A DNA stretch of 64,000 bases from an uncultured virus (IMG/VR IMGVR_UViG_3300020472_003601) (lineage: Duplodnaviria > Heunggongvirae > Uroviricota > Caudoviricetes). The notes beneath the pieces are model-generated. The model had not been told where the DNA came from. It did no database searches and saw only the letters and a list, made by a program, of their open reading frames with translations. The stretch lies in IMG/VR virus record IMGVR_UViG_3300020472_003601; one strand, written 5' to 3'. Below are positions 1-64,000 of this stretch, piece after piece; position 1 is the first letter of the stretch; the number at the start of each line of letters is the position of its first letter. Both the position numbers and the translations under genes were made by a program.

Positions 1-1112
1 GCAATCAATCCGGGCACATTCTTTCTAACATAAACGCCAGAGAAAAGTGTCTCGCATCGACCGCCGACATAAGCGATTGCCGACTCAATATTCTTGCTGA
101 CTTTTGGATCAGCCACCATCTCTTCTGACACAACCAACACTAACGAGCCTGCCGCGGCCTTGCCTTTCGGCGGAGGACATGCAGAACGATTCATGCAGTT
201 GTGGAGAATCACCGATCCAAGCTTAGCAGTATTTGGGTCCTTTATCATAGTCGAGCCCATAAAAGCGCGACCGTCATTACCCAAACATGTTTCCAAATCT
301 TTGCTATCAAAAGATTGGATCGGTGAATCCTCAGTGGAGAGTTTTAACACTTGGGCTAACGACTTAGCAAATTGTGTGTTGGCGACAGGGTACATGCCAA
401 GCATGCCGATTTTGCCGCGAAGTAAGCGTGTGGCTCGTTCATTGTCGAGAATGATATGCGGATACTGGGCAACATCGTTTGCCAGCGTCAACGCATTACG
501 AGCGATTGTGGGGTTGAGGTTTTCTTGTGCTGTCGGCCAAGAGACTATATAAACGACCTGACCACTTGACTGCACAGAGCGCATGTAACGCTCAAAGACA
601 GGATGGAGAGCGGTAACAGAACTACCGGTACCACCACCACCACCAGCAAGGACGAATAACCAATCAACTTTACCGAGTTTGATGCGGAGAGCATCTTCAA
701 CAATCGCGCCATTTTGACTTAAAACCTCTTTTCCATAGTCTACGTTTTTTCCAATCCCGTCTGAATCGGGAATGAGGACAACGTGATCCTCTTCTACATT
801 CTTAGGAATGTCTTTACCTGTTGAATTTACGAGTAACGTTTTATTGAAACCTAGTTCAATAAACGCATTCGCCATTTTATTGCCTCCACCGCCGACACCG
901 ACAAAACCAACATTGATAGATGAGGGTGCTGTATTCTCGGGGAGTAAATCTTCATCAGAGTATTCCATCTGTAATCCGAAGTCCTCAACCATACCGAAGT
1001 CTTCTGCATCTACCTGTTCATGGTAACTGTCTTTTTCCTGCGCAAACGCGGGAGGTGGTTCTGCGGGAGGCAGAAAATCAAATTCGTTTTTATCGTCGTT
1101 TTCTTCTGACAT
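1..1112 (-). CDS. Tubulin/FtsZ-family GTPase (PhuZ/TubZ-like), 3' end outside the window
   Basis: Manual translation from ATG at 1112 is open to the left edge and is absent from the ORF track because it has no stop in the window. Motifs: INVGFVGVGGGGNK, the tubulin signature LAGGGGGTGS (~621-650), HIILDN and a T7-loop-like SFDSKDL. It has an acidic N-terminal extension of about 60 aa. Confidence 0.9.
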   Translation of the reverse strand, partial: MSEENDDKNEFDFLPPAEPPPAFAQEKDSYHEQVDAEDFGMVEDFGLQMEYSDEDLLPENTAPSSINVGFVGVGGGGNKMANAFIELGFNKTLLVNSTGKDIPKNVEEDHVVLIPDSDGIGKNVDYGKEVLSQNGAIVEDALRIKLGKVDWLFVLAGGGGGTGSSVTALHPVFERYMRSVQSSGQVVYIVSWPTAQENLNPTIARNALTLANDVAQYPHIILDNERATRLLRGKIGMLGMYPVANTQFAKSLAQVLKLSTEDSPIQSFDSKDLETCLGNDGRAFMGSTMIKDPNTAKLGSVILHNCMNRSACPPPKGKAAAGSLVLVVSEEMVADPKVSKNIESAIAYVGGRCETLFSGVYVRKNVPGLI

Positions 1113-1138
1113 AACATTTCCTATTGTTTTGGTATCTT

Positions 1139-1597
1139 CTACTTAGTGTTGTTGAGGGCGTTCTTCGCAATCAGTACACCAAGAGCCATCAACAGCGGCC
1201 CGCCGACTATTCCCAGTGACACAGCAGCCGGGCTAGCAGCCAACCATGGTAAGAACGTTGTAGCAAAAACAGAAGTGGGAGAAGAGGCAATAAGGCTGGC
1301 GATAGCTATTGTTCCACCACCTAACACCGCAGTTTTTGCTGTGTTTAAATCTTGGGCGGAGCGATCATAAGTTTCCCCTAGGTTTCCCTCTTCCATGGCA
1401 GCCGCCAATATTGTTGCCAATTCAGGGTCTTGCGATAACTGTTGTACCGCGCTCATAACAACTTCTGATTGTCCTAGTGCATCGGCAACATCGGCAATCG
1501 TCTGTGGATTCTCGCCGGATGCCGGATCATTTTCAGATAGAGTTGCTTCCAATTCTTCCTTAATAATCTTCTTAAGTTGTCTCTTGGTTATATTCAT
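1139..1597 (-). CDS. Hypothetical protein with 'MNITKRQLKKIIKEE' leader and hydrophobic C-terminal helices
   Basis: Start moved from 1696 to the ATG at 1597, which follows AGGAG. The C-terminal segments (AVLGGGTIAIASLIA; AAVSLGIVGGPLLMALGVLIA) look transmembrane. Confidence 0.75.
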   Translation of the reverse strand: MNITKRQLKKIIKEELEATLSENDPASGENPQTIADVADALGQSEVVMSAVQQLSQDPELATILAAAMEEGNLGETYDRSAQDLNTAKTAVLGGGTIAIASLIASSPTSVFATTFLPWLAASPAAVSLGIVGGPLLMALGVLIAKNALNNTK

Positions 1598-1604
1598 TTT
1601 GTAA

Positions 1605-1627
1605 TCTCCTATTGATTTACTCTTGCG
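1605..1627. repeat. 23-bp direct repeat, copy 2
   Basis: tctcctattgatttactcttgcg, identical to 2541-2563. Confidence 0.95.
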
Positions 1628-2534
1628 TACCTTTCTTGGCGGCACTGTATGCCGCTTTATAATTAACATCGCCAGATTGCATTTTCTTGACCACATTACC
1701 TAAACTTACTTGTCCGTCGTGAGTTTCACCGCCGTCAAATTGTGGCATATAGCTTCTCTCTGGTCCTTGTGGTTCCGGGAGTTGTGATAGGTTATTGGCA
1801 ACAACATTGACAATGCGCTCCATCGTGTCCTGTGCGGACATACCGGGCTTAACACCCCATAATTTTTGAGCCGCGGGAACTTGTACAATTTTTTGCAGAT
1901 ATTCGTCTCCTAGCAGGATGCCTCCTTCGGTTTGTTGACCTCGGCGCTCAAGGATCATTGACTTAATTTCTTCAGCGGTTTTGCCTAAAATGTTATCCTC
2001 CGCAGAAGCAGTCGCTTTGGGAACATTCCCTGCATCCGGCGGCATTGTGGCTACGATTGCTACTTGGGCACTCGCCAGTTTGTTCAGTGGTCCAGCGCCC
2101 GGAAGATCAATATTCAATGCATTAATCTTTGCTTTGGCACCCGCAGTCGCCCAAGTTGACGACCAGCGATGATGACCATCGATAACGAGATCTCCCGAGG
2201 TAACGATACTTTTTCCTCTACCAGTAATATCTCCAGTTAAAGCGTTTGTTACTGAGTTTAAAGTGGATAAGGGCCATCCAATTGATTTCATCAAACTAAT
2301 TTGATTTTGTGTGGGCTTCAATGCGCCAACTGGCGGCTGGGCTTTTGTGACATCGATGACCTCATCGCCGGGAATTCCATCGTCTGAACCAGCGCCCAGC
2401 ATAGCTCTGACCTTTGGATCTTTACCCTCGGGCGAGTTTAAGAAATTTACTACGGGGACAACTTGTGCTCCGGAAAAATCTGCGGGTAACTTCTCGTTAA
2501 TAAAATTTCTCCAATTTTCCATAAGCAGCTTCAT
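1617..2534 (-). CDS. ParB/Srx-like domain protein with 'MKLLMENWRNFINE' leader
   Basis: 305-aa ORF with AGGAG RBS. LKPTQNQI and IVTSGDLVIDGHHRW match the ParB N-terminal/sulfiredoxin-like DGHHR motif. Confidence 0.7.
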   Translation of the reverse strand: MKLLMENWRNFINEKLPADFSGAQVVPVVNFLNSPEGKDPKVRAMLGAGSDDGIPGDEVIDVTKAQPPVGALKPTQNQISLMKSIGWPLSTLNSVTNALTGDITGRGKSIVTSGDLVIDGHHRWSSTWATAGAKAKINALNIDLPGAGPLNKLASAQVAIVATMPPDAGNVPKATASAEDNILGKTAEEIKSMILERRGQQTEGGILLGDEYLQKIVQVPAAQKLWGVKPGMSAQDTMERIVNVVANNLSQLPEPQGPERSYMPQFDGGETHDGQVSLGNVVKKMQSGDVNYKAAYSAAKKGTQE

Positions 2535-2540
2535 CGTGGG

Positions 2541-2563
2541 TCTCCTATTGATTTACTCTTGCG
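2541..2563. repeat. 23-bp direct repeat, copy 1
   Basis: tctcctattgatttactcttgcg. It covers the last codons and TAG of the SbcCD gene plus the AGGAG RBS. Confidence 0.95.
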
Positions 2564-5500
2564 AACCCGTTTTTCTTTTCAATTACAATCTGCATATCAA
2601 CACAATCTTTGAGCGAGTCAAGGTGAGAGATCAACAAAACATTTTTGAAATATACCTTAATTAGTTCCAAAATCCGAATAAAACCCTCCATATTTTCCTC
2701 ATCGAGAGCAGTGCCGGGCTCGTCCAAAATAAATAAGTCGCTCTTAGGTAGTGAGGAAACACTCAAAAGAGCCAAGCGAAGTGCCATGGCGCCCATTGTT
2801 TTCTCGGCGCCTGAAGCCATCTCTATTGGGCGGGGCTCGTGTTTTGGGTGCTTGATAAAAATATCAAATTTCTTTCCAGAATCTTCGAAAAAGATTTCGA
2901 AATCTACAATATTGGCAAGGACCTTCGCGATCTCTTGGTTGATCACTGGAAGTTTTCGCTTGATAATATCATACGCGATTCCAGAAGTATGCATACAGCG
3001 CATATAAAGATCATAAGCTGAATATTCCTCTTGCAATTCTTTATATTCTTCTTTTTGATCTTGAGTCGTTTTAACTTTTTGTTCTAAAGAACCAACATCC
3101 TTGTAAAGCTCTAGAGTTTGCTCCTGACATTGTTCAAGCTTAGTACTATCTTTTTCTATGCGTTCCGTACATCTTGCTAATTCGCTCGTAAACTCTTCAA
3201 AATTTTCAATTACTTCTTTGTTTTCTTCGTATTTTTCTCTTTTTTGTTCTAGCTCTTTTAGTTCATAGCCTATGCGCTCAATGGACGAATGATTTCTCTC
3301 AATTGATAAATTAAGCTCAGCGATCTCATGAGTAGTCTTGTTCTTTTTTTCTATTACCGTATTATACTTCTCTAGTCTATCTCGGACGAATTCTGGTCTC
3401 AAACTTTGGATTTTTTTATCCACTAAATCAGCTTGAAGTGCTACAGATTTTCTTTCGATGTTCACTTCAGGCAACGTTGCCACTGCAATATTTGCATCCT
3501 TAATAAATTTGCATTGGGGAAAACTTGTACCGCAGGGAATGCCCTCAAGAAGTTGTCCTTTCTTTTCGGTATCCTTTATTTGTTGCATCAACCTGTCTAA
3601 TAATTCTTGCTGTTCTCCTCTTTGGGTTTCCAAGCAATCAATAGCGACAGACTGTTCATTTAAGGTGTCAATGTTTGTGCTTTTGAGATACTCTTCGATC
3701 TTTTCAGAAATTTCTCTTTTGTTGGACAACTCAACAAGATGTTGCTTGCTTTCACCTTCAAGAGAAGATATTTGTAAATTCTTCTTCTTTATCTCTCGTC
3801 TGGTATCGACAACATTAATGATCTCTTCTGGAATTGTCTCGATGCTTTTTCTCAAACTTTCACAGGTTATGGTTGTGTCCTCTATATCTTTTTTGAGAAG
3901 CGAGCATTCACTTTCATGTTGCAGAACCTCTGCTTTCTTTGCATCTAATAGAATGGAGGCTTCTTCGATTTCTTCGTCATAATTGCGTTCACCAAGGCGC
4001 CGGATGGCGCCTTTGAGATCGGTGCTGTCATCTTTTGCTAATTTAAATTTCTTCTCAAAGATCTCCAAATCAAGAAATTTGGCAATTATCTCCTTTCGGC
4101 GTGTCGAGCCTTCATCGATAAAAGAGAGGGCGCCGTGCTGTGATGCCATCGAGGATATAAGAAAATCCTCACATTCTCCGAAATGCTTTCGAATAATTGC
4201 GTCTGTATGGATTCGACTCAAGCCATTTAATGATATAGTTTCGCCCGCCACCTCGTCATAAACTTCAAAATTTAGATCTGTCTTAGCCTCTAGAGTCTCT
4301 TCTCCCTTTAGACGTTTGATATATTTCTCCGCTGAGCGCTCAATTGTATAAGTTTGGTGACCAACAGAAATGGTTATTTTGCCGCGGCAGGAATCCCTAT
4401 TCTGGTTAATAACATTGAGATTCTTACGCTCATTTTTCGAGGTTGTGTTAAAAATAGTCCACAACACAGCATCAATAATACTGCTCTTCCCAGAAAAGTT
4501 CTTACCAAAGATTCCTGTAATGCCCCCAAGTTCATCAAAACTAACATTATTACCTTCTCCATAATTAAATAAGTTGTCAAATTCAAAATTGATCAATTTC
4601 CAGTTAACATTTCTGGATATGTCGTCGTTGTCTTCAACAAGCTTTTTATATTTGCGGTTAAGTTCGTAAACTTTCTCCAAAGTCGTCGCACTTACTTGAT
4701 AATCTTTTAGATATTCATCCATCAACTCTTCTTGAATATTGATATCACGCAGGTTTTCTGTTTTTAGATTGTCGGTAATCTCTGTTACATCGCCTCGCTC
4801 GCCGGCGGCGCGATTGAGAAACGTTACAACTTCCGGCTTGAAGCGATGTTTAGCGATATCCATGGCGCGCTTCATTACATTGAGCGGCAAGTTGTTGTTG
4901 CTGACAAGACGAAGACGAGCACCATCAGGGATGTCTGTCCCTCTGGGCATTCGACCTTTTGCTGTCAATTCTATTGTGACAAACGGTTTGGGATTTATAA
5001 ATACAATTGGTTCTATTTCCCAATCATCCTTCGATTTAATATCCCAAATCAAAATTCCCTTGTCGTTCGTTTCGCCGTGGTTCTGTTGTACCGTGGATCC
5101 AGCATACCAGACGCGTCCGTGTTCATCTAGAAACTGGCGACGATGGATATCGCCCAACATCGCAAAATCAAAATCCTTGAAGATACTCAGTTCATCTTCA
5201 CCGTTTGTCATCGTCCAATTGATATCAGTCTTACAATTGCTGATCGAACCATGGTAAAGGGCGATATTGATCATGTCAGGATCAGTTGGTTTAAGCCACC
5301 TATCGCGATCAAACACTGAAAGAACATTGAGACAGAACTTGTCGTCAATGTTTGTCTCACCTGAGTCTTTTAAAAGATGAAGATTCGAATGATCTAGTGC
5401 ATTAAAAATTGGAGTCAAGGCATCTTGGCGGCTACTGTTTTTCAAGTTGCCGTCGTGGTTACCTAAAATCACATACGTCGGTGCGATGTTTGCAAGATTC

Positions 5501-5694
5501 TCAAAGAATTGCGAGCACATCTCAACATACTCTGGAGAGATCTGCGTCTTTGTGTGCGCAACGTCTCCACAGTGAATAATATAATCGACCTTTTCTTCTC
5601 GCAGCTTTTCATACAACTGCTCAAAGACAATTCGATATTCATAATGATATTTTAAATTTTTAATGTGAGTATCGGCAATATGCGCAAATTTCAC
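2545..5694 (-). CDS. Fused Mre11/SbcD nuclease - Rad50/SbcC ATPase (T4 gp47+gp46-like recombination nuclease)
   Basis: Phosphoesterase motifs HIADTH, HCGD, GNHD and LGDIH. Then Walker A GKNFSGKSS, a long coiled coil, signature ASGAEK, Walker B FILDEP and ISH. GTG start after GGAGG. Confidence 0.93.
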   Translation of the reverse strand: MKFAHIADTHIKNLKYHYEYRIVFEQLYEKLREEKVDYIIHCGDVAHTKTQISPEYVEMCSQFFENLANIAPTYVILGNHDGNLKNSSRQDALTPIFNALDHSNLHLLKDSGETNIDDKFCLNVLSVFDRDRWLKPTDPDMINIALYHGSISNCKTDINWTMTNGEDELSIFKDFDFAMLGDIHRRQFLDEHGRVWYAGSTVQQNHGETNDKGILIWDIKSKDDWEIEPIVFINPKPFVTIELTAKGRMPRGTDIPDGARLRLVSNNNLPLNVMKRAMDIAKHRFKPEVVTFLNRAAGERGDVTEITDNLKTENLRDINIQEELMDEYLKDYQVSATTLEKVYELNRKYKKLVEDNDDISRNVNWKLINFEFDNLFNYGEGNNVSFDELGGITGIFGKNFSGKSSIIDAVLWTIFNTTSKNERKNLNVINQNRDSCRGKITISVGHQTYTIERSAEKYIKRLKGEETLEAKTDLNFEVYDEVAGETISLNGLSRIHTDAIIRKHFGECEDFLISSMASQHGALSFIDEGSTRRKEIIAKFLDLEIFEKKFKLAKDDSTDLKGAIRRLGERNYDEEIEEASILLDAKKAEVLQHESECSLLKKDIEDTTITCESLRKSIETIPEEIINVVDTRREIKKKNLQISSLEGESKQHLVELSNKREISEKIEEYLKSTNIDTLNEQSVAIDCLETQRGEQQELLDRLMQQIKDTEKKGQLLEGIPCGTSFPQCKFIKDANIAVATLPEVNIERKSVALQADLVDKKIQSLRPEFVRDRLEKYNTVIEKKNKTTHEIAELNLSIERNHSSIERIGYELKELEQKREKYEENKEVIENFEEFTSELARCTERIEKDSTKLEQCQEQTLELYKDVGSLEQKVKTTQDQKEEYKELQEEYSAYDLYMRCMHTSGIAYDIIKRKLPVINQEIAKVLANIVDFEIFFEDSGKKFDIFIKHPKHEPRPIEMASGAEKTMGAMALRLALLSVSSLPKSDLFILDEPGTALDEENMEGFIRILELIKVYFKNVLLISHLDSLKDCVDMQIVIEKKNGFARVNQ
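2658..2665 (-). promoter_or_regulatory. Candidate late-promoter motif ACTAATTA inside the SbcCD 3' end
   Basis: Same 8-mer as at 13136-13143, about 125 nt upstream of the 2534 start. Confidence 0.35.
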
Positions 5695-5705
5695 ACATCC
5701 TCCAT

Positions 5706-5825
5706 TTAGTTAATGTAGGGCATCCCAAAACAGGAATGTAAGATTATTGGCAAGACAAATGTGCCAAAACACACACCAATCTCAAAACATACAACTCTAA
5801 CAAACGTGTCCAACATAAAATACAT
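5706..5825 (-). CDS. Small hydrophobic peptide (39 aa)
   Basis: Manual translation: MYFMLDTFVRVVCFEIGVCFGTFVLPIILHSCFGMPYIN*. It has a GAGGG RBS and a promoter upstream, and fills the gap before SbcCD. Confidence 0.55.
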   Translation of the reverse strand: MYFMLDTFVRVVCFEIGVCFGTFVLPIILHSCFGMPYIN

Positions 5826-5842
5826 TTTTGCCCTCAAGTATT

Positions 5843-5871
5843 AATATACCACGTTGCCGTTGACTATGCAA
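5843..5871 (-). promoter_or_regulatory. Sigma70-like promoter (extended -10) upstream of the small peptide and SbcCD
   Basis: TTGCAT (5871-5866), 17-nt spacer ending in TGG, TATATT (5848-5843). Confidence 0.6.
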
Positions 5872-6769
5872 GCACTTTCTTTCGATTTTCTTGAAGTGTG
5901 CTTTTTAGCTTTTTAAATTCTTCTCGGTTGGCGCCATGGCCATAATAGTATTTTTTATAAAGCTGTTCCTTCGTCATACCTGTCAACGGAAGCACATAAT
6001 CATCCTCAATTTCATCAAAAGGGATATATACAATATTCTGTAATCCGTATGAACCATCAGGGGTTTTGTGAACAGCGCTAGGCATCATGGGAACATTGCT
6101 TCTAAATGCATGCATGCCTACCTCGCTAGCATCCATATAGGGGTGAGACTCAAGAGGGAAATCTTTAAAAAACGTTTCAGCGGCATCTCCCGGATTACCT
6201 CTTTGGCTTATATAGTGGCTTCTCAAATCAGTCTCATCAGATGCGGTGTTGAGGACATTTAGATCCACATCGTATCTAGGTGTGCCATCTATCTTATCTT
6301 GTAGCGCTTGTCTGGCGACCGACCAGTCTGGGGGCAATATTGCTTCTGAACCGTCCTGTGGGTTGTTGGGAAGAGGACCCTTCAGTCCAGCCTGTTCTTC
6401 GGGGGAACCGGCGACCCAAGACCACGTATCTATGGCGTTTACAAGCCTCTCTATCTCTGAGGCTCCTTTTTCCATAGTTGAGTTCTTTTCTATGCTGGCT
6501 TCAATAGCTGCATCATTTTTGGCTGCTATTGCATCCTCGTAATCACTAACTTGTCCTCCCAGTCCTCCAACGGTGGCGCCGAGACCCATGGTTCCGAGGG
6601 CGGCATTACGTATCTTCTTTTTTCTCGCTTTCCATTTGGCTGCGTTCCAATCAGATTTTTCATTTTCAGCAATAAACAAAGAAATCTCTTCATCTATATA
6701 TCTGTCCAATAGACGTAGGGAGATCTCTTCAGAGATAATTCTTCGAAGTCGGACTTCGGATATCTGCAT
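5864..6769 (-). CDS. Hypothetical protein with 'MQISEVRLRRIISEE' leader
   Basis: Start moved to the ATG at 6769, which forms a TAATG overlap with the upstream stop. It has a Gly/Ala hydrophobic stretch (NAALGTMGLGATVGGLG). Confidence 0.75.
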   Translation of the reverse strand: MQISEVRLRRIISEEISLRLLDRYIDEEISLFIAENEKSDWNAAKWKARKKKIRNAALGTMGLGATVGGLGGQVSDYEDAIAAKNDAAIEASIEKNSTMEKGASEIERLVNAIDTWSWVAGSPEEQAGLKGPLPNNPQDGSEAILPPDWSVARQALQDKIDGTPRYDVDLNVLNTASDETDLRSHYISQRGNPGDAAETFFKDFPLESHPYMDASEVGMHAFRSNVPMMPSAVHKTPDGSYGLQNIVYIPFDEIEDDYVLPLTGMTKEQLYKKYYYGHGANREEFKKLKSTLQENRKKVLA

Positions 6770-7653
6770 TAGACTTTTCCTTGCCAACCGGTACCGCCAT
6801 CTTTGTCTTTCTTTTTGGCTGCTTTCTTAAAGCGCTTCGCCAGAGCTTTACGTTTTGGAGTGCAAGTTGGTTTTGTCATTGGTGTACAGTATCCCTCGTG
6901 ATCTGGGTCTACTGCTTTTTGGATCCAATCATCTTTTTCTTCAAGCTCTTCTGGTTCTTGGTAGTAGCCGGATGTCTCGTCCAGATCCAAAGTCTTGAGG
7001 GCTTTATATCTCTCATCTTCATACGACTTAAATGTCATATCAAAATCTTGCATTAGTTGCATGAGAGTGTTGTCTAGCTTGTATAGGGTTCGGCGCATTC
7101 TCATGCCCTCTTCCCTTGTTATTCGGCTGAGTTGTCGCGGATTCTCTAACTGTTCGTCGTCGGGTGCAAGAATTGCGTCATTGGCAATCCATGAGGAAAT
7201 TTTCTCATAATGCATTGCCCATTTTTCTAACCTTCTTTTAAATTCATTCATCTTTGAAACGGGCATTTTTACCACCGGTTCCGCCTCGTTTAAAGCTTTC
7301 TCTGTTTCTTCTCCCAATACAGTTTCAAGTTCTTGTCGAATAATCTCTTCCACCTCGGGAGGGGTCTCTGGCGTAGAGGGCGAGAATTTCGTTCCACCGG
7401 TGGGGTTTGCGCTACGACCTAAAGCTGATTGGGCACCAGAGATGGATAGAGGATCTACGTCGAGTACCGCAGCTGACAAAAAGTCTACACTCACATCTAG
7501 ACCTTCGATTTTATCTATCAAGGTATCTATTGCTCGATCGAGTGAGTCGTTTTTTAAATCAGAAGACAAATCTTTAATCGCATTAACGATCCTCTCGTCT
7601 GATATGATCTCCTCTTTAATGATCTCTTTGAGTCTTGGTTGTGCTATTTTCAT
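6769..7653 (-). CDS. Hypothetical protein with 'MKIAQPRLKEIIKEE' leader
   Basis: 294-aa ORF with AGGAG RBS. An internal motif copy (EEIIRQELE) and a basic C-terminal WIQKAV..CTPMTKPTCTPKRKALAKRFKK module are present. Confidence 0.8.
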   Translation of the reverse strand: MKIAQPRLKEIIKEEIISDERIVNAIKDLSSDLKNDSLDRAIDTLIDKIEGLDVSVDFLSAAVLDVDPLSISGAQSALGRSANPTGGTKFSPSTPETPPEVEEIIRQELETVLGEETEKALNEAEPVVKMPVSKMNEFKRRLEKWAMHYEKISSWIANDAILAPDDEQLENPRQLSRITREEGMRMRRTLYKLDNTLMQLMQDFDMTFKSYEDERYKALKTLDLDETSGYYQEPEELEEKDDWIQKAVDPDHEGYCTPMTKPTCTPKRKALAKRFKKAAKKKDKDGGTGWQGKV

Positions 7654-7664
7654 CTAAAGGTCTC

Positions 7665-8606
7665 CTATATGGCTGATAACAAATCTAGCAATAAATAGTC
7701 GTCTCTATCGATAAAGGATGCGTTATTCTTTCTCTCTTGAAATATATGAGAAGGCATTGAACCTACGTCTTCATACCCGGCAACATCGATTTTGTAAAGT
7801 TCAATATCGTATTCCAGCAACATTTTAATAATCCGCCTCTCTTTGTTGGCGGCATCTGGGTCGAGGGCGACGAAGACTGGTGTGTCGTTTCGTACAATCT
7901 TTCGTAATAACTCGGACCCGGACCTAAGTGTTGAACCCAATATAGGAACAGCATTTCCGGCGACAAGTGCATCAAAAACTCCTTCGACTAATATCAAGTC
8001 TTTATTCCAGTCAATAAATAGCTCATTAAACACTATATCCTTCGACGCTCTTGGATTTTTATACTTATAGGAGTCCCCAGTATAGGATCTCGCGATAAAG
8101 TAGCTACAATCGCCATCTTCGTCGAAAGACGGGACTATTATTCTGTTTCTATATTCTCCACTAAAACAGTATCCAATTTTCCATTTTAGAATATCGCTTT
8201 TTGTGAGTCCTCGTTTCTGTAAATATCTAAACGCTGCTATTCCGGTGGCGGGGATTGATTCTGAGCAGAGGCTTGTGAATTCTTCTGGGAGTTCCACTTT
8301 TGTTTTGTCTTCTCTAAGCTCTCGCTCCATAAAGAGGTCAGCAAATCTTTCAAGATCTGACCGGTTTGATATTCCGTCCCATTTCTGTAATTGCACAAAC
8401 GAACCAAAACGTCTAACAAGGCGCCTAATATTACGACCGCGATAATCGCAAATCCAACAATGAAAAGCATTTTTATCCAAATTAATAGCGAGCTTATGCT
8501 TGTAATGATTGCATTCAGGGCATTTAAAATAATGCTCTGCTTTGCTGGTTTGGCGGTGGTCCCCAATAACTTCATGTAAAATCTTTAGCGCTTCTCTTTT
8601 GTTCAT
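7665..8606 (-). CDS. DNA primase (zinc finger + TOPRIM)
   Basis: CPEC...HCWIC zinc finger, YLQKRG, RIIVP, FIAR, YKYKN, and TOPRIM motifs LVEGVFD and LDPDA. Confidence 0.92.
   Translation of the reverse strand: MNKREALKILHEVIGDHRQTSKAEHYFKCPECNHYKHKLAINLDKNAFHCWICDYRGRNIRRLVRRFGSFVQLQKWDGISNRSDLERFADLFMERELREDKTKVELPEEFTSLCSESIPATGIAAFRYLQKRGLTKSDILKWKIGYCFSGEYRNRIIVPSFDEDGDCSYFIARSYTGDSYKYKNPRASKDIVFNELFIDWNKDLILVEGVFDALVAGNAVPILGSTLRSGSELLRKIVRNDTPVFVALDPDAANKERRIIKMLLEYDIELYKIDVAGYEDVGSMPSHIFQERKNNASFIDRDDYLLLDLLSAI
7692..7699 (-). promoter_or_regulatory. Candidate late-promoter motif ACTATTTA inside the primase 3' end
   Basis: The 10-mer GACTATTTAT is identical to the one at 9695-9704 and lies about 40 nt upstream of the 7653 start. 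Confidence 0.5.
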
Positions 8607-8620
8607 GTGCCCTCGGATAT

Positions 8621-8649
8621 ATCATAACATCATCCGAGCAGAAGGTCAA
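8621..8649 (-). promoter_or_regulatory. Sigma70-like promoter upstream of primase, with its -10 box inside a 7-bp inverted repeat
   Basis: TTGACC (8649-8644), 17-nt spacer, TATGAT (8626-8621). Inverted repeat ctcggat 8612-8618 / atccgag 8632-8638. Confidence 0.7.
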
Positions 8650-9221
8650 TCATTTAATATAGCTTTTTCTTTTTCAACAATATAGCCTGCTTTTGCTATT
8701 ACAATTGCGTCGGCTCGGTCATAAGATTCAGCCTTGGGGTTGCCGTGCCTTGTGTATTCGATATTAAATGCAGGCTCGGTGACTAACAGGTGCTCAAGTA
8801 CTACTTTTTTTGCTTTTTCTCCGCGTGGAACTTTGATGCCGGCTTTCTTTCTCGCCGAAGATGCGGATATATATTCTGGTTCCATTTCAAAGAGTTCATA
8901 TACAAGCCAAGAAACAATACCATTAAAAGTCATCAACGTTGATAGAGTCTTTGCTGAGGATTTACCTCTCATGAACATGTGGAGCGGCTGTTCTATATAG
9001 ATTTTCTCAATAGGATGTTTTGATTCACCCCAGCCACCGGCATCTTCTTGATCTAATTGGTAATTTTCAAAAAAATCTTCAATATATTCTTTTAAAGCTT
9101 CTGCTTTTGCAAAAGGTCCCTTGTATTTTTTTAGATCAATTGAGCTATAGTGCAACAACTGGCCATCACCAACTACCGCAAATCCAGTAATACTGGTGGA
9201 TATATCGATTCCGAGGATCAC
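8646..9221 (-). CDS. RuvC-like Holliday junction resolvase
   Basis: RNase H-fold acidic motifs ILGIDIS..TGFAV, IYIEQP and DRADAIVIA. Confidence 0.85.
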   Translation of the reverse strand: MILGIDISTSITGFAVVGDGQLLHYSSIDLKKYKGPFAKAEALKEYIEDFFENYQLDQEDAGGWGESKHPIEKIYIEQPLHMFMRGKSSAKTLSTLMTFNGIVSWLVYELFEMEPEYISASSARKKAGIKVPRGEKAKKVVLEHLLVTEPAFNIEYTRHGNPKAESYDRADAIVIAKAGYIVEKEKAILND

Positions 9222-9234
9222 TTAGCCTTCCTAT

Positions 9235-9663
9235 TTATCCCACGCCAACAGAGCCAGACCAACTTGGCCCTTTCGAGCCGCTAACATGATCTGTTGAGAT
9301 GTTTGTTAGTCCTGCTATGATATCGCAATTTTCGGAGTTATATAGCCAAATTTCACCTACTTTAATGTTGAATCTAGATTCAACACTTTTGCGTCCGGGA
9401 GCAAGAGGTCCGGTATTGTGGGAAGCTACTCGAAAATAATTACTACCTTTGACACCAGCCTCGGAAAAACCCACCTTTAATGATCGAAGTTCTGAGCGAT
9501 TTATAACAGTAATCCATTCTGTGACATACGGGAACACAACTCTGAGGGGGTCGCTTACACACTCGATGCTTCCACTAACAAAGGGTATGCCGGCTACTTC
9601 GTATGCGGGAGCATAGTTGAGTCCCGGCTCGTTTTTCCACGATGGTCTCCAATTATTCGCCAT
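9235..9663 (-). CDS. Hypothetical protein, probably virion-associated
   Basis: 142-aa ORF with AGGAG RBS, a late-like motif upstream and three SGS tripeptides. Confidence 0.7.
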   Translation of the reverse strand: MANNWRPSWKNEPGLNYAPAYEVAGIPFVSGSIECVSDPLRVVFPYVTEWITVINRSELRSLKVGFSEAGVKGSNYFRVASHNTGPLAPGRKSVESRFNIKVGEIWLYNSENCDIIAGLTNISTDHVSGSKGPSWSGSVGVG

Positions 9664-9695
9664 ATTATAAAACTCCTAAATTTGTTATTCTCTTA

Positions 9696-9703
9696 TAAAT
9701 AGT
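9696..9703 (-). promoter_or_regulatory. Candidate late-promoter motif ACTATTTA
   Basis: Intergenic, about 33 nt upstream of the 9663 start. Confidence 0.55.
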
Positions 9704-9726
9704 CATCTCTTTTTTCTATTCAGAAT

Positions 9727-11031
9727 TCAGATATCTAATTTTATCTTAAAAGTAAGATCTTGGTCTTCTTCCTTCAAAACAGGATCGGCAATTGAGGCTA
9801 CTCCAATTAAATTTTTATCATTGTCATATATTCCGATCTTGCTAACATAAACCTGCCTTGTAAAAGAAGCACTGTAATCTGAATAGCTCGAACTCACAGT
9901 GTTTTTTATTAGGCGCGCGGAGTTTTCTTCATAAACGTGAGATGATGTAAACGAAAGTTGACGTTGCCCTTTCTTTAAAAATGTTGGATTGTGAGAGAAA
10001 TTTACTTTACCTCTTTTAGCATGTGCTAACATACTAATGGTCTGAGTTTTGGTGGTCCCTTCGAATTCCAGCGTGTAAGCCATTTTTGCCCACCTTGATG
10101 ATACTGAAATTGGGTTGGTTCCTACATAGGACGCACTGGTTAAGCCGTCATTACATCCAGCTCCCCAGAAGCGCCATCTGGGAAATTGCTCGCCTGCAGG
10201 CGTTGTTCCTCTTAGGTTTCCAACGCCAACATTACCAATCGGCCACGAACCAGTCAACAATAAGAATCCTTCATCGTACAAAACAACACCTGCCACACTA
10301 GAAGAAACATTTTGATAGAATTCTCCTGCCTTACCGGAGCCGGCTGGATAGTATTGTTTGCCTGAGATTTGTATTAATTCCCCATTCTCTTTTGAGTCCC
10401 TTAGTTCTCCCAAAAGCGTTCCCGTGAAATACATCTTCATGGAAACGGTTCCCGGCTTAATTCGCGTACCATAAAAAATGGACGGAATATGAATTAAATT
10501 TAAATATTGGTCATTCTTGTCTCCATACGCAGAAGAACTCACCCTATAGTGGGCACTTCGAACACCATACAAGTTGAGTGTATTCTTTAATGACACAAAA
10601 CTCATCTTATCAGCATAATCTACTGCGCTGGGGATGTCGATCCACTGTCTTGTGATGCTGGCGTACTGAGGGTAGCTGCCGGATATCACATCTCCCCAGC
10701 CGAATTCGTTATTAAAAACGGCGCCTGTGATTGCTACTGTATTTTTGAAGCTTATTCTCGAACTTTCCTTGGTTATAAAGGGGTAGATCATTGGATTCAG
10801 TTCCTCATCATCGGCATAAGGAGGAAAGGAATTGATAGTTCTATCAATATTATATTCGTAAAGACTGACAAACCCGCCACTTAACATAGTCACGTTGCCG
10901 CAAAATGCTCCAGACTGAATTGTTCGGTTGTTGTAGTAAACGTCTGAATCATATATCACAAACTCACTTCTTGGGTGAGCTTTCATCGTGTTGATATTTA
11001 CATCATTTGGCTCAAACTTCCGGAAAGCCAT
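9727..11031 (-). CDS. Putative tail/baseplate structural protein (paralog of 11033-12100)
   Basis: The C-terminus NFSHNPT...YVSKIGIYDNDKNLIGVASIADPVLK...FKIKLDI matches its neighbour. Confidence 0.65.
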   Translation of the reverse strand: MAFRKFEPNDVNINTMKAHPRSEFVIYDSDVYYNNRTIQSGAFCGNVTMLSGGFVSLYEYNIDRTINSFPPYADDEELNPMIYPFITKESSRISFKNTVAITGAVFNNEFGWGDVISGSYPQYASITRQWIDIPSAVDYADKMSFVSLKNTLNLYGVRSAHYRVSSSAYGDKNDQYLNLIHIPSIFYGTRIKPGTVSMKMYFTGTLLGELRDSKENGELIQISGKQYYPAGSGKAGEFYQNVSSSVAGVVLYDEGFLLLTGSWPIGNVGVGNLRGTTPAGEQFPRWRFWGAGCNDGLTSASYVGTNPISVSSRWAKMAYTLEFEGTTKTQTISMLAHAKRGKVNFSHNPTFLKKGQRQLSFTSSHVYEENSARLIKNTVSSSYSDYSASFTRQVYVSKIGIYDNDKNLIGVASIADPVLKEEDQDLTFKIKLDI

Positions 11032-11032
11032 T

Positions 11033-12100
11033 TTAGTAATCCAATCGAACTCTGATTGTTACCTCATTTTCGGGAGTCTTCTTGAGCGGCTCTGAAAGTT
11101 TCGCTACTGCTACCAATTCGTTCGCTGCATTGTATAAGCCAACAGTAGTGATATAGGTTACGGGCTGATCTGATGCTACATTTTTAACTCTTATCTTTCC
11201 TTGGTTTAGATAAGTGGGGTTCGTACTGTAGTTAAAGTCGGCATGCCCCACTCTACAAAAGAAAATTTGAGAGTTAATCGCCGTAGTGTTGTTGAAAGAT
11301 AAATTCTGGAGGCGGTGGCGGAATGCGTCAGCAGTGCCGGAAATTGTACCTTTCGTCATTTGATCTGCGACCGTCCATACTCCGGAAGAGCCGCTAGCAA
11401 AAAACTGCTGGGTTCCTTCTCCGTCGCCAGAAGCAGACTGAAAGCACGAAGCAGAAAGCCAAATCTGGCCGCCCTGATACCACACAATTCCGCCATTTAG
11501 TCCATTGGCATCAGTCAAAACTCCATATTGTCCGCCGTCTGTAGTTTTTGTGCCGGCGCCGGTGGCTGTGGCAGCGGAATCCTGAAACGTACGTACTTTG
11601 CTGAATGGTGTGGCGAATGCTCCGTTTCCGACCGTTATGCTGACTGAGCCTTTCTTGATCTCATCTTTGACCAATAAAGAAGAGAGGCATATGTTAAACA
11701 TGTCATTTATTTGATTGGTTCCGTCTAAATTTAAATCAGTTTCAGCAGCTCTAACGTTGCGATCTCCGCCGCTAGCGGAATAACCAACCATCATAGAAGA
11801 CAGCATATTCCAATTGTTTCTCTTTTTCTTATATTGAGTTGCAGAGGTGGAATATAGTACAGATTTGTTCGGGTTCAATCCCATCGTGATATCAAAAATG
11901 TGATTCGCCGAAGAACTCAAAGTGGGATAGTCGTATACACTTTGAAATTGTCCATGCGTATAGTTTTTGACATTGTCGTCATTCGGCCATGTGCCGTAGA
12001 CACCACTCACGATAGTTCCCGTAACCGGGCAGGATTCATGTAGAAGTGTTCTGGTTGTAGCCCTATCTCTAGGACCTATAGGTTTATAAGTTTTTGCCAT
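11033..12100 (-). CDS. Putative tail/baseplate structural protein (paralog of 9727-11031)
   Basis: C-terminus FNYSTNPT...YITTVGLYNAANELVAVAKLSEPLKK...IRVRLDY; Ser/Thr/Gly-rich. Confidence 0.65.
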   Translation of the reverse strand: MAKTYKPIGPRDRATTRTLLHESCPVTGTIVSGVYGTWPNDDNVKNYTHGQFQSVYDYPTLSSSANHIFDITMGLNPNKSVLYSTSATQYKKKRNNWNMLSSMMVGYSASGGDRNVRAAETDLNLDGTNQINDMFNICLSSLLVKDEIKKGSVSITVGNGAFATPFSKVRTFQDSAATATGAGTKTTDGGQYGVLTDANGLNGGIVWYQGGQIWLSASCFQSASGDGEGTQQFFASGSSGVWTVADQMTKGTISGTADAFRHRLQNLSFNNTTAINSQIFFCRVGHADFNYSTNPTYLNQGKIRVKNVASDQPVTYITTVGLYNAANELVAVAKLSEPLKKTPENEVTIRVRLDY

Positions 12101-12112
12101 TTATTAGCTCCG

Positions 12113-13117
12113 TTAACTGTTTTTCTTAATAATTCGAAGTGGAAGTTCGAGTGTAGCACCGTTCGACCACTCAAGCTGCACCATTGTATCGATGGTCCTA
12201 AACGTTCCGGAGCCGGCTCCAAAAAGTTCAGTTGCGGTTACCGAGGTTCTGCCGCGCTCAGAATAGTGGGTATCTGTGAGTACTCGAGTATTAAAGTTCA
12301 ATTTAACAACTCCCGCTCTCGCTGAGGCAATAACAGAATTAGCTGTAACTGCTTCGTTGTCGTTTTCTCTGTATATCATCTGATTGTTGATTACCTTAAC
12401 TGTGGCAGTTCCAAAATTTGAATTGCCGGCGGAAGATGCAATGCCGGCGCTAGTAGGACTCAGCGGTAAATTGATTTGGGCGCGCCCGTTACCTCCGTTA
12501 TTATTAAAATAAGATCCTCTGGCTGGTCCTAAGACTTGCGCCAGTAGACTTGTATTCATCCTAACACGAAGATTGGAACCCATGAGTCCTTGAGAAATAA
12601 TATCTCTTTGTTTCGTTTGTTGATCGCCGGCGCCTGCAGTTTCATCGTTTATGCCGGTCTCGATTACAATCCCTAATCCATTTTGAAGTCCGGATTCTAA
12701 AACGTAGGTTTCGCCGGTAATTGCTTTTATGGCGGGGGCTGTGACGCCGTCATTGACAGCCAAATAATAAATTCCTTCCCATGGCTTTACACACTGCTGG
12801 GGTAAAAGTTCGTTTACTTTTGCTTGAACCATGTACAGGGTGTTCAGGTTTCCTCGTGTTGTGAGTCCGTATCTTCCGATGGGAGTCATCATTGACTGAG
12901 GCTGCATTATAGGAGTTTGCATTATCTCAAGATCTGCATATGCAGATCCTGACACGTTATTTTTATCATAGAGTGCATAATCTATTTCATCATCAAACAC
13001 GCAAAATTTTACAATTTGGGTACCCAGCCCTGTTCCACCCGTTGCTCGGGCGCGACCGACCGCGGTGAGAGTGGCATATACTATAATATCACCTGAATTA
13101 TCCAAAAAACTCGACAT
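12113..13117 (-). CDS. Putative tail structural protein (LT..GR..FxxxDDEIDY family)
   Basis: The N-terminus ATLTAVGR...KFCVFDDEIDY and the C-terminus IDT...LPLRIIK are shared with 13195-14286. Confidence 0.65.
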   Translation of the reverse strand: MSSFLDNSGDIIVYATLTAVGRARATGGTGLGTQIVKFCVFDDEIDYALYDKNNVSGSAYADLEIMQTPIMQPQSMMTPIGRYGLTTRGNLNTLYMVQAKVNELLPQQCVKPWEGIYYLAVNDGVTAPAIKAITGETYVLESGLQNGLGIVIETGINDETAGAGDQQTKQRDIISQGLMGSNLRVRMNTSLLAQVLGPARGSYFNNNGGNGRAQINLPLSPTSAGIASSAGNSNFGTATVKVINNQMIYRENDNEAVTANSVIASARAGVVKLNFNTRVLTDTHYSERGRTSVTATELFGAGSGTFRTIDTMVQLEWSNGATLELPLRIIKKNS

Positions 13118-13135
13118 TTATTTACCTCGCTATAA

Positions 13136-13180
13136 TAATTAGTGCTTTTTTCGTTAAATAGATTCTAACATCATAATTAT
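13136..13180 (-). promoter_or_regulatory. Cluster of three candidate late-promoter motifs
   Basis: ATAATTA (13174-13180), CTATTTA (13155-13161) and ACTAATTA (13136-13143) in a 77-nt intergenic gap. Confidence 0.5.
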
Positions 13181-13194
13181 CTTCTTTTAAGTTT

Positions 13195-14286
13195 TTATGT
13201 ACCAGAATACCGAATTATTCGAAGAGGCACCAATATTCTGCTTTGAGATGAGTACCCCATCACATAGGCTGTCGTATCTATGTAATCAAACTTGTGCGTC
13301 GAATCGAATATATATTGATCGATTATTCCGTATTTTGAGTATCTAAAGTCTCTAGTGGCGTTGGAGTGGTTCTTCAAATACCCGTTAACTTCAAAATTCA
13401 CAGCCATAACTGTTCCTTTTGGTCCGCCCAAAGAAGAGAATGCTGCGCTTGGGGAAGATACTTCATCTGCAAAATCGAACATTAAATTTTTTATTCCACG
13501 GATCAGGTAAGTTGCATAATCTTCAAATTCGTTTTCTATGGATACCGGTATAGCGCGCGTTAATGATTCAAAGTTAATGGTAGAGTCACCATTCTTGTAA
13601 TTCTTAAAAACACTGCTGGTGTTGGTGCCGTAGGTTCCAATTAGGAATCTATTATCAACATACATATGAAAATCGCGATCAAGTAGGTATTTTTTTTCAA
13701 TAAAATATTCTCTTGATTGGGGAGTAATAGAGAAATATAAGCCCTCTTTGTCTGTGGGTATATCCGCAGGAATAGTACCGAAATCTGTCATAATGGGCAC
13801 CTTATCTAGCCCACTTTCTATGATCATTTTAGATTTATCTGTGGCGCTGGATTCTAGAAATTTAAAGCTATTATCGAATATCTCATTTATTTTTTCAGTT
13901 GTCTCTTCGTTCACTGATATATAATAAACACCGTTTCTTAACGTTGGGGTTATATCTATTTTGTCATTTATAGCCAACACGGGGAGATATATTAATTCGG
14001 CATGTGCATCTTCTTCAGAACTGATCGTAGACTGATCTCGGCTAAACAAACCATATTGAAGATTTTTTAATCTACTCCCATAGCCTTCAAAGATGTAAGA
14101 TCCGGTTAATTCGGGGTAATAGCCGGCATCATCGGCTTCTGATGCGTCGTAGGTAGAATAGTCTATTTCGTCGTCTCCTAAAGCAAACTTCACCACCTTC
14201 AGATTACCTCGCGATAATTGAGTTCTACCTTTGTCTGTGAGAAGCGCGTCGATTATTATAGTTCCCGCTGTCTTGTTAAAAGCCAT
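13195..14286 (-). CDS. Putative tail structural protein (paralog of 12113-13117)
   Basis: DALLTDKGR...KFALGDDEIDY, YYISVN, IIESG and IDT...VPLRIIR. Confidence 0.65.
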   Translation of the reverse strand: MAFNKTAGTIIIDALLTDKGRTQLSRGNLKVVKFALGDDEIDYSTYDASEADDAGYYPELTGSYIFEGYGSRLKNLQYGLFSRDQSTISSEEDAHAELIYLPVLAINDKIDITPTLRNGVYYISVNEETTEKINEIFDNSFKFLESSATDKSKMIIESGLDKVPIMTDFGTIPADIPTDKEGLYFSITPQSREYFIEKKYLLDRDFHMYVDNRFLIGTYGTNTSSVFKNYKNGDSTINFESLTRAIPVSIENEFEDYATYLIRGIKNLMFDFADEVSSPSAAFSSLGGPKGTVMAVNFEVNGYLKNHSNATRDFRYSKYGIIDQYIFDSTHKFDYIDTTAYVMGYSSQSRILVPLRIIRYSGT

Positions 14287-14290
14287 TTAT

Positions 14291-17200
14291 TTACTCTCCT
14301 TCGCTAAATCTATCTTCGGTTTTAAGTTTAAATAGGACATTCAGATCGATCTTTTTCCCTGTTTTTTTGGATGTCAATCTTATTTTGAATGTTTCACCCC
14401 AAATTGGATCATCACTTGTTCCAACTGTTACCTCATCTTTCTGGTGTGTTGCCGCTAAGGCAAAATTAGCCTCGGACGTGTTTAGTTCCAATTGAGATAT
14501 GTTTGGTTGAATTTGAAATAGTTTTTTAAAGTTGATAGAAGGTCTAGAATAAATATCCTTTTCATAGTCTTCTTCCGATAAGACATGAAAACTAGAATAT
14601 ATATATCCACCATCGTCAATTAATTCAGCACACATTATTTGTGATAAATGTCCGGGCATCCTATTTTCATTTAAAAATCGAAGCACATAATAATATTTTG
14701 TGTTAGTCTTGATTCTTTCGCTGATTATTGCATCTGAGTAATTGTTGTCTGATTCGGGGATTTTTAAATCTATAGTTTTAATAAGTTTATTTTCAAAATC
14801 TCTCATGCTTGTTGGTTTTGTTTCGGACCGATATATTTCTAAAAATCGAGGAGGAGCTTGAGATCTTAATTCTATCTCCGTACCCGTAGAAATATCGTGT
14901 GCATGCAAATAGTGACTTCTAGTATTTATATCAGAAGCGGATATTGGCTCAGGGAACACATCCTCGCGATAAGGCTGGTATCTGTTTTGGAATCCTATCC
15001 GATGAGAGTCGTCTATGAACTGGAACGGTGTAGTGGAAATATCGTTTGCTGGATTATCCAAAACTCTAAGGGTTTTTGAATACATTGGTATTTCGATAAT
15101 TTTTAGGCAAGGTTCAATATAGAAATTAAGATCCGCCAGTTGTGGAAATTTACTATAACCTTGCTGATCTGTGGCAAACTGGTTGCGTAATGATAGTGCA
15201 CTAAGCTCGGCGTCCGAAAGAATACCTTCCGCACCAACGATGTCGAATATCGTATCCATGCCAGTCCAGAAAGTTGATTCAGTATCAGTTGGCAATCCTG
15301 TCGTCGTGTCTGTCTCGCCATAGAATGCTTCGACCCCTGTACCAAAATATCCGGCTTCGATCATCTCGGAACGTGTGGTGACCATTCCAAACTCATCCAA
15401 CGGTGCAAAATCTGAATCTCGCGCAGTTCGATAAAATAGTTGGCTGGCGTACTCGTCGGTAGACGGATCATAAAACTGCAGGCAGTATCTCAGATTTTCC
15501 GGATCCTCATCTATAATTCCTATCTGTTGCGTCAATCTAAAATCTCCGTAGCGATATCGATATCCAAGAGTTAGAGCATAAGCCGAAACAGAGTACGTAT
15601 AATCCGTATCATATTTGATTTGGGAATCGTATATAGTAACGTCCGTATCCGGCTCGTCGGCACTATTGAATATCCAAAAATTTTGTAGTACCCCGGAGGA
15701 AGTTTGATCCCCTGTCGTGTGGCCGCCCCTCTTCTCTACTCGATAAGCCAATAATTCCACGTGTTTTGAGTACGATTGCGGCTGTATTATTTGGTCTAGT
15801 AGTGTCTGATTGGTGTGGTCCGACTCTGCAGCTGCAAAATTCATAAACTCAAAGTAGATATGACTTATTGCAGAACTCGCATTAAAGCACTCCAATATGT
15901 TTTGACTGTCTAGATAACGATATATTCCAAAATCTTCTTGAATTGATAAATAATCTGCAGAATCAGTACCCATAAATTGGTAATTTGCATTGAGTGCTCC
16001 TCCGTAGTGATTATGTGCTTTCACCATTAAGTCCACAAAATCTACGGTTTTGAATGAAGCTTTTTGTGTGCTTGAGGTATACTCGGTGGGGGATTCGGCG
16101 TCGTACACAAAGTGCAGGAATGTATAATCTTTAGGCGACATTTCTATCTCTGGGAATACTCCGTCGTGAATATCCTTGAGTGTTTCTAAAAATTTTGCAT
16201 CAAAGTCACTACCTTTAATCGCATTGCGGAAAACATACGAAGTTTCACTACTGAACATTGCCTTCGGCTGATCTACGGTGTCGGGTGTCGGATCCACTGC
16301 TGTGTCATCTTCGTTGAAAGCAGTCATAGGAAAAGATATTTTCATATAATACGGGAAACTGTTTGCAACCCCATCGCGATCGGCTGAGATGGTTGAATCG
16401 AAAGCGGATGCATCAAAGAGCATATTTTGCTGATTTACTTTCACTTTTTCTTTTAAAGTGTCGGATATCATATCGATGAAATCTTTCTGATCTGCCATAT
16501 AACTTTGGAGAAGATATCGATGAGGATCGTCGTAGGCACTCGTAAAGTCGTTTGCGAACCACCAAATAAACGCACCCAAAATGAATTCTTTGTTTTGTTG
16601 AATTTCTTCCGGACTCAAAGTCGGAGAATAAAGCAATTCGCTGACGCCTTCGACTGTGGTTTCTGTCATACCCGGCGCGAGTACAAAAAGATCTTTTGCC
16701 CATGGGTATACCAACTCTGGGTCTAGACCAGTACCAGTGGTTTCTTCACTCCTAAATGATTCATATATAAGCTTCATGGGAGGATATAGTAAATAATCCA
16801 AATAATCGTAACCTATCTGAGAAGCAATTGCGTACGCTGGCGCGGATCCGCGAGTCGCCAGTTCTGTCGCCGATTCGCGGGCGTGGTATGTCATTGCGGC
16901 AATAGTGTTGATATTGGGTATGAGAAGTTCTGATTCTACCTGAGATGTCCACGCTTGGTAGTCTTCGACATCTTTTGAAAATGAATTGTATACACATGTT
17001 ATTTCAATCGGTGGCGCGGCTGCCAGCGCGCTTTCCATATTAACCGATTTCTTTGAATATGGCACATCAAAAGTTAAAAGTTCATCATAAAAAACATAGG
17101 GCATATCAACAATGGAAGGGAACACATCTTTCCCAAAAGTTCCTCCGTTGAACAAGACGTTCCAAAATCTGTCGCCACGAGAATTCTCTTGCGAAGCATA

Positions 17201-17512
17201 TATTCTCATGGGTATTTTATAGTTCGGCAAATATGAATCCGGATCGACTACCTCGGCAAAATCAGGATTAAATTCTATTGAATCTATATAAAACGAAGCC
17301 GTCGCAAGTCTGGATACTTCTCGAAGATTCAAATCAGTAACTTCGGTGTAGTCATAGTCTGGGGCGGTGACCCACGTGGATCCATCTGGGGCATCTCCGG
17401 GTTTCCAGTAATAACCTAATAAGGTGCGCAGATAATCTGATGTTCCTGCGCATATATCTTCAGAGAGAAGAGTGTACCGCTGTGAATATTCGGGTCCGCC
17501 GGGTTCAAACAT
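14291..17512 (-). CDS. Large acidic hypothetical protein, probable virion component
   Basis: 1073-aa ORF in the structural block. C-terminus: KYYYVLRF...FKIRLTSKKTGKKIDLNV. Confidence 0.6.
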   Translation of the reverse strand: MFEPGGPEYSQRYTLLSEDICAGTSDYLRTLLGYYWKPGDAPDGSTWVTAPDYDYTEVTDLNLREVSRLATASFYIDSIEFNPDFAEVVDPDSYLPNYKIPMRIYASQENSRGDRFWNVLFNGGTFGKDVFPSIVDMPYVFYDELLTFDVPYSKKSVNMESALAAAPPIEITCVYNSFSKDVEDYQAWTSQVESELLIPNINTIAAMTYHARESATELATRGSAPAYAIASQIGYDYLDYLLYPPMKLIYESFRSEETTGTGLDPELVYPWAKDLFVLAPGMTETTVEGVSELLYSPTLSPEEIQQNKEFILGAFIWWFANDFTSAYDDPHRYLLQSYMADQKDFIDMISDTLKEKVKVNQQNMLFDASAFDSTISADRDGVANSFPYYMKISFPMTAFNEDDTAVDPTPDTVDQPKAMFSSETSYVFRNAIKGSDFDAKFLETLKDIHDGVFPEIEMSPKDYTFLHFVYDAESPTEYTSSTQKASFKTVDFVDLMVKAHNHYGGALNANYQFMGTDSADYLSIQEDFGIYRYLDSQNILECFNASSAISHIYFEFMNFAAAESDHTNQTLLDQIIQPQSYSKHVELLAYRVEKRGGHTTGDQTSSGVLQNFWIFNSADEPDTDVTIYDSQIKYDTDYTYSVSAYALTLGYRYRYGDFRLTQQIGIIDEDPENLRYCLQFYDPSTDEYASQLFYRTARDSDFAPLDEFGMVTTRSEMIEAGYFGTGVEAFYGETDTTTGLPTDTESTFWTGMDTIFDIVGAEGILSDAELSALSLRNQFATDQQGYSKFPQLADLNFYIEPCLKIIEIPMYSKTLRVLDNPANDISTTPFQFIDDSHRIGFQNRYQPYREDVFPEPISASDINTRSHYLHAHDISTGTEIELRSQAPPRFLEIYRSETKPTSMRDFENKLIKTIDLKIPESDNNYSDAIISERIKTNTKYYYVLRFLNENRMPGHLSQIMCAELIDDGGYIYSSFHVLSEEDYEKDIYSRPSINFKKLFQIQPNISQLELNTSEANFALAATHQKDEVTVGTSDDPIWGETFKIRLTSKKTGKKIDLNVLFKLKTEDRFSEGE

Positions 17513-17513
17513 T

Positions 17514-18965
17514 TCAATATCCTCCCGTGGTGCCAGTATCTGAATCTAAAGATACCATTTTAGAAGCCGTAGAAGTGGCTTCTATCACAGTTGCAGCTGC
17601 AGGAGTCGCGGCGAGTGAATCGTAATCAGTGGAACCAATATCGCCGGAGATAGTATACGGGGAAACCATTGGTTGTGCTTTTTGCATTTTTGCTATATAG
17701 TATCGATTTCCTATACTGCTGTAAAGTGTGGATTCCACTAATGCAGACTGGGCGCCGATAAAATCAGCTGCCGTCTGTTTTGAGGTGGTTAGTTGCCGGT
17801 ATCTAGGTTTCATCATTTCGATTGTCTCCGGCGCGGTTTCCAGCAGATATACTGATGTACCTTCTGGGTCAGTGCCCGTTTCTCCGAGACCTTCGGTAAA
17901 AGTAGAAGTTACGTAAGGGTTTGTTCGGGGGGCGCCCCATGTACCCATAGGAACAACAGGTGCAACCTCTTCAAAATCCAAGACCATATTGTTGTCTATC
18001 GCTACCATCGATGCGGTCTCACCGTCGCCGTCGACGTCGAGGCTTGTTTCAACGGTGCCGGTGGAACCTGCCTGCACAGCCCAGCGGGTCGGGCCGCCGG
18101 CTGGGGCACCATACATATCGGCACCAAGCGCTTCTGCTGTCCATTCAACGATGGCATCACTAGATATGTAGGTATCAAGCCAATTCACCAATTCGCTGGT
18201 TTGTACGAATGTCATATAATTTGCAGTACCGAAGCCAGACTGAGAGTCCAAGTAAGCCTTACAATTGTTCCAGCTTATAGATTTGGCGCCCCATGCGCGC
18301 CATATGGGTGCGGATGCATCGTCCGGATAGTGATATGTTGTACCAGCGTACCATAGCCACGTGGACATGTCGGTAATGTCCCCTCCATTCGCCAAAAACC
18401 AGCTACCTGTCTCTCGAACACTTGCGATCTGTTCCTCGGTGAATCCGGATCCATACCATTCAATATAATCCTCGGCATCCCAACGGGTGAATGTCGTGAG
18501 GTCATCATAATCCGCTGACATTTCCGCCCACGTGTAAGTGGCAGCCGTGGTGGGGTCCAGCGGGTACCCGAAGGCATCGGCGCTGGGTCGGGCGTCCCAA
18601 CTTTCCATTTGTATCGTAAACCACCATGGCATATCGGTCCTCATAAAGCCGATTGTAGTTCCATTGGGTTGTGTGGGAGGGAGTCCGCTTACAAAAGTGG
18701 TAAATCTAACTTTTCCGCCGTCGGCAACGAACATCTGATCGAGATCGCTCGTCGGCATCGAGTCTCCAAGCTGTCCAAGAATGGACCCGAGGGCAGTGAA
18801 CAAAAGGCTCATATTGCCATCGCGAGTGAAATATTCGCCGGCTAGCTTCGCGTCGTAGCGATGGGTTGCGGTACCTGTCGGTGCACCGCCGCCTCCGCCG
18901 CCTCCGCCGCTAGTGTCATCTGGATCAACGCCTTCGGATCCGTCGCCGGCTGGTGGACCACCCAT
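17514..18965 (-). CDS. Acidic hypothetical protein with an N-terminal poly-Gly linker
   Basis: 483-aa ORF with a TAATG overlap, a run of nine Gly, and W/D/T-rich composition. Confidence 0.6.
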   Translation of the reverse strand: MGGPPAGDGSEGVDPDDTSGGGGGGGGAPTGTATHRYDAKLAGEYFTRDGNMSLLFTALGSILGQLGDSMPTSDLDQMFVADGGKVRFTTFVSGLPPTQPNGTTIGFMRTDMPWWFTIQMESWDARPSADAFGYPLDPTTAATYTWAEMSADYDDLTTFTRWDAEDYIEWYGSGFTEEQIASVRETGSWFLANGGDITDMSTWLWYAGTTYHYPDDASAPIWRAWGAKSISWNNCKAYLDSQSGFGTANYMTFVQTSELVNWLDTYISSDAIVEWTAEALGADMYGAPAGGPTRWAVQAGSTGTVETSLDVDGDGETASMVAIDNNMVLDFEEVAPVVPMGTWGAPRTNPYVTSTFTEGLGETGTDPEGTSVYLLETAPETIEMMKPRYRQLTTSKQTAADFIGAQSALVESTLYSSIGNRYYIAKMQKAQPMVSPYTISGDIGSTDYDSLAATPAAATVIEATSTASKMVSLDSDTGTTGGY

Positions 18966-19645
18966 TAGTAACTGCTCCTTTTAAATGCCTCTTCAGACAG
19001 AAACTCTTTAAGATTGAGTCTCTTGTTTGACAGCAGGTTCATCTGAACCACTGTCATCGCTGTGTATGTCAAGTTTGGTCTGGAAGCTTGGCGTGTTCTT
19101 TTATTCTGATATTGCTGTGTGCGTGTCGATGCTTCGTCCTGTTCATATATCGGATCACAATCATCTGGAAAATTCTTAGATGCTGCTACCTTTGCGTTGG
19201 TGTCGGTGGCGGACAATTTGTTTACAATATTAGGGTTGGATGGTTGTTTCTCTATTTCTGCTTTACCCAGCAAGGAGAAGGTAGGAGGCAACGGTGCAAG
19301 AGTGCAATTTACATCTCGTAAGAAATCTTCTGCTAATTTTTTAGTTGTGTAGAGAGATGTGTCAGTTTCTTGTGTATATGCTTGTGCTCTTAAAATACTG
19401 TTGCCTTTCAAAATTAGTGCTCTGGCTTGAGCGGAAGTCTTATCAACAGCTCTCCCATCCTGCGTGCTAAATGTCGAAGCTGCTCTTTTTCGAATTAGTA
19501 CTTCACTTGCGGGTAGACCTCCGGGTGTTTTAGTTAACATTCCCGGTTTCGTGGTTCTTACTCGTTTTTTGACTTCTTTTCGTGATGGTCTAGCCTTAGT
19601 AACACGTTGAGAATTGGGAGAAGGTGGTTTGTTGTTGTTAGCCAT
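18965..19645 (-). CDS. Basic hypothetical protein
   Basis: 226-aa ORF with a K/R-rich N-terminus, GAGG RBS and CTATTTA upstream. Confidence 0.6.
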   Translation of the reverse strand: MANNNKPPSPNSQRVTKARPSRKEVKKRVRTTKPGMLTKTPGGLPASEVLIRKRAASTFSTQDGRAVDKTSAQARALILKGNSILRAQAYTQETDTSLYTTKKLAEDFLRDVNCTLAPLPPTFSLLGKAEIEKQPSNPNIVNKLSATDTNAKVAASKNFPDDCDPIYEQDEASTRTQQYQNKRTRQASRPNLTYTAMTVVQMNLLSNKRLNLKEFLSEEAFKRSSY

Positions 19646-19664
19646 TTTAAATACCTCTTGTTAT

Positions 19665-19671
19665 TAAATAG
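19665..19671 (-). promoter_or_regulatory. Candidate late-promoter motif CTATTTA
   Basis: Intergenic, 20 nt upstream of the 19645 start. Confidence 0.5.
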
Positions 19672-19691
19672 AGTTTTCTTATATTTGTTGT

Positions 19692-22600
19692 TCAGGTTAT
19701 TGGTACACCGTCTAGAAGAAATTGGTTGATAGCAGTATCCATGCGGACGAGACCTAAATCAAATTGAAATTGATCTCTCCATTGGTACATGAGATCTCCG
19801 TGTGAATCCGGACCCATGGTACTGGTATGCGTCCAGCCTTGCTGACTGTCCAAACCGTCGGGGACTTCAGGGGCGAAATCGCCGTAGTGGTCGAAGAAAT
19901 CCGTACCTTCGCCCCACAACCTTGTGGAGCCGTAGCCCGGGCCTCCGACACCACCCTCTCCGTAATAGCCAAATGACATTTCATATTCTAGCCAATAAAA
20001 CACGGGCAGCCTTCCGATATCTTCCCAGACGTCTGGCTCCACAACGCCGCCCGATTCCCAGTATTCGACGCCGTCGATCACTTCAGGCGGATATGTTAAA
20101 TCGTCCGTGTAGCCGTATAGCCAGCTATAATCTGCTTTAACATAAGTTGCCATCCATGGCGTGTCCTCGAGGTAGCTATAGTGCGATGTGGTTACACCGC
20201 TGTTCGTATCCTGATTCCACGCATGTGTAGGAATCCATGTATCTTCGAGGGTTCCGCGCCCGGTTTCATTCATCTTGTTTAGCCAATACATACCGGCAGA
20301 TATTATTGTCAACCAAGTCGGGTCCCCATCTCCCATCGGAGACAACTCGTCTAGATGGAAGGGTGCGCCGGAGAAGAAATCCTCAAATTCATCTCGGTTA
20401 AAGAACGGATCGCCGGTACCACCCAACATCCCCAAGGACAATGTGACGTCGGTGTGGGAGACGTATCTATAGTCGTCAATCATATCTTGAAATTCATATA
20501 AAAAGGCTGCAGTCATCATACTCCGACGGAAGATTTTAAATATTGTGGCCCCATCCGATATCGGTCCGTAAGTATAAAATCCGCCGGCGCGGGCTTCACA
20601 GTAGTCCTTGAGGGCGCCCTTGTATATTGTAGATGCACAAGCTAACCAAGCCCATACTTTTTCTTCATCAGTCAAGTCGGCGTGGGTGTGCATATCAGAA
20701 CAAGACGGAGGAGTATAATCAGTAAATTGGTCTTCCCAATAAGCGCTCAATGCTAGATTTCCATATATCATCTTATCTATCTTAACATAATTACTAAATT
20801 GGTCACTATAATCGTTGTACGTGGTTTTCAATTCGGTAATCATTTCTTCCGGATCATCATCGAAATCCGCAGTATCTATGTCGCTAAGCGCTGAAACATC
20901 CCATGCTCGAAACGCCAGACCGCCGCCACCCGATATTCCATCTTGATTATAAAAATTATTTAATACTAGTCGGAATTTTTCAACAAAAGAACTGATATTG
21001 CGGACCGAGCCGTTTATGGGTCCAATCCGGTCTGCTATTCTTCTGGTATCTTCTAATAGTTTCTCCATGTCGGTGGGACTATCTGCGCTATCGCTGAAAG
21101 ATGCGTATATAAGTTCTCTTAAGGCATTGTACATATACGCGGCGGTGATCCATGGTTTTAGTTGTCCATCGTAATAGTTGTAGATTCCTTCGGAAAAAAA
21201 CTGGTTAAAAGCGCCGGTGATATTATTAAAATTACACAACTCTTGAGCTAATGAGTAATATTTTTCCAAACCTTCAAAAGCCTCCATTGCCATATCATAT
21301 ATGTCATCATACACTTCGATGGTCCGATCGCGCATATAGATTTCGTAATCATACGTTGTCCATACATCATCTAAGACTCTTTTTTCCATTTCCAGATCGC
21401 CTTCTCCGGTTGAAGCCATAGAATAGTAATCCTGAGTCATATCGGAAACCCCGGCGACATAATCTTCACCCATTGTCATCGCAGCTATATATTCTCCGTT
21501 TCGTCCTCCGTAAAAAGAACCCCACGTATTATAATAAGCCACATCATCATCCATAAAGTCGCGATATTGAAAACTCAACATTCTGTATCCATCTCTAGGA
21601 CCAAACGGGACCATGGTTCTGTAGTCTGGCATGTCATAGTTCCCGAAGCCCTCTAAGCGCTCTGAGTATGTTGGATTCGCCACATCAAAACAGACATATC
21701 GCAGATACGAATAAGTTCTAAATTGTGTTGTCGAAGCCCATTCGGAGCTTTCGTCGATCCACGTTACATAATCCTTTACCACTGACCACGGAGAGCGATC
21801 GCTTCCAAGATTGTACATATCCCACACGTCGTCGTCGACGGCGTAATCACCCCAGAGACCGGCTCTCTCGGCGCCGAGTTCGAAGGTCGGGGCGTCGAGT
21901 ATGGGCGCGGAATAGGTATCTCCGGCGTGGTCAGTCAACGTGTCTCCCATTGCCCACGGCTCCACGCCGGCTTTTCCAAAAGTATACACATACGGCTGTC
22001 CGTATTTTAAACTATCTGTATCGTAATCGTAATTAAAATATAAACTCTGTGGCACTGCCGGTGGTGGCGTGTCCTTCTCCCACAAACGCGTCCACAAAGA
22101 GATGGTGTGATAGTCTGCAGGGACGTGTCCAGTATATCCATCCCCTTCAGTTGGAGCTGTGTTGTTTAGCGTAAGATCCGCTTCGTGGCGGTATTGGACC
22201 GCCAAAGAACAAAAATAGTACTCATAGGGAATAGTGTAGTGAAATAAATCTTGAATTTTTCTTACATTGAGGATCTTACTTATAACGGTTTCTGAGTGTA
22301 GCGCCTTCTCGTAATCAAAATGCCAAATTCCCTTATTTGCGACTATGGTGTCGGCATATACTTCAAGACCAGTACTCGGAGCCGTATAGCCAGTGCCGGA
22401 CTCAAAATATTCCCACGCCTCAAAAGCATTTTTCATCAACTCATCATCAGACGCGTCTACCATTCTTCCAGAGTCATCTACGACTGAATAATCGTCCGTG
22501 AAGCCTTCTGACAGAGCAAACTCTGCGAAATCGGTCATCAGTCCTTTGACTGGGAGTGTTTGTTCTATATAGCGTGACATCATCGTCCAAGCTGGGGGGA

Positions 22601-24083
22601 TGAAATCTGCTGATACAAGCTTGGTAAGTGCCCTATCTCCGGGAGGAGCATATGTGTTCTTCAGCGGAGGTGGTCGATTATCAATTACTTTTGCATTAAA
22701 TGTGAGATTTCTTGCCAATTGGAGTTGTTTGCTTATGCTCTCGTTAAAAGAAGCAACTGCATCTGAAAGAGCTTTGAAGAATTTTCCGGGTGGAGAGCCA
22801 AAATCTTTTTGTGGATAAGTATTTAAATATTTCTTTAATTCCAAGAGCAAATCAGTTGATGTTGATTTAGCTGCTATAAGCGCCTTTAGGTTATTAACGT
22901 TCCTTTCGAGTCTTTTGTCATTCTGTGTCCACTTATTAAAATTCGTCATTAAATTTTCTATCGACTCTGTTATAATATTCTGATCAAGTGGCGTTGGAAC
23001 AAAGTATTTTCTATCAAACGTTTGTATTGGCTTGCCATTGAATACTTCTTTCGTCGTAATTTCTCGAAATATCACTTCTGTCTGATCTGGAACTTGATTA
23101 TTTTGTAAAATATGTTCATAAGAGATATCTCCAAAATTGCTATTATAAAGAGATTCGCTAAAGGCTGGTGGTGCAGCGGTCATATCATGTCCGATGGCGG
23201 CAATAAGAAATAGCTTTTCAGTATTTTGAAGACGCGGTGTAATATTAGTCGGATATTCATCCGTTTTATATTCTAATTGTATGTTTATGTTGGAGATTTT
23301 AATTATCTCGTTTCCTTCGCTGTCATAATGTCCTTCGGTTTCGATTGTAGAGCCCGGTATTGGACCGGTGCCGGCAGCCAAAGAAGATAAAGTGACCTTC
23401 GTGAACTTCGAGCCGTAATCATCGGGTGAATATATTGGGTTAATAAAGGCTAAAGTTTCGTCGATGTTTTCAGTAACAAAGCATGGAACAATTGTGCCGT
23501 CCCATGGTCCTTCGGTGTTCGTAGGATCTCCCTCTGCCCACGAGGTGGCACTCAGCACTCGCCCGTAAAATCTCTGAGCTATTTCGCTGGTTAGGTCTCC
23601 CAATCCGGCGCGCCTGTCATCTGACGTCCATGCGGTGCCATCCGCATGTGTTCCAGCGCAATATGAAGATCCATACCAATCAGCTATAAAAGCTTCTTTC
23701 AGCCTACTCATAATGTAAATAAATCCGGGCCACGAGGCTTCGAAATCGGAGGGGGTTGCTGGGTACATGGCGAACATGAGGTTCTTCATGCTTAAATTGG
23801 ATTCCTCTAAATTAGTGTTTAAATCTGCAAATGGCGATAAGAAAACATATAGGTACAAATTATCTAACTGGGTCGTGACCCAGTCTTCAACATCGATGTC
23901 TGCCGCGGCTGGCTTATCAAAAGAAATATCAAAAGCACAATCAATGAGTGTTGTGCCGGCGATGTCGGGCGTTCCAGTTGCCATATCTAGAGGATTATTG
24001 ATAATAATGCTTCGTATGTATACAGATGGCAGATAGGTTCCAAATACTTTATCTGCAGTGAGTCCTAAGCTTAATCCTGACAT
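19692..24083 (-). CDS. Large acidic hypothetical protein, probable virion component
   Basis: 1463-aa ORF, rich in D/Y/W, overlapping the upstream gene end. Confidence 0.6.
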   Translation of the reverse strand: MSGLSLGLTADKVFGTYLPSVYIRSIIINNPLDMATGTPDIAGTTLIDCAFDISFDKPAAADIDVEDWVTTQLDNLYLYVFLSPFADLNTNLEESNLSMKNLMFAMYPATPSDFEASWPGFIYIMSRLKEAFIADWYGSSYCAGTHADGTAWTSDDRRAGLGDLTSEIAQRFYGRVLSATSWAEGDPTNTEGPWDGTIVPCFVTENIDETLAFINPIYSPDDYGSKFTKVTLSSLAAGTGPIPGSTIETEGHYDSEGNEIIKISNINIQLEYKTDEYPTNITPRLQNTEKLFLIAAIGHDMTAAPPAFSESLYNSNFGDISYEHILQNNQVPDQTEVIFREITTKEVFNGKPIQTFDRKYFVPTPLDQNIITESIENLMTNFNKWTQNDKRLERNVNNLKALIAAKSTSTDLLLELKKYLNTYPQKDFGSPPGKFFKALSDAVASFNESISKQLQLARNLTFNAKVIDNRPPPLKNTYAPPGDRALTKLVSADFIPPAWTMMSRYIEQTLPVKGLMTDFAEFALSEGFTDDYSVVDDSGRMVDASDDELMKNAFEAWEYFESGTGYTAPSTGLEVYADTIVANKGIWHFDYEKALHSETVISKILNVRKIQDLFHYTIPYEYYFCSLAVQYRHEADLTLNNTAPTEGDGYTGHVPADYHTISLWTRLWEKDTPPPAVPQSLYFNYDYDTDSLKYGQPYVYTFGKAGVEPWAMGDTLTDHAGDTYSAPILDAPTFELGAERAGLWGDYAVDDDVWDMYNLGSDRSPWSVVKDYVTWIDESSEWASTTQFRTYSYLRYVCFDVANPTYSERLEGFGNYDMPDYRTMVPFGPRDGYRMLSFQYRDFMDDDVAYYNTWGSFYGGRNGEYIAAMTMGEDYVAGVSDMTQDYYSMASTGEGDLEMEKRVLDDVWTTYDYEIYMRDRTIEVYDDIYDMAMEAFEGLEKYYSLAQELCNFNNITGAFNQFFSEGIYNYYDGQLKPWITAAYMYNALRELIYASFSDSADSPTDMEKLLEDTRRIADRIGPINGSVRNISSFVEKFRLVLNNFYNQDGISGGGGLAFRAWDVSALSDIDTADFDDDPEEMITELKTTYNDYSDQFSNYVKIDKMIYGNLALSAYWEDQFTDYTPPSCSDMHTHADLTDEEKVWAWLACASTIYKGALKDYCEARAGGFYTYGPISDGATIFKIFRRSMMTAAFLYEFQDMIDDYRYVSHTDVTLSLGMLGGTGDPFFNRDEFEDFFSGAPFHLDELSPMGDGDPTWLTIISAGMYWLNKMNETGRGTLEDTWIPTHAWNQDTNSGVTTSHYSYLEDTPWMATYVKADYSWLYGYTDDLTYPPEVIDGVEYWESGGVVEPDVWEDIGRLPVFYWLEYEMSFGYYGEGGVGGPGYGSTRLWGEGTDFFDHYGDFAPEVPDGLDSQQGWTHTSTMGPDSHGDLMYQWRDQFQFDLGLVRMDTAINQFLLDGVPIT

Positions 24084-25096
24084 ATTTCTATATCTCCTTC
24101 AGCGCTACCGTATATATCATAGTACAAACTCTGTGTTTCATCTTCATGACAATCAAAATCTAAATCAATATAATAAGAGCCTCTGGAAAACTCTTCGGCG
24201 CCCTTGCACGCAGTTTCTTGCTCTACTTCACTATCCGTAAAGATGTCAAAATAATATTCTACACTACTTGTGGTCAGACTTACAGTAGAATTTTGTTTTT
24301 GTGTTTCGGATATCATGTAGCCATTTACAATTTGTTGTTCTTTCTTTTCAAAAAACTTTCTTGTCAAAGTATTATCTGTTCCAGATAGAAATACTTCTAT
24401 TTCAAAATTTTCTGTCAATAGGTCTGTGTTCAGTTCTTCGGTGTACACCAGTAAATTATTTTCAACGACTCTTAATACCTTATTGTCCGAAAAAGTCGGG
24501 GTCGAGCCAATAATTTCATACGCGGAATGAGGATCGGGCACAAATCTTTTATGATCTACCTTTTTTATATAATTAAGCACAACATCTATTTGGGGAATTT
24601 CCTGATTGCTTGATGTGTCCATCGTTGATGAGCCCGAGATGTCTCCCACTAATGTGACCAGCTTCCATGCTGGGGCTGCTTGTTGAGTTTTGCCGTCGAA
24701 GTGAGCATCTCCAATTGCTGAATCAAATCTAAAAAAATCTGCGGCAGGGATCTGAATTTCAGGACTAAGATCGATTGGGAAATATTTATCTTTCGTACCG
24801 GCGTCGGCGCCGGCGGTTGATGTAAGTCTTTCTTCTATTGTTGACATTCCCGGATCGTCAATTATGAAGTCAAAATGAGTTTGTGTTGCCAAATATTGGG
24901 TGTCATCTTTTATTCGAGGGCGAATGTCGTTTTGGAATTCGTCCTCTATGCCTCCACATGTGGAATCATAAATAATTCCCGAATCATAGAATGCGTAATA
25001 GACTGGCTTAAAGTTTCCATTTCCTAATTTATATCTCCCATAAGGAGTAAGTTTGAAATCTATTACACGCTCTTTCTTATCCAACAACTTGGGCAT
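24071..25096 (-). CDS. Putative tail structural protein (distant member of the LT..GR family)
   Basis: The N-terminus IDFKLTPYGRYKLGNGNFKPVYYAFYDSGIIY resembles 13195-14286. Confidence 0.6.
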   Translation of the reverse strand: MPKLLDKKERVIDFKLTPYGRYKLGNGNFKPVYYAFYDSGIIYDSTCGGIEDEFQNDIRPRIKDDTQYLATQTHFDFIIDDPGMSTIEERLTSTAGADAGTKDKYFPIDLSPEIQIPAADFFRFDSAIGDAHFDGKTQQAAPAWKLVTLVGDISGSSTMDTSSNQEIPQIDVVLNYIKKVDHKRFVPDPHSAYEIIGSTPTFSDNKVLRVVENNLLVYTEELNTDLLTENFEIEVFLSGTDNTLTRKFFEKKEQQIVNGYMISETQKQNSTVSLTTSSVEYYFDIFTDSEVEQETACKGAEEFSRGSYYIDLDFDCHEDETQSLYYDIYGSAEGDIEICQD

Positions 25097-28000
25097 TAAT
25101 ACTTACCTCCTTTTCCTTTTTTTCTAGCTCCAATTCTGGAACTCATCTTTCTTGTTCGTTTTTTGTCGCGATTTGCTTTTTGCTGTTCCTTATTCTCTAT
25201 TTTTCTCTTATTCTCTTGTTGTGCTTGAGTGCCCGGGCGGAAGAGGACTTCAACGTCAAGGCGCGCCATTTCCACCAAAGAGATATAATCATATGGCCAG
25301 TTATATTGTATGGGATACTCGCGTATGTGAGGCTTAAACGGACCAGAATCCAAGTTGGGGGCACCTATGTCGCGGCGCTCAGAAGGCGCTACATTCGCCT
25401 GATCAGGGATGTGATCATAATAGTCCGACTTAGCGCGCTGTTTGACCTTAAAGACCATCCACCTAAGCTGTTCCGTGGTTAGAATATTCTGGGAACTCAG
25501 AAGTTCTTGGTTTAATAAATTGTGTGCAACAGCGGTTTTTTTCATTCTAACTTTTCTAGAATCGCGAGGTGCTAAATTTTGATATATGTAGGATAGATCG
25601 TCTTTGTCTAACTCGTATTCGAAGGGAAAAATATACATGACAAGAGGTTCTATATTTGGATTATGTACCCAGTCAAGCTGGGGAGGCAGGACAAATTCTT
25701 CCATTCTGTCTGCCAATGTGCGAATTGACATGCCCGCCTCTTTGAGCGAATTGCCGGCTTTCGTTCCCACATTTTCCTTGAGTGCTGCCTGAACTCTTGT
25801 TTTTGGGATGTTTATGAATTTCTTGGACGCTCTTCTTTCGGGTGCGCAATTATCAAGCGTGCTACCCGACGCAGCTCCTCTAACCACGTACGGAACAGCA
25901 ACGACTGCTTCTTTTAAGGTAAAGTTTTCAGCTAATTCTCCCAAATTCATCTGTCGATTGTTCCTGTCAAATCCAAGAAGTTTTGCGAGAGACTTTGTCG
26001 AAGTAGCTACTTTGTTTGCATTTTCTGGATCGTAATTGTTGTAGATGGATGACTCGTTTACCACCTTGTAGTGATATTTCAACCACTGAGTAACACCGCC
26101 GGCGCTATCGCCCGGGGCGTCGATTGAAATTTTTGGATATTCTTGTTGTGATGTTGGATAGGCTCCAAATTGCTGCCAGATACCTCGGTTCACTGTCGCA
26201 CTAGCATAGTGAGGCAATGTGAGGGTGCCTGCTGTGACACTAATTGGTCGTATTCCTTGATCGGAAAAGTTAAACGTTGGGGTTTCGAACTTCGGAGAAA
26301 TTACCATTCGACTGCCCACGGTCTCGTTTGTTTTAGATTTTACCAAATTGTTTTGATCGCGTTCTTCTTTATATACTCTTTCTACTCCAAAATAATTTAG
26401 GGTTGCTGATAACTGCATAGATACTTGGTTAATCATATTTCCATCATAGTATTTTGGCGCTGCAGTCGAGGCGGTGATTAGACATGGACCCGCCCCGGAG
26501 CCGGTTACAGCGCCGGCGTCAAATCTCCAAGTTCTAATTTTCGTTTCAGCTAAGATTCTTTCAAGATCATATTTTTCAGTAATTTTTCCGTCAGATGCAG
26601 AGGGATAGAACCAGCAATCAATCCAAGCCTCTCCATCAGCATGAGGAGGGGTGTAAAGCGGATTGCACCCAACAAAAGAGTCTGGTACGCTTTTATTTCC
26701 ACCAATTTTATCACCAGTAGCCCAGATGCCGCTCGCTCGACCAGCCACAGCAATTGAAGAATAAGCAGTGGGTCTGGTGCACATGGTCTGTGTGCGTTTG
26801 AAATCAGGATTGTACATTGGCCATTGTGGAACATTAAATTCCCCACTTCCAAAGCCGTACGTCGTAGTGTTCCCCTCAACGCCGGCGTTGTCCCAATATT
26901 TTGCACCGAAACGACCCCAAGCGTCATTTGTTCCATCAGAGCCAACCTCGTTTTCTCTTCCCAATTTTCCATTACTAGGCGGCACTATCTTTATTCGCAT
27001 GAAATATCCTCCGCCGGCTTGTCCTTCTGTCGTACTGGAAAATGTAAGGTCCTTTGGTACCACGTTGGATTTAAGGGAGCTGAACGTGCCGTCTTTTAAG
27101 AAAATATTTGGAATCTCTCCCAAAAAGTTTCTAGCAAACAATGTGTATGATTCTTCATCGGCGGAAGCTCCAAAAATAGTTTGGGCGCCCTCATAAGGAT
27201 TTGCTGCGTTCGAATAGTATTGGTTGATTAGGGTCCCAGAGGGGTGGGGCTGCATATCATAGAAACTGATACCATCCAAGTACTTGGCTGGTTCTAAAAT
27301 TGTCTCAAAGGGAAGCTTAAGAAACGGGCTATTTCCCAAGAATCCCTGTTGTGGGTATTTGGCTCGACCTGCGGGAGTGTTGGCATAATCGCTGCGATCT
27401 AGTATGTTTGATGGGGTTAGTGCCCAATTGTTTGTCTGGGGCGTTGGCGCATTTGAAAGGTCTGGTCCGAACCAAGTGCCGGATATCTGCGTATTATCAG
27501 TAATGATTGGATAATTGCATGCAACACCAGCCTTTAAAGAATTGAATAAGATTCCGGGAGAATACAACGCTTCGTAAAGAGGTCTTAAACATCCGCCATT
27601 TTCTTCAAAGAGGGCTGTGCCGCTCATTTTTTCGCCGCGGAAATAACCAGTTATTTTGTCTCCATAAGATTTAGAGAATTGAGCAACAAGATCTGTGGCT
27701 CTCTGCGCAGGGTAGAACGATGGGTCGGGTCGGTATCTAATTGCCGCATCACATGTCAGGCGAATTTCTTTCGCATCTAAGAGTTGTTTTTGAGAAATCT
27801 CTAAGAATCCCTTAAGGAAATCGCTGTTTGTATAGGTTTGGTAGAAATTGGATTTGCTACTATCGATAGATGCGGCGCCCTTCGGATCCTTAAGAGGATC
27901 GACACCGGGGAACCCAAGCCAGTTTGTGAGTCCTTTGTTGTTTACTCCGAATGATAAATAGTCCTCCACATGATCACTAATTCTAAATTCCGGTAGAACC

Positions 28001-31000
28001 GAATATCCCTTAGCCATTAATTTAAGATCTTGCCAATATTCCTCATATGTATTAAACCATGGAGCACTGGCGCTTAGTTGAAATTCTGCTTGTTGTGTTG
28101 TGGAATTATAGACCACTATGCCGGCATTATTGGGTGTATCTGATTGCCAAGAAGCCTCACCTCCATATATCTCTATTTGTTCTGCAGGGTCAAAAGTACC
28201 GGAGCGACTGCCGGTTGCAGGGATATCTTGACAACCCATTTTAACTACGGACGTAGGTGAACTTATCATGTGTTTAGCCCACCCTAATGGTCCCGGGGTC
28301 AAGCTTCTCATTCTTCGGAACTTTTCACTTACAGCCATGCCATCGACGGCAGTTCCAACCATGTAGGAAAATTTAGCATTCTGAAGGCTTCCTCCATAGC
28401 CACCATATTTAAGAGTGGTCTCGTTATTTGAATTGATCTCCATGGGACTGCCGCGATTTAAGAAATTAATGCGACCAGAATAATTCTGATCAAACGGCGA
28501 GGTACCGCCCGGAGGATCGAGACACCAAGAGCTTTGCGAAACGGTTACTCCGCCGACACTTATAGCACTATATTCTTCTCCGAGCGTAATACGCCTGTCG
28601 GGATCGCTGTTCCATACGTTATTTTTATACGTAGCAGTGCGATCGTTTCCGGTCGACCATGCTGCGAATTCATTTTTCATCGATGGAAAAACATTTTGAT
28701 TATATATAACAAATCTCGTATCCCAAAAGGCGCCTCGGTTGACTGCTAAAATTTGATCGAAAGGAGTCACACATGTTTTCATCTTGGTGATGTTGTTTAA
28801 TGTGTTTTCATTGAAAAAGATATTATCGTTTTGATGAGTTACCTTGAGTGTTGCGTTGTTGTGTGGTTTTTTTATAGATAGTCCGGGCGAATTGAAATTG
28901 ATATATTGAGGTCGACCCTTTAAAGAAACAGGGGGAAGTCGATACCCCTCTAAGAGCGCTTGTCCAGAACGAGAAAGAGCAGTAATAGTGTTAAACTCTC
29001 TTTCATTTCGGAGCACTGGGTGTGACTCGATTCGTGATTGCTTCCAAGTCCAAAATTTATTGCCTCGCTTAGTCAATAACAAATTAAGATAATCAGCGCT
29101 GCGTATGTTTGGATTCAGAGCTGTATTAAGATAATTTGTCGTATTTGAACTCAAGGGGTACCCAAGTGTGTTTGTCGCGGCATCACTAACCGCACCAGTT
29201 ACAGAATCAAGGGTGAGAGTATTTAACACATTTAAAGGTTGCGTGCCTCCCGAAAATGCAATGTCGTCCGCACCAACTACTACATCGCTCTGGTTAAGAA
29301 AATTATAAAAATAGGATAATCCGTCGGAAGCCGACAGGTACGGGGAGAGCCTGTTAAGATCAGTTCTTTGGAACCCGTTATACCGTATCAAGTGGCTATT
29401 CGGCACAGAGTCTCCGATCCAGCTATATTGCCTGTCCGCTCTTGGGATCTGGTGTGTTAAAAAGAAATTATCATACAGCTGATTTGCACACACTAACTCA
29501 GTAGTACGAGACGCTGACACATATGCTATTTCCACAGGATTTCCTCCCGGGGAACTAGCACTTATAAAATATAGCAGAGAATTGGCATTCGTAGTAGCAT
29601 CACCTCGAATCTCGTAATCATTGTTACCCATCTGATCATAAAACTTGGCTCCCCACCCGGCAGTAATTGACGATATTTCAGACAACAATGTTGGATCCGA
29701 TGGGGAGAGGGAGTCACCGAACCTCATCCATGTCACAAGATTATCAGTTTTGGGAGCGATTGTGCCAGTAAGGTTTAAAATGCCGGCATTGGAATAAACT
29801 GTGTTGATTTCTTCTGACGTCAGCACTGCATCGTAAATAGCCATTTCATCTAAGTCTATATTTTTAGATTGCTTAAACTTTGTGGTATTGCCCCTGTTGG
29901 TGCCGCCAATATAAGATTTGCCACCGCCCATGCTATTGACTGAGGCCATGGCGGCTTGAGGTGTGGTTGGGTACGCTCCGCCGGATGAAGTAGCTTCAAG
30001 TACACCATTGATATAAAAACTTGGCTCATTGCTTGCCGCGGCACCATCATAAGTTACTGCAACATGATACCAAGTATCTGTCGCCAGTATTGTGCTCGAC
30101 TTCCACTTGCCTTTATTGTTTCCTGTATCTGTAATCCAAAGTGACACCCTTTCATCACTTTCAACATATACAGCTAGCGCTTGGTCTTGGTTTGTATTGG
30201 CGCCGTTATCCCCGAGAGTAACAAGAGCCAAAGAGTTTCCGGTACCCAGAGGAGTTCGCAATCTAAGCCATGTGCTAACGGTCCATGTGGTTGTGGTTAT
30301 AGCGCTACCATTTTTGGTGAATGATCCTGAGTGATAAAGTTTTCCATTTTTCTCGGCAACCACATATGAGCCTGATCCGAACTGAAGTCCGCGCGCATTT
30401 TCAATTCCCGTATTTAGATTATAGGATGTGGTTTCTTCGCCGCAGCCGATCATTCTCTGCTTGTTGTTGCGATTGATTTTGTGCCATCCGGGTGGTTGAT
30501 CATACGAGGCGCCCGGACCATTTGTTGCAGCAGAGGTGCCAGTGACTTGCAGAGAGTCGCGACCAAACCGAGCAGTGTGGCGCGCCTCGTGGGACCATAG
30601 ACCATAATCTAACCCATGAATATCATATACGCGCATCTCGGAGGGAGAGCTTCCCACAGGCTGAGATAACGTGCCTGATGGACCTTGTGAGGGCTTCAAT
30701 ACCGACCAGTTTCTATAAGGGACAGCATTGTAAACGGAGTACTCTGCTGATCTAAAATCATTATAGCCCAATGTCTGTTGATCGATGCCACCGGGCATTG
30801 AATATCTATTTGAAAAAACAGTCTGATTAGCTGTCTTATTAAGGTAGTCTGTAGAATAATCAGAAACCCACGTAAAGTGACCTTCGGTACCGCGGTGGAT
30901 ATCCCAAAATCCTCTTATGTTTGTTGCGCTCATCGCATTCTGTTGAAATGATTGGGCTGGTAACTCAGGTTGATTTTCAATAAACTGGCGAGGGTTGGCA

Positions 31001-34000
31001 TATGCGCCCACCGTACTTACAACTTCGTGATTGTAATTAAAGTTACCTAATTCGTGTGTACCTGCTATTACTTTAATATTTTTAATATTAACAGGACTCT
31101 GGGCTACAAAATCCCTGTAATATAGCGCTGGTTGTGACGCAGACAGCGGATATGCTGGTACTCCAATATCGTTTGCTTCAGGAAACGGATAAAAAGGATC
31201 GGTCAGACCGATGGCGCCATTTTCGGTACAATCAAGACAACCAAGGAGCAACTTGTCGCTCTCTGGGCGATTCATCCAGTTGTCAGTACCTCGGTTCACG
31301 GGAATATGCCGGACTTGTTTTCCTCCAACATTGTGATAAGTAAATGGACCCTGCATTCCGACGTTATTTTCTTCACCCCATCCCTCTGGGTGTCGGTTCG
31401 TTATCTCAACGCCGGGCATAAAGTCGCGTACAACGTTAATGTTATATCCCGTCTCGACAGTAGAACTCATAATATTGAACGGGAATGCGTGTCGAGTATT
31501 AGTATTAAGATATGTCAGACCAGATTGAAAATCTGGACCGTACATTACTTTGAATCTGCGGTGTTTCTTCTCTCTATAATCATTTGGTATGTTTTCTTCT
31601 TTAAAATCCCTTATGGGCACAATGTCTTCAGCTTTAGCCAACAAGACATTCAAAGGAATGAACGTATTATTTTCTTGACTGACGTGTCCCATACCCCTAA
31701 AGGTAGATGGTGCAAATTGAATATTTTTTGTTGGTGAATAATTGGTGCCGGCGTGGAATGAAGCTTTTAAAATTTCATTTCCAGTGCTAACTGTGAAATT
31801 ATAAGGCGTGCCAAATCTATTTCGATTTAGGGAGGGGTGCGGATATTTCGTACCATCAGCGAGAGAAACCAGCGGTGTTGATTTGCTCACATGTGGAGTA
31901 GAGTATATAACATCTTTGAATTTTAGACGCTGAGAGTTTACGTGCGTGGCTGCGGTACCGTCTGAAAATGACGCTGAGATTTCATCTGCGGACGGTAGGG
32001 CACGTTCCTGCCAGAATTTTTCCCTTACGGTTGTTGGTCGCGGGGATGACGGAGGAGGCGATGAGCCATAAAACCATGGGTACACCCTCTCGGAAACGCC
32101 GACCATTTCGGCATCCAAATCATCTATTACAAAATCTAGTGTGGGGAACTTGCTTCTATATTTGTTTCTCTCTAGAACATGGCTCTCAATAACATTCAAA
32201 ACTCCATCGTGGAATTCAGCAGATGCCGGTACAAGCTGAGAAACTATATCAGTCAGCGCATCATCAAACCATCTGTAGTATGAGATATACTTTTCAACTG
32301 TACTGAGAGATGTCACTCTTCTAAAGAACGATTCTCTCAACTTCTCCATGTCTTTATAGCGCCCACGATAGCGGTTTATAGGGGAACCAATGATATTATG
32401 GAAATCTATTGCTCCAGCAAAAAAGTCAAGCATTTCTTCCGAAACCGCATTATAGAGACTCTTTTCGATAGAGTAGACAAAGTTTGGAATTATTTCTTCT
32501 TTCTTTAGGTTGGGGAACAACTCATCAGTATCAGAAAAAACCTGTACCATGTCAGACGAAACTGCCTGTTCAGGATTTATGAATTTGTGTGCATTAAACT
32601 CTTTTTGATCTATGTTGGTCGAACCAAAGCCATAGCCTCGACCAGTATTTTGATATCCTATGATGTATCCTAACCAGCCTGTTTCTGTGCGGTTTGTGGT
32701 CGAACCAGAACTAAAGTCTTGAACGTTGAAAGTTCCGGGCGTCGTTGTCGACCCTGTGAGCGCTAGAAAATTCCAATTCAGCGCAAGAGTCTCATTTTTA
32801 GTCATTTCGGCATTCGTATCATACCAAGAAAGAGCAGACAGGTTTTGATAAGATCCGGAAATTCCGGCATTTTCTGGGTCGAGTGTGTGCTGCAGAAGGT
32901 CGTCGTCTTCAAGATATCGTAGCCAGCACTTTGTCGAAGAAATGAGCACGTCCGACTTGCTTTCGATTGCGCCCGTTACATTGGTCCTGCGGGCGCCGAC
33001 ATATAATCTTTTGGCGGCCCCCAAGAAATTTCTGGCTATCTGGCTATCTATGGAGGCTGTGACAGTAAAACTGTTGGCGATCGCTGTCGAAACAGTGTTT
33101 ATGCCGGAAAATACGAGATCATAATTATCATTTGTGGGGGCGGCGCCTGAGATGAATCCAGCAAATGGATAGCGCGCGGGCTTCAGTCTTACAGATAGAT
33201 TCCACAATTCGTTATTATATACGTTCAAAAATGTGCTACTTGTAAGCTCAACTCCGAAGCCCGGTCCAAGAGAAGATGTTAGTTTGAATGACACGTTTCT
33301 TGAGTTATGATCATCTCTTATTGCATATACTTGAAAATTGGCTTTATCGTAAGCGAGAGTGGTGGTATCTGTTCCGTGTTTCGAGCCAGTACTGCCGGTA
33401 TTCACCATGTTCATACCATATAAAGATACTTTCTTAAAAGATCTATCTAGCTTGTCGTAGCTTTTCATAAAATGCGGGAAGATTACATTCGTTTCAGCTG
33501 TGAACCCATACTTATCTTCGTTTTTATAGGTGTCTCCAACTTTCAGTGAAGACGAATGTAAGTATCCGGAGCCGGCGGGAGTCTCAGCGACTCGCTTAGA
33601 TGAATAGACAACACCCCCAACATTATCTTTGTGGTTGAGATTCAAGCAATTCTTGTTTGTAAGTGTTTGACGTAAATTGTTTCGAAGAACATATTCATTA
33701 TTATTTGATTCGATCGATACGCGCAATATTTTGTCATCAATATTAAAGCATCTAAAAACGTTTTTAATAGATTTTTCGGTACCTTTAGATTTAAAAATAT
33801 CAGCAAGATTATTGTATAAATTAATATAAATTAAATTCTTAACTTCATTTAAATTACCTTCGAACAGTTCGGTATCTGTTCGATTTGCAAATTGTTCTAG
33901 AACTTTGGAATCTATAAACAAATCTGGCGTATATAGACCTAATGATTGCGGAAGGTGTTTCGCATAGGTATACGGCTTATGTGATGCGCTTACATAATTT

Positions 34001-35607
34001 TGATGCCTTAAGGTCGGTAATTCCGACATTTGAAGATACAGTTTATCAAAATAGGCGCCTGCTATATGGGCTATATTACTTAAATCGCTCGTTTCGTTTG
34101 TGTCTTGTTCATCCAGTATCCAGCCCGGGACCAGACTTAAAAATGAGGCGTTGTTATTCGCATCATGATAAGAGCCACTCTCTAAAAGTCCCGTCTTAAG
34201 ATCAGAGACTGCAGGGTTGGCGGCGTATATAATAGGATCTTTGGTTTCGGTCGATGCGGCGCCGGCTTCCACTATCGCTGAATTGATGTTTCTTGAATCA
34301 CTGGTGTATCCGGTCCACGATCCATTGCAAATTCTCCCGCCATAGTCGAGCACAGTCGAATCAATGCTATGGTCGCCTGTTATGCCTTCGTTAAATTTGT
34401 AATACATTCCTAAAGTGGTATTTGCTATATCAGTATTGACACCACCATGAACCGGAGTAAACCAATAACGACCAATTTGTTGTCCGTTTCTCGCGACTTT
34501 CCAAAATCTGAACTCGTCCATAGACCCTGATAGTTTTCCAGAGCCGGCTTTACCGCCGGTGGTGGTTTCAGAAGCTAGGGCGCCTATGCGACCAAACATA
34601 TTCTTAGGATGAAGCTCACCAAGTGTTCCACCCCAAAGGCGCGTGTCGTTTAGTCCGCCGTTAATATACAACTTACTTACCAAGTAACTTCCTGACTGCT
34701 GGAAAGATATTGCGTAATGGTTCCATTCCTGTAATTGTCCGCTATCTAGATTTTGTCCTATGGCGCTGTCAATAAAGCCACTGGAGCCGGAACGAACAGT
34801 AATAAGAAAAGGGGTACCAGAGGCATCGGCCGCAGTAGAACTAGTGAGCGCAATTCTTAGTCTTCCGTAATCTGCTTCAGCAATCTCATTGGTGTTGTGC
34901 ATATCGAAAACAACCTGCTTGTCTGAAAGAATATCACCACCAAAGCCCAAAGACCCTGTCTTAAGCCAAAATTCAACCGTGACGCCATCATCAAAATTAG
35001 CTCTTAAGTTTGACGTCCGGGTACCAGAACCATAATCCGAAGGCAATCCTGCGTCTCTGTATATGTCCTCATCATAGATATTAGAAGACTGAATTTTGCT
35101 GCTCTTGGGATCGGGCATCAATTGTTGGACTGTTGTACCTCCGGATCCTGTATTCGGTCCTGCAAAAAAATCAATGTATTCACGATATGCTGTTTGTGGG
35201 GCGCCGTATCCGGAAGTTCCGTCTAAGTCTGGTGTGTCAGATCCATAGCCCGCTACGTTAATGTTTATGTATCCGTTTGTTTTTGGATAGAGGTTGTCTA
35301 AAATATACTTTTCTATATTAAGGCTTTGATTGTGAAATTTATTTATTTCAGCATCTGATCCGTCATAGGGATAGTAATCTATAATTCTATTCATCGCGGA
35401 TTCATAATAAAGATATGCAGAGCCAAATCTAGCAAAATTCTTAGGATCTCCATAATCTACATGGGGAATATTTTGCTCTTGCTTCCGCGTTATTTGTTGT
35501 AAATTTCTAGATGACTCGATGTCTTCATTGAAGGCTTCTTTTTCATCTTTATTTGACAGATAGTTTCTTTCACTGTCAGATACTCCGAAGAGTTTTTTAA
35601 TACTCAT
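25096..35607 (-). CDS. Giant baseplate/tail protein with LamG (concanavalin A-like) domains
   Basis: 3503 aa. LamG motifs: TVEFWLK..WNHYAISF..LYINGG..MDEFRFWK and WTVSTWL..TWYHVAVTYDG..FYINGV..DEMAIYDAVLTSEEI. IFKSKGTEKSI resembles the wedge motif of T4 gp7 / P2 gpI. Confidence 0.75.
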   Translation of the reverse strand: MSIKKLFGVSDSERNYLSNKDEKEAFNEDIESSRNLQQITRKQEQNIPHVDYGDPKNFARFGSAYLYYESAMNRIIDYYPYDGSDAEINKFHNQSLNIEKYILDNLYPKTNGYININVAGYGSDTPDLDGTSGYGAPQTAYREYIDFFAGPNTGSGGTTVQQLMPDPKSSKIQSSNIYDEDIYRDAGLPSDYGSGTRTSNLRANFDDGVTVEFWLKTGSLGFGGDILSDKQVVFDMHNTNEIAEADYGRLRIALTSSTAADASGTPFLITVRSGSSGFIDSAIGQNLDSGQLQEWNHYAISFQQSGSYLVSKLYINGGLNDTRLWGGTLGELHPKNMFGRIGALASETTTGGKAGSGKLSGSMDEFRFWKVARNGQQIGRYWFTPVHGGVNTDIANTTLGMYYKFNEGITGDHSIDSTVLDYGGRICNGSWTGYTSDSRNINSAIVEAGAASTETKDPIIYAANPAVSDLKTGLLESGSYHDANNNASFLSLVPGWILDEQDTNETSDLSNIAHIAGAYFDKLYLQMSELPTLRHQNYVSASHKPYTYAKHLPQSLGLYTPDLFIDSKVLEQFANRTDTELFEGNLNEVKNLIYINLYNNLADIFKSKGTEKSIKNVFRCFNIDDKILRVSIESNNNEYVLRNNLRQTLTNKNCLNLNHKDNVGGVVYSSKRVAETPAGSGYLHSSSLKVGDTYKNEDKYGFTAETNVIFPHFMKSYDKLDRSFKKVSLYGMNMVNTGSTGSKHGTDTTTLAYDKANFQVYAIRDDHNSRNVSFKLTSSLGPGFGVELTSSTFLNVYNNELWNLSVRLKPARYPFAGFISGAAPTNDNYDLVFSGINTVSTAIANSFTVTASIDSQIARNFLGAAKRLYVGARRTNVTGAIESKSDVLISSTKCWLRYLEDDDLLQHTLDPENAGISGSYQNLSALSWYDTNAEMTKNETLALNWNFLALTGSTTTPGTFNVQDFSSGSTTNRTETGWLGYIIGYQNTGRGYGFGSTNIDQKEFNAHKFINPEQAVSSDMVQVFSDTDELFPNLKKEEIIPNFVYSIEKSLYNAVSEEMLDFFAGAIDFHNIIGSPINRYRGRYKDMEKLRESFFRRVTSLSTVEKYISYYRWFDDALTDIVSQLVPASAEFHDGVLNVIESHVLERNKYRSKFPTLDFVIDDLDAEMVGVSERVYPWFYGSSPPPSSPRPTTVREKFWQERALPSADEISASFSDGTAATHVNSQRLKFKDVIYSTPHVSKSTPLVSLADGTKYPHPSLNRNRFGTPYNFTVSTGNEILKASFHAGTNYSPTKNIQFAPSTFRGMGHVSQENNTFIPLNVLLAKAEDIVPIRDFKEENIPNDYREKKHRRFKVMYGPDFQSGLTYLNTNTRHAFPFNIMSSTVETGYNINVVRDFMPGVEITNRHPEGWGEENNVGMQGPFTYHNVGGKQVRHIPVNRGTDNWMNRPESDKLLLGCLDCTENGAIGLTDPFYPFPEANDIGVPAYPLSASQPALYYRDFVAQSPVNIKNIKVIAGTHELGNFNYNHEVVSTVGAYANPRQFIENQPELPAQSFQQNAMSATNIRGFWDIHRGTEGHFTWVSDYSTDYLNKTANQTVFSNRYSMPGGIDQQTLGYNDFRSAEYSVYNAVPYRNWSVLKPSQGPSGTLSQPVGSSPSEMRVYDIHGLDYGLWSHEARHTARFGRDSLQVTGTSAATNGPGASYDQPPGWHKINRNNKQRMIGCGEETTSYNLNTGIENARGLQFGSGSYVVAEKNGKLYHSGSFTKNGSAITTTTWTVSTWLRLRTPLGTGNSLALVTLGDNGANTNQDQALAVYVESDERVSLWITDTGNNKGKWKSSTILATDTWYHVAVTYDGAAASNEPSFYINGVLEATSSGGAYPTTPQAAMASVNSMGGGKSYIGGTNRGNTTKFKQSKNIDLDEMAIYDAVLTSEEINTVYSNAGILNLTGTIAPKTDNLVTWMRFGDSLSPSDPTLLSEISSITAGWGAKFYDQMGNNDYEIRGDATTNANSLLYFISASSPGGNPVEIAYVSASRTTELVCANQLYDNFFLTHQIPRADRQYSWIGDSVPNSHLIRYNGFQRTDLNRLSPYLSASDGLSYFYNFLNQSDVVVGADDIAFSGGTQPLNVLNTLTLDSVTGAVSDAATNTLGYPLSSNTTNYLNTALNPNIRSADYLNLLLTKRGNKFWTWKQSRIESHPVLRNEREFNTITALSRSGQALLEGYRLPPVSLKGRPQYINFNSPGLSIKKPHNNATLKVTHQNDNIFFNENTLNNITKMKTCVTPFDQILAVNRGAFWDTRFVIYNQNVFPSMKNEFAAWSTGNDRTATYKNNVWNSDPDRRITLGEEYSAISVGGVTVSQSSWCLDPPGGTSPFDQNYSGRINFLNRGSPMEINSNNETTLKYGGYGGSLQNAKFSYMVGTAVDGMAVSEKFRRMRSLTPGPLGWAKHMISSPTSVVKMGCQDIPATGSRSGTFDPAEQIEIYGGEASWQSDTPNNAGIVVYNSTTQQAEFQLSASAPWFNTYEEYWQDLKLMAKGYSVLPEFRISDHVEDYLSFGVNNKGLTNWLGFPGVDPLKDPKGAASIDSSKSNFYQTYTNSDFLKGFLEISQKQLLDAKEIRLTCDAAIRYRPDPSFYPAQRATDLVAQFSKSYGDKITGYFRGEKMSGTALFEENGGCLRPLYEALYSPGILFNSLKAGVACNYPIITDNTQISGTWFGPDLSNAPTPQTNNWALTPSNILDRSDYANTPAGRAKYPQQGFLGNSPFLKLPFETILEPAKYLDGISFYDMQPHPSGTLINQYYSNAANPYEGAQTIFGASADEESYTLFARNFLGEIPNIFLKDGTFSSLKSNVVPKDLTFSSTTEGQAGGGYFMRIKIVPPSNGKLGRENEVGSDGTNDAWGRFGAKYWDNAGVEGNTTTYGFGSGEFNVPQWPMYNPDFKRTQTMCTRPTAYSSIAVAGRASGIWATGDKIGGNKSVPDSFVGCNPLYTPPHADGEAWIDCWFYPSASDGKITEKYDLERILAETKIRTWRFDAGAVTGSGAGPCLITASTAAPKYYDGNMINQVSMQLSATLNYFGVERVYKEERDQNNLVKSKTNETVGSRMVISPKFETPTFNFSDQGIRPISVTAGTLTLPHYASATVNRGIWQQFGAYPTSQQEYPKISIDAPGDSAGGVTQWLKYHYKVVNESSIYNNYDPENANKVATSTKSLAKLLGFDRNNRQMNLGELAENFTLKEAVVAVPYVVRGAASGSTLDNCAPERRASKKFINIPKTRVQAALKENVGTKAGNSLKEAGMSIRTLADRMEEFVLPPQLDWVHNPNIEPLVMYIFPFEYELDKDDLSYIYQNLAPRDSRKVRMKKTAVAHNLLNQELLSSQNILTTEQLRWMVFKVKQRAKSDYYDHIPDQANVAPSERRDIGAPNLDSGPFKPHIREYPIQYNWPYDYISLVEMARLDVEVLFRPGTQAQQENKRKIENKEQQKANRDKKRTRKMSSRIGARKKGKGGKY

Positions 35608-37174
35608 AACTCTCTACTCTAAATTTAAATGTTTCTCTTTGTTCAGTCCAGCTTTTCAATTCCGGATCATAAAACGCAAACTTAAAAGCATATGCGTATC
35701 CCGCTTCCAAGAGGCTCATGTCGAAGTCAAAATAATTACCAGACACATCATAAGACAGACCGGTAGCATAAGTACTACCTGTCGCATATGGTACTGCGTC
35801 TAATCCGTCGACAAGTCTATAAACCCTGTATGATGCACTGGGTATCGACAACGTTTGAATAGTGTTGGACGCTACCGTGTATATTGTGGGTTGCCAATTC
35901 TTTTCTCTCACATACAGATTGAATCTAGCAGTTTCATCTGACCGATATCGATCTCTAAGGTTTGTGACACTTAAATAGTGGACAGGTTCACGCGTATTAA
36001 TTGAACCAAGGAGAGTTTTCGGCTTAATGGAGCTAGTGAAATATTCAGTTCGGGTACCGCTGGAAGAGCTGGACCACACATCAAATAGAGTTGTAAGAGG
36101 AGTAGAAGCCGCCGTTATTGATAGCGAGGCTGAATATATGCCAGTAGATACATGACCGCCTGTGATGCTTGTATTGCCGTCGTAAAGTACCAATTTTGAA
36201 CCCGTGGGGGATGTTGAGCCGGAATACAAGCTAATGTCAATGTTGCCGGTACCAACCGCAGGAACATTAACCAGACGTCCGCGGACATAGTTGTATAGGT
36301 AAATAGTATTCATGTTGTCGGCGGAGGGTGCTAGGGAGCTGCTATAATAGAAATCACCGCGGTCGTCCCTTTTGATGGAGTTCCAATGTGCTTCAATTAC
36401 CGGCTTCTTAAAGAAGTATTCTGTGCCCCGGGCGAACAATCTTTTCGTATAGTAAGATTTTTTTGCACCATCGCGATTATCTAAGATACTGCCAGTTGTT
36501 ACACCAACACCAAGCGAGCTTGAATAGTAAGCTTCATAAGCTGCTGAAAGATGAATTCCGACACCATAACGATCGAGATCCCCTGATATCCACAACTCTA
36601 CCAAATCAGATATATCAATTTTAATATCTTCTAAGCCGGTTGAAAATGTTTGTTCATACGTCGGAACACCAGAGCCAGTGTTATATGAGCCTCCAACGAT
36701 GCTATCTCCATTCAGTGATTTCCACGTTGTGCCCTTGCTGGCATTGATCCAGTTCGAACCGATTCCCTGTTTGGTTTGATCTTTGTAGCCTTCCAGATCC
36801 AAACCGGTGCCTTCTTGCCAAGATTGCGAAACCGGGTACACTACTAATTTATAATCTCGTGGTACCGTCTTTGACGTTTCAGCATTGTGAATCTTCAACC
36901 ACCAACTTACACTGCCTGATGCGGCGATCTTGCCGTTTGAGCGATCTGTCACCATGTCTGCAATTGGGAAGTTTATTATAATTCTAGATAACTCTGAAGA
37001 GCGTACTGAGGCTTCGCCCTTGGATCCGCTGCCGAATTGTCTTCCGTAAATTGAAAAAATCTCCATAACATCTGCGGCGCCGCAGTTGGCGCCAGTACCA
37101 CGTGTTCGAAGGTTTGGCTGGAACGCATCAACAATAGTATTGTTGGCGTTGGCTGTATACTTCTTGATTCCCAT
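35597..37174 (-). CDS. Baseplate-associated structural protein (beta-rich, possibly DNRLRE-like N-terminal domain)
   Basis: 525 aa directly after the gp6-like gene. SRIIINF, YPVSQSWQEGTG, IDISDLVELW and KPVIEAHW resemble DNRLRE-type domains. Confidence 0.55.
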   Translation of the reverse strand: MGIKKYTANANNTIVDAFQPNLRTRGTGANCGAADVMEIFSIYGRQFGSGSKGEASVRSSELSRIIINFPIADMVTDRSNGKIAASGSVSWWLKIHNAETSKTVPRDYKLVVYPVSQSWQEGTGLDLEGYKDQTKQGIGSNWINASKGTTWKSLNGDSIVGGSYNTGSGVPTYEQTFSTGLEDIKIDISDLVELWISGDLDRYGVGIHLSAAYEAYYSSSLGVGVTTGSILDNRDGAKKSYYTKRLFARGTEYFFKKPVIEAHWNSIKRDDRGDFYYSSSLAPSADNMNTIYLYNYVRGRLVNVPAVGTGNIDISLYSGSTSPTGSKLVLYDGNTSITGGHVSTGIYSASLSITAASTPLTTLFDVWSSSSSGTRTEYFTSSIKPKTLLGSINTREPVHYLSVTNLRDRYRSDETARFNLYVREKNWQPTIYTVASNTIQTLSIPSASYRVYRLVDGLDAVPYATGSTYATGLSYDVSGNYFDFDMSLLEAGYAYAFKFAFYDPELKSWTEQRETFKFRVESYEY

Positions 37175-38970
37175 TATCTAATTCTTCCCTTGATGTCGGT
37201 TTCTGGATATTTAACTTCTATGATCGCATTTTTTGGCGTAACTAATCGAGTACCATCGGGAGATAAATTTCTGTTTATATTGATCGTGGAGCCTGAATAA
37301 TTAACACCTGTTTTGTTGGATAATTTCACTCTCACTACATCCAAAACACCATTTACGTCTTTTAATTTGCTGTATACGTCAGTGATATTGAGGGCTTCTC
37401 CGATGAAAAATGGTGTCTTATACATCTTTTTGAGAGCCTGCACGCAAGCATCCAGCACTGCATACTTATTGGCGCCATCGACAGTTTTAACCATAAAATC
37501 GACTCCTATATTGATAATATAGGGATCTATAATGTCTATAGTATCATTAACCATCCTATACTGATTTAACCAAATTTTTAAATTATTTTTAATAGTTGAA
37601 TTAGTGGCAATTAGTTTGCCAAAAGAATCTTCAGATAATACGTACAAGTTGAGATTTCTTTTTTGAGAATCTGGATCTCGTTGCGCAGACACTCTTTTTA
37701 TTGAACCAAATTTTGGTGGCATTCTATAGGCGATATTTTCATAGTCAGCCTGAGTCACCGCTCTATTTTGAGTAGGAAATGTATCGAATATTCGACGTTT
37801 TACTTCGTCTGAATTGGCGTTGGTCACATTTCCCACAACCGGTTCTTCATTATAAACTTCTACTGAATTTATTACGTCTTGAACCTTAGTTGTCGTTAAG
37901 ATATTTCTGTCCGCGAATTCTATTAAAGGATTAGCCACTGTGTTCAGTGCGCCGGCTGCGATGTTAGAATTTGTAGGATTGGTAAGCCTATAAGTAACAA
38001 TCAGTGTTGTGTTCGAGGGCACAATACCGAAGCTCTTACTTTTCGTTAGGCGCGTAGGATCAAAAGTGGTATCCGAAATATAAGTCTTTCCGAAGACGTC
38101 CATCGCAACATTTTGAGGATTCGCTACTATATCTGAGGTGCTAGCTTCTCCGCTTCCAAATTGGATGTACGCTGCTCTTCTTTCTCTTTCTACTGTAAAT
38201 TTTCTTGAGACTAAATACGGCTTCAAAATGGACGGGACATTATCATTTTTGAAATTACTATTAGATATTTCTTTAAATACCATGTCTTGTGCTAAATAAT
38301 CTACTTCGAAGTATTCATTACCGTCGAGATCGAAAACTGCGATAATTTCAGATATGTTGGGCGCCGCTAGCTTTACTCTCTTAAATCTCTCATATGGTCC
38401 CACTGCGACTCGCTCTTGATTGAAGTATCCCGACACAACCGTTCCATAAGTCTTGACGGCATAATGAGTGGGGGCGCCAGTTGAGGAATCCATACGTGCT
38501 ACAACAACCGGATTTTTTTGATCAGCGAAATCTATATTTTCCGTCAGCACATAATTTAAACCACCTTCTGACGAAAATCTACTTCCTCTTTTTAAAATTG
38601 GTAAATATGCCGAGTCTGGGCCGAGTCCGGTTTGGCTTGCTGGAACAACAACATAGAGGGCAACTTGCCCATACGTAGATGGTCTTCCTTCATATTTGTA
38701 ACCCAAAACTCTTCCGTGGCGTAGGACATTATCAAATTGGTATGCTGTATCCAAAAAAGATTCGTTGACATTGTAATCCAAATAAAATGACAACTGATCG
38801 GCAACATATGCAACAGAATCTACCATAATGGAGCCGAATGAAGCTTCGCTAAAATCTTGGAAGGAGTCCGGGTAAAATCTTTCCGCAATCTGGAGCAGAT
38901 CTTCTCGGATACTCTCGAATTCCCTATTGGTGTAATTTATAGGAAGTATCTTTTTTTGCTGTTCTGACAT
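37174..38970 (-). CDS. Baseplate wedge subunit (T4 gp6 / baseplate J-like)
   Basis: YTNREFESIREDL, DFSEASFG, LSFYLD..VNESFLDTA, LGYK, IQFGSG and QNRAVTQADYE. Confidence 0.9.
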   Translation of the reverse strand: MSEQQKKILPINYTNREFESIREDLLQIAERFYPDSFQDFSEASFGSIMVDSVAYVADQLSFYLDYNVNESFLDTAYQFDNVLRHGRVLGYKYEGRPSTYGQVALYVVVPASQTGLGPDSAYLPILKRGSRFSSEGGLNYVLTENIDFADQKNPVVVARMDSSTGAPTHYAVKTYGTVVSGYFNQERVAVGPYERFKRVKLAAPNISEIIAVFDLDGNEYFEVDYLAQDMVFKEISNSNFKNDNVPSILKPYLVSRKFTVERERRAAYIQFGSGEASTSDIVANPQNVAMDVFGKTYISDTTFDPTRLTKSKSFGIVPSNTTLIVTYRLTNPTNSNIAAGALNTVANPLIEFADRNILTTTKVQDVINSVEVYNEEPVVGNVTNANSDEVKRRIFDTFPTQNRAVTQADYENIAYRMPPKFGSIKRVSAQRDPDSQKRNLNLYVLSEDSFGKLIATNSTIKNNLKIWLNQYRMVNDTIDIIDPYIINIGVDFMVKTVDGANKYAVLDACVQALKKMYKTPFFIGEALNITDVYSKLKDVNGVLDVVRVKLSNKTGVNYSGSTININRNLSPDGTRLVTPKNAIIEVKYPETDIKGRIR

Positions 38971-38985
38971 TAAAAATCCTCTTTT

Positions 38986-39354
38986 TTAAATAGTAAACTC
39001 TAACATTTCGGTTATCCCAATATCCGGTATAGAAAAGCGGATCCGCATCAAAAGCCTGTTGAGGTCTTGGGACTCCCCAGAAAAGCTAATCTCCTCGATT
39101 CGAATCGAAGGTATGTATATGCTTGCCTGATCATTTATTTTCCTTCGTATCTTTTCGTATGTGGATGAAGTAAAATTTTCAAATAGGAAATTCCTTACGC
39201 CGACGCCGAATTCCGGCTCCATCACTCGTTCGCCCGGGGCGGTTAAAATTAACATTTTTAAATTTTGTTTAGCTACCTTTTTGAAGCTTTTTAACATCGC
39301 AAAGCCATCAGAAGTATCTCTAGAGATCGGTAACGCTACGCCAAATGATGCCAT
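38986..39354 (-). CDS. Baseplate wedge gp25/GPW-like protein
   Basis: KQNLKMLILTAPGERVMEPEFGVGVRNFLFE. Confidence 0.92.
   Translation of the reverse strand: MASFGVALPISRDTSDGFAMLKSFKKVAKQNLKMLILTAPGERVMEPEFGVGVRNFLFENFTSSTYEKIRRKINDQASIYIPSIRIEEISFSGESQDLNRLLMRIRFSIPDIGITEMLEFTI
38987..38994 (-). promoter_or_regulatory. Candidate late-promoter motif ACTATTTA overlapping the gp25 stop
   Basis: 17 nt upstream of the 38970 start. Confidence 0.45.
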
Positions 39355-39370
39355 GGTATTCTCCTTCTAT

Positions 39371-39377
39371 TAAATAT
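39371..39377 (-). promoter_or_regulatory. Candidate late-promoter motif ATATTTA
   Basis: Intergenic, upstream of the AAGGAG RBS and the 39354 start. Confidence 0.45.
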
Positions 39378-39395
39378 GCCTTAAATGTGTTTTTA

Positions 39396-42300
39396 TCAAT
39401 CTTTGCCATCGCATAATTGACCCTTGGCATTAAACGGATTAGTTCTAACTTTGCCGCGGCGCCACCAAGGTAACATCGCAAGAGCTGCGTTGGGCATCAT
39501 TCTAGCTTTCATATTTTCAATCCAAAGCTTGCCGGGCTTCACCTTGTCGATATCGCCGGGTTGCCAATCTCTAGAGTGATAATATCCCCTGAACATTTTC
39601 TTAATTCTAGCTGTCGAGTTTCGTAGAAGAATTCTGTCCCAATCGTCCCACTCGAGCACTCCAATTCCGGCAAATCCGGTTTTCTTTCGATCTTTGTAAG
39701 CTGCCCAACCTTCGTTGCCACCCACTTTGCTCTTGCCCGGATTAAGAGTTTTCACCTTAATTGTGTATGTTTCGTCATCCCAATACGGGTCATCAACTTC
39801 ATCTTCATCGATGGTTTCATCTAAGAATGCAATAGAGCCGGGTTTAGCTGCGACCCCGGCGGGAACATTCGCCCCAATCCAATCACCTTGTGTTTCTGGG
39901 GATGGTGTATCTAAAATGCCCGATATAAACTTGCCCATGGGTACCCACCTGTCGTAATCACCCTTACCCACTGTCACTTCACCAACTGAGGATAAGAAGC
40001 CCATATCATTATATAAAGCCAGTGTAGACGTCACCTTCTTGAGTGGAAAACAATAACCTGTCATCATCTTATATCTGGGGTGAGACTTGAGCATGTTCAG
40101 GAGACAAAAGAGTAATTTGGTATTACCACTAAATGGCGGAACTGCTCCAATAGCAAGATCGAGGGCATCTACTGCTACATCGGCTATTTCAACCTTGCTT
40201 CCGTTACCGGTAAAATAAAATTGAATTCCATATTTAACGCCCAAATCTCCCTCAATTCCAACCATCTCGCCGGTAGAATCCCTCAGTGGCTTCATTGTAC
40301 CCGGATAAATATCAGATACCAATGCTTGAGAATCGTTTGCTTTTATTATCGATAGAGCTTCCGTAGGAGCATATTTAGTCCATGTGGCGCCATCAGTGCT
40401 TATTGAGATAAATTTCTCTATTGCAAATGGCTGCTCGGTACCAGAAAGCGATACCGTACCATATTCTGCAACATCTCCTAAATAAACAATTTCTTGACTA
40501 AGACCGATCAATTCTCTTTCGGCTCCAGCTTGGGCGCTCGTTTCTGGTTGTTCTTCGACAATGGTAGATTTTGTGTAGCGAATCGAGCCAATCTTGATTA
40601 AATCAGCCACGGGACGTAAAATATCTGATCCCTCTTCGGTTGGCGCTTCGCCGACTTGATACTGGACATCTCCATCCTCGTCGATTATGCCATGAAAATA
40701 TCCCTCATATTCGTCGCCATATTCGAAACCATCTTCTGCTGGCTTGGCTTGGTCGCTGTCCATGGCGATTCTAAACTGTCCTCCGGAAGTATAATATGGT
40801 CCGGGCCAGTTAACACCATCGCCGGCGGGATCTGGATTCTCGGGCGTTGGAAGTCCTTGTGGTTCTTCCACAAATTCTGGACCAGCAATCCTCAATGAAC
40901 TTCCGGCGCACCTGTTTTCAAAAATCCAATAATCTAAATCAAATATCGTAGGTATATAGCCGCGAGCGCGCAAGTTATCAACGAGCCTGTTACCCATTAT
41001 GCTCATTTGCTCATTGACTAGCTCTGTTAAAATCAGCTTCGCATCCTCTTCGGTCTCTCGAACTGCCTCTAAATTTTTATCATACCTATAAGACTTTAGG
41101 GTCTGTAGAAGATTGGCGTCTCCGATTGCCTTTGCGTTCATCAGTTCTTCATAATAGGGTACCTGATAATTCTCTTGATAATCATTCAGTCTTCTTAGAG
41201 CATTTAAAACAGACATGGGTGGCTCGTCTATTTCGCCATTATCGACTCTCCATGCATAAAATTGAACACATTGTTCCAAGAATGCATACCAAAATTCTGT
41301 ATCTGAGAATGGACTGAACATTTCCCAAAAAGCATGTTGAGATTCTTTAAATCGATCTTCCATCACCTCTACAATATATTGAGAATAAATGTTACTAAAA
41401 TTATTTGGAAATTTTGGTTGAATCTTCGAGAATGTTGCAATAGCTTTAAAGAAATGAGTACTGGCATAAATTCTAATAGACGCCTCGATTAATGCCATCA
41501 ATCCAGTCTTTCCAGCGCGATCTAATATTCTATTGTACGGTACCTCCAAGGCACAATCAGGATCATGTTTGAGTCTCGGGTCTTCTGAAATCTTAGTCAT
41601 ACGCATGTCTATTTTTTGCTGTATTTCATCAAAATCAATCAAATCAGTGCGCTGAGGCTTGCACGGGCTCAATTGCGGGAACAACACTTCGACAAGACCG
41701 AGCCAGCCATCAAACGGAATAGGTTTGACGTGAATGGGTGGGCTTGTGTACGAGCCTCCATATTGAGTGGGGTTAAGGTAAAAGACTCTAGTGTTTTCTG
41801 GGGTTCCGGCTAATTCGTTTCTGTATTGATCTCTTGACATTCCCAAAATCATATCCTTGTTTTTTGCTGGTCTCTCTTCGCCAGTTTTAGCATCGACTAT
41901 TGTGATATTTTCATATAGCTGCCCTTCGAATTCCGAGCCGATTGGTGCCATGTAATCTGAATCAGATTGCATTAAATAGTCGAACCGTGCACCATATTTC
42001 CAGCCGGCTTGATTGGTACCTATTTCTGCGCAAAAATCTCTAAAAAATTGCTCCATCCATTCGTCGCGGACGGTACTTGCCTCTTGCAGTGTCATCCCTG
42101 TTAGCTCCGATAAAGCTACCGCGGGGGGAGTGTGTTCTCCTTTTCCTACAAAACATTGCAAGAGTTTTGGATATTCGGCCAAATCTACTCCATCCAATCC
42201 ATCATCAACTGCCAAAAATTCATACTTTTCAACTTCTAAGATTTTCACTTCGCTGTTTTCAATTAGCTTAGCGGCGGAAGCGCTTCGGATTAGACTAGAA

Positions 42301-45300
42301 AATGGTTTAATAAACAGGTTCACTAATGACTGAACCACCCAACCAACGATAGGGATATTCTCAAACCAAGGAGGAAAATCAAATCCATCAGATTTCTCAT
42401 ATTCTTCGCCAACCATCTCGGCTAGTGGCGCGGCAACATCTGCGTGAGTGTTAACTTTTTCTACTATTTTTATTCTAACATTGTCATCGGCACGGTTTCG
42501 TATAACTCCATCTCTTGTGTTGGTAAGAGCCTCGGGGTTGTTTTTATCTATCTCAGCTTCATATGCGGAGAGTTCTTCTTCGGACATCTTTTTTGTAGGG
42601 TTATGAATCTCGCCTTTTCCTGCGAATTTTAATGGCTCGCTCTCTTCTCCTGATGAATCTGCCGAAGTGTCATCTACGAGGTCTGCTCCATAATATTGGA
42701 TCTCAAAGCCATAACTCCATTGAGACTCTCCTCCATCATTCCCTCCTCTTCCACATCCTTTTCGCATACCTATTGCGTTGTCTTTATAATCTAATACGAA
42801 ATCTGGAGTCTTTTTACGACCCTTCTCGTTGATAATAACATGTTTAGTGACGTAATCTACAGTTAATTCATTGTTGTATCCAAAATCAGGCACTTTGGTT
42901 AGGTCCACATTGTTTCCAAAAAATGCTTTATCAAAATCCATATCTTCCCATGTCACTTTGGATTGTTCCCCGTCCCACCAATCGTTAGTAGAATTAAATG
43001 TCATACTGGTGCCATGCCTGATTGTGGTGCCACTTGCCAGATCTGTTCCGCCTGATGATATGTTTAAAACTGGCCAAAGATTATAATCCGCACCAGTCTC
43101 TGAGTTATACTCCTTCAGATCTCCCGTGACCTCTCCGGCATTCAAGAACTGTCTCATCAACCACTCACCCACATAGGAAGGAAATTGACCTTCTTGGTTG
43201 GAAAACTTTGCAGGTCCCTGCATGAAGGCGAAGAATCCCGTTGACGTTTCGCCTCCGTTAGATAGATTGGAAGCAAAATTAACATATCTTTTTCTGTTTC
43301 TAGAAAACCTATGATGAGAGGTTAGAGGGTTCCCAAGCGTGTCGGACAATACCAAGTTCATGAACCCCCATCCCTTGTTGGTGGCGAAAATACCGCCATT
43401 GCCGAGCATGTCTTTTGAATAATCAATCTGAAGCATGTCAAAATCTCCGCCAATCGCATTTGCTGCAGCTAATCGCGTGGGTTGCGGCATATCGGGAAAT
43501 ATTCCGTCATCACATCCCGGCTGAGAGAAGAACTGTGGCATGTTTTTTTCGATTGTTTTTTCAACTCCGTCTTGCATCATACTCGTCAAGTCGCCTAGAT
43601 CTTGTTGCATTGTACCCTGAAGATCATCGAACATAGCACGACATTGTGCGTGACTAGCTCTGCCAGCCAACAACTCGCATCTCAAATCAGCGAAGTCAGC
43701 TTGTTGTTGTGCTGTCAAACAGAGGCTTGGGTTGGCTGGGAATACATCTTCTTCCGGCAATGAGTTCATAAAGTCTTCTAAATCTTCTCTCACTTGCGCG
43801 GGAAGCAGTTTCCCAACATTGTCGAAAAATTTACCGAGCGCCTTCTCATCAACAAAACCCTCTCTAAATTGAGGATATTCAAATTCAATTAAATTGTTAG
43901 CTATCTCCAAAGCTTCTGGACTGTGTTTGCCCAGAAATAGGCGTCCCATTTCTTCGCGAGTAATTGAACTGCCCAGATCTTGGGTAAAATTGAGTACGGC
44001 GTCCCGATCGGCGAGTGCCGCGGCTCCGACACCCAGTTGAGAAAACAAATCAACGATCGTGTCATCGACCTGTTCGTCACTAGCATCATCACCACAAATA
44101 GCATCTTTGATAACATTTCTAATTTGAGTTTTTCCAGTTAACAAGCTCGGAAGCGCGGCTGCGACTTTTCCTACCGTCTCCAGTGCGGCGCACATTGCAT
44201 CGCCTAAAACTTCACAAATTTTGACCAAAATTGCCATCAAAATATTTAAGACTGCCTGTTTTACAGCCACCTTAAACTGATCCCATAGGTATTCCATGAT
44301 GTCTACAAAGTCAGGATACCATTCTGCGGGATCCCAGAATCGTGGAGCGCGGAGTTCTCTCAAATCTTGACAAAATGGCAGACCAAACCCTTTCATGAAA
44401 TCAGCAATACTCGGATTCAGCAACGGTGGCATTGGGCAATCAAAAAATGCTATAACTGCAGATATGATTTCGGCGCCGGGAAACTTGTTTACCTCATCTA
44501 GAAGTGCAAGATAATTTTCTGAATACACTTCCATCAATCCCGCAACATACAAATCCATTACCAGATTTGGATCCAAATTATCTTTTCCAGCGGAACCGGT
44601 ATCAAGCTGTTTTGCTAATGAGCGTCTGGCGCCGGTGCCGCTCATTGCCGACATGTTAGCCTCTCTGTCTCTTTCTGCTTGAATCGTCTCCTGATTTTCC
44701 CATGGCTTTTCGAGTTGGGTTTTAGCTACAGATCCGAAGAACGGCGTATCGCCTGCATCTATAGTGCCTGCCGCGGCATTTGCATCTGAAGCTGCAAGAG
44801 TATCTGAGTACTCTTGCATTTGTGAATCTGGTCGAAAGAGTTCCTTGTTTTCAAATTTCTTCTTCACTAAGGCATCTATTTCTGCTTGCTTGTCAGGTGG
44901 CAGTCCAATGAATAGATCTCCAAAGTTCTCCATATTCATAGCTTTCAAACATTCTTTGAGCATGCTGCTCAGTGCTTGTTCTAGAGTGAGACCCCCCATG
45001 AGACACTTTACTGCATCAAGACAGAGATCGAACAGACCACACACTTTCAATCTTTCTAACCCGTGCTCATATGTCTCGTCTATCTGATCTGCGACGTCTT
45101 TGAACACGCCGCCCATAGTGGCTGCCATGACTTTTGCGCACATAATAGTAAACACCTGATCGCTTTCAAGTAGTTTCTTGAAGGCATTCATTGCCGCTAT
45201 ACTAGCAATAGTGTCTTTCTTTTTCGTGTTTGGATCGAAAGTCTCTAAGAGACCCATACCAGCATCGTCAAATCTCAACTCCTGCAGGTCATAGCGACAC

Positions 45301-46520
45301 AAGCCTTTTCTAAACTTATAAGCTACAACATCTCCGATATTAAAGACTTCATCTAAGATGTCCTGACCCAGTTCTTTTCCCTCGTTCATGAGAGCCTCGC
45401 TGATACATCCGAAAGTTTCTCCCCAAGGTGATTCTTCATCCGCAGATATAGAAGCATAAACTGGCGGATATGTATATTTTACAATAAATTCATTCCACGG
45501 CATAGGCTTTCGTGCCTGTAGAGACGCATCCATCTTGTACGCATTGCTTAAGTACGCCAAAGCTGTTTTATCGTTCCATGCGCCGGTTCTTTTCAGGCGT
45601 TTGAGTTTTTTATTTAGATAAAACGGCTTTTCGGCACAGCCCTCTGTCCAAAATGTAATCTGTTTGAGTTCGTAGTCCTTTATTTGAAACTTTATTTTAT
45701 AGACAGTGTCTCTTGAGAGTGCTTTCCACCCAGAACCAACACCGGGCAATTGGGCACCAAGTCCATTAAGAAACGTTTCCAGCGAATTCACCAAATTGGA
45801 CATTATACTATCAGGCGCAAACAAGGCATCATCACCATATTCATCTAGATTAAATAAACTATCGTCTTCTACGAATTTTATATTGCCGCCTTCGATGGCT
45901 CTATATACCTTTAGGTATTTGCTGTACATGTTAAGTCCCCGGCGGATGCGAATCATTTTAGTAGAAAAATCTGATGCGTTAAATTCCACAGATGTCCAGC
46001 CGATCTCGTCTTCATCGGAAGCCTGATCATCACCGTCACCATCTTCTAATTGATCGATTATATCAAAAGGCACTTGATATAGGAGCTTCAAGCGATCTTT
46101 ATATCGCGGACCTAAATCAAATTTGTGATATTGTACTTCTGATTTGAGAAGTTTTCTATTCTCTGCGGAATCTTTTTTATTATACGATTCCAAGAAGGCT
46201 TCGACAACTTGATCAACATATAGCAATGCACGGGCGCCCTCTTCTTTTTTTACTGCTAGCTCGTCGACTGGCTCTACGAGCAGTTCTTCCGGAACAGTGG
46301 TTGTAAATTGCGTTACAACAGTTAATTGATAATAGCACGTCTTTTCATTTAACCACGGAATATATGATGGCTGATTTTGCCACTTAGGTACAATAGCCAA
46401 TGGTCTTGGTGTGCATTTACCACCACACGGAAAAGGTTCCGCGCGAATTAAATCGTCGCAAATATCTATCAAACCATCGCTATCAAGATCTTGCCATTTT
46501 AAAAATTGTGAAGTTCCCAT
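39396..46520 (-). CDS. Very large hypothetical baseplate-region protein
   Basis: 2374 aa, between the spike-like gene and gp25. N-terminal DLDSDGLIDICD, many Cys, and an apparently helical middle region. Confidence 0.6.
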   Translation of the reverse strand: MGTSQFLKWQDLDSDGLIDICDDLIRAEPFPCGGKCTPRPLAIVPKWQNQPSYIPWLNEKTCYYQLTVVTQFTTTVPEELLVEPVDELAVKKEEGARALLYVDQVVEAFLESYNKKDSAENRKLLKSEVQYHKFDLGPRYKDRLKLLYQVPFDIIDQLEDGDGDDQASDEDEIGWTSVEFNASDFSTKMIRIRRGLNMYSKYLKVYRAIEGGNIKFVEDDSLFNLDEYGDDALFAPDSIMSNLVNSLETFLNGLGAQLPGVGSGWKALSRDTVYKIKFQIKDYELKQITFWTEGCAEKPFYLNKKLKRLKRTGAWNDKTALAYLSNAYKMDASLQARKPMPWNEFIVKYTYPPVYASISADEESPWGETFGCISEALMNEGKELGQDILDEVFNIGDVVAYKFRKGLCRYDLQELRFDDAGMGLLETFDPNTKKKDTIASIAAMNAFKKLLESDQVFTIMCAKVMAATMGGVFKDVADQIDETYEHGLERLKVCGLFDLCLDAVKCLMGGLTLEQALSSMLKECLKAMNMENFGDLFIGLPPDKQAEIDALVKKKFENKELFRPDSQMQEYSDTLAASDANAAAGTIDAGDTPFFGSVAKTQLEKPWENQETIQAERDREANMSAMSGTGARRSLAKQLDTGSAGKDNLDPNLVMDLYVAGLMEVYSENYLALLDEVNKFPGAEIISAVIAFFDCPMPPLLNPSIADFMKGFGLPFCQDLRELRAPRFWDPAEWYPDFVDIMEYLWDQFKVAVKQAVLNILMAILVKICEVLGDAMCAALETVGKVAAALPSLLTGKTQIRNVIKDAICGDDASDEQVDDTIVDLFSQLGVGAAALADRDAVLNFTQDLGSSITREEMGRLFLGKHSPEALEIANNLIEFEYPQFREGFVDEKALGKFFDNVGKLLPAQVREDLEDFMNSLPEEDVFPANPSLCLTAQQQADFADLRCELLAGRASHAQCRAMFDDLQGTMQQDLGDLTSMMQDGVEKTIEKNMPQFFSQPGCDDGIFPDMPQPTRLAAANAIGGDFDMLQIDYSKDMLGNGGIFATNKGWGFMNLVLSDTLGNPLTSHHRFSRNRKRYVNFASNLSNGGETSTGFFAFMQGPAKFSNQEGQFPSYVGEWLMRQFLNAGEVTGDLKEYNSETGADYNLWPVLNISSGGTDLASGTTIRHGTSMTFNSTNDWWDGEQSKVTWEDMDFDKAFFGNNVDLTKVPDFGYNNELTVDYVTKHVIINEKGRKKTPDFVLDYKDNAIGMRKGCGRGGNDGGESQWSYGFEIQYYGADLVDDTSADSSGEESEPLKFAGKGEIHNPTKKMSEEELSAYEAEIDKNNPEALTNTRDGVIRNRADDNVRIKIVEKVNTHADVAAPLAEMVGEEYEKSDGFDFPPWFENIPIVGWVVQSLVNLFIKPFSSLIRSASAAKLIENSEVKILEVEKYEFLAVDDGLDGVDLAEYPKLLQCFVGKGEHTPPAVALSELTGMTLQEASTVRDEWMEQFFRDFCAEIGTNQAGWKYGARFDYLMQSDSDYMAPIGSEFEGQLYENITIVDAKTGEERPAKNKDMILGMSRDQYRNELAGTPENTRVFYLNPTQYGGSYTSPPIHVKPIPFDGWLGLVEVLFPQLSPCKPQRTDLIDFDEIQQKIDMRMTKISEDPRLKHDPDCALEVPYNRILDRAGKTGLMALIEASIRIYASTHFFKAIATFSKIQPKFPNNFSNIYSQYIVEVMEDRFKESQHAFWEMFSPFSDTEFWYAFLEQCVQFYAWRVDNGEIDEPPMSVLNALRRLNDYQENYQVPYYEELMNAKAIGDANLLQTLKSYRYDKNLEAVRETEEDAKLILTELVNEQMSIMGNRLVDNLRARGYIPTIFDLDYWIFENRCAGSSLRIAGPEFVEEPQGLPTPENPDPAGDGVNWPGPYYTSGGQFRIAMDSDQAKPAEDGFEYGDEYEGYFHGIIDEDGDVQYQVGEAPTEEGSDILRPVADLIKIGSIRYTKSTIVEEQPETSAQAGAERELIGLSQEIVYLGDVAEYGTVSLSGTEQPFAIEKFISISTDGATWTKYAPTEALSIIKANDSQALVSDIYPGTMKPLRDSTGEMVGIEGDLGVKYGIQFYFTGNGSKVEIADVAVDALDLAIGAVPPFSGNTKLLFCLLNMLKSHPRYKMMTGYCFPLKKVTSTLALYNDMGFLSSVGEVTVGKGDYDRWVPMGKFISGILDTPSPETQGDWIGANVPAGVAAKPGSIAFLDETIDEDEVDDPYWDDETYTIKVKTLNPGKSKVGGNEGWAAYKDRKKTGFAGIGVLEWDDWDRILLRNSTARIKKMFRGYYHSRDWQPGDIDKVKPGKLWIENMKARMMPNAALAMLPWWRRGKVRTNPFNAKGQLCDGKD

Positions 46521-46539
46521 TGATTTTTCCTTTTGCTAT

Positions 46540-47586
46540 TTAGCAGATTTTCACATTTGTACTACAAATATATTTATAACCGTAGGGTTCTGTGTAATTC
46601 TGTTCCCACTGTAGGCAACTGATTTTTGTACGATATAGGCTGGCTAACACCTTTCCAATGTTTCCAGTTGCAACTTGAGGTCCTGCTGCAGCAACCCACG
46701 GTCTGAAAGGGTCTACGCTCAGTACACCATTCCAACTAGTTTGAATTAGAGCCAAGTTGTATGTAGCGCTCCATAACTGACCTACTAGAGCTACCAGCTC
46801 TTTAAGCCCGTCGGTCGTGTTGGAGCCCAAGCATGCCCTCTGAAGCGTGTTGATCTTTTCGACTGGATTTTTTAGACCTCCAAATACATATCTTGATTCG
46901 GTGTGATTGCCCGCTATCAACTCAATAGTGGGGGCGCGCTGATGCATCCAATCGCCTAGGGCGGTCGGTTCTCCGCCTTTGCCGTTTCCTGTAACGCCTT
47001 TTTGGCGGCCGGTGACAATCTTGATGCTGCGGCGCCCAACAATTCGAACATCATCGGCTTTAATTCCGATACCAGCAGCAGAACCTAGGTGCCCAGAAAC
47101 TCCTGCTGCCAAGCCGAATGCTTTATCTAACTGTGTGAGTTGACTAATATAGACTCTAGCAGCATCCCCTGAGAAACTAGGTCCAACGTGGGCTCCGTCT
47201 TTGAGTCCCTCGCCTTTTTTCACACTTGACATTCGACCCACAACCAAATCTATAGAACTAGCTTTTTGAGCGCCTAATGCTCCATTGCCTTCTGCTAGCG
47301 TTCCCGTACGATCTGTGCCCAAAACGATATAAGCGCCGGCATTATTGACAACATATTCATTGGGAGCTTTCTTATAAAAAATCCTCTTTTCACGAACATT
47401 TGTATGGAACACTCCGGCATCCGAAGGGAGGACCGGTGGGGTGTCGCCGGCGGCAACCTCTTGGTGGATGGTTTCTTTCTTTTTTTGTTCTTTGGTTTGA
47501 TTTTTTGTGAGAAATATATTTCTCTTCTTTTTTACATCTTCTTTCTCTCCAACGTACTCATCATGAAGATCTTTTTCGTCAGCCAT
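46540..47586 (-). CDS. Putative baseplate spike (gp5 C-terminal-like) protein
   Basis: Short beta-strand segments (AYIVLGTDR, SIDLVVGR, AARVYISQ, IGIKADDVRIVGRRSIKIV) and its position upstream of gp25/gp6. Confidence 0.45.
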   Translation of the reverse strand: MADEKDLHDEYVGEKEDVKKKRNIFLTKNQTKEQKKKETIHQEVAAGDTPPVLPSDAGVFHTNVREKRIFYKKAPNEYVVNNAGAYIVLGTDRTGTLAEGNGALGAQKASSIDLVVGRMSSVKKGEGLKDGAHVGPSFSGDAARVYISQLTQLDKAFGLAAGVSGHLGSAAGIGIKADDVRIVGRRSIKIVTGRQKGVTGNGKGGEPTALGDWMHQRAPTIELIAGNHTESRYVFGGLKNPVEKINTLQRACLGSNTTDGLKELVALVGQLWSATYNLALIQTSWNGVLSVDPFRPWVAAAGPQVATGNIGKVLASLYRTKISCLQWEQNYTEPYGYKYICSTNVKIC

Positions 47587-47643
47587 ATTTTCTCCAAAAT
47601 TATTACTTTACATGATAACAATTTTTTGTCTTTTTTTATACAA

Positions 47644-47650
47644 TAATTAT
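47644..47650 (-). promoter_or_regulatory. Candidate late-promoter motif ATAATTA
   Basis: In an 83-nt AT-rich intergenic gap upstream of the 47586 start. Confidence 0.4.
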
Positions 47651-47669
47651 CGTTTACTTTGTTTTTTGA

Positions 47670-48848
47670 CTATACGGATTGCCATTTTGTAAACGACTTT
47701 TGAAAGGAATTTCGAGTAGACTCCCAATTTTTCGTATATGTACGCTCACCTCTCGTCACGGAACCCGTAGATTTTAAACTCACTAATTCTTCCGGCTTAA
47801 GAGCCATATTCCATGAACGATAGTAGTTCCATGTCATGGTATCGGCGTCATTGTAAACAGAAGACCCGGGCAAACTTTTGAATACACTCATTTTACCAGC
47901 TATTATTTTTCCAAAGATTTTCATTCCCCTCTCTAATGTATCGAATCCGGCGAATATTCTTTGATCTCCTCCGCCGTCGCGAAAACATGTTTGAAAGTCA
48001 AAAGAAGATTGATTTGTGCCAGCAAAGCCAGAACTCATATCCAATTGGATACCTGCAACATTATTAGCAGGAAAACTAAACCTAGGTTGTTCTTTTTCTA
48101 TTATAGCCCACATAATCTTCTGAATGCTCTCACTTTGACCAGATGCTTTAATGGCTGCAATTACTTGCGATGCAGAATATTTAGAAAAAGTCGTCGGGCG
48201 TTTTGGCAAATTAGGATATGTCGGGGTTCTGCATTTTGCGAAGGTGGGGTCATCCTTTGGTGGGCACGGCTTCTCTTTACATTCAAAATATGCACCTGCC
48301 GCCGCCGGTGCAAAGCCTCCAGTTGGCGTAAGGTTGCCGAAAGCGGCTGATACGCTGGCACATCCTTCAGAGGAATTGACATTCTGTGCTGAGCGCACAA
48401 GCTCTAAAAATATCCCTCGCTCTAGATTGTAGGAAAAAAGACCCCTTTCTAGTTCCACTGAGACTATGTCTCCTGCGTTGATGATATAGGGAGTTTCTCC
48501 GGTTAAATTTATTGTACCAAAAAATGTAGTATGTTGGTGAATGGCGTTAATTGCTGCAGCCTGATCTCCAGCTTCGGACAACAGACAGGGATCAGGCAAA
48601 AATAAATGGGGAGAGTTATTGCTTATGATTCTAGCTTTAAAAATATATTTTGCGGCGCCTTCTATACCAGCGCCAGATCCCATCGGGCTTCCTGTTGTGA
48701 GAGCTACTGCTATAAATTGTTCTCTGTCTAAGTATGCATCGGTTTGGGTCAATTGAGAAACTGTGTTAGTGAACAAATCGAATCCCGAGAGCGGGTCGCT
48801 AAAATCGGTCCAATCCAACATCCTATTCCATGCTTTCTTCCACACCAT
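47670..48848 (-). CDS. Virion-associated hydrolase: shared N-terminal module plus a lysozyme-like (GH73 glucosaminidase-like) domain
   Basis: Start set at ATG 48848 after GGAG. The N-terminal ~150 aa are paralogous to 48851-49969. C-terminal AIIEKEQ..NNVAGIQ..RIFAGFDTLERG pattern. Confidence 0.6.
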   Translation of the reverse strand: MVWKKAWNRMLDWTDFSDPLSGFDLFTNTVSQLTQTDAYLDREQFIAVALTTGSPMGSGAGIEGAAKYIFKARIISNNSPHLFLPDPCLLSEAGDQAAAINAIHQHTTFFGTINLTGETPYIINAGDIVSVELERGLFSYNLERGIFLELVRSAQNVNSSEGCASVSAAFGNLTPTGGFAPAAAGAYFECKEKPCPPKDDPTFAKCRTPTYPNLPKRPTTFSKYSASQVIAAIKASGQSESIQKIMWAIIEKEQPRFSFPANNVAGIQLDMSSGFAGTNQSSFDFQTCFRDGGGDQRIFAGFDTLERGMKIFGKIIAGKMSVFKSLPGSSVYNDADTMTWNYYRSWNMALKPEELVSLKSTGSVTRGERTYTKNWESTRNSFQKSFTKWQSV

Positions 48849-48850
48849 TT

Positions 48851-49969
48851 TTAAATCTCCACCCACGTTCCGGCGTCTTCATCTTCCCATTCCCAATCAA
48901 CACCCTCGACGCCCGGAGGGTCTTCATACACAGCCAATTCATGTTCTTCGTCTAGATGTTCTTCTGTTGCGGCTGGCGCGCTTAAGCCAGCAAGGTATTC
49001 TAGTGGGTTTACTTTTTTGCCACTGATTTTACCTAGGCGGATCTCTAAATGCAGGTGAGGGCCCGTGCTAGAGCCTGAGCTTCCCACGGCGCCGATAGTG
49101 AATCCGGCTTCGACGTGCTGTCCTTTCGTCACAAAATTTTTATTAAGGTGAGCATATACAGAATATATCTTGTCTCCAGTGGGTGTAAGCGCATCGTGCT
49201 CGATATAGACAACGTTACCGAAGCCTCCTCCACAACTCTTGTCTCCATAATAGCCGGGATCTTTGCACCCTTTCACAACTGTAATAACAGTACCAGATGC
49301 AACTGCGAATACTTTTGTTCCCCTCTCTGCTCCATAATCAATGGCGGAGTGCATTTTTCCACCAGAAAGGGAGCGGGGGCCCCAGCCGCTTGTGACCGTA
49401 AATTGCCCGTCAGGAAGCGGTCCAGAAGTAAAAACGCCGGGAAGAGGAGGTCCCCCGGGAGAGCCTGTGTAGCCTTCCATGGATGAGAATGTCAAAGAGA
49501 CGTTGCCGCAATCTTTGGTACCTGTTGTTCCGGCGGTAGTAGTACTCTGAACCACCCTCATAAACCTACCTCTCTCTAGGTTGTATGAAAAGAGACCTTT
49601 ATCTAATTCTACCTCAATAAGATCACCAGCATTTATAACATAGTGTTGCCCAGATGTGGGATCACTACTTCCCACAAACGTAGTATGCTGGTGAATGGCG
49701 TTGACTGCTGCGGCGGTATCTCCAGCATCCGACAGTAAACATGGATCTGGTAGTAATTGGTGGGGAGAATTTTCACCCAGTACTCGCGCTTTAAGCATAT
49801 ATGTTGCGCTGCCACCACCACCAGCAGCTGTCAGCGGTTCTCCGCGAGTGAGCGCCACTGCAATGAATTTCTTTTTACCTAAATATACATCAACGGAGTG
49901 CGCTTTTTTGATTGCATTTATTATAAGATCAAAACCGCTGAGCGGATCACTAAAGTCAGTCCAATCCAT
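48851..49969 (-). CDS. Virion-associated M23 family peptidase with the shared N-terminal module
   Basis: VTSGWGPR, HSAIDYG, GFGNVVYIEH, YAHL, GSSGSSTGPHLHLEIR and VNPL. Confidence 0.9.
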   Translation of the reverse strand: MDWTDFSDPLSGFDLIINAIKKAHSVDVYLGKKKFIAVALTRGEPLTAAGGGGSATYMLKARVLGENSPHQLLPDPCLLSDAGDTAAAVNAIHQHTTFVGSSDPTSGQHYVINAGDLIEVELDKGLFSYNLERGRFMRVVQSTTTAGTTGTKDCGNVSLTFSSMEGYTGSPGGPPLPGVFTSGPLPDGQFTVTSGWGPRSLSGGKMHSAIDYGAERGTKVFAVASGTVITVVKGCKDPGYYGDKSCGGGFGNVVYIEHDALTPTGDKIYSVYAHLNKNFVTKGQHVEAGFTIGAVGSSGSSTGPHLHLEIRLGKISGKKVNPLEYLAGLSAPAATEEHLDEEHELAVYEDPPGVEGVDWEWEDEDAGTWVEI

Positions 49970-50261
49970 TCGCTGTGGTTTCCTGAATTATGTCAAAAAT
50001 GTGGTTTTTGTCATTGTCTGATAATTCCACACTTGCTGAAGTAGACTTCGTTCGGATACCAATTAATTTAACTAATTGTTCGTTTGAGCGTTGCAGCGTC
50101 TCGATATGTTTCGCTGCAACTGGGCTAAGATATTTGTTTTGTTCTGCGTCGGTTGCTATTTGATTTGCAATTTCATTTAGAAATTCTCTTGCGACCTTTC
50201 TATCGTTTCGAATATTGTCGAGCGCTTCATCCATTAGGTTTTCTAAATTATTATTTTTCAT
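49956..50261 (-). CDS. Hypothetical helical protein
   Basis: 101-aa ORF overlapping both neighbours. Confidence 0.65.
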   Translation of the reverse strand: MKNNNLENLMDEALDNIRNDRKVAREFLNEIANQIATDAEQNKYLSPVAAKHIETLQRSNEQLVKLIGIRTKSTSASVELSDNDKNHIFDIIQETTANGLD

Positions 50262-50947
50262 ATTTCACCTTTCTCCCAGCTTTCCTTAAAATGTGAATAT
50301 TTTTTTCTAAATTTCTTTAAAGAATTCACAATTTGCTTGGTGTTCAAACCAGTAATCTCTCGAAGGTATAGGTAAATAGCTTTCTTGTTAAAAATCTCGA
50401 TGTCTTCCTTTGATTCGAATAAGATGTTTATAGCCTTATAAACCTTTAAGTCATTCTCTTTCATTTGAGTGACATCCCATGATTGAATCTCAGAATATAA
50501 CCTATCCCAGAATTCATCGTCCTCTCTTTGAGTCACATATGAGTCGTCTGTGGAAAGGTACTGTTCTTCGAAGCGTTTTGAAATGTTGTCATAATCTATT
50601 TCTCTTCTGTTTCTTTTTTGTTGTTTTTTAACTTTGTGGATAAACCAGTTTTTAGTGATGACTGAAAAATAAGAGAACGCTTTGGAACCCTTGCTGGGAT
50701 CATATTTGTCCACGATCGTCATCAGCCAGATCTTGCACTCATCTCGCAAATAATCTATATTTGGAAGATTGGTGAATTTATATGTAAAAACAATTTTATC
50801 CACCATTTCATCAAATGCAGGCTGAATTAAATTCACATACAATTCGGTTCGTTCTTGGATCGAGGTGCTTTTGGAATATTGTATTAAGGCATCTTCATGT
50901 ACCTGCGTAAAATAATGATTCTTACGTCTCTTCTGTTTCTTCTTCAT
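50258..50947 (-). CDS. Phage sigma factor, T4 gp55 (late sigma)-like
   Basis: NHYFT..EDALIQY and KYDPSKGSKAFSYFSVITKNWFIHKVKKQQK resemble the gp55-family 'FDP.KS..PFAYFTQI' region-2 pattern. It has a helical C-terminus (YLYLREITGLNTKQI). Confidence 0.7.
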   Translation of the reverse strand: MKKKQKRRKNHYFTQVHEDALIQYSKSTSIQERTELYVNLIQPAFDEMVDKIVFTYKFTNLPNIDYLRDECKIWLMTIVDKYDPSKGSKAFSYFSVITKNWFIHKVKKQQKRNRREIDYDNISKRFEEQYLSTDDSYVTQREDDEFWDRLYSEIQSWDVTQMKENDLKVYKAINILFESKEDIEIFNKKAIYLYLREITGLNTKQIVNSLKKFRKKYSHFKESWEKGEI

Positions 50948-51266
50948 TTTCTATTTCTTCTTCTATTTGCTCAAGATTTTCATCTTCTGTTAGAGAATAT
51001 ATATATTCAAACGTTTCGAGCTGTTCATTGAAGGAAATAGCATGTTTGAGTAGGTGGGAGAGAGTCTGATCTCCATAAAACGTGTCTAATTCATATACGG
51101 CTTTTAGGTGAGAAGCAAACGAGTTAACCATTTGGTTGAGATCTCCCAACTCCTCTGAGACGCTCAAGAGGCGCACAATGGCCCCACGAGCATATAAAAA
51201 CACACCTACATTAAATAACATTGACAATGTTAAGATTCCAATTAGTGATATCTCAAGACGGCTCAT
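50922..51266 (-). CDS. Hypothetical membrane protein
   Basis: N-terminal hydrophobic helix ISLIGILTLSMLFNVGVFLYA and an acidic tail. Confidence 0.65.
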   Translation of the reverse strand: MSRLEISLIGILTLSMLFNVGVFLYARGAIVRLLSVSEELGDLNQMVNSFASHLKAVYELDTFYGDQTLSHLLKHAISFNEQLETFEYIYSLTEDENLEQIEEEIENEEETEET

Positions 51267-51513
51267 ATGATTCCTTTTTTGCTTTCTTTTTTTCGTTTTC
51301 TAAAATTTCTTTATTTGCTTTAATATATTCTTTAGTTATATCGCCCACTTTTGCTGTTGAAAGATCCTTTCTCTTTTTGAGTGGCTTTGTTACAAGCTTG
51401 GTCGGGGCTACATTATGATCACAAATTTTACAAGAGTCCACGGTCTCACTCATACGATGAAAGACTTTGAACTCTTCTTTGCATTTTTCACATTTATACC
51501 AATACATTGGCAT
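51253..51513 (-). CDS. FmdB-family zinc-ribbon protein
   Basis: MPMYWYKCEKC..EF.VFH.MS....CKIC. Confidence 0.8.
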   Translation of the reverse strand: MPMYWYKCEKCKEEFKVFHRMSETVDSCKICDHNVAPTKLVTKPLKKRKDLSTAKVGDITKEYIKANKEILENEKKKAKKESYEPS

Positions 51514-51737
51514 TATTCTACCATTTTTTCTAAGTCGGATTCAGTAACCGAGCTTTCGTCAGAAAATCTCACAGTTGGTGGGTTCTTAACCACTAATCCT
51601 TCTTCGGTGCTAACCAATTCGAATCCTTTTAAGATTGGAACAATGTCCAATTCATTTAATAAAGATTCCTGCAAAGCCATCATTATCGAACCTAGTGCTT
51701 GATTTGATAACTTAAATTCAGTTGTTTGATTTTTCAT
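51513..51737 (-). CDS. Hypothetical protein
   Basis: Start moved to ATG 51737 (AGGAG RBS, ATGA overlap): MKNQTTEFKLSNQALGSIMMALQ... Confidence 0.65.
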   Translation of the reverse strand: MKNQTTEFKLSNQALGSIMMALQESLLNELDIVPILKGFELVSTEEGLVVKNPPTVRFSDESSVTESDLEKMVE

Positions 51738-52576
51738 TTTTTCTCCTTTTTGATTATTGCACGTCCGGTCATAGACAACCATTCGTGCTCTTTTCTTACA
51801 TTTAAATTTTTATTCCACACTGCGCTTAAGACACCGCAGTCTACGTTTTCAGACTCAAATGCCCACATTAGAGCATTCACATCTTTAGGAAAACAGTGTC
51901 CGCCGAAACCAAAATCCTTATCTGGTCCGGGTACCCTCCAGTGGCTGTTTCCCAGTCTTCGATCCTTGTGAGCAATTGATGCTACAAAATTATAATCTAT
52001 ATTTTTGCTTTCGCAAAATTGATAAAATTCATTACAAAAAGATACCTTTGTAGACAAAAACGCGTTTGTAAAATACTTTATACACTCGGCTTCTGAGTAG
52101 GTACTTTTTACGTACTCGGCTTTAGGAAACACAATTGAAAAAACTTCCTTAACTTTTTCAAAACTCTTTTCGTCGGAGCATCCTAAAATAATATGCTCCT
52201 GTGACTTAAAATCTTCTACAGCGTTTTTTTCCGTTAAGAATTCTGGATTAAATACCAAGGATAAATTTTGATATCTCCGCTGCCACTTAGCATGAGTTCC
52301 CGGAGGTACTGTAGATTTCGTAACCACTGTTTTGTTTTCAAATTCGTTTATCTGGCGCAAAGTATTCTCCACAATTTGACTATAGCACGTGCCATCTTCT
52401 CGCATAGGAGTTGGAAGACACACGAATAATATCTCACATTCCTCAACAAGCTCCTGCAGGGAGCTTGCTGTGCTTTTTTCTTTTACTATATCATAAGTTT
52501 TTATTTTTGTATTGTTTCTAAACACTGTCGTCAAAGAGCCACCCACAAATCCTTGACCTATTACGCCGATGTTCAT
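51734..52576 (-). CDS. ugd: UDP-glucose/GDP-mannose dehydrogenase family, short form lacking the C-terminal domain
   Basis: IGQGFVG, VCLPTP, KSTVPPG, FNPEFL, KYFTNAFL and the catalytic GFGGHCFPKD. Confidence 0.85.
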   Translation of the reverse strand: MNIGVIGQGFVGGSLTTVFRNNTKIKTYDIVKEKSTASSLQELVEECEILFVCLPTPMREDGTCYSQIVENTLRQINEFENKTVVTKSTVPPGTHAKWQRRYQNLSLVFNPEFLTEKNAVEDFKSQEHIILGCSDEKSFEKVKEVFSIVFPKAEYVKSTYSEAECIKYFTNAFLSTKVSFCNEFYQFCESKNIDYNFVASIAHKDRRLGNSHWRVPGPDKDFGFGGHCFPKDVNALMWAFESENVDCGVLSAVWNKNLNVRKEHEWLSMTGRAIIKKEKK

Positions 52577-52577
52577 G

Positions 52578-53579
52578 TTATTTTTTCTCTATCTGCTTGC
52601 AAATCCATTTATAGGTATTCTCCATCCCGTCTCGAAGAGGTTGTGATACTGACCACCCAATCTTCTCGCGGTAAAGAGTATTGTCGGAATTTCTACCATT
52701 GACTCCGATTGGGCATGGGTGGCCATACTTTTGTTCAAACTCATCCCCTTCAATATTATAAAGCGAAACACTCTTTCCAGATATGTCAATTGCCATGCGC
52801 ACAAATTCATTGATCGCGATCATTTCTTCTGAGCCAATGTTGACTGGTCCTTGGAAATCTCCATCCATAAATCGTCTGGTTGCCTCTATACATTCGTCGA
52901 TGTATAAAAAGGAACGCGTTTGAGTTCCGGGGCCCCACACCTCAACGGACTCGCCTTCGTTTGCAAGTGCAACTTTTCTGCAAAACGCTGCGGGTGCCTT
53001 CTCTCTGCCACCTTCCCATGTTCCTTCTGGTCCAAAAATATTATGATAGCGAGCAACGCGTACTATGAGTCCATAATTACGAGCGAATGCCAACCAGAGT
53101 CTTTCGCTGAATAACTTCTCCCAGCCATACTCGCTATCTGGATTAGCTGGATAGGCAGAATCCTCGACACAGTTAGGGTTGTCTGGGTCCATTTGATTGT
53201 GTTCTGGGTACATACACGCCGAAGATGAGTAAAAGACCCTCTGAATGCCCTTTTTGACCATTTGTTCGGCTATATTAAGGTTAATCATGGCAGAGTTGTG
53301 CATGATATCGGCGTCATTTTCACCTGTGAAAACGAATCCGGCGCCTCCCATATCTGCTGCAAACTGGTATATTTCATCTAAATCTTCCGTTACAACGTCA
53401 TTACACACTGTGGGATCTCTTAAATCTCCTACAATAAACTCATCAGCAACACTGTGAGCATCAAAAAACTCATGCTCTTTTAAGTCTACGCCTCGAACCC
53501 AGTGTCCCTCAGACTTCAATCTTTTCATCATGGCGCCGCCAATAAATCCGCCGGCTCCGCATACTAATATTCTTTTCAT
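52578..53579 (-). CDS. GDP-mannose 3,5-epimerase-like NAD-dependent epimerase
   Basis: GAGGFIG, AADMGGAGF, YSSSACMYP, YGWEK, HNIFGP, REKAPAAFCRK and QTRSF. Confidence 0.88.
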   Translation of the reverse strand: MKRILVCGAGGFIGGAMMKRLKSEGHWVRGVDLKEHEFFDAHSVADEFIVGDLRDPTVCNDVVTEDLDEIYQFAADMGGAGFVFTGENDADIMHNSAMINLNIAEQMVKKGIQRVFYSSSACMYPEHNQMDPDNPNCVEDSAYPANPDSEYGWEKLFSERLWLAFARNYGLIVRVARYHNIFGPEGTWEGGREKAPAAFCRKVALANEGESVEVWGPGTQTRSFLYIDECIEATRRFMDGDFQGPVNIGSEEMIAINEFVRMAIDISGKSVSLYNIEGDEFEQKYGHPCPIGVNGRNSDNTLYREKIGWSVSQPLRDGMENTYKWICKQIEKK

Positions 53580-53580
53580 T

Positions 53581-54177
53581 TTATTTCTCCTCTCTCTTCA
53601 TAGCTGTCTCCATACGGACCAGCTTACTATATTGTTCATTTCCATCAAAAACTTTGACCCCCGTAGACAAAACTGGTAATTCAAGTGTTTGTGAGAGCCC
53701 AAACAAAAATCGTTGAGGGTCTGTTACCATTGATTCATATGAAGTAAAATAAAAGGGCACTCCCGCCTCTTGAACATCATTTATAATGTTCCGATATCCT
53801 TGGGCTATGACCATATCAAAATTTCTGCGACGGCGTTGCTCGTGTCCTGATGCCACATTCTTTGGGTTCCAACAATGTGAATTGTAAAGACACCAATAAT
53901 CTCTCACCGGAATGAGAACGCGGATGTCCTGATAATTATGGAGCATTACGTCCTGTAAAATTTTCTTAGGGCTTGGCCACGGTCCTTCGCCTTGGTGCCC
54001 TGATGGGACACTGTATTTAAAAGCATATAATTCACTTCTTTCGGTGACAAGTTCGTGACCACAATTATGCTTTTTTCCGGTGGCGCCGAAGCCGTCAATT
54101 AATAAATTTAACAAGGCTTTGGTTCCGGTATGCTCAGGTCCAAAGATGGCAATGGCTCGTCGGTTTAGTTCTTTCAT
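53581..54177 (-). CDS. Sulfotransferase-like protein
   Basis: GPEHTGTK (5'-PSB-like loop), IPVRD....S (3'-PB-like) and SYESMVTDP. Confidence 0.55.
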   Translation of the reverse strand: MKELNRRAIAIFGPEHTGTKALLNLLIDGFGATGKKHNCGHELVTERSELYAFKYSVPSGHQGEGPWPSPKKILQDVMLHNYQDIRVLIPVRDYWCLYNSHCWNPKNVASGHEQRRRRNFDMVIAQGYRNIINDVQEAGVPFYFTSYESMVTDPQRFLFGLSQTLELPVLSTGVKVFDGNEQYSKLVRMETAMKREEK

Positions 54178-54626
54178 TGGTATTTCTCCTTATAGTATTT
54201 TTTCCAATCTAGCGGATAATCAGTACAGATTCCCGCAATCTTCTGTTCGATATGAAATGGTTTCCCACATTCTACCACATAACTGTCTTTGATGTAAACT
54301 CCCGGATAACACCAAATATTTTGTTTATTAGTTAAGGTCATCTCATCATTACGATGCCAAAACCACTGGAGGTCTGTTTTGATGGAGGTGATGTTTTCCA
54401 CAGCTTCGTAATTCTTCAGATGCAACCACATGTTGGGAGCGAAGAATGTGCTTTCAACTTCGTATTTTGGAGCGTCGTGCCCCAAAAACCACTTATCATC
54501 CTTAAACCAAACATCAACCTCCACACCAAAATGACTCAAAGCTTGTATAATGTAGTTTGGTTTGTTCTCCTCTTCGGGGCATGGTCCGCATAAGTTTCCC
54601 CTATGTGATACGATATTCATTCTCAT
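54174..54626 (-). CDS. Small glycerophosphodiesterase/PI-PLC-like protein
   Basis: VSHRGN, EEN, VEVDVW, LGHD, HLKN and GICTDY. Confidence 0.7.
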   Translation of the reverse strand: MRMNIVSHRGNLCGPCPEEENKPNYIIQALSHFGVEVDVWFKDDKWFLGHDAPKYEVESTFFAPNMWLHLKNYEAVENITSIKTDLQWFWHRNDEMTLTNKQNIWCYPGVYIKDSYVVECGKPFHIEQKIAGICTDYPLDWKKYYKEKYQ

Positions 54627-55255
54627 TCTGCCCTCCGTATAATATCAGCCATTAAATCATAGTTAACATCTTTCCAGCTTTTAATCTCATAGACAGAGGC
54701 GCCTGTTGCTCGGGCTGCTGCTAAACCCACTGCAGAGTCTTCAAAGATAATACACTCTTCTAAACCACAATCAATACGTGCTAAACTCATCAATGCGCGA
54801 ATGTAAGGTTCAGGATGAGGTTTTGGGTTGACAACATCATTGTTGGTAACCAGCACATCAACATATTCCATAAGCCCTATGTGCTCAAGAAGCATCCGAG
54901 TCGATTGACCATTCGCGTTTGTCACAACAGCAATCTTAATATCTTGTTCGGTCAAGTGCTGGAAGGCTTCTCTTTTGCAGAAATAGTGCTTAGGGTTTAA
55001 TTCTAACATAAGCTCATTGGCAATTTTCTTTTTATCTTCGTATATTGTTTCTACCTGATCCATATTAATGTAGCCCTTATCGCAAAACTTGATAAGCTTA
55101 GCTTTGGTGGTAATTGTAGAATGGACAATATCCAAATCACTAGGATGCCTAACATCGAACCCGTTGCGACCAAGGGCGCGGACGATTGAACGCGCCTGAA
55201 TGTCTGTAGTGTCAACGAGAACGCCGTCAAAATCAAAGATGAAAGCCTTATACAT
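54623..55255 (-). CDS. HAD-family phosphatase (beta-PGM-like)
   Basis: FDFDGVLVD, VVTN, KPHPEPY and FEDS. Confidence 0.88.
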   Translation of the reverse strand: MYKAFIFDFDGVLVDTTDIQARSIVRALGRNGFDVRHPSDLDIVHSTITTKAKLIKFCDKGYINMDQVETIYEDKKKIANELMLELNPKHYFCKREAFQHLTEQDIKIAVVTNANGQSTRMLLEHIGLMEYVDVLVTNNDVVNPKPHPEPYIRALMSLARIDCGLEECIIFEDSAVGLAAARATGASVYEIKSWKDVNYDLMADIIRRAE

Positions 55256-55256
55256 G

Positions 55257-55973
55257 CTATTCTCGTGGATGGTGTGTTAGATAATGATTCAGATCCTCGG
55301 GTGTTCCAAGACCCCACATTCTGTCGATGTGAAAGACCTTGACTTTCTGGTTGTCTTCGCATGCCTGATTATAAACTGGACAAACATAAAACTCATTATT
55401 CGTGCGAATGTCGCGCTCAATCATTTGCTCAGCATACTTGACATAATCAGAACCCTTGCGGAAGTAATATACTCCAGCGGTGGCGATGTTACTGATGGGA
55501 TTCTTCTCTGCGACTTCTGTTACGAAGCCATCGTCGCCCAGCTTGGCAAAACTCCACTTGGGATGAGTTGCTTCAAAGGTGAGAATACCGCCATCAACCT
55601 CGTCGGCTACCATAGAATACATAAACTCGTTACTGTTCCACTCGAAAACCTGATCAGAGTTTGAGATGACCAAAGGCTCATCATTATTGATAAACTCCTT
55701 TGCCAACAGAGTAGTACACGCGGCGCCCTCAGTAACTCCATCCACCTGTACGATAACACAATCCGGTGAGATGAGGTTTAATAATTGCTGCACATTATAT
55801 TTCTCATAATGAGACTTCTGCACAATGTAGATGTGACGAGCTTCGATGTTTAGATTCTCAATCACTAGTTGAATCATTGGCTTGCCATTAACATCAATCA
55901 GCGGCTTGGGAAATGTATACCCCGCCCTTTCAAATCGACTGCCGGCACCTGCCATTGGGATTAATACGTTCAT
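55257..55973 (-). CDS. Sugar-phosphate nucleotidyltransferase (dTDP-glucose pyrophosphorylase-like)
   Basis: IPMAGAGSRF, PKPLI, TEGAACT, NSDQ, AEKNPIS and GLGTPEDL. Confidence 0.85.
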   Translation of the reverse strand: MNVLIPMAGAGSRFERAGYTFPKPLIDVNGKPMIQLVIENLNIEARHIYIVQKSHYEKYNVQQLLNLISPDCVIVQVDGVTEGAACTTLLAKEFINNDEPLVISNSDQVFEWNSNEFMYSMVADEVDGGILTFEATHPKWSFAKLGDDGFVTEVAEKNPISNIATAGVYYFRKGSDYVKYAEQMIERDIRTNNEFYVCPVYNQACEDNQKVKVFHIDRMWGLGTPEDLNHYLTHHPRE

Positions 55974-56590
55974 AATCTACGATCCTTTGGATATACATAT
56001 AGATATCCTTCATGATCCCATATTGGTTCTATGGAGTGAGTGGCACCAATTAAATCCTCAACAAAGGAAACTCCATTTTTATGAGGAAAATAGTTTGGAT
56101 ATTTCTGCCTTAGCTTGTCGCAATCTGGGTGTGAATCCCATGGATATTGAAAGGGTCCTTCGATATACACCCTCAAATCGTCAATTAAAAAATAATCATT
56201 AGTGATGTCACGATTTTTAACTATTAATTCAAATTCTTTTTCTAACGGAAAGATAACTTCTTCGTCTTCCGTAAAAAAGGGATATTTTTTTGTATCTTCC
56301 GGTATATGTGCATCTAACCAATAGAAACACGACGAGTAGTTTTCTATACTTTTCAGCACAAGCGGCATCTTATCGATGGAATTGCCGTGCCATAAGGATA
56401 TGTTTTTTGCATGTGAGAATTTAGCTCTCGCGCTGTTGAAATATCCTTCGTTTATTTCAATTGAATGTAGCTCAAGGAATCCTCCATTCTTGTGTGCATA
56501 TTCTAAACCTACTCCGTCTTGAGTTCCGGTTTCCACAAAACTTTCAATTCCCGCGAAACGATTTAAATCAAAATTTCTTAATATTCCCAT
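55970..56590 (-). CDS. SAM-dependent methyltransferase-like protein
   Basis: FVETGTQDGVG, HSIEIN, GNS, YWLDAH and LIDDLR. Confidence 0.65.
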   Translation of the reverse strand: MGILRNFDLNRFAGIESFVETGTQDGVGLEYAHKNGGFLELHSIEINEGYFNSARAKFSHAKNISLWHGNSIDKMPLVLKSIENYSSCFYWLDAHIPEDTKKYPFFTEDEEVIFPLEKEFELIVKNRDITNDYFLIDDLRVYIEGPFQYPWDSHPDCDKLRQKYPNYFPHKNGVSFVEDLIGATHSIEPIWDHEGYLYVYPKDRRL

Positions 56591-56634
56591 TTTAGTGAAC
56601 TCCTTCTGCTGCTCTTCGATGACTGTTGTTTTTA

Positions 56635-57453
56635 TTAATCGGCATAATATTCTCCGTCGGCTTCATAGGTGTACCAGTATCCAGAATTGTATTTTTCCCA
56701 ATCTAGCTTAATGCGTGGTAGGGGCTGAAATAGTGAGTCCTTAATTGAGTCATAAAATTCCATTACCTTCGGACGATGTGCTGAATCATCCAGCAAGCAA
56801 TTTCTCCAGTCTCCAACATGTTCAATAGCCTCTTCAAAAAATAGAGCGTAGTAATGCATACCAATATACATGGGAGAACGAATGTGCTCAGTAAAATAAT
56901 TTGGAGGACAAATGGGGCCCGGATAGGGAGGCTCCGTACTAAGCGGCAAGGAAAACAACCTTAATAGGTCTTCTCTGTGTCCCATGTAAATGTGATCTTG
57001 GGGGTGGTAGGGGTAATTCCGATGATTTCCAATAACAAAAATCTTACTCTTTTGTTTTTCTCCGGAGTCTAGATATGATAGACTTTCTTGGTTCTTGTGT
57101 TCTATAAAGAAGTCATAAATTTTATGAAAACTCTCATGATGAATCTTTTCATCGGATCGCACTTTAAAAACTACGTCTTGGGTTGTTCTCTTGAGTCCCT
57201 CTAAAGAAGATACAATTTGTAGATTTACATTACCGGGTCCAAAAGCGTCTGGTTTTTTGTTTCGAAGAAGTTCTATATTGTGTTGTTCTAAATCGCCCTG
57301 AAGAGTGGGGCCATTTACAAGACCCGCAAGTTTTGGATCGTCTTCCCATGTGGAAATAACCACTTTATCCACAAAATCTAATTTCTGATAATGAAACGCG
57401 GTTGGTATTGTGCTGTTCCATAGTCCTCCCTGTATGATGATGTCTATTTTCAT
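56635..57453 (-). CDS. WavE-like LPS/glycan synthesis protein
   Basis: IIIQG, VVISTW, NVNLQIVSSLEGL, KVRSD and QDHIYMG..EDLLRLF. Confidence 0.7.
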   Translation of the reverse strand: MKIDIIIQGGLWNSTIPTAFHYQKLDFVDKVVISTWEDDPKLAGLVNGPTLQGDLEQHNIELLRNKKPDAFGPGNVNLQIVSSLEGLKRTTQDVVFKVRSDEKIHHESFHKIYDFFIEHKNQESLSYLDSGEKQKSKIFVIGNHRNYPYHPQDHIYMGHREDLLRLFSLPLSTEPPYPGPICPPNYFTEHIRSPMYIGMHYYALFFEEAIEHVGDWRNCLLDDSAHRPKVMEFYDSIKDSLFQPLPRIKLDWEKYNSGYWYTYEADGEYYAD

Positions 57454-57459
57454 GATTAT

Positions 57460-57828
57460 TTAATCTCCTTTTATGACCCTGTGGCTATCGCTGTCAAAGT
57501 GTTGAGTGGAAAACTCGAACAACTCTGAATCTTCTAAAGCAACCATCTGGTGTCGTAATCCGCGGTAAACATGGAAATTATCTCCGGGATTCAATATCAA
57601 TTGTTTAGCTTTGGTAATATCGTCTTCTTCGGAATAGTATAACATCATTTTACCGGATTGCAAATAAAAAACTTCATCTTTTAATATATGATAATGCCAA
57701 GAGCACCGTTTGCTTCTATTAAAAAATAATAATTTTCCACAATATTCTTCATTGTTAACAATCCAGCGCTCCCAGCCCCAGCCTTTATCTACGTGCTTCA
57801 TCGGAAGTTTGTGCGTTTTCTTACTCAT
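57460..57828 (-). CDS. Cupin (sugar isomerase-like)
   Basis: VDKGWGWE, YCGKLL, SWHYH..KDEVFY, LRHQM and FEFST. Confidence 0.8.
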   Translation of the reverse strand: MSKKTHKLPMKHVDKGWGWERWIVNNEEYCGKLLFFNRSKRCSWHYHILKDEVFYLQSGKMMLYYSEEDDITKAKQLILNPGDNFHVYRGLRHQMVALEDSELFEFSTQHFDSDSHRVIKGD

Positions 57829-58163
57829 TCAAAACTCGCCTCCATTGTAGTAAAAAAATTGACGTCCCTCATTCCTTTGTCGTCGATATAAAGATCTCCG
57901 GATGGCTTGCCTAAGAATAATTCATGAAATTTAACACCCCAATTTAACAATTGAGTACGCGTAAGTTCATAAAAAGCTTCATGAGCATATGTAAAAGAGT
58001 TGTTAGATCTTCCCATTCCTCTAGCTGTGTAGAGTGTTATTTTGTTTCCTTCTTTATATAATCTATTGACAACATCTATTCTCTCTTGAATTGGTTGAGA
58101 ATTCTCATAATCGCCGTCGATAGTTTCGCAAAGAGTCCCATCTATGTCAAACACATAGTTCAT
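57825..58163 (-). CDS. Small HAD-like phosphatase (capsule-biosynthesis type)
   Basis: FDIDGTLC, YTARG and GKPSGDLYIDDK. Confidence 0.8.
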   Translation of the reverse strand: MNYVFDIDGTLCETIDGDYENSQPIQERIDVVNRLYKEGNKITLYTARGMGRSNNSFTYAHEAFYELTRTQLLNWGVKFHELFLGKPSGDLYIDDKGMRDVNFFTTMEASFE

Positions 58164-58929
58164 CTATATCCTCCTTGGTCAATACATAGGTTCCAAATTT
58201 TGTCACTGAGTAGGATGCACACTTATTGGCAAACTCTATGGCGCGTGCCATGGAGCCGTGTTTCATGTATTTGTAGACTAAGGAAGCCATAAACACATCG
58301 CCTGCGCCACACACATCGAATACTTCAACTTTATTGGTGCGATAAATTTTATTTTTATATACACAACCGCCATCACCCATCGTCACAATAAGTTCGTAAT
58401 TTTCAGGATAGTTCGTTATCTTTTCATATTCTAATTCATTTATCTTCAAAATAGCCCCCTCAAAGCATGACAAGTCGCGCTTCTTTGAATCCACAAAAAG
58501 AGGAATATTTTGGCGCGCGCATAACTGAGAGATTTCGGTGCACACTTCGGGGAGCAGAAATCCCTTATCATAATCGCTAATTACAAGAACATCTACATCT
58601 TCAAAATCGTGCTTTTGGAATTTATATGGCTCAATGTCTTGAATTTCGTTTCTGTCTACGCGTAACATATGCTGCTTTGAGCGTTCGTCTATGTAGCGAT
58701 GTTTTTCTATATTATTTCTGTCGGTGATGTGATCTGTAGTTATTTCAAAGGCTCGTAGATTCAGAAATACATTTAGCGCCATTCCGGGGCGGATCTCGGT
58801 TTCAGTCTCCTGAAAAACTGGAACAGGTGCCTCTGGACTCAGACGACTACATTCGCCATAGTGGTATACATCCACGCACGCATCACCCATTAGTAATACT
58901 TTCAATGATTTTTGTTGTTGAGTATTCAT
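58147..58929 (-). CDS. rfaE1: D-glycero-D-manno-heptose-7-phosphate kinase (HldE/RfaE domain I, PfkB family)
   Basis: GDACVD.Y.YG.C.RLSPEAPVPV, SDYDKG, FVDSK, KINE and DVCGAGD. Confidence 0.88.
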   Translation of the reverse strand: MNTQQQKSLKVLLMGDACVDVYHYGECSRLSPEAPVPVFQETETEIRPGMALNVFLNLRAFEITTDHITDRNNIEKHRYIDERSKQHMLRVDRNEIQDIEPYKFQKHDFEDVDVLVISDYDKGFLLPEVCTEISQLCARQNIPLFVDSKKRDLSCFEGAILKINELEYEKITNYPENYELIVTMGDGGCVYKNKIYRTNKVEVFDVCGAGDVFMASLVYKYMKHGSMARAIEFANKCASYSVTKFGTYVLTKEDIDELCV

Positions 58930-59281
58930 CTATTCTATCAAAATATCCTAGGATTTTAGCATGTTCAGAGCCGATTACGCGTTTTCCTTGCCAATCAGAT
59001 CCGACAATCATATAATCTGGGGCATATCCTTGGATCGCTGTTTCTAATTCTTCGTCACTATCAAATATTACCACATCATTGACCCACTTTAAATTAAGCA
59101 AGAACTCTTTTCTTATTATTTCTGAATTAATCGGGCGGTCGGCGCCTTTAGATTGTCTTACTCGCCTGTCAGAATCAATGCCCACCATGACATGACTCCC
59201 CATCATAGCGCAACGCTTAAGCAGGCTTAAATGCCCAAGGTGCAATATATCAAAACATCCGTTAGTAAAGACTTTAATCAT
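58883..59281 (-). CDS. rfaE2: Heptose-1-phosphate adenylyltransferase (HldE/RfaE domain II)
   Basis: VFTNGCFDILHLGH, KGADRPIN, GSDW and YSTTKII. Confidence 0.85.
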   Translation of the reverse strand: MIKVFTNGCFDILHLGHLSLLKRCAMMGSHVMVGIDSDRRVRQSKGADRPINSEIIRKEFLLNLKWVNDVVIFDSDEELETAIQGYAPDYMIVGSDWQGKRVIGSEHAKILGYFDRIDEYSTTKIIESITNG

Positions 59282-60147
59282 TTATTTTTCCTATTAGCAT
59301 ACACGCTCTCAATTCCTTCTTCTATTGAAGTTCGACTTTGGCTGATGCCGGCAGCTGTAATTTTACTATTATCACTACATGTATACTTTTGGTATTTACC
59401 CGCTAGATGATTGGGAAACGGTATTTTGGTAATTTTAGCATTTGTAATCCTCGACACATGTTGGGCTACCTCCATGAAAGATGTAGCTATTCCCGAACCT
59501 ACATTGTATATCCCGGGTTTCTCGCTTTTAGCAATTGCAAGAGTGATATCAACAATATCTCGCACATAAACAAAATCACGATAAAAGTCTTCGCTACCTT
59601 CGAACACCCTTATCACTCCATTTTGTTTAGATTGTTCAAAAAATTTGTGCACTGGGCTAGCCATATCTTGCTTGTGTTCTTCATTTTCTCCGTACACATT
59701 GAAATATCTTAAACCATATACCTTTGCTGTAGGGTTGTCTTTTATTTTTTGGGCAACAAACTGATCGAAAGATGTCTTACTAATTGCATAATAATTTAAA
59801 GGAGTTAGGTGAGTATCTTCTCTGAAGCCGTGTTCACCCAAACCATAAACCGAGGCTGAAGAGGCATAGACTATGGGCACATTGTTAGCAATACAGTATT
59901 CTAGCAACTGAGAACTAAACAAAATATTATGCATAGATATCTGCGATGTATTTGTCTCAGTCGTTGACGAGATAGCCCCCAAGTGATATATCACAGATGG
60001 TCGATTCGTCTTTAAAAGAGTCAGCAGTGCGTCTGGGCGTAGTACATTTGTCCCGCGAACATCACAGCACACCACTTCTTCGTCAGTGTTGATAGCCTTA
60101 AGCAAATGAGAACCTATGAAGCCACTTGTTCCGGTAGTTACAATCAT
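59278..60147 (-). CDS. hldD: ADP-L-glycero-D-manno-heptose 6-epimerase
   Basis: GTSGFIGS, HLGAISSTTE, YASSASVYG, PLNYYAISK, LRYFNVYG..E.HK..MAS, RDFVYV and GKYQKYT. Confidence 0.88.
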   Translation of the reverse strand: MIVTTGTSGFIGSHLLKAINTDEEVVCCDVRGTNVLRPDALLTLLKTNRPSVIYHLGAISSTTETNTSQISMHNILFSSQLLEYCIANNVPIVYASSASVYGLGEHGFREDTHLTPLNYYAISKTSFDQFVAQKIKDNPTAKVYGLRYFNVYGENEEHKQDMASPVHKFFEQSKQNGVIRVFEGSEDFYRDFVYVRDIVDITLAIAKSEKPGIYNVGSGIATSFMEVAQHVSRITNAKITKIPFPNHLAGKYQKYTCSDNSKITAAGISQSRTSIEEGIESVYANRKNK

Positions 60148-60148
60148 T

Positions 60149-60889
60149 TTATAAACTTAACCACCTTTTGTCCCATGTGGGGGATTCAGTATAAGATACG
60201 CCCGGAGGTAACCCTTCTCTTCGAAGAAGAAATTTTGGAGTGTTCGGAAAATGTTCTTGGCAGACATTGTCGATAAAACAATGTACTGAGCTTTCTGTGC
60301 AATATATTTCTTTCGCCTCCTTTATGATCAAAAACCAGTCGGGGATCTGATAATCTTCTACGATATCCATCGTTACCACCGATCGGTTTTTAATTTCTGG
60401 CATTGGTGCCACATGACCTTTTGAACTCTTTACGTGGCAAAAAATGTAATCTCCCAAATCTCCTACTATTTTGTTATACAATTCTTTCTCTCTATATTCG
60501 ACTCTTTTCCAATCTAATTTGTACTTCAAAGAAAAGGGGAGATTTGCCATTCTATATTTAGATCGTGCGGACGCAGATTTTTCATTAGCGCGCTGATCTG
60601 TGGCGTGTGGTCCTCGATCAGCCAAATTGAGAACTATATCGTATTTTTTTAAACTATACAATTTTAATATCTTATCCACATCTGATTTAAGCCAATCTGA
60701 GTGTATTTGAACCTCCGGGATTGTCTCATGGTTGATATACTCGAAATATCTGAATAAAGGTGAGTATTCTTCTCTAGATGGCCATGTTATGTCGTATCCA
60801 TTGTCATAGTAATATTTGGCAATAGGTGCGCACTCAATAATATCTCCGAAAGCGCCCGGCTGAATCACTAATGCTTGTTTTCTTTTCAT
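60149..60889 (-). CDS. Glycosyltransferase, GT9 (heptosyltransferase)-like
   Basis: N-terminal QPGAFGDII..API pattern, and adjacency to the ADP-heptose genes. Confidence 0.5.
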   Translation of the reverse strand: MKRKQALVIQPGAFGDIIECAPIAKYYYDNGYDITWPSREEYSPLFRYFEYINHETIPEVQIHSDWLKSDVDKILKLYSLKKYDIVLNLADRGPHATDQRANEKSASARSKYRMANLPFSLKYKLDWKRVEYREKELYNKIVGDLGDYIFCHVKSSKGHVAPMPEIKNRSVVTMDIVEDYQIPDWFLIIKEAKEIYCTESSVHCFIDNVCQEHFPNTPKFLLRREGLPPGVSYTESPTWDKRWLSL

Positions 60890-61767
60890 TAGATTTTTCC
60901 TTCAGTCTGCATCTTATCTATAAAGTTGAAAATGTTATATTTCGTATAATAAAGATTCTTGGCTTCTAATATATGCGGCAACCTACCCTCATAATCATCG
61001 TTATTGTAAACTTCTTTAATTTGAGAAACTGTTTGTGCGATATCACCGCTAAAATCAATTTCTATAAAAGACTTAGGCGGATAGATTTGGTGCACGTTGG
61101 TACACCCATAATATATTGGCGTTGTATTGCAGACAATCAAATCAAAGAATTTTTCCGTTAAATAATTATCATAGCTTGAGTTTTCTATAGCAATAGAATA
61201 TTCATACGGCACAATTGCGTCCGATTTATTGTAGGGACTGCCCTTATATCTCGGATCTGGGAGATTCCAGTTTCTTCCGTAGAAATGAATATCTAAATCG
61301 GTTTCCAAAAGCGCACTAAATAATTCGTGTCTTTTTATGTAATTATGTTTATGTCCGTAGTTTGAAGATATAATGGACATACGATGTGTTTTTTTGAATT
61401 CATTATTTAAGTAATAGTTGTGATAGTCTGTGGATTGAGTAAACATGAATAATGGATGTTCTATCACATTATCTCCCTCAAACATATTTTTATCCTGCGC
61501 TACTACAAATTTACAATATTTATCTAAATCTCTTTGCCAATTCGTTGACCACTCTGGCTCCAACAGAAATCCAATTGTTTTTTCTTTATCTTTAAAAAAA
61601 TGTCTATCTTCAGGTCGAATGCCACCTAAAACAATCAGATATTCATAATCATCTTTGGATAATTGAAACTTTTCATGGTCTGGGAAATTGCGGAAAGTAC
61701 GCATGCCAACATTAGGGTCATATATCTCATGCCAATTGGCGATTATCCAGATTTTTGTTTTAGACAT
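60889..61767 (-). CDS. Glycosyltransferase, GT10 (fucosyltransferase)-like
   Basis: YEYSIAIENS..DNYLTEKFFD.....TPIYYG. ATG at 61767 forms a TGATG overlap. Confidence 0.8.
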   Translation of the reverse strand: MSKTKIWIIANWHEIYDPNVGMRTFRNFPDHEKFQLSKDDYEYLIVLGGIRPEDRHFFKDKEKTIGFLLEPEWSTNWQRDLDKYCKFVVAQDKNMFEGDNVIEHPLFMFTQSTDYHNYYLNNEFKKTHRMSIISSNYGHKHNYIKRHELFSALLETDLDIHFYGRNWNLPDPRYKGSPYNKSDAIVPYEYSIAIENSSYDNYLTEKFFDLIVCNTTPIYYGCTNVHQIYPPKSFIEIDFSGDIAQTVSQIKEVYNNDDYEGRLPHILEAKNLYYTKYNIFNFIDKMQTEGKI

Positions 61768-62504
61768 CAATAGCCCTCCCGCAATGCCGATTTGAGACCC
61801 TCAAGCTCTTTATTATGTACCGCTGATACACTTCCGTGCTCAGTGATCGCTTTACCCCAATAAACATCTAAATCGAGTAACCTAAAGGCTATATTGAAAT
61901 ACCAGTCTATGGGCCAGTCGACTTTAAATGCATCCATATGCATGCAGAGTCTTTTCACTGCTGAAGCACGGTATAACACAGTGCACATTCCGTTCGTTAG
62001 AGTTCCGTTTTTCAAAACACTAAGGGGGGCGCTTGATGGATCCAATGGCCATGCTGTTGGATCTTTTTTGATGAATATATCCCTGTTATCTCCGATTCTC
62101 ATAGCAGCCTCACCCATAAACAAACAATCAAAAGATATATTCTCTTCATCACATTTTTGTAAAATACGCGTGACATACTCAAAAGGATCTTCCTTAAATA
62201 TGACATCATCCTCTAAAACTAGAATGTACTCATCATCTTGCATCTTGCTTATCTTTCGTAAAACATCTTTATATTTTAAACAAAGAGATATTTCGCCCGG
62301 GCTGGGAGAACGCGAGGTATTCTGTTTAAATTTTTCTATATTCAGAGCATCTCTGATATCAAATTCATCCATTATCTCTTGGTCATGACTCTCTTCAAAT
62401 TCTACATCTACGCGGTCAAGGTTCCATTTTTGTACCTCTGACATCATGTGCTTCTTTCTTTCGAGAAGTTTGGTATAGTGGACGACGAAAATCTTAGATA
62501 TCAC
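61767..62504 (-). CDS. Glycosyltransferase, GT25-like
   Basis: IFVVH....ERK, GEISLCL, ILVLEDDV and PIDW. Start set at GTG 62504 after GGAG. Confidence 0.75.
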   Translation of the reverse strand: MISKIFVVHYTKLLERKKHMMSEVQKWNLDRVDVEFEESHDQEIMDEFDIRDALNIEKFKQNTSRSPSPGEISLCLKYKDVLRKISKMQDDEYILVLEDDVIFKEDPFEYVTRILQKCDEENISFDCLFMGEAAMRIGDNRDIFIKKDPTAWPLDPSSAPLSVLKNGTLTNGMCTVLYRASAVKRLCMHMDAFKVDWPIDWYFNIAFRLLDLDVYWGKAITEHGSVSAVHNKELEGLKSALREGY

Positions 62505-63192
62505 TTTTTCTCCCAAAAACCCAAGTAACCACTGCGTATCGGGGATCATTTAAGCCCGGATTAATCATGGTATTATAGCTCGGCCATTCTAAGTCTTCAA
62601 ATAGTTTGGTCGTATATTCTTTGTTTCCCCATGCGCCAATAGACATAATTTCAAAACCAGCGGCTTCAGCGACACAACCAAGACCGGTCGGTGTAAATCC
62701 AGAATAGTGGTGATAAGGGGTCATGTGAGGGATGTTTATGACAGGTAAATTGGCATAAAAAATGCCTCCGGGGCGCAGATGATCGTGAATTTTCTTTAAG
62801 CACTTAATTGGATCATATAAATGTTCTAAAGTCTGATTAAGCATACAAAAATCATAATCAGACTGTGGAAGGTTTAGGTTGTGTAAGTCGTTATTAACGG
62901 GATCGCTCTCATAGTGTATAACGTGCTTGTCAGAATACTCAAGATATTCAAATTCTGGATCGCTGTCTCCGTTGAAGCAAAGAACCTTTTCAAAACTTAA
63001 ATTATTTTGTTGTAGAAATTCTTCAAACTCTAAAAGGGCAATAACACGAGGAAAATCTTTATTTTCCCACTTCCAATTCTTGATGTTCTTATGTAAAGGT
63101 AGTGGAACGTACTTATAGGCATCCATCGTATTGCTTAGTATGTGGTCTCGATAGATGCGCATGACATCAGAATTATTAAGATAATCTTTCAT
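62494..63192 (-). CDS. Class I SAM-dependent methyltransferase
   Basis: YDFCMLNQTLEHLYDP..CL..I...LRPGG. Confidence 0.8.
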   Translation of the reverse strand: MKDYLNNSDVMRIYRDHILSNTMDAYKYVPLPLHKNIKNWKWENKDFPRVIALLEFEEFLQQNNLSFEKVLCFNGDSDPEFEYLEYSDKHVIHYESDPVNNDLHNLNLPQSDYDFCMLNQTLEHLYDPIKCLKKIHDHLRPGGIFYANLPVINIPHMTPYHHYSGFTPTGLGCVAEAAGFEIMSIGAWGNKEYTTKLFEDLEWPSYNTMINPGLNDPRYAVVTWVFGRKSDI

Positions 63193-63976
63193 TTATGTAC
63201 TTCTCCCACCAACTAATTCTCATCATGTCTAGGTCGAACAGAGAATCTTCTACTTTTTCATAATATTCGTTTAATTTATTATAACTTAATTCAGACCAAT
63301 CGTCAATAAAATAAATTGGTAAATCACAAAAATCATTCATGTGAGTGCTTCTTTTCACAATAGGAATGGTCTTGAGATATAGAGCTTCCCAAGTTCGATG
63401 ACAATCAACTCCATTGCCACGGGGGGATATAACAAATTTGGAGGATGCCAGATCAAAATAAAACTTCTGCAAAGATAGTTTCTCGGTACATGTTATCCAT
63501 GATTGTGTGGATAACAAATCCCAAACCACGGAGCGCTCGCGAGGATATGTTTGAATATTAAAATTCATATAGGCTAGCGTATTTTTCTGTATCCCATAAG
63601 AGGCATATTTATCAATAAGATCGGCTTTCTGGAGAGCGCCGTTGACTTCGGAAGAATAAGCTCCGAAGCGGGCAGAGGCGTGGGTGCGTAGTTGCATATT
63701 TTCCAACCCTATAGGAATAGATTGAATGTTTTCTGCATCTATGTCTTTGTTTTGTGCTAACCATAAATTACACCTAGGTCCGAAAGGGTAAACATTTTTG
63801 TCTATATGGTAGTCGCTATTATGAGTGATAAAGACATCTTCGACTTTATCTTTGAATTCTGCGATATAATCAGTCTTGCAAAACGTGGCGTCGGTTCTTT
63901 CGCATATATCAATAAACCGATTGCCAGTGATATATTCTTCAATACCAATTGTATGTTCTAAAAATTTTTCTTTCAC
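63176..63976 (-). CDS. Exostosin/GT47-like glycosyltransferase
   Basis: IPIGLEN and KFVISPRGNGVDCHRTWEALYLKTIPIV. Confidence 0.7.
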   Translation of the reverse strand: MKEKFLEHTIGIEEYITGNRFIDICERTDATFCKTDYIAEFKDKVEDVFITHNSDYHIDKNVYPFGPRCNLWLAQNKDIDAENIQSIPIGLENMQLRTHASARFGAYSSEVNGALQKADLIDKYASYGIQKNTLAYMNFNIQTYPRERSVVWDLLSTQSWITCTEKLSLQKFYFDLASSKFVISPRGNGVDCHRTWEALYLKTIPIVKRSTHMNDFCDLPIYFIDDWSELSYNKLNEYYEKVEDSLFDLDMMRISWWEKYINERLS

Positions 63977-64000
63977 ATCATCAACGTATCGTATATCTTA
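63973..64000 (-). CDS. Probable 3' end of an upstream gene
   Basis: ...KIYDTLMM* ends in a GTGA overlap with the next start; too short to identify. Confidence 0.3.

Follow-up and report, generated by a model that had tools for sequence, protein, structure and literature searches.

Why do a few serine-ending tripeptides recur in some tail-region proteins of a large, uncultured marine phage, and does an enzyme read them? The window, the whole stretch of DNA analysed, is 64,000 nucleotides long; the features below are listed on its minus strand. The original prediction held that SGS, TGS, SAS, SSS, TSS and TAS are sites at which phage enzymes modify exposed virion proteins. Judged from sequence comparisons, the motif is most likely an attachment mark for a phage-made sugar coat.

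Motif excess in a subset of proteins

Counts of [ST][GAS]S were compared, protein by protein, with 1000 whole-protein shuffles. The main candidate substrate, a beta-rich 525-aa protein encoded directly after gp6 (35597..37174), contained 15 matches against 3.7 expected (P < 0.001). Three of these overlap within an SSSSS run, which leaves 13 separate places, in agreement with the predicted count of about 13 and expectation of 3-4. The matches lie at residues 49, 86, 166, 218, 227, 278, 318, 324, 348, 368-370, 380, 446 and 465. Another candidate substrate, the giant 3503-aa protein with LamG/ConA-like domains (25096..35607), had 31 matches, close to the predicted 30, against 12.2 expected (P < 0.001). 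Two paralogs of a tail-region family, of 434 aa (9727..11031) and 355 aa (11033..12100), had the 8 and 5 matches counted originally, against 2.0 (P = 0.002) and 1.6 (P = 0.010). The count of 3 in a 142-aa protein (9235..9663), all SGS, was also right, but its excess over the 0.8 expected was borderline (P = 0.053). A 341-aa protein (24071..25096), absent from the earlier list, had 3 against 0.7 (P = 0.026).

The motif is indeed concentrated, since the 31 non-structural ORFs were at chance (10 sites versus about 10 expected). SbcCD (0 versus 1.0) and the gp6-like wedge protein (37174-38970; 1 versus 1.2) were as poor in it as originally reported. Within 9235..37174, there was no enrichment in ORFs of 1073 aa (4/3.0), 483 aa (3/2.5), 226 aa (0/0.7) and 1463 aa (0/3.0). 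When residues were shuffled only inside 10- or 20-residue blocks, the 434-, 525- and 3503-aa proteins kept P = 0.001 and the 355-aa protein had P = 0.017, while the 142- and 341-aa proteins lost significance. The excess over composition-preserving shuffles is thus real for the first four proteins and depends on residue order; local S/G-rich patches are ruled out as its cause.

An unbiased scan of 8000 tripeptides in all 18 ORFs of 9235-49969 placed SGS, SAS and TGS at ranks 1 to 3. None passed Bonferroni correction in this window alone (0.17, 0.9 and 1.1, respectively). TAS (5 versus 5.8) and SSS (10 versus 8.0), also named in the prediction, were not enriched in the window; both were enriched in the homolog families. 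The 62 sites of the 525-, 3503-, 434-, 355- and 142-aa proteins use 61 different 9-base codings, which rules out a DNA-level repeat. An N-X-S/T sequon was ruled out as well (108 versus 114 expected). The general O-glycosylation sequon of Bacteroidota is D-(S/T)-(A/I/L/V/M/T). It does not match the enriched motif, which has no Asp requirement and in which D/E are rare at position -1.

Sequence requirements and turnover of the motif

All 119 full-length close homologs kept the motif excess, the listing of representative homologs covering the best 150 of 1898. Among distinct homologs of the two main proteins (184 and 125, respectively), TGS was enriched 7.9x and 5.0x, SGS 6.2x and 4.2x, SAS 4.3x and 3.2x, and TAS 3.0x and 3.6x. 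In the same two sets, [ST]xT with x = G/A/S stood at 0.35-1.8x, AGS/GGS/NGS/DGS/EGS at 0.4-1.3x and GSS and SSG at 0.9-1.5x. Position 3 therefore favours Ser and not Thr, and Asp, Asn and Gly are no substitute at position 1. Aromatic residues are favoured at -2, aliphatic or aromatic ones at -1.

The family of the 3503-aa protein had a motif ratio of 3.28 over 204 loci and that of the 355-aa protein 110 matches versus 27.2 expected; the 341-aa family was enriched about 4-fold and the 142-aa family 4-fold. The G001 homolog of the 142-aa protein lies in the head-gene region and adjoins other motif-rich genes. The major capsid protein reached 2.5x, and the tail tube was depleted (0.48x). As internal controls, gp6 (family ratio 0.37 over 217 loci) and gp25 (38986-39354; 0.33 over 210 loci) were unenriched. 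The gp6 value does not reflect a general avoidance of the motif, as it was confined to this lineage (immuto-like, 107 versus 88; Mel-like, 38 versus 38.5).

The position of the 525-aa gene in the gp25-gp6 operon suggests that its product is on the virion, and the motif-bearing proteins of outer tail, baseplate and neck would be on the virion surface. Pfam, PHROG and Atlas gave the substrate proteins no name beyond LamG, and none to the 355-aa protein. The AlphaFold model of the 525-aa protein (pLDDT 77) had only weak matches among PDB folds, to a carbohydrate-binding module and Ig/FnIII-like domains. A tblastn search of a phage collection with this protein found nothing. By DSSP on the model, the sites lie in loops, strands and one helix start. 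As regards the predicted placement on surface loops, DSSP and substitutions point to loops together with exposed-looking strand positions.

Over their first 1150 aa, 60 sampled giant proteins had 20.5 sites each, spread over 199 alignment columns, only 5 of which were occupied in 80% or more. Such turnover of positions at a conserved density is typical of a sequon. The fold can do without the motif, since full-length homologs at 33-37% identity had 0-2 sites and often K/E/D in the columns concerned; charged replacement at lost sites was in slight excess (28-33% versus 25% background).

Could the tripeptide instead be an inherited structural preference of beta-rich tail proteins, in tight turns or strand packing, with no reader enzyme? 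In its favour, tail proteins are generally rich in small residues, S-PM2 reached 1.55x for [ST]GS, one P-SSM2 protein (597 aa) had 20 matches versus 7.8, and sites 278 and 465 of the 525-aa protein are nearly invariant. Against this, the sites are spread over several kinds of secondary structure, Ser is preferred to Thr at position 3, Asp, Asn and Gly do not replace Ser/Thr at position 1, positions turn over at constant density, and alignable full-length homologs dispense with the motif, several genes losing it together. We therefore regard this explanation as unlikely.

The glycan island and the GT4 pair

The prediction of a glycan assembly and modification island of at least 12 kb was confirmed by Pfam, which delimited a hypervariable island of 12.2 kb that runs off the window end (51734..63976). 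It encodes a UDP-sugar dehydrogenase, two epimerases, a heptose-type kinase, nucleotidyltransferases, phosphatases, WavE-like, cupin and methyltransferase proteins and the glycosyltransferases GT10, GT25 and GT47/RXYLT1-like. Downstream it is bounded by a conserved block (50258..51513) of a sigma-like gene (50258-50947), a gene for a membrane-anchored 114-aa product and a zinc-ribbon gene. Relatives keep the island between this block and a pair of GT4 genes, f11 and f12.

A simple hydropathy scan found two or more hydrophobic segments in 1 of 431 island ORFs, so the island consists of soluble enzymes. This bears on the idea that a decoration protein, chaperone or ion docks non-covalently on the motif and that the island modifies the host surface, the role generally suggested for cyanophage islands. 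Island-like jumbo-phage clusters are read as O-antigen or capsule modifiers in the available parts of two reports (PMC7824862, PMC12801897), and the hydrophobic preference at -2 and -1 would suit docking. But membrane proteins of the flippase, polymerase or lipid-carrier/priming transferase kind are essentially absent from the 431 ORFs, three residues that turn over freely are a small target for docking, and this idea does not account for island and motif having been lost together (below). We consider docking improbable.

Among 26 island stretches, no island gene was universal. The commonest, c8/f115, occurred in 15, was absent from immuto, Mel-JY01, RM378 and G069, and was rejected as a universal initiator. 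The adjacent GT-B core genes f11 and f12 were present in 25 of the 26, the exception being the window, which lacks that end; all other island families were variable. The last 429 bases of the window (63572..64000) are identical (429/429) to locus L573, which extends about 2.2 kb further and ends in a GT2 domain; a search of viral_contigs gave no match to the window end. The GT2 domain is 43-61% identical to four f12-GT2 fusions (next match, 30%), its closest resemblance being to the C-terminal domain that the second GT4 of the pair carries as a fusion. By this sequence resemblance, the pair is probably encoded a short way past the window end. In G001, the GT2 domain attached to f12 was dismissed as a missing initiator because the fusion is not general.

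In fold, f11 is an ordinary GT4 enzyme that matches sucrose-phosphate synthase at Z 34, GtfA at 20.6 and T4 alpha-glucosyltransferase at 20.1, and the fold therefore does not name the acceptor. Many unrelated GT4 enzymes score better than GtfA, which comes 43rd among the fold matches (rmsd 3.6, 346 aligned); the top Foldseek match is chlorovirus B736L (putative activity). Weak profile matches were found to 7ec1/7ec3/7ec7 (E 0.002), which we take to be staphylococcal SdgA/B. Both pair members keep an E-G-F-G-L acceptor-side motif. All 13 matches to f11 in GTDB genomes were in phage synteny, and a tblastn search of the phage collection with a short f11 piece found nothing.

Motif and pair in distant relatives

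Motif excess was also present in the distant lineages of immuto 2-6A, Mel-JY01, RM378 and G069:C13; in immuto, SGS was the top tripeptide (P = 2e-18). The gene after gp6 was enriched 2.3-fold or more in 51/51 immuto-like and 34/34 Mel-like loci. Among 109 core families, those present in all four lineages are structural, packaging or replication genes plus f11 and f12. Three motif-bearing relatives are cultured: Flavobacterium immuto 2-6A, Mel-JY01 (its f11 annotated as two ORFs) and RM378. Like the phage studied here, they carry the motif in homologous or annotated virion proteins; they have the pair after a nuclease gene, and shared proteins are about 25-47% identical. Of 12 genomes with the pair, 10 had a genome-wide [ST]GS ratio of 2.0-2.7; the ratio was 0.72-1.55 in five control phages without the pair. 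P-SSM2 and S-PM2 lacked both f11 and motif excess. The pair is thus the best candidate for a motif reader, and we infer that it reads the motif. Since the motif-bearing phages are all of common descent, they could have inherited motif and pair together for reasons that do not connect the two.

The predicted sequon-plus-enzyme system is supported in part, but the island in the window probably elongates the glycan and does not read the motif: none of the island families is universal, RM378 is motif-bearing although no island adjoins its pair, and P-SSM2 has a sugar island without motif excess.

Alternatively, pair and island might glycosylate phage DNA, the motif being unrelated. GT-B enzymes glucosylate T-even DNA (PMC9614988, available part), and the pair adjoins a PD-(D/E)XK nuclease gene. 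However, the nucleosides of immuto 2-6A, which has pair and island, are dA, dC, dT and fdPreQ1, the accessible text of the LC-MS study reporting no sugar-modified base, though a low-level sugar adduct could escape (bioRxiv 10.1101/2023.04.13.536721). This makes DNA a very improbable target.

Concerted loss of island and motif

At 11 of 219 loci, separate genes had lost the motif in concert, which suggests a trans-acting factor. On the 44 of 50 contigs holding both markers, the f12-to-sigma interval was 6.1-24.5 kb in 43/43 motif-rich contigs and 729 bp in one motif-poor contig. Among fetched genomes, the f12-to-f3 interval was 14.7-19.4 kb in the 5/5 measurable motif-rich and 437-509 bp in 8/8 motif-poor ones. 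The predicted tracking of motif enrichment with glycosylation islands is thus seen in that 9/9 island-less contigs have lost most motif copies. These contigs form one clade on the gp6 tree (FastTree support 0.943), however, so the co-loss is a single event. No replacement motif was found in this clade; [ST][GAS]S-type patterns were still top in G034 and G036 (1.7-1.9x) and gone in G030. LR756508 has f11 and an island with a weak motif (1 versus 0.5 in the 525-aa homolog). For G047 and G061, TAG recoding across the genome was rejected, coding cover being 0.93-0.95 already under table 11.

The motif-poor clade, including G030, which has no motif excess (67 versus 73.7 expected), keeps an intact-looking pair; the pair is therefore insufficient for the motif. 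These data fit the view that the motif is modified by another enzyme (a host transferase or kinase, or an island enzyme) or carries a non-sugar adduct, the pair acting on something else. Island loss tracks motif loss, and a host-made modification of a phage tail protein has precedent in the available part of PMC13445384. Of the alternatives this is the least improbable, though still doubtful. The lack of a universal island family and the case of RM378 speak against this view. Recorded hosts (Flavobacterium, Rhodothermus and Microcystis) differ, the Bacteroidota phage phi4:1 has no excess, and the families common to the four distant lineages include no kinase or other modifier.

Proposed model

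We favour, as reasonably probable, an O-glycosylation of the virion surface that takes place in the cytoplasm and is directed by a sequon, the pair starting the glycan and the island lengthening it. [S/T]-[G/A/S/C]-S would be an O-glycosylation sequon scattered over the outward-facing virion proteins of a lineage of large myoviruses to which RM378, Immutovirus and Mel-JY01 belong. The tandem GT4 (GT-B) pair would add the first sugar to one motif hydroxyl in the host-cell cytoplasm, so that the motif-bearing proteins would carry sugar. The hypervariable island would make nucleotide sugars and extend and decorate the glycan one sugar at a time, so that every phage would have a coat of its own, which may serve host recognition, masking, protease resistance or solubility. 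More tentatively, and at somewhat less than even odds, an old, widespread aquatic myovirus lineage (marine 190-200 kb phages, Immutovirus, Mel-JY01 and RM378) has its own general O-glycosylation with per-phage coats. The pair would read [S/T]-small-S on about ten virion protein families, at probably hundreds of sites per particle, and the island would be swapped as fast as an O-antigen cluster.

Sugar islands are frequent in large aquatic phages, and it is commonly supposed that they act on the host surface or on DNA. Target, sequon and candidate enzymes can now be named, all three in the cultured immuto 2-6A, RM378 and Mel-JY01. If the model is true, a common phage group wears a variable glycan coat, a phage glycocalyx with a new defined sequon. 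Such a coat could determine host range, protect against proteases or decoys and alter virion recovery and counting. Site-directed glycosylation in E. coli would also gain a compact tool, a soluble two-gene pair that reads a sequon of three residues.

Comparison with known systems

A literature search, with most subscription journals outside its coverage, found no paper describing this motif. T4-like cyanophage sugar islands and moraphage core glycosyltransferases are similar enzyme classes clustered in large aquatic phages; the available portions of these reports propose host-surface, DNA or virion targets and name no sequon (PMC7824862, PMC12801897, PMC12619734). In Che8-type mycobacteriophages, as proposed here, phage glycosyltransferases O-glycosylate virion proteins inside the host cell, the accessible text placing Che8 glycans at the C-termini of capsid and tail-tube subunits (Freeman et al. 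2023; PMC12619734, PMC13445384). Unlike in Che8, the tail tube is depleted here, and there is a short internal motif in tens of copies on about ten families, with a large variable island. According to the part available, chloroviruses and mimiviruses use their own soluble glycosyltransferases and sugar pathways to make virus-specific glycans at atypical sequons, like our proposal; unlike the O-linked glycans proposed here, those of chloroviruses, which are viruses of eukaryotes, are N-linked and sit on the capsid (PMC9614988).

The GtfA/GtfB system of serine-rich repeat proteins (SRRP) differs in that our substrates are folded virion proteins with dispersed sites and no long repeats, and that a Pfam scan of the 43 window proteins found no SecA2/SecY2. 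Nor was f11 found to be orthologous to GtfA/GtfB, GtfA (Z 20.6) being no closer than many other GT4 enzymes. By analogy, this system is nevertheless the best 'works like' model: in the available part of the source, two core glycosyltransferases prime Ser/Thr in the cytoplasm and variable accessory glycosyltransferases on an island extend the glycan sequentially (PMC7661464), as we propose for the GT4 pair and the phage island.

Motif excess in the window

The window comes from a large T4-distant myovirus whose genes lie on the minus strand. They comprise replication genes, a tail/baseplate block that includes gp25 and gp6, and an island of sugar enzymes (51734 to the window end). The original prediction held that [ST][GAS]S tripeptides are concentrated in five proteins. 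Counts against shuffled sequences bore this out, with 15 sites versus 3.7 expected in the 525-aa protein, 31 versus 12.2 in the 3503-aa (giant) protein, 8 versus 2.0 in the 434-aa, 5 versus 1.6 in the 355-aa and 3 versus 0.8 in the 142-aa protein. For the three strongest proteins the excess was retained under block shuffles (P = 0.001). The same counts gave no excess in SbcCD and gp6, as had been noticed by eye, nor in the 1073-, 1463- and 2374-aa proteins.

Because the motif had been picked by eye, we performed an unbiased scan of all 8000 tripeptides in the 18 ORFs of the tail/baseplate block. SGS, SAS and TGS were the top three, each short of Bonferroni significance in the window alone. Independent data settle the question of whether the motif is real. 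In degenerate-pattern scans of the target families of two relatives, [ST][GA]S or [ST][GAS]S ranked top (P = 9e-25 in G001, 1e-20 in G007), and in the distantly related Flavobacterium phage immuto 2-6A (immuto) SGS was the highest-ranked tripeptide (P = 2e-18).

Two other features of the window were seen. The 398-aa and 372-aa (M23 peptidase) ORFs at 46540-49969 have a common duplicated N-terminal region. Many small genes (1617-2534 and 5864-7653; also G001 12868-22115) start with MKLLxENWRxF or a similar Glu-rich sequence, a repeated N-terminal tag that perhaps has a role in prohead packaging or cleavage.

Distribution and grammar of the motif

We compared six near-complete motif-rich genomes, using protein families in which 3 or more sites were expected; family names were taken from annotation searches or gene position. 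Enrichment was 4.9-fold in the 525-aa family, 4.0-fold in the 355/434-aa paralogs and the 142-aa family, 3.8-fold in an unnamed head-region family and the 341-aa family, 3.5-fold in the neck adaptor, 2.5-fold in the major capsid protein and 2.2-fold in the sheath. Neutral or depleted were portal (0.88), tail tube (0.48), presumed tape measure (0.43), terminase (0.42), gp6 (0.21) and DNA polymerase (0.14). By analogy with T4, this division would match that between outer and inner virion parts. A few enzyme families also exceeded 2-fold (helicase, 11 versus 4.1; epimerases, 21 versus 10.0), and the depletion of gp6 was absent from the immuto-like and Mel-like groups and is thus not general.

All 119 homologs of the 525-aa protein with at least 450 aa, among 120 listed, had 11-22 sites (median 15, expected 3.2). 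In the best 150 of 1898 representative homologs the median ratio was 3.5, and 2 of 150 had at most one site. The first residue of the motif is S or T, the second is small (G, A or S, but also C) and the third is by strong preference S; little or no enrichment was seen in the homologs for [ST]xT, for the reordered GSS and SSG, or for A/G/N/D/E-G-S. Aromatics are favoured at -2 and D/E are rare at -1.

The first 1150 aa of the giant protein, in 60 sampled sequences, held 20.5 sites each over 199 alignment columns, only 5 of which were occupied in at least 80% of the sequences. The expectation that sites fall in loops held in part: in an AlphaFold model of the 525-aa protein (pLDDT 77) some did, while others lay in strands or strand ends, and one family site was at a helix start. 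Steady density, moving positions and mixed structural context would point to a tag read by an enzyme sooner than to an element of the fold, and we consider it quite unlikely that the motif merely reflects a structural preference.

A constant glycosyltransferase pair beside a variable island

Among 26 island stretches, the tandem GT4 glycosyltransferase genes f11 and f12 were the sole constant genes (25 of 26, the window being without that end); the remainder was hypervariable. No copy of the pair was found for the phage of the window itself. A locus overlapping the window end identically (L573) terminates in a GT2 domain resembling the GT2 fused to f12 elsewhere. The predicted virion glycosylation by phage enzymes has partial support, but the enzymes that probably initiate it are placed outside the window.

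The modelled fold of f11 (pLDDT 89) is that of a generic GT4. Its top Foldseek match was chlorovirus B736L, with GtfA and T4 alpha-glucosyltransferase tied far below. All 13 f11 matches in GTDB lay in phage synteny. Searches with f11 recovered cultured immuto, Mel-JY01, RM378 and, more weakly, TJE1, as well as uncultured LR756508. Of the 109 core families, those shared with immuto, Mel-JY01, RM378 and G069:C13 comprise structural, packaging and replication families, the prohead protease, f11 and f12. Immuto has the same gene order (nuclease, pair, island); in RM378 no island adjoins the pair.

The motif recurs in these phages. In immuto it was enriched in gp111 (7 versus 1.4), gp109 (10 versus 4.4), gp105 (7 versus 2.2), gp056 (17 versus 3.0), gp101 (60 versus 20.4) and sheath (10 versus 4.0), with no sites in the tube, the portal, the polymerase, GroEL, the terminase or the helicase; 12 ORFs in Mel-JY01 and 6 in RM378 were enriched at P < 0.03. 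Genome-wide, [ST]GS was 2.0- to 2.7-fold in 10 of 12 pair-bearing genomes (exceptions: G034, 1.44; G030, 0.74) and 0.72- to 1.55-fold in P-SSM2, TJE1 and, from part of each genome, S-PM2, T4 and phi4:1. P-SSM2, whose sugar island is described in PMC12801897, had neither the pair nor a motif excess. A partial counterexample is LR756508, in which f11 and an island were present, f12 was undetected and [ST]GS stood at 1.43-fold over the 100 kb read.

Jumbo-phage islands are commonly interpreted as modifying the host surface (PMC7824862), and the motif could then be a docking signal. At least two hydrophobic segments were present in only 1 of 431 island ORFs, which gives no hint of flippases or polymerases; we regard docking as very improbable. 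Glycosylation of DNA is hardly credible: the nucleosides reported for immuto are dA, dC, dT and fdPreQ1 (bioRxiv 10.1101/2023.04.13.536721), which argues against DNA as acceptor.

Several loci deviate in detail. Seven ORFs are inserted between f11 and f12 at L521 10001-16672, the sole such case seen. At G069:C13 100476-108871 (L524), in a Halobacteriovorax MAG, a phage-like contig of 109 kb carries a strong motif and has its island upstream, not downstream, of the pair. In a WOR-3 MAG chromosome, bacterial genes surround a phage block with PhoH, a nuclease and a partial f11 (L519 6610-11041), which is either an integration remnant or a misassembly. The Mel-JY01 f11 homolog (PP395634.1 83441-84932; L343 23441-24932) appears in the annotation as two ORFs (190 and 302 aa), through either a genuine split or an error in the sequencing. 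A 1226-aa ORF of the same phage (PP395634.1 4750-8430; L347) has a second f12-like GT domain (E = 3e-20) and directly follows a 508-aa protein with 24 sites versus 7.5 expected; the two may form a dedicated enzyme-substrate pair. Upstream of the GT pair lies a conserved 232-aa gene (G001 41026-41724; L143 1026-1724), undetected in the four distant lineages, whose sole Pfam match, to a zinc-metalloprotease-type domain, fell below the cut-off (E = 0.008).

Natural loss of island and motif

At 11 of 219 loci the 525-aa homolog had < 0.5 sites per 100 aa, and the giant protein was also site-poor; 2 further loci were intermediate. In relatives the island always lies between the f11-f12 pair and a zinc-ribbon/sigma block. 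The f12-to-f3 interval was 14.7-19.4 kb in all 5 motif-rich genomes that could be measured (G004, split across its ends here, fell outside) and 437-509 bp in all 8 genomes that are motif-poor or intermediate (G031 stops short of it). Among 50 further contigs selected for long upstream sequence, 44 had both markers, with intervals of 6.1-24.5 kb in 43 motif-rich contigs and 729 bp in the single motif-poor one.

The anticipated co-occurrence of motif and island was found, but in a gp6 tree (195 sequences) the motif-poor loci formed one nested clade. Most of these loci lost the motif only in part (G034 has 51 versus 27.4; G031 retains it in two proteins), and f11 and f12 were kept in all eight motif-poor or intermediate genomes, including G030, which has no motif excess. 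For these reasons the co-loss is weaker than it looks.

G030 also encodes three extra very large proteins (68670-86868; 2898, 870 and 2267 aa), common only to G026. Before gp25, the window has a 2374-aa protein of unassigned family (39396-46520) and the motif-poor clade a different 1900-2300-aa family. The sigma-like gene match contains in-frame TAG stops at G047:C1:89411-90103 (2) and G061:C1:21426-22124 (1), with no suggestion of genome-wide TAG recoding in the neighbouring stretches.

Proposed mechanism and known systems

The reading we moderately favour as the most likely is priming in the cytoplasm by the f11-f12 pair, which would act on a hydroxyl of [S/T]-small-S in virion proteins, with island enzymes that would extend this first sugar. 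On that reading, the island-less clade would have retained short or few glycans and allowed most sites to decay. Priming and elongation do not account for G030. That a different enzyme reads the motif, or that it bears a different adduct, seems unlikely. The glycosylation reading is directly testable in cultured phages.

A literature search, with supplements outside its scope, found no paper on the [ST][GAS]S motif. Phage glycosyltransferases are already known to O-glycosylate the virions of mycobacteriophages, where the sites are the C-termini of capsid and tube subunits (Freeman 2023, as cited in PMC12619734 and PMC13445384). In giant viruses, autonomous glycosylation takes place at atypical N-sequons (PMC9614988). 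The working scheme proposed here, prime then extend, is that of GtfA/GtfB with accessory glycosyltransferases (PMC7661464), but the f11-f12 pair is not a member of the GtfA/GtfB family.
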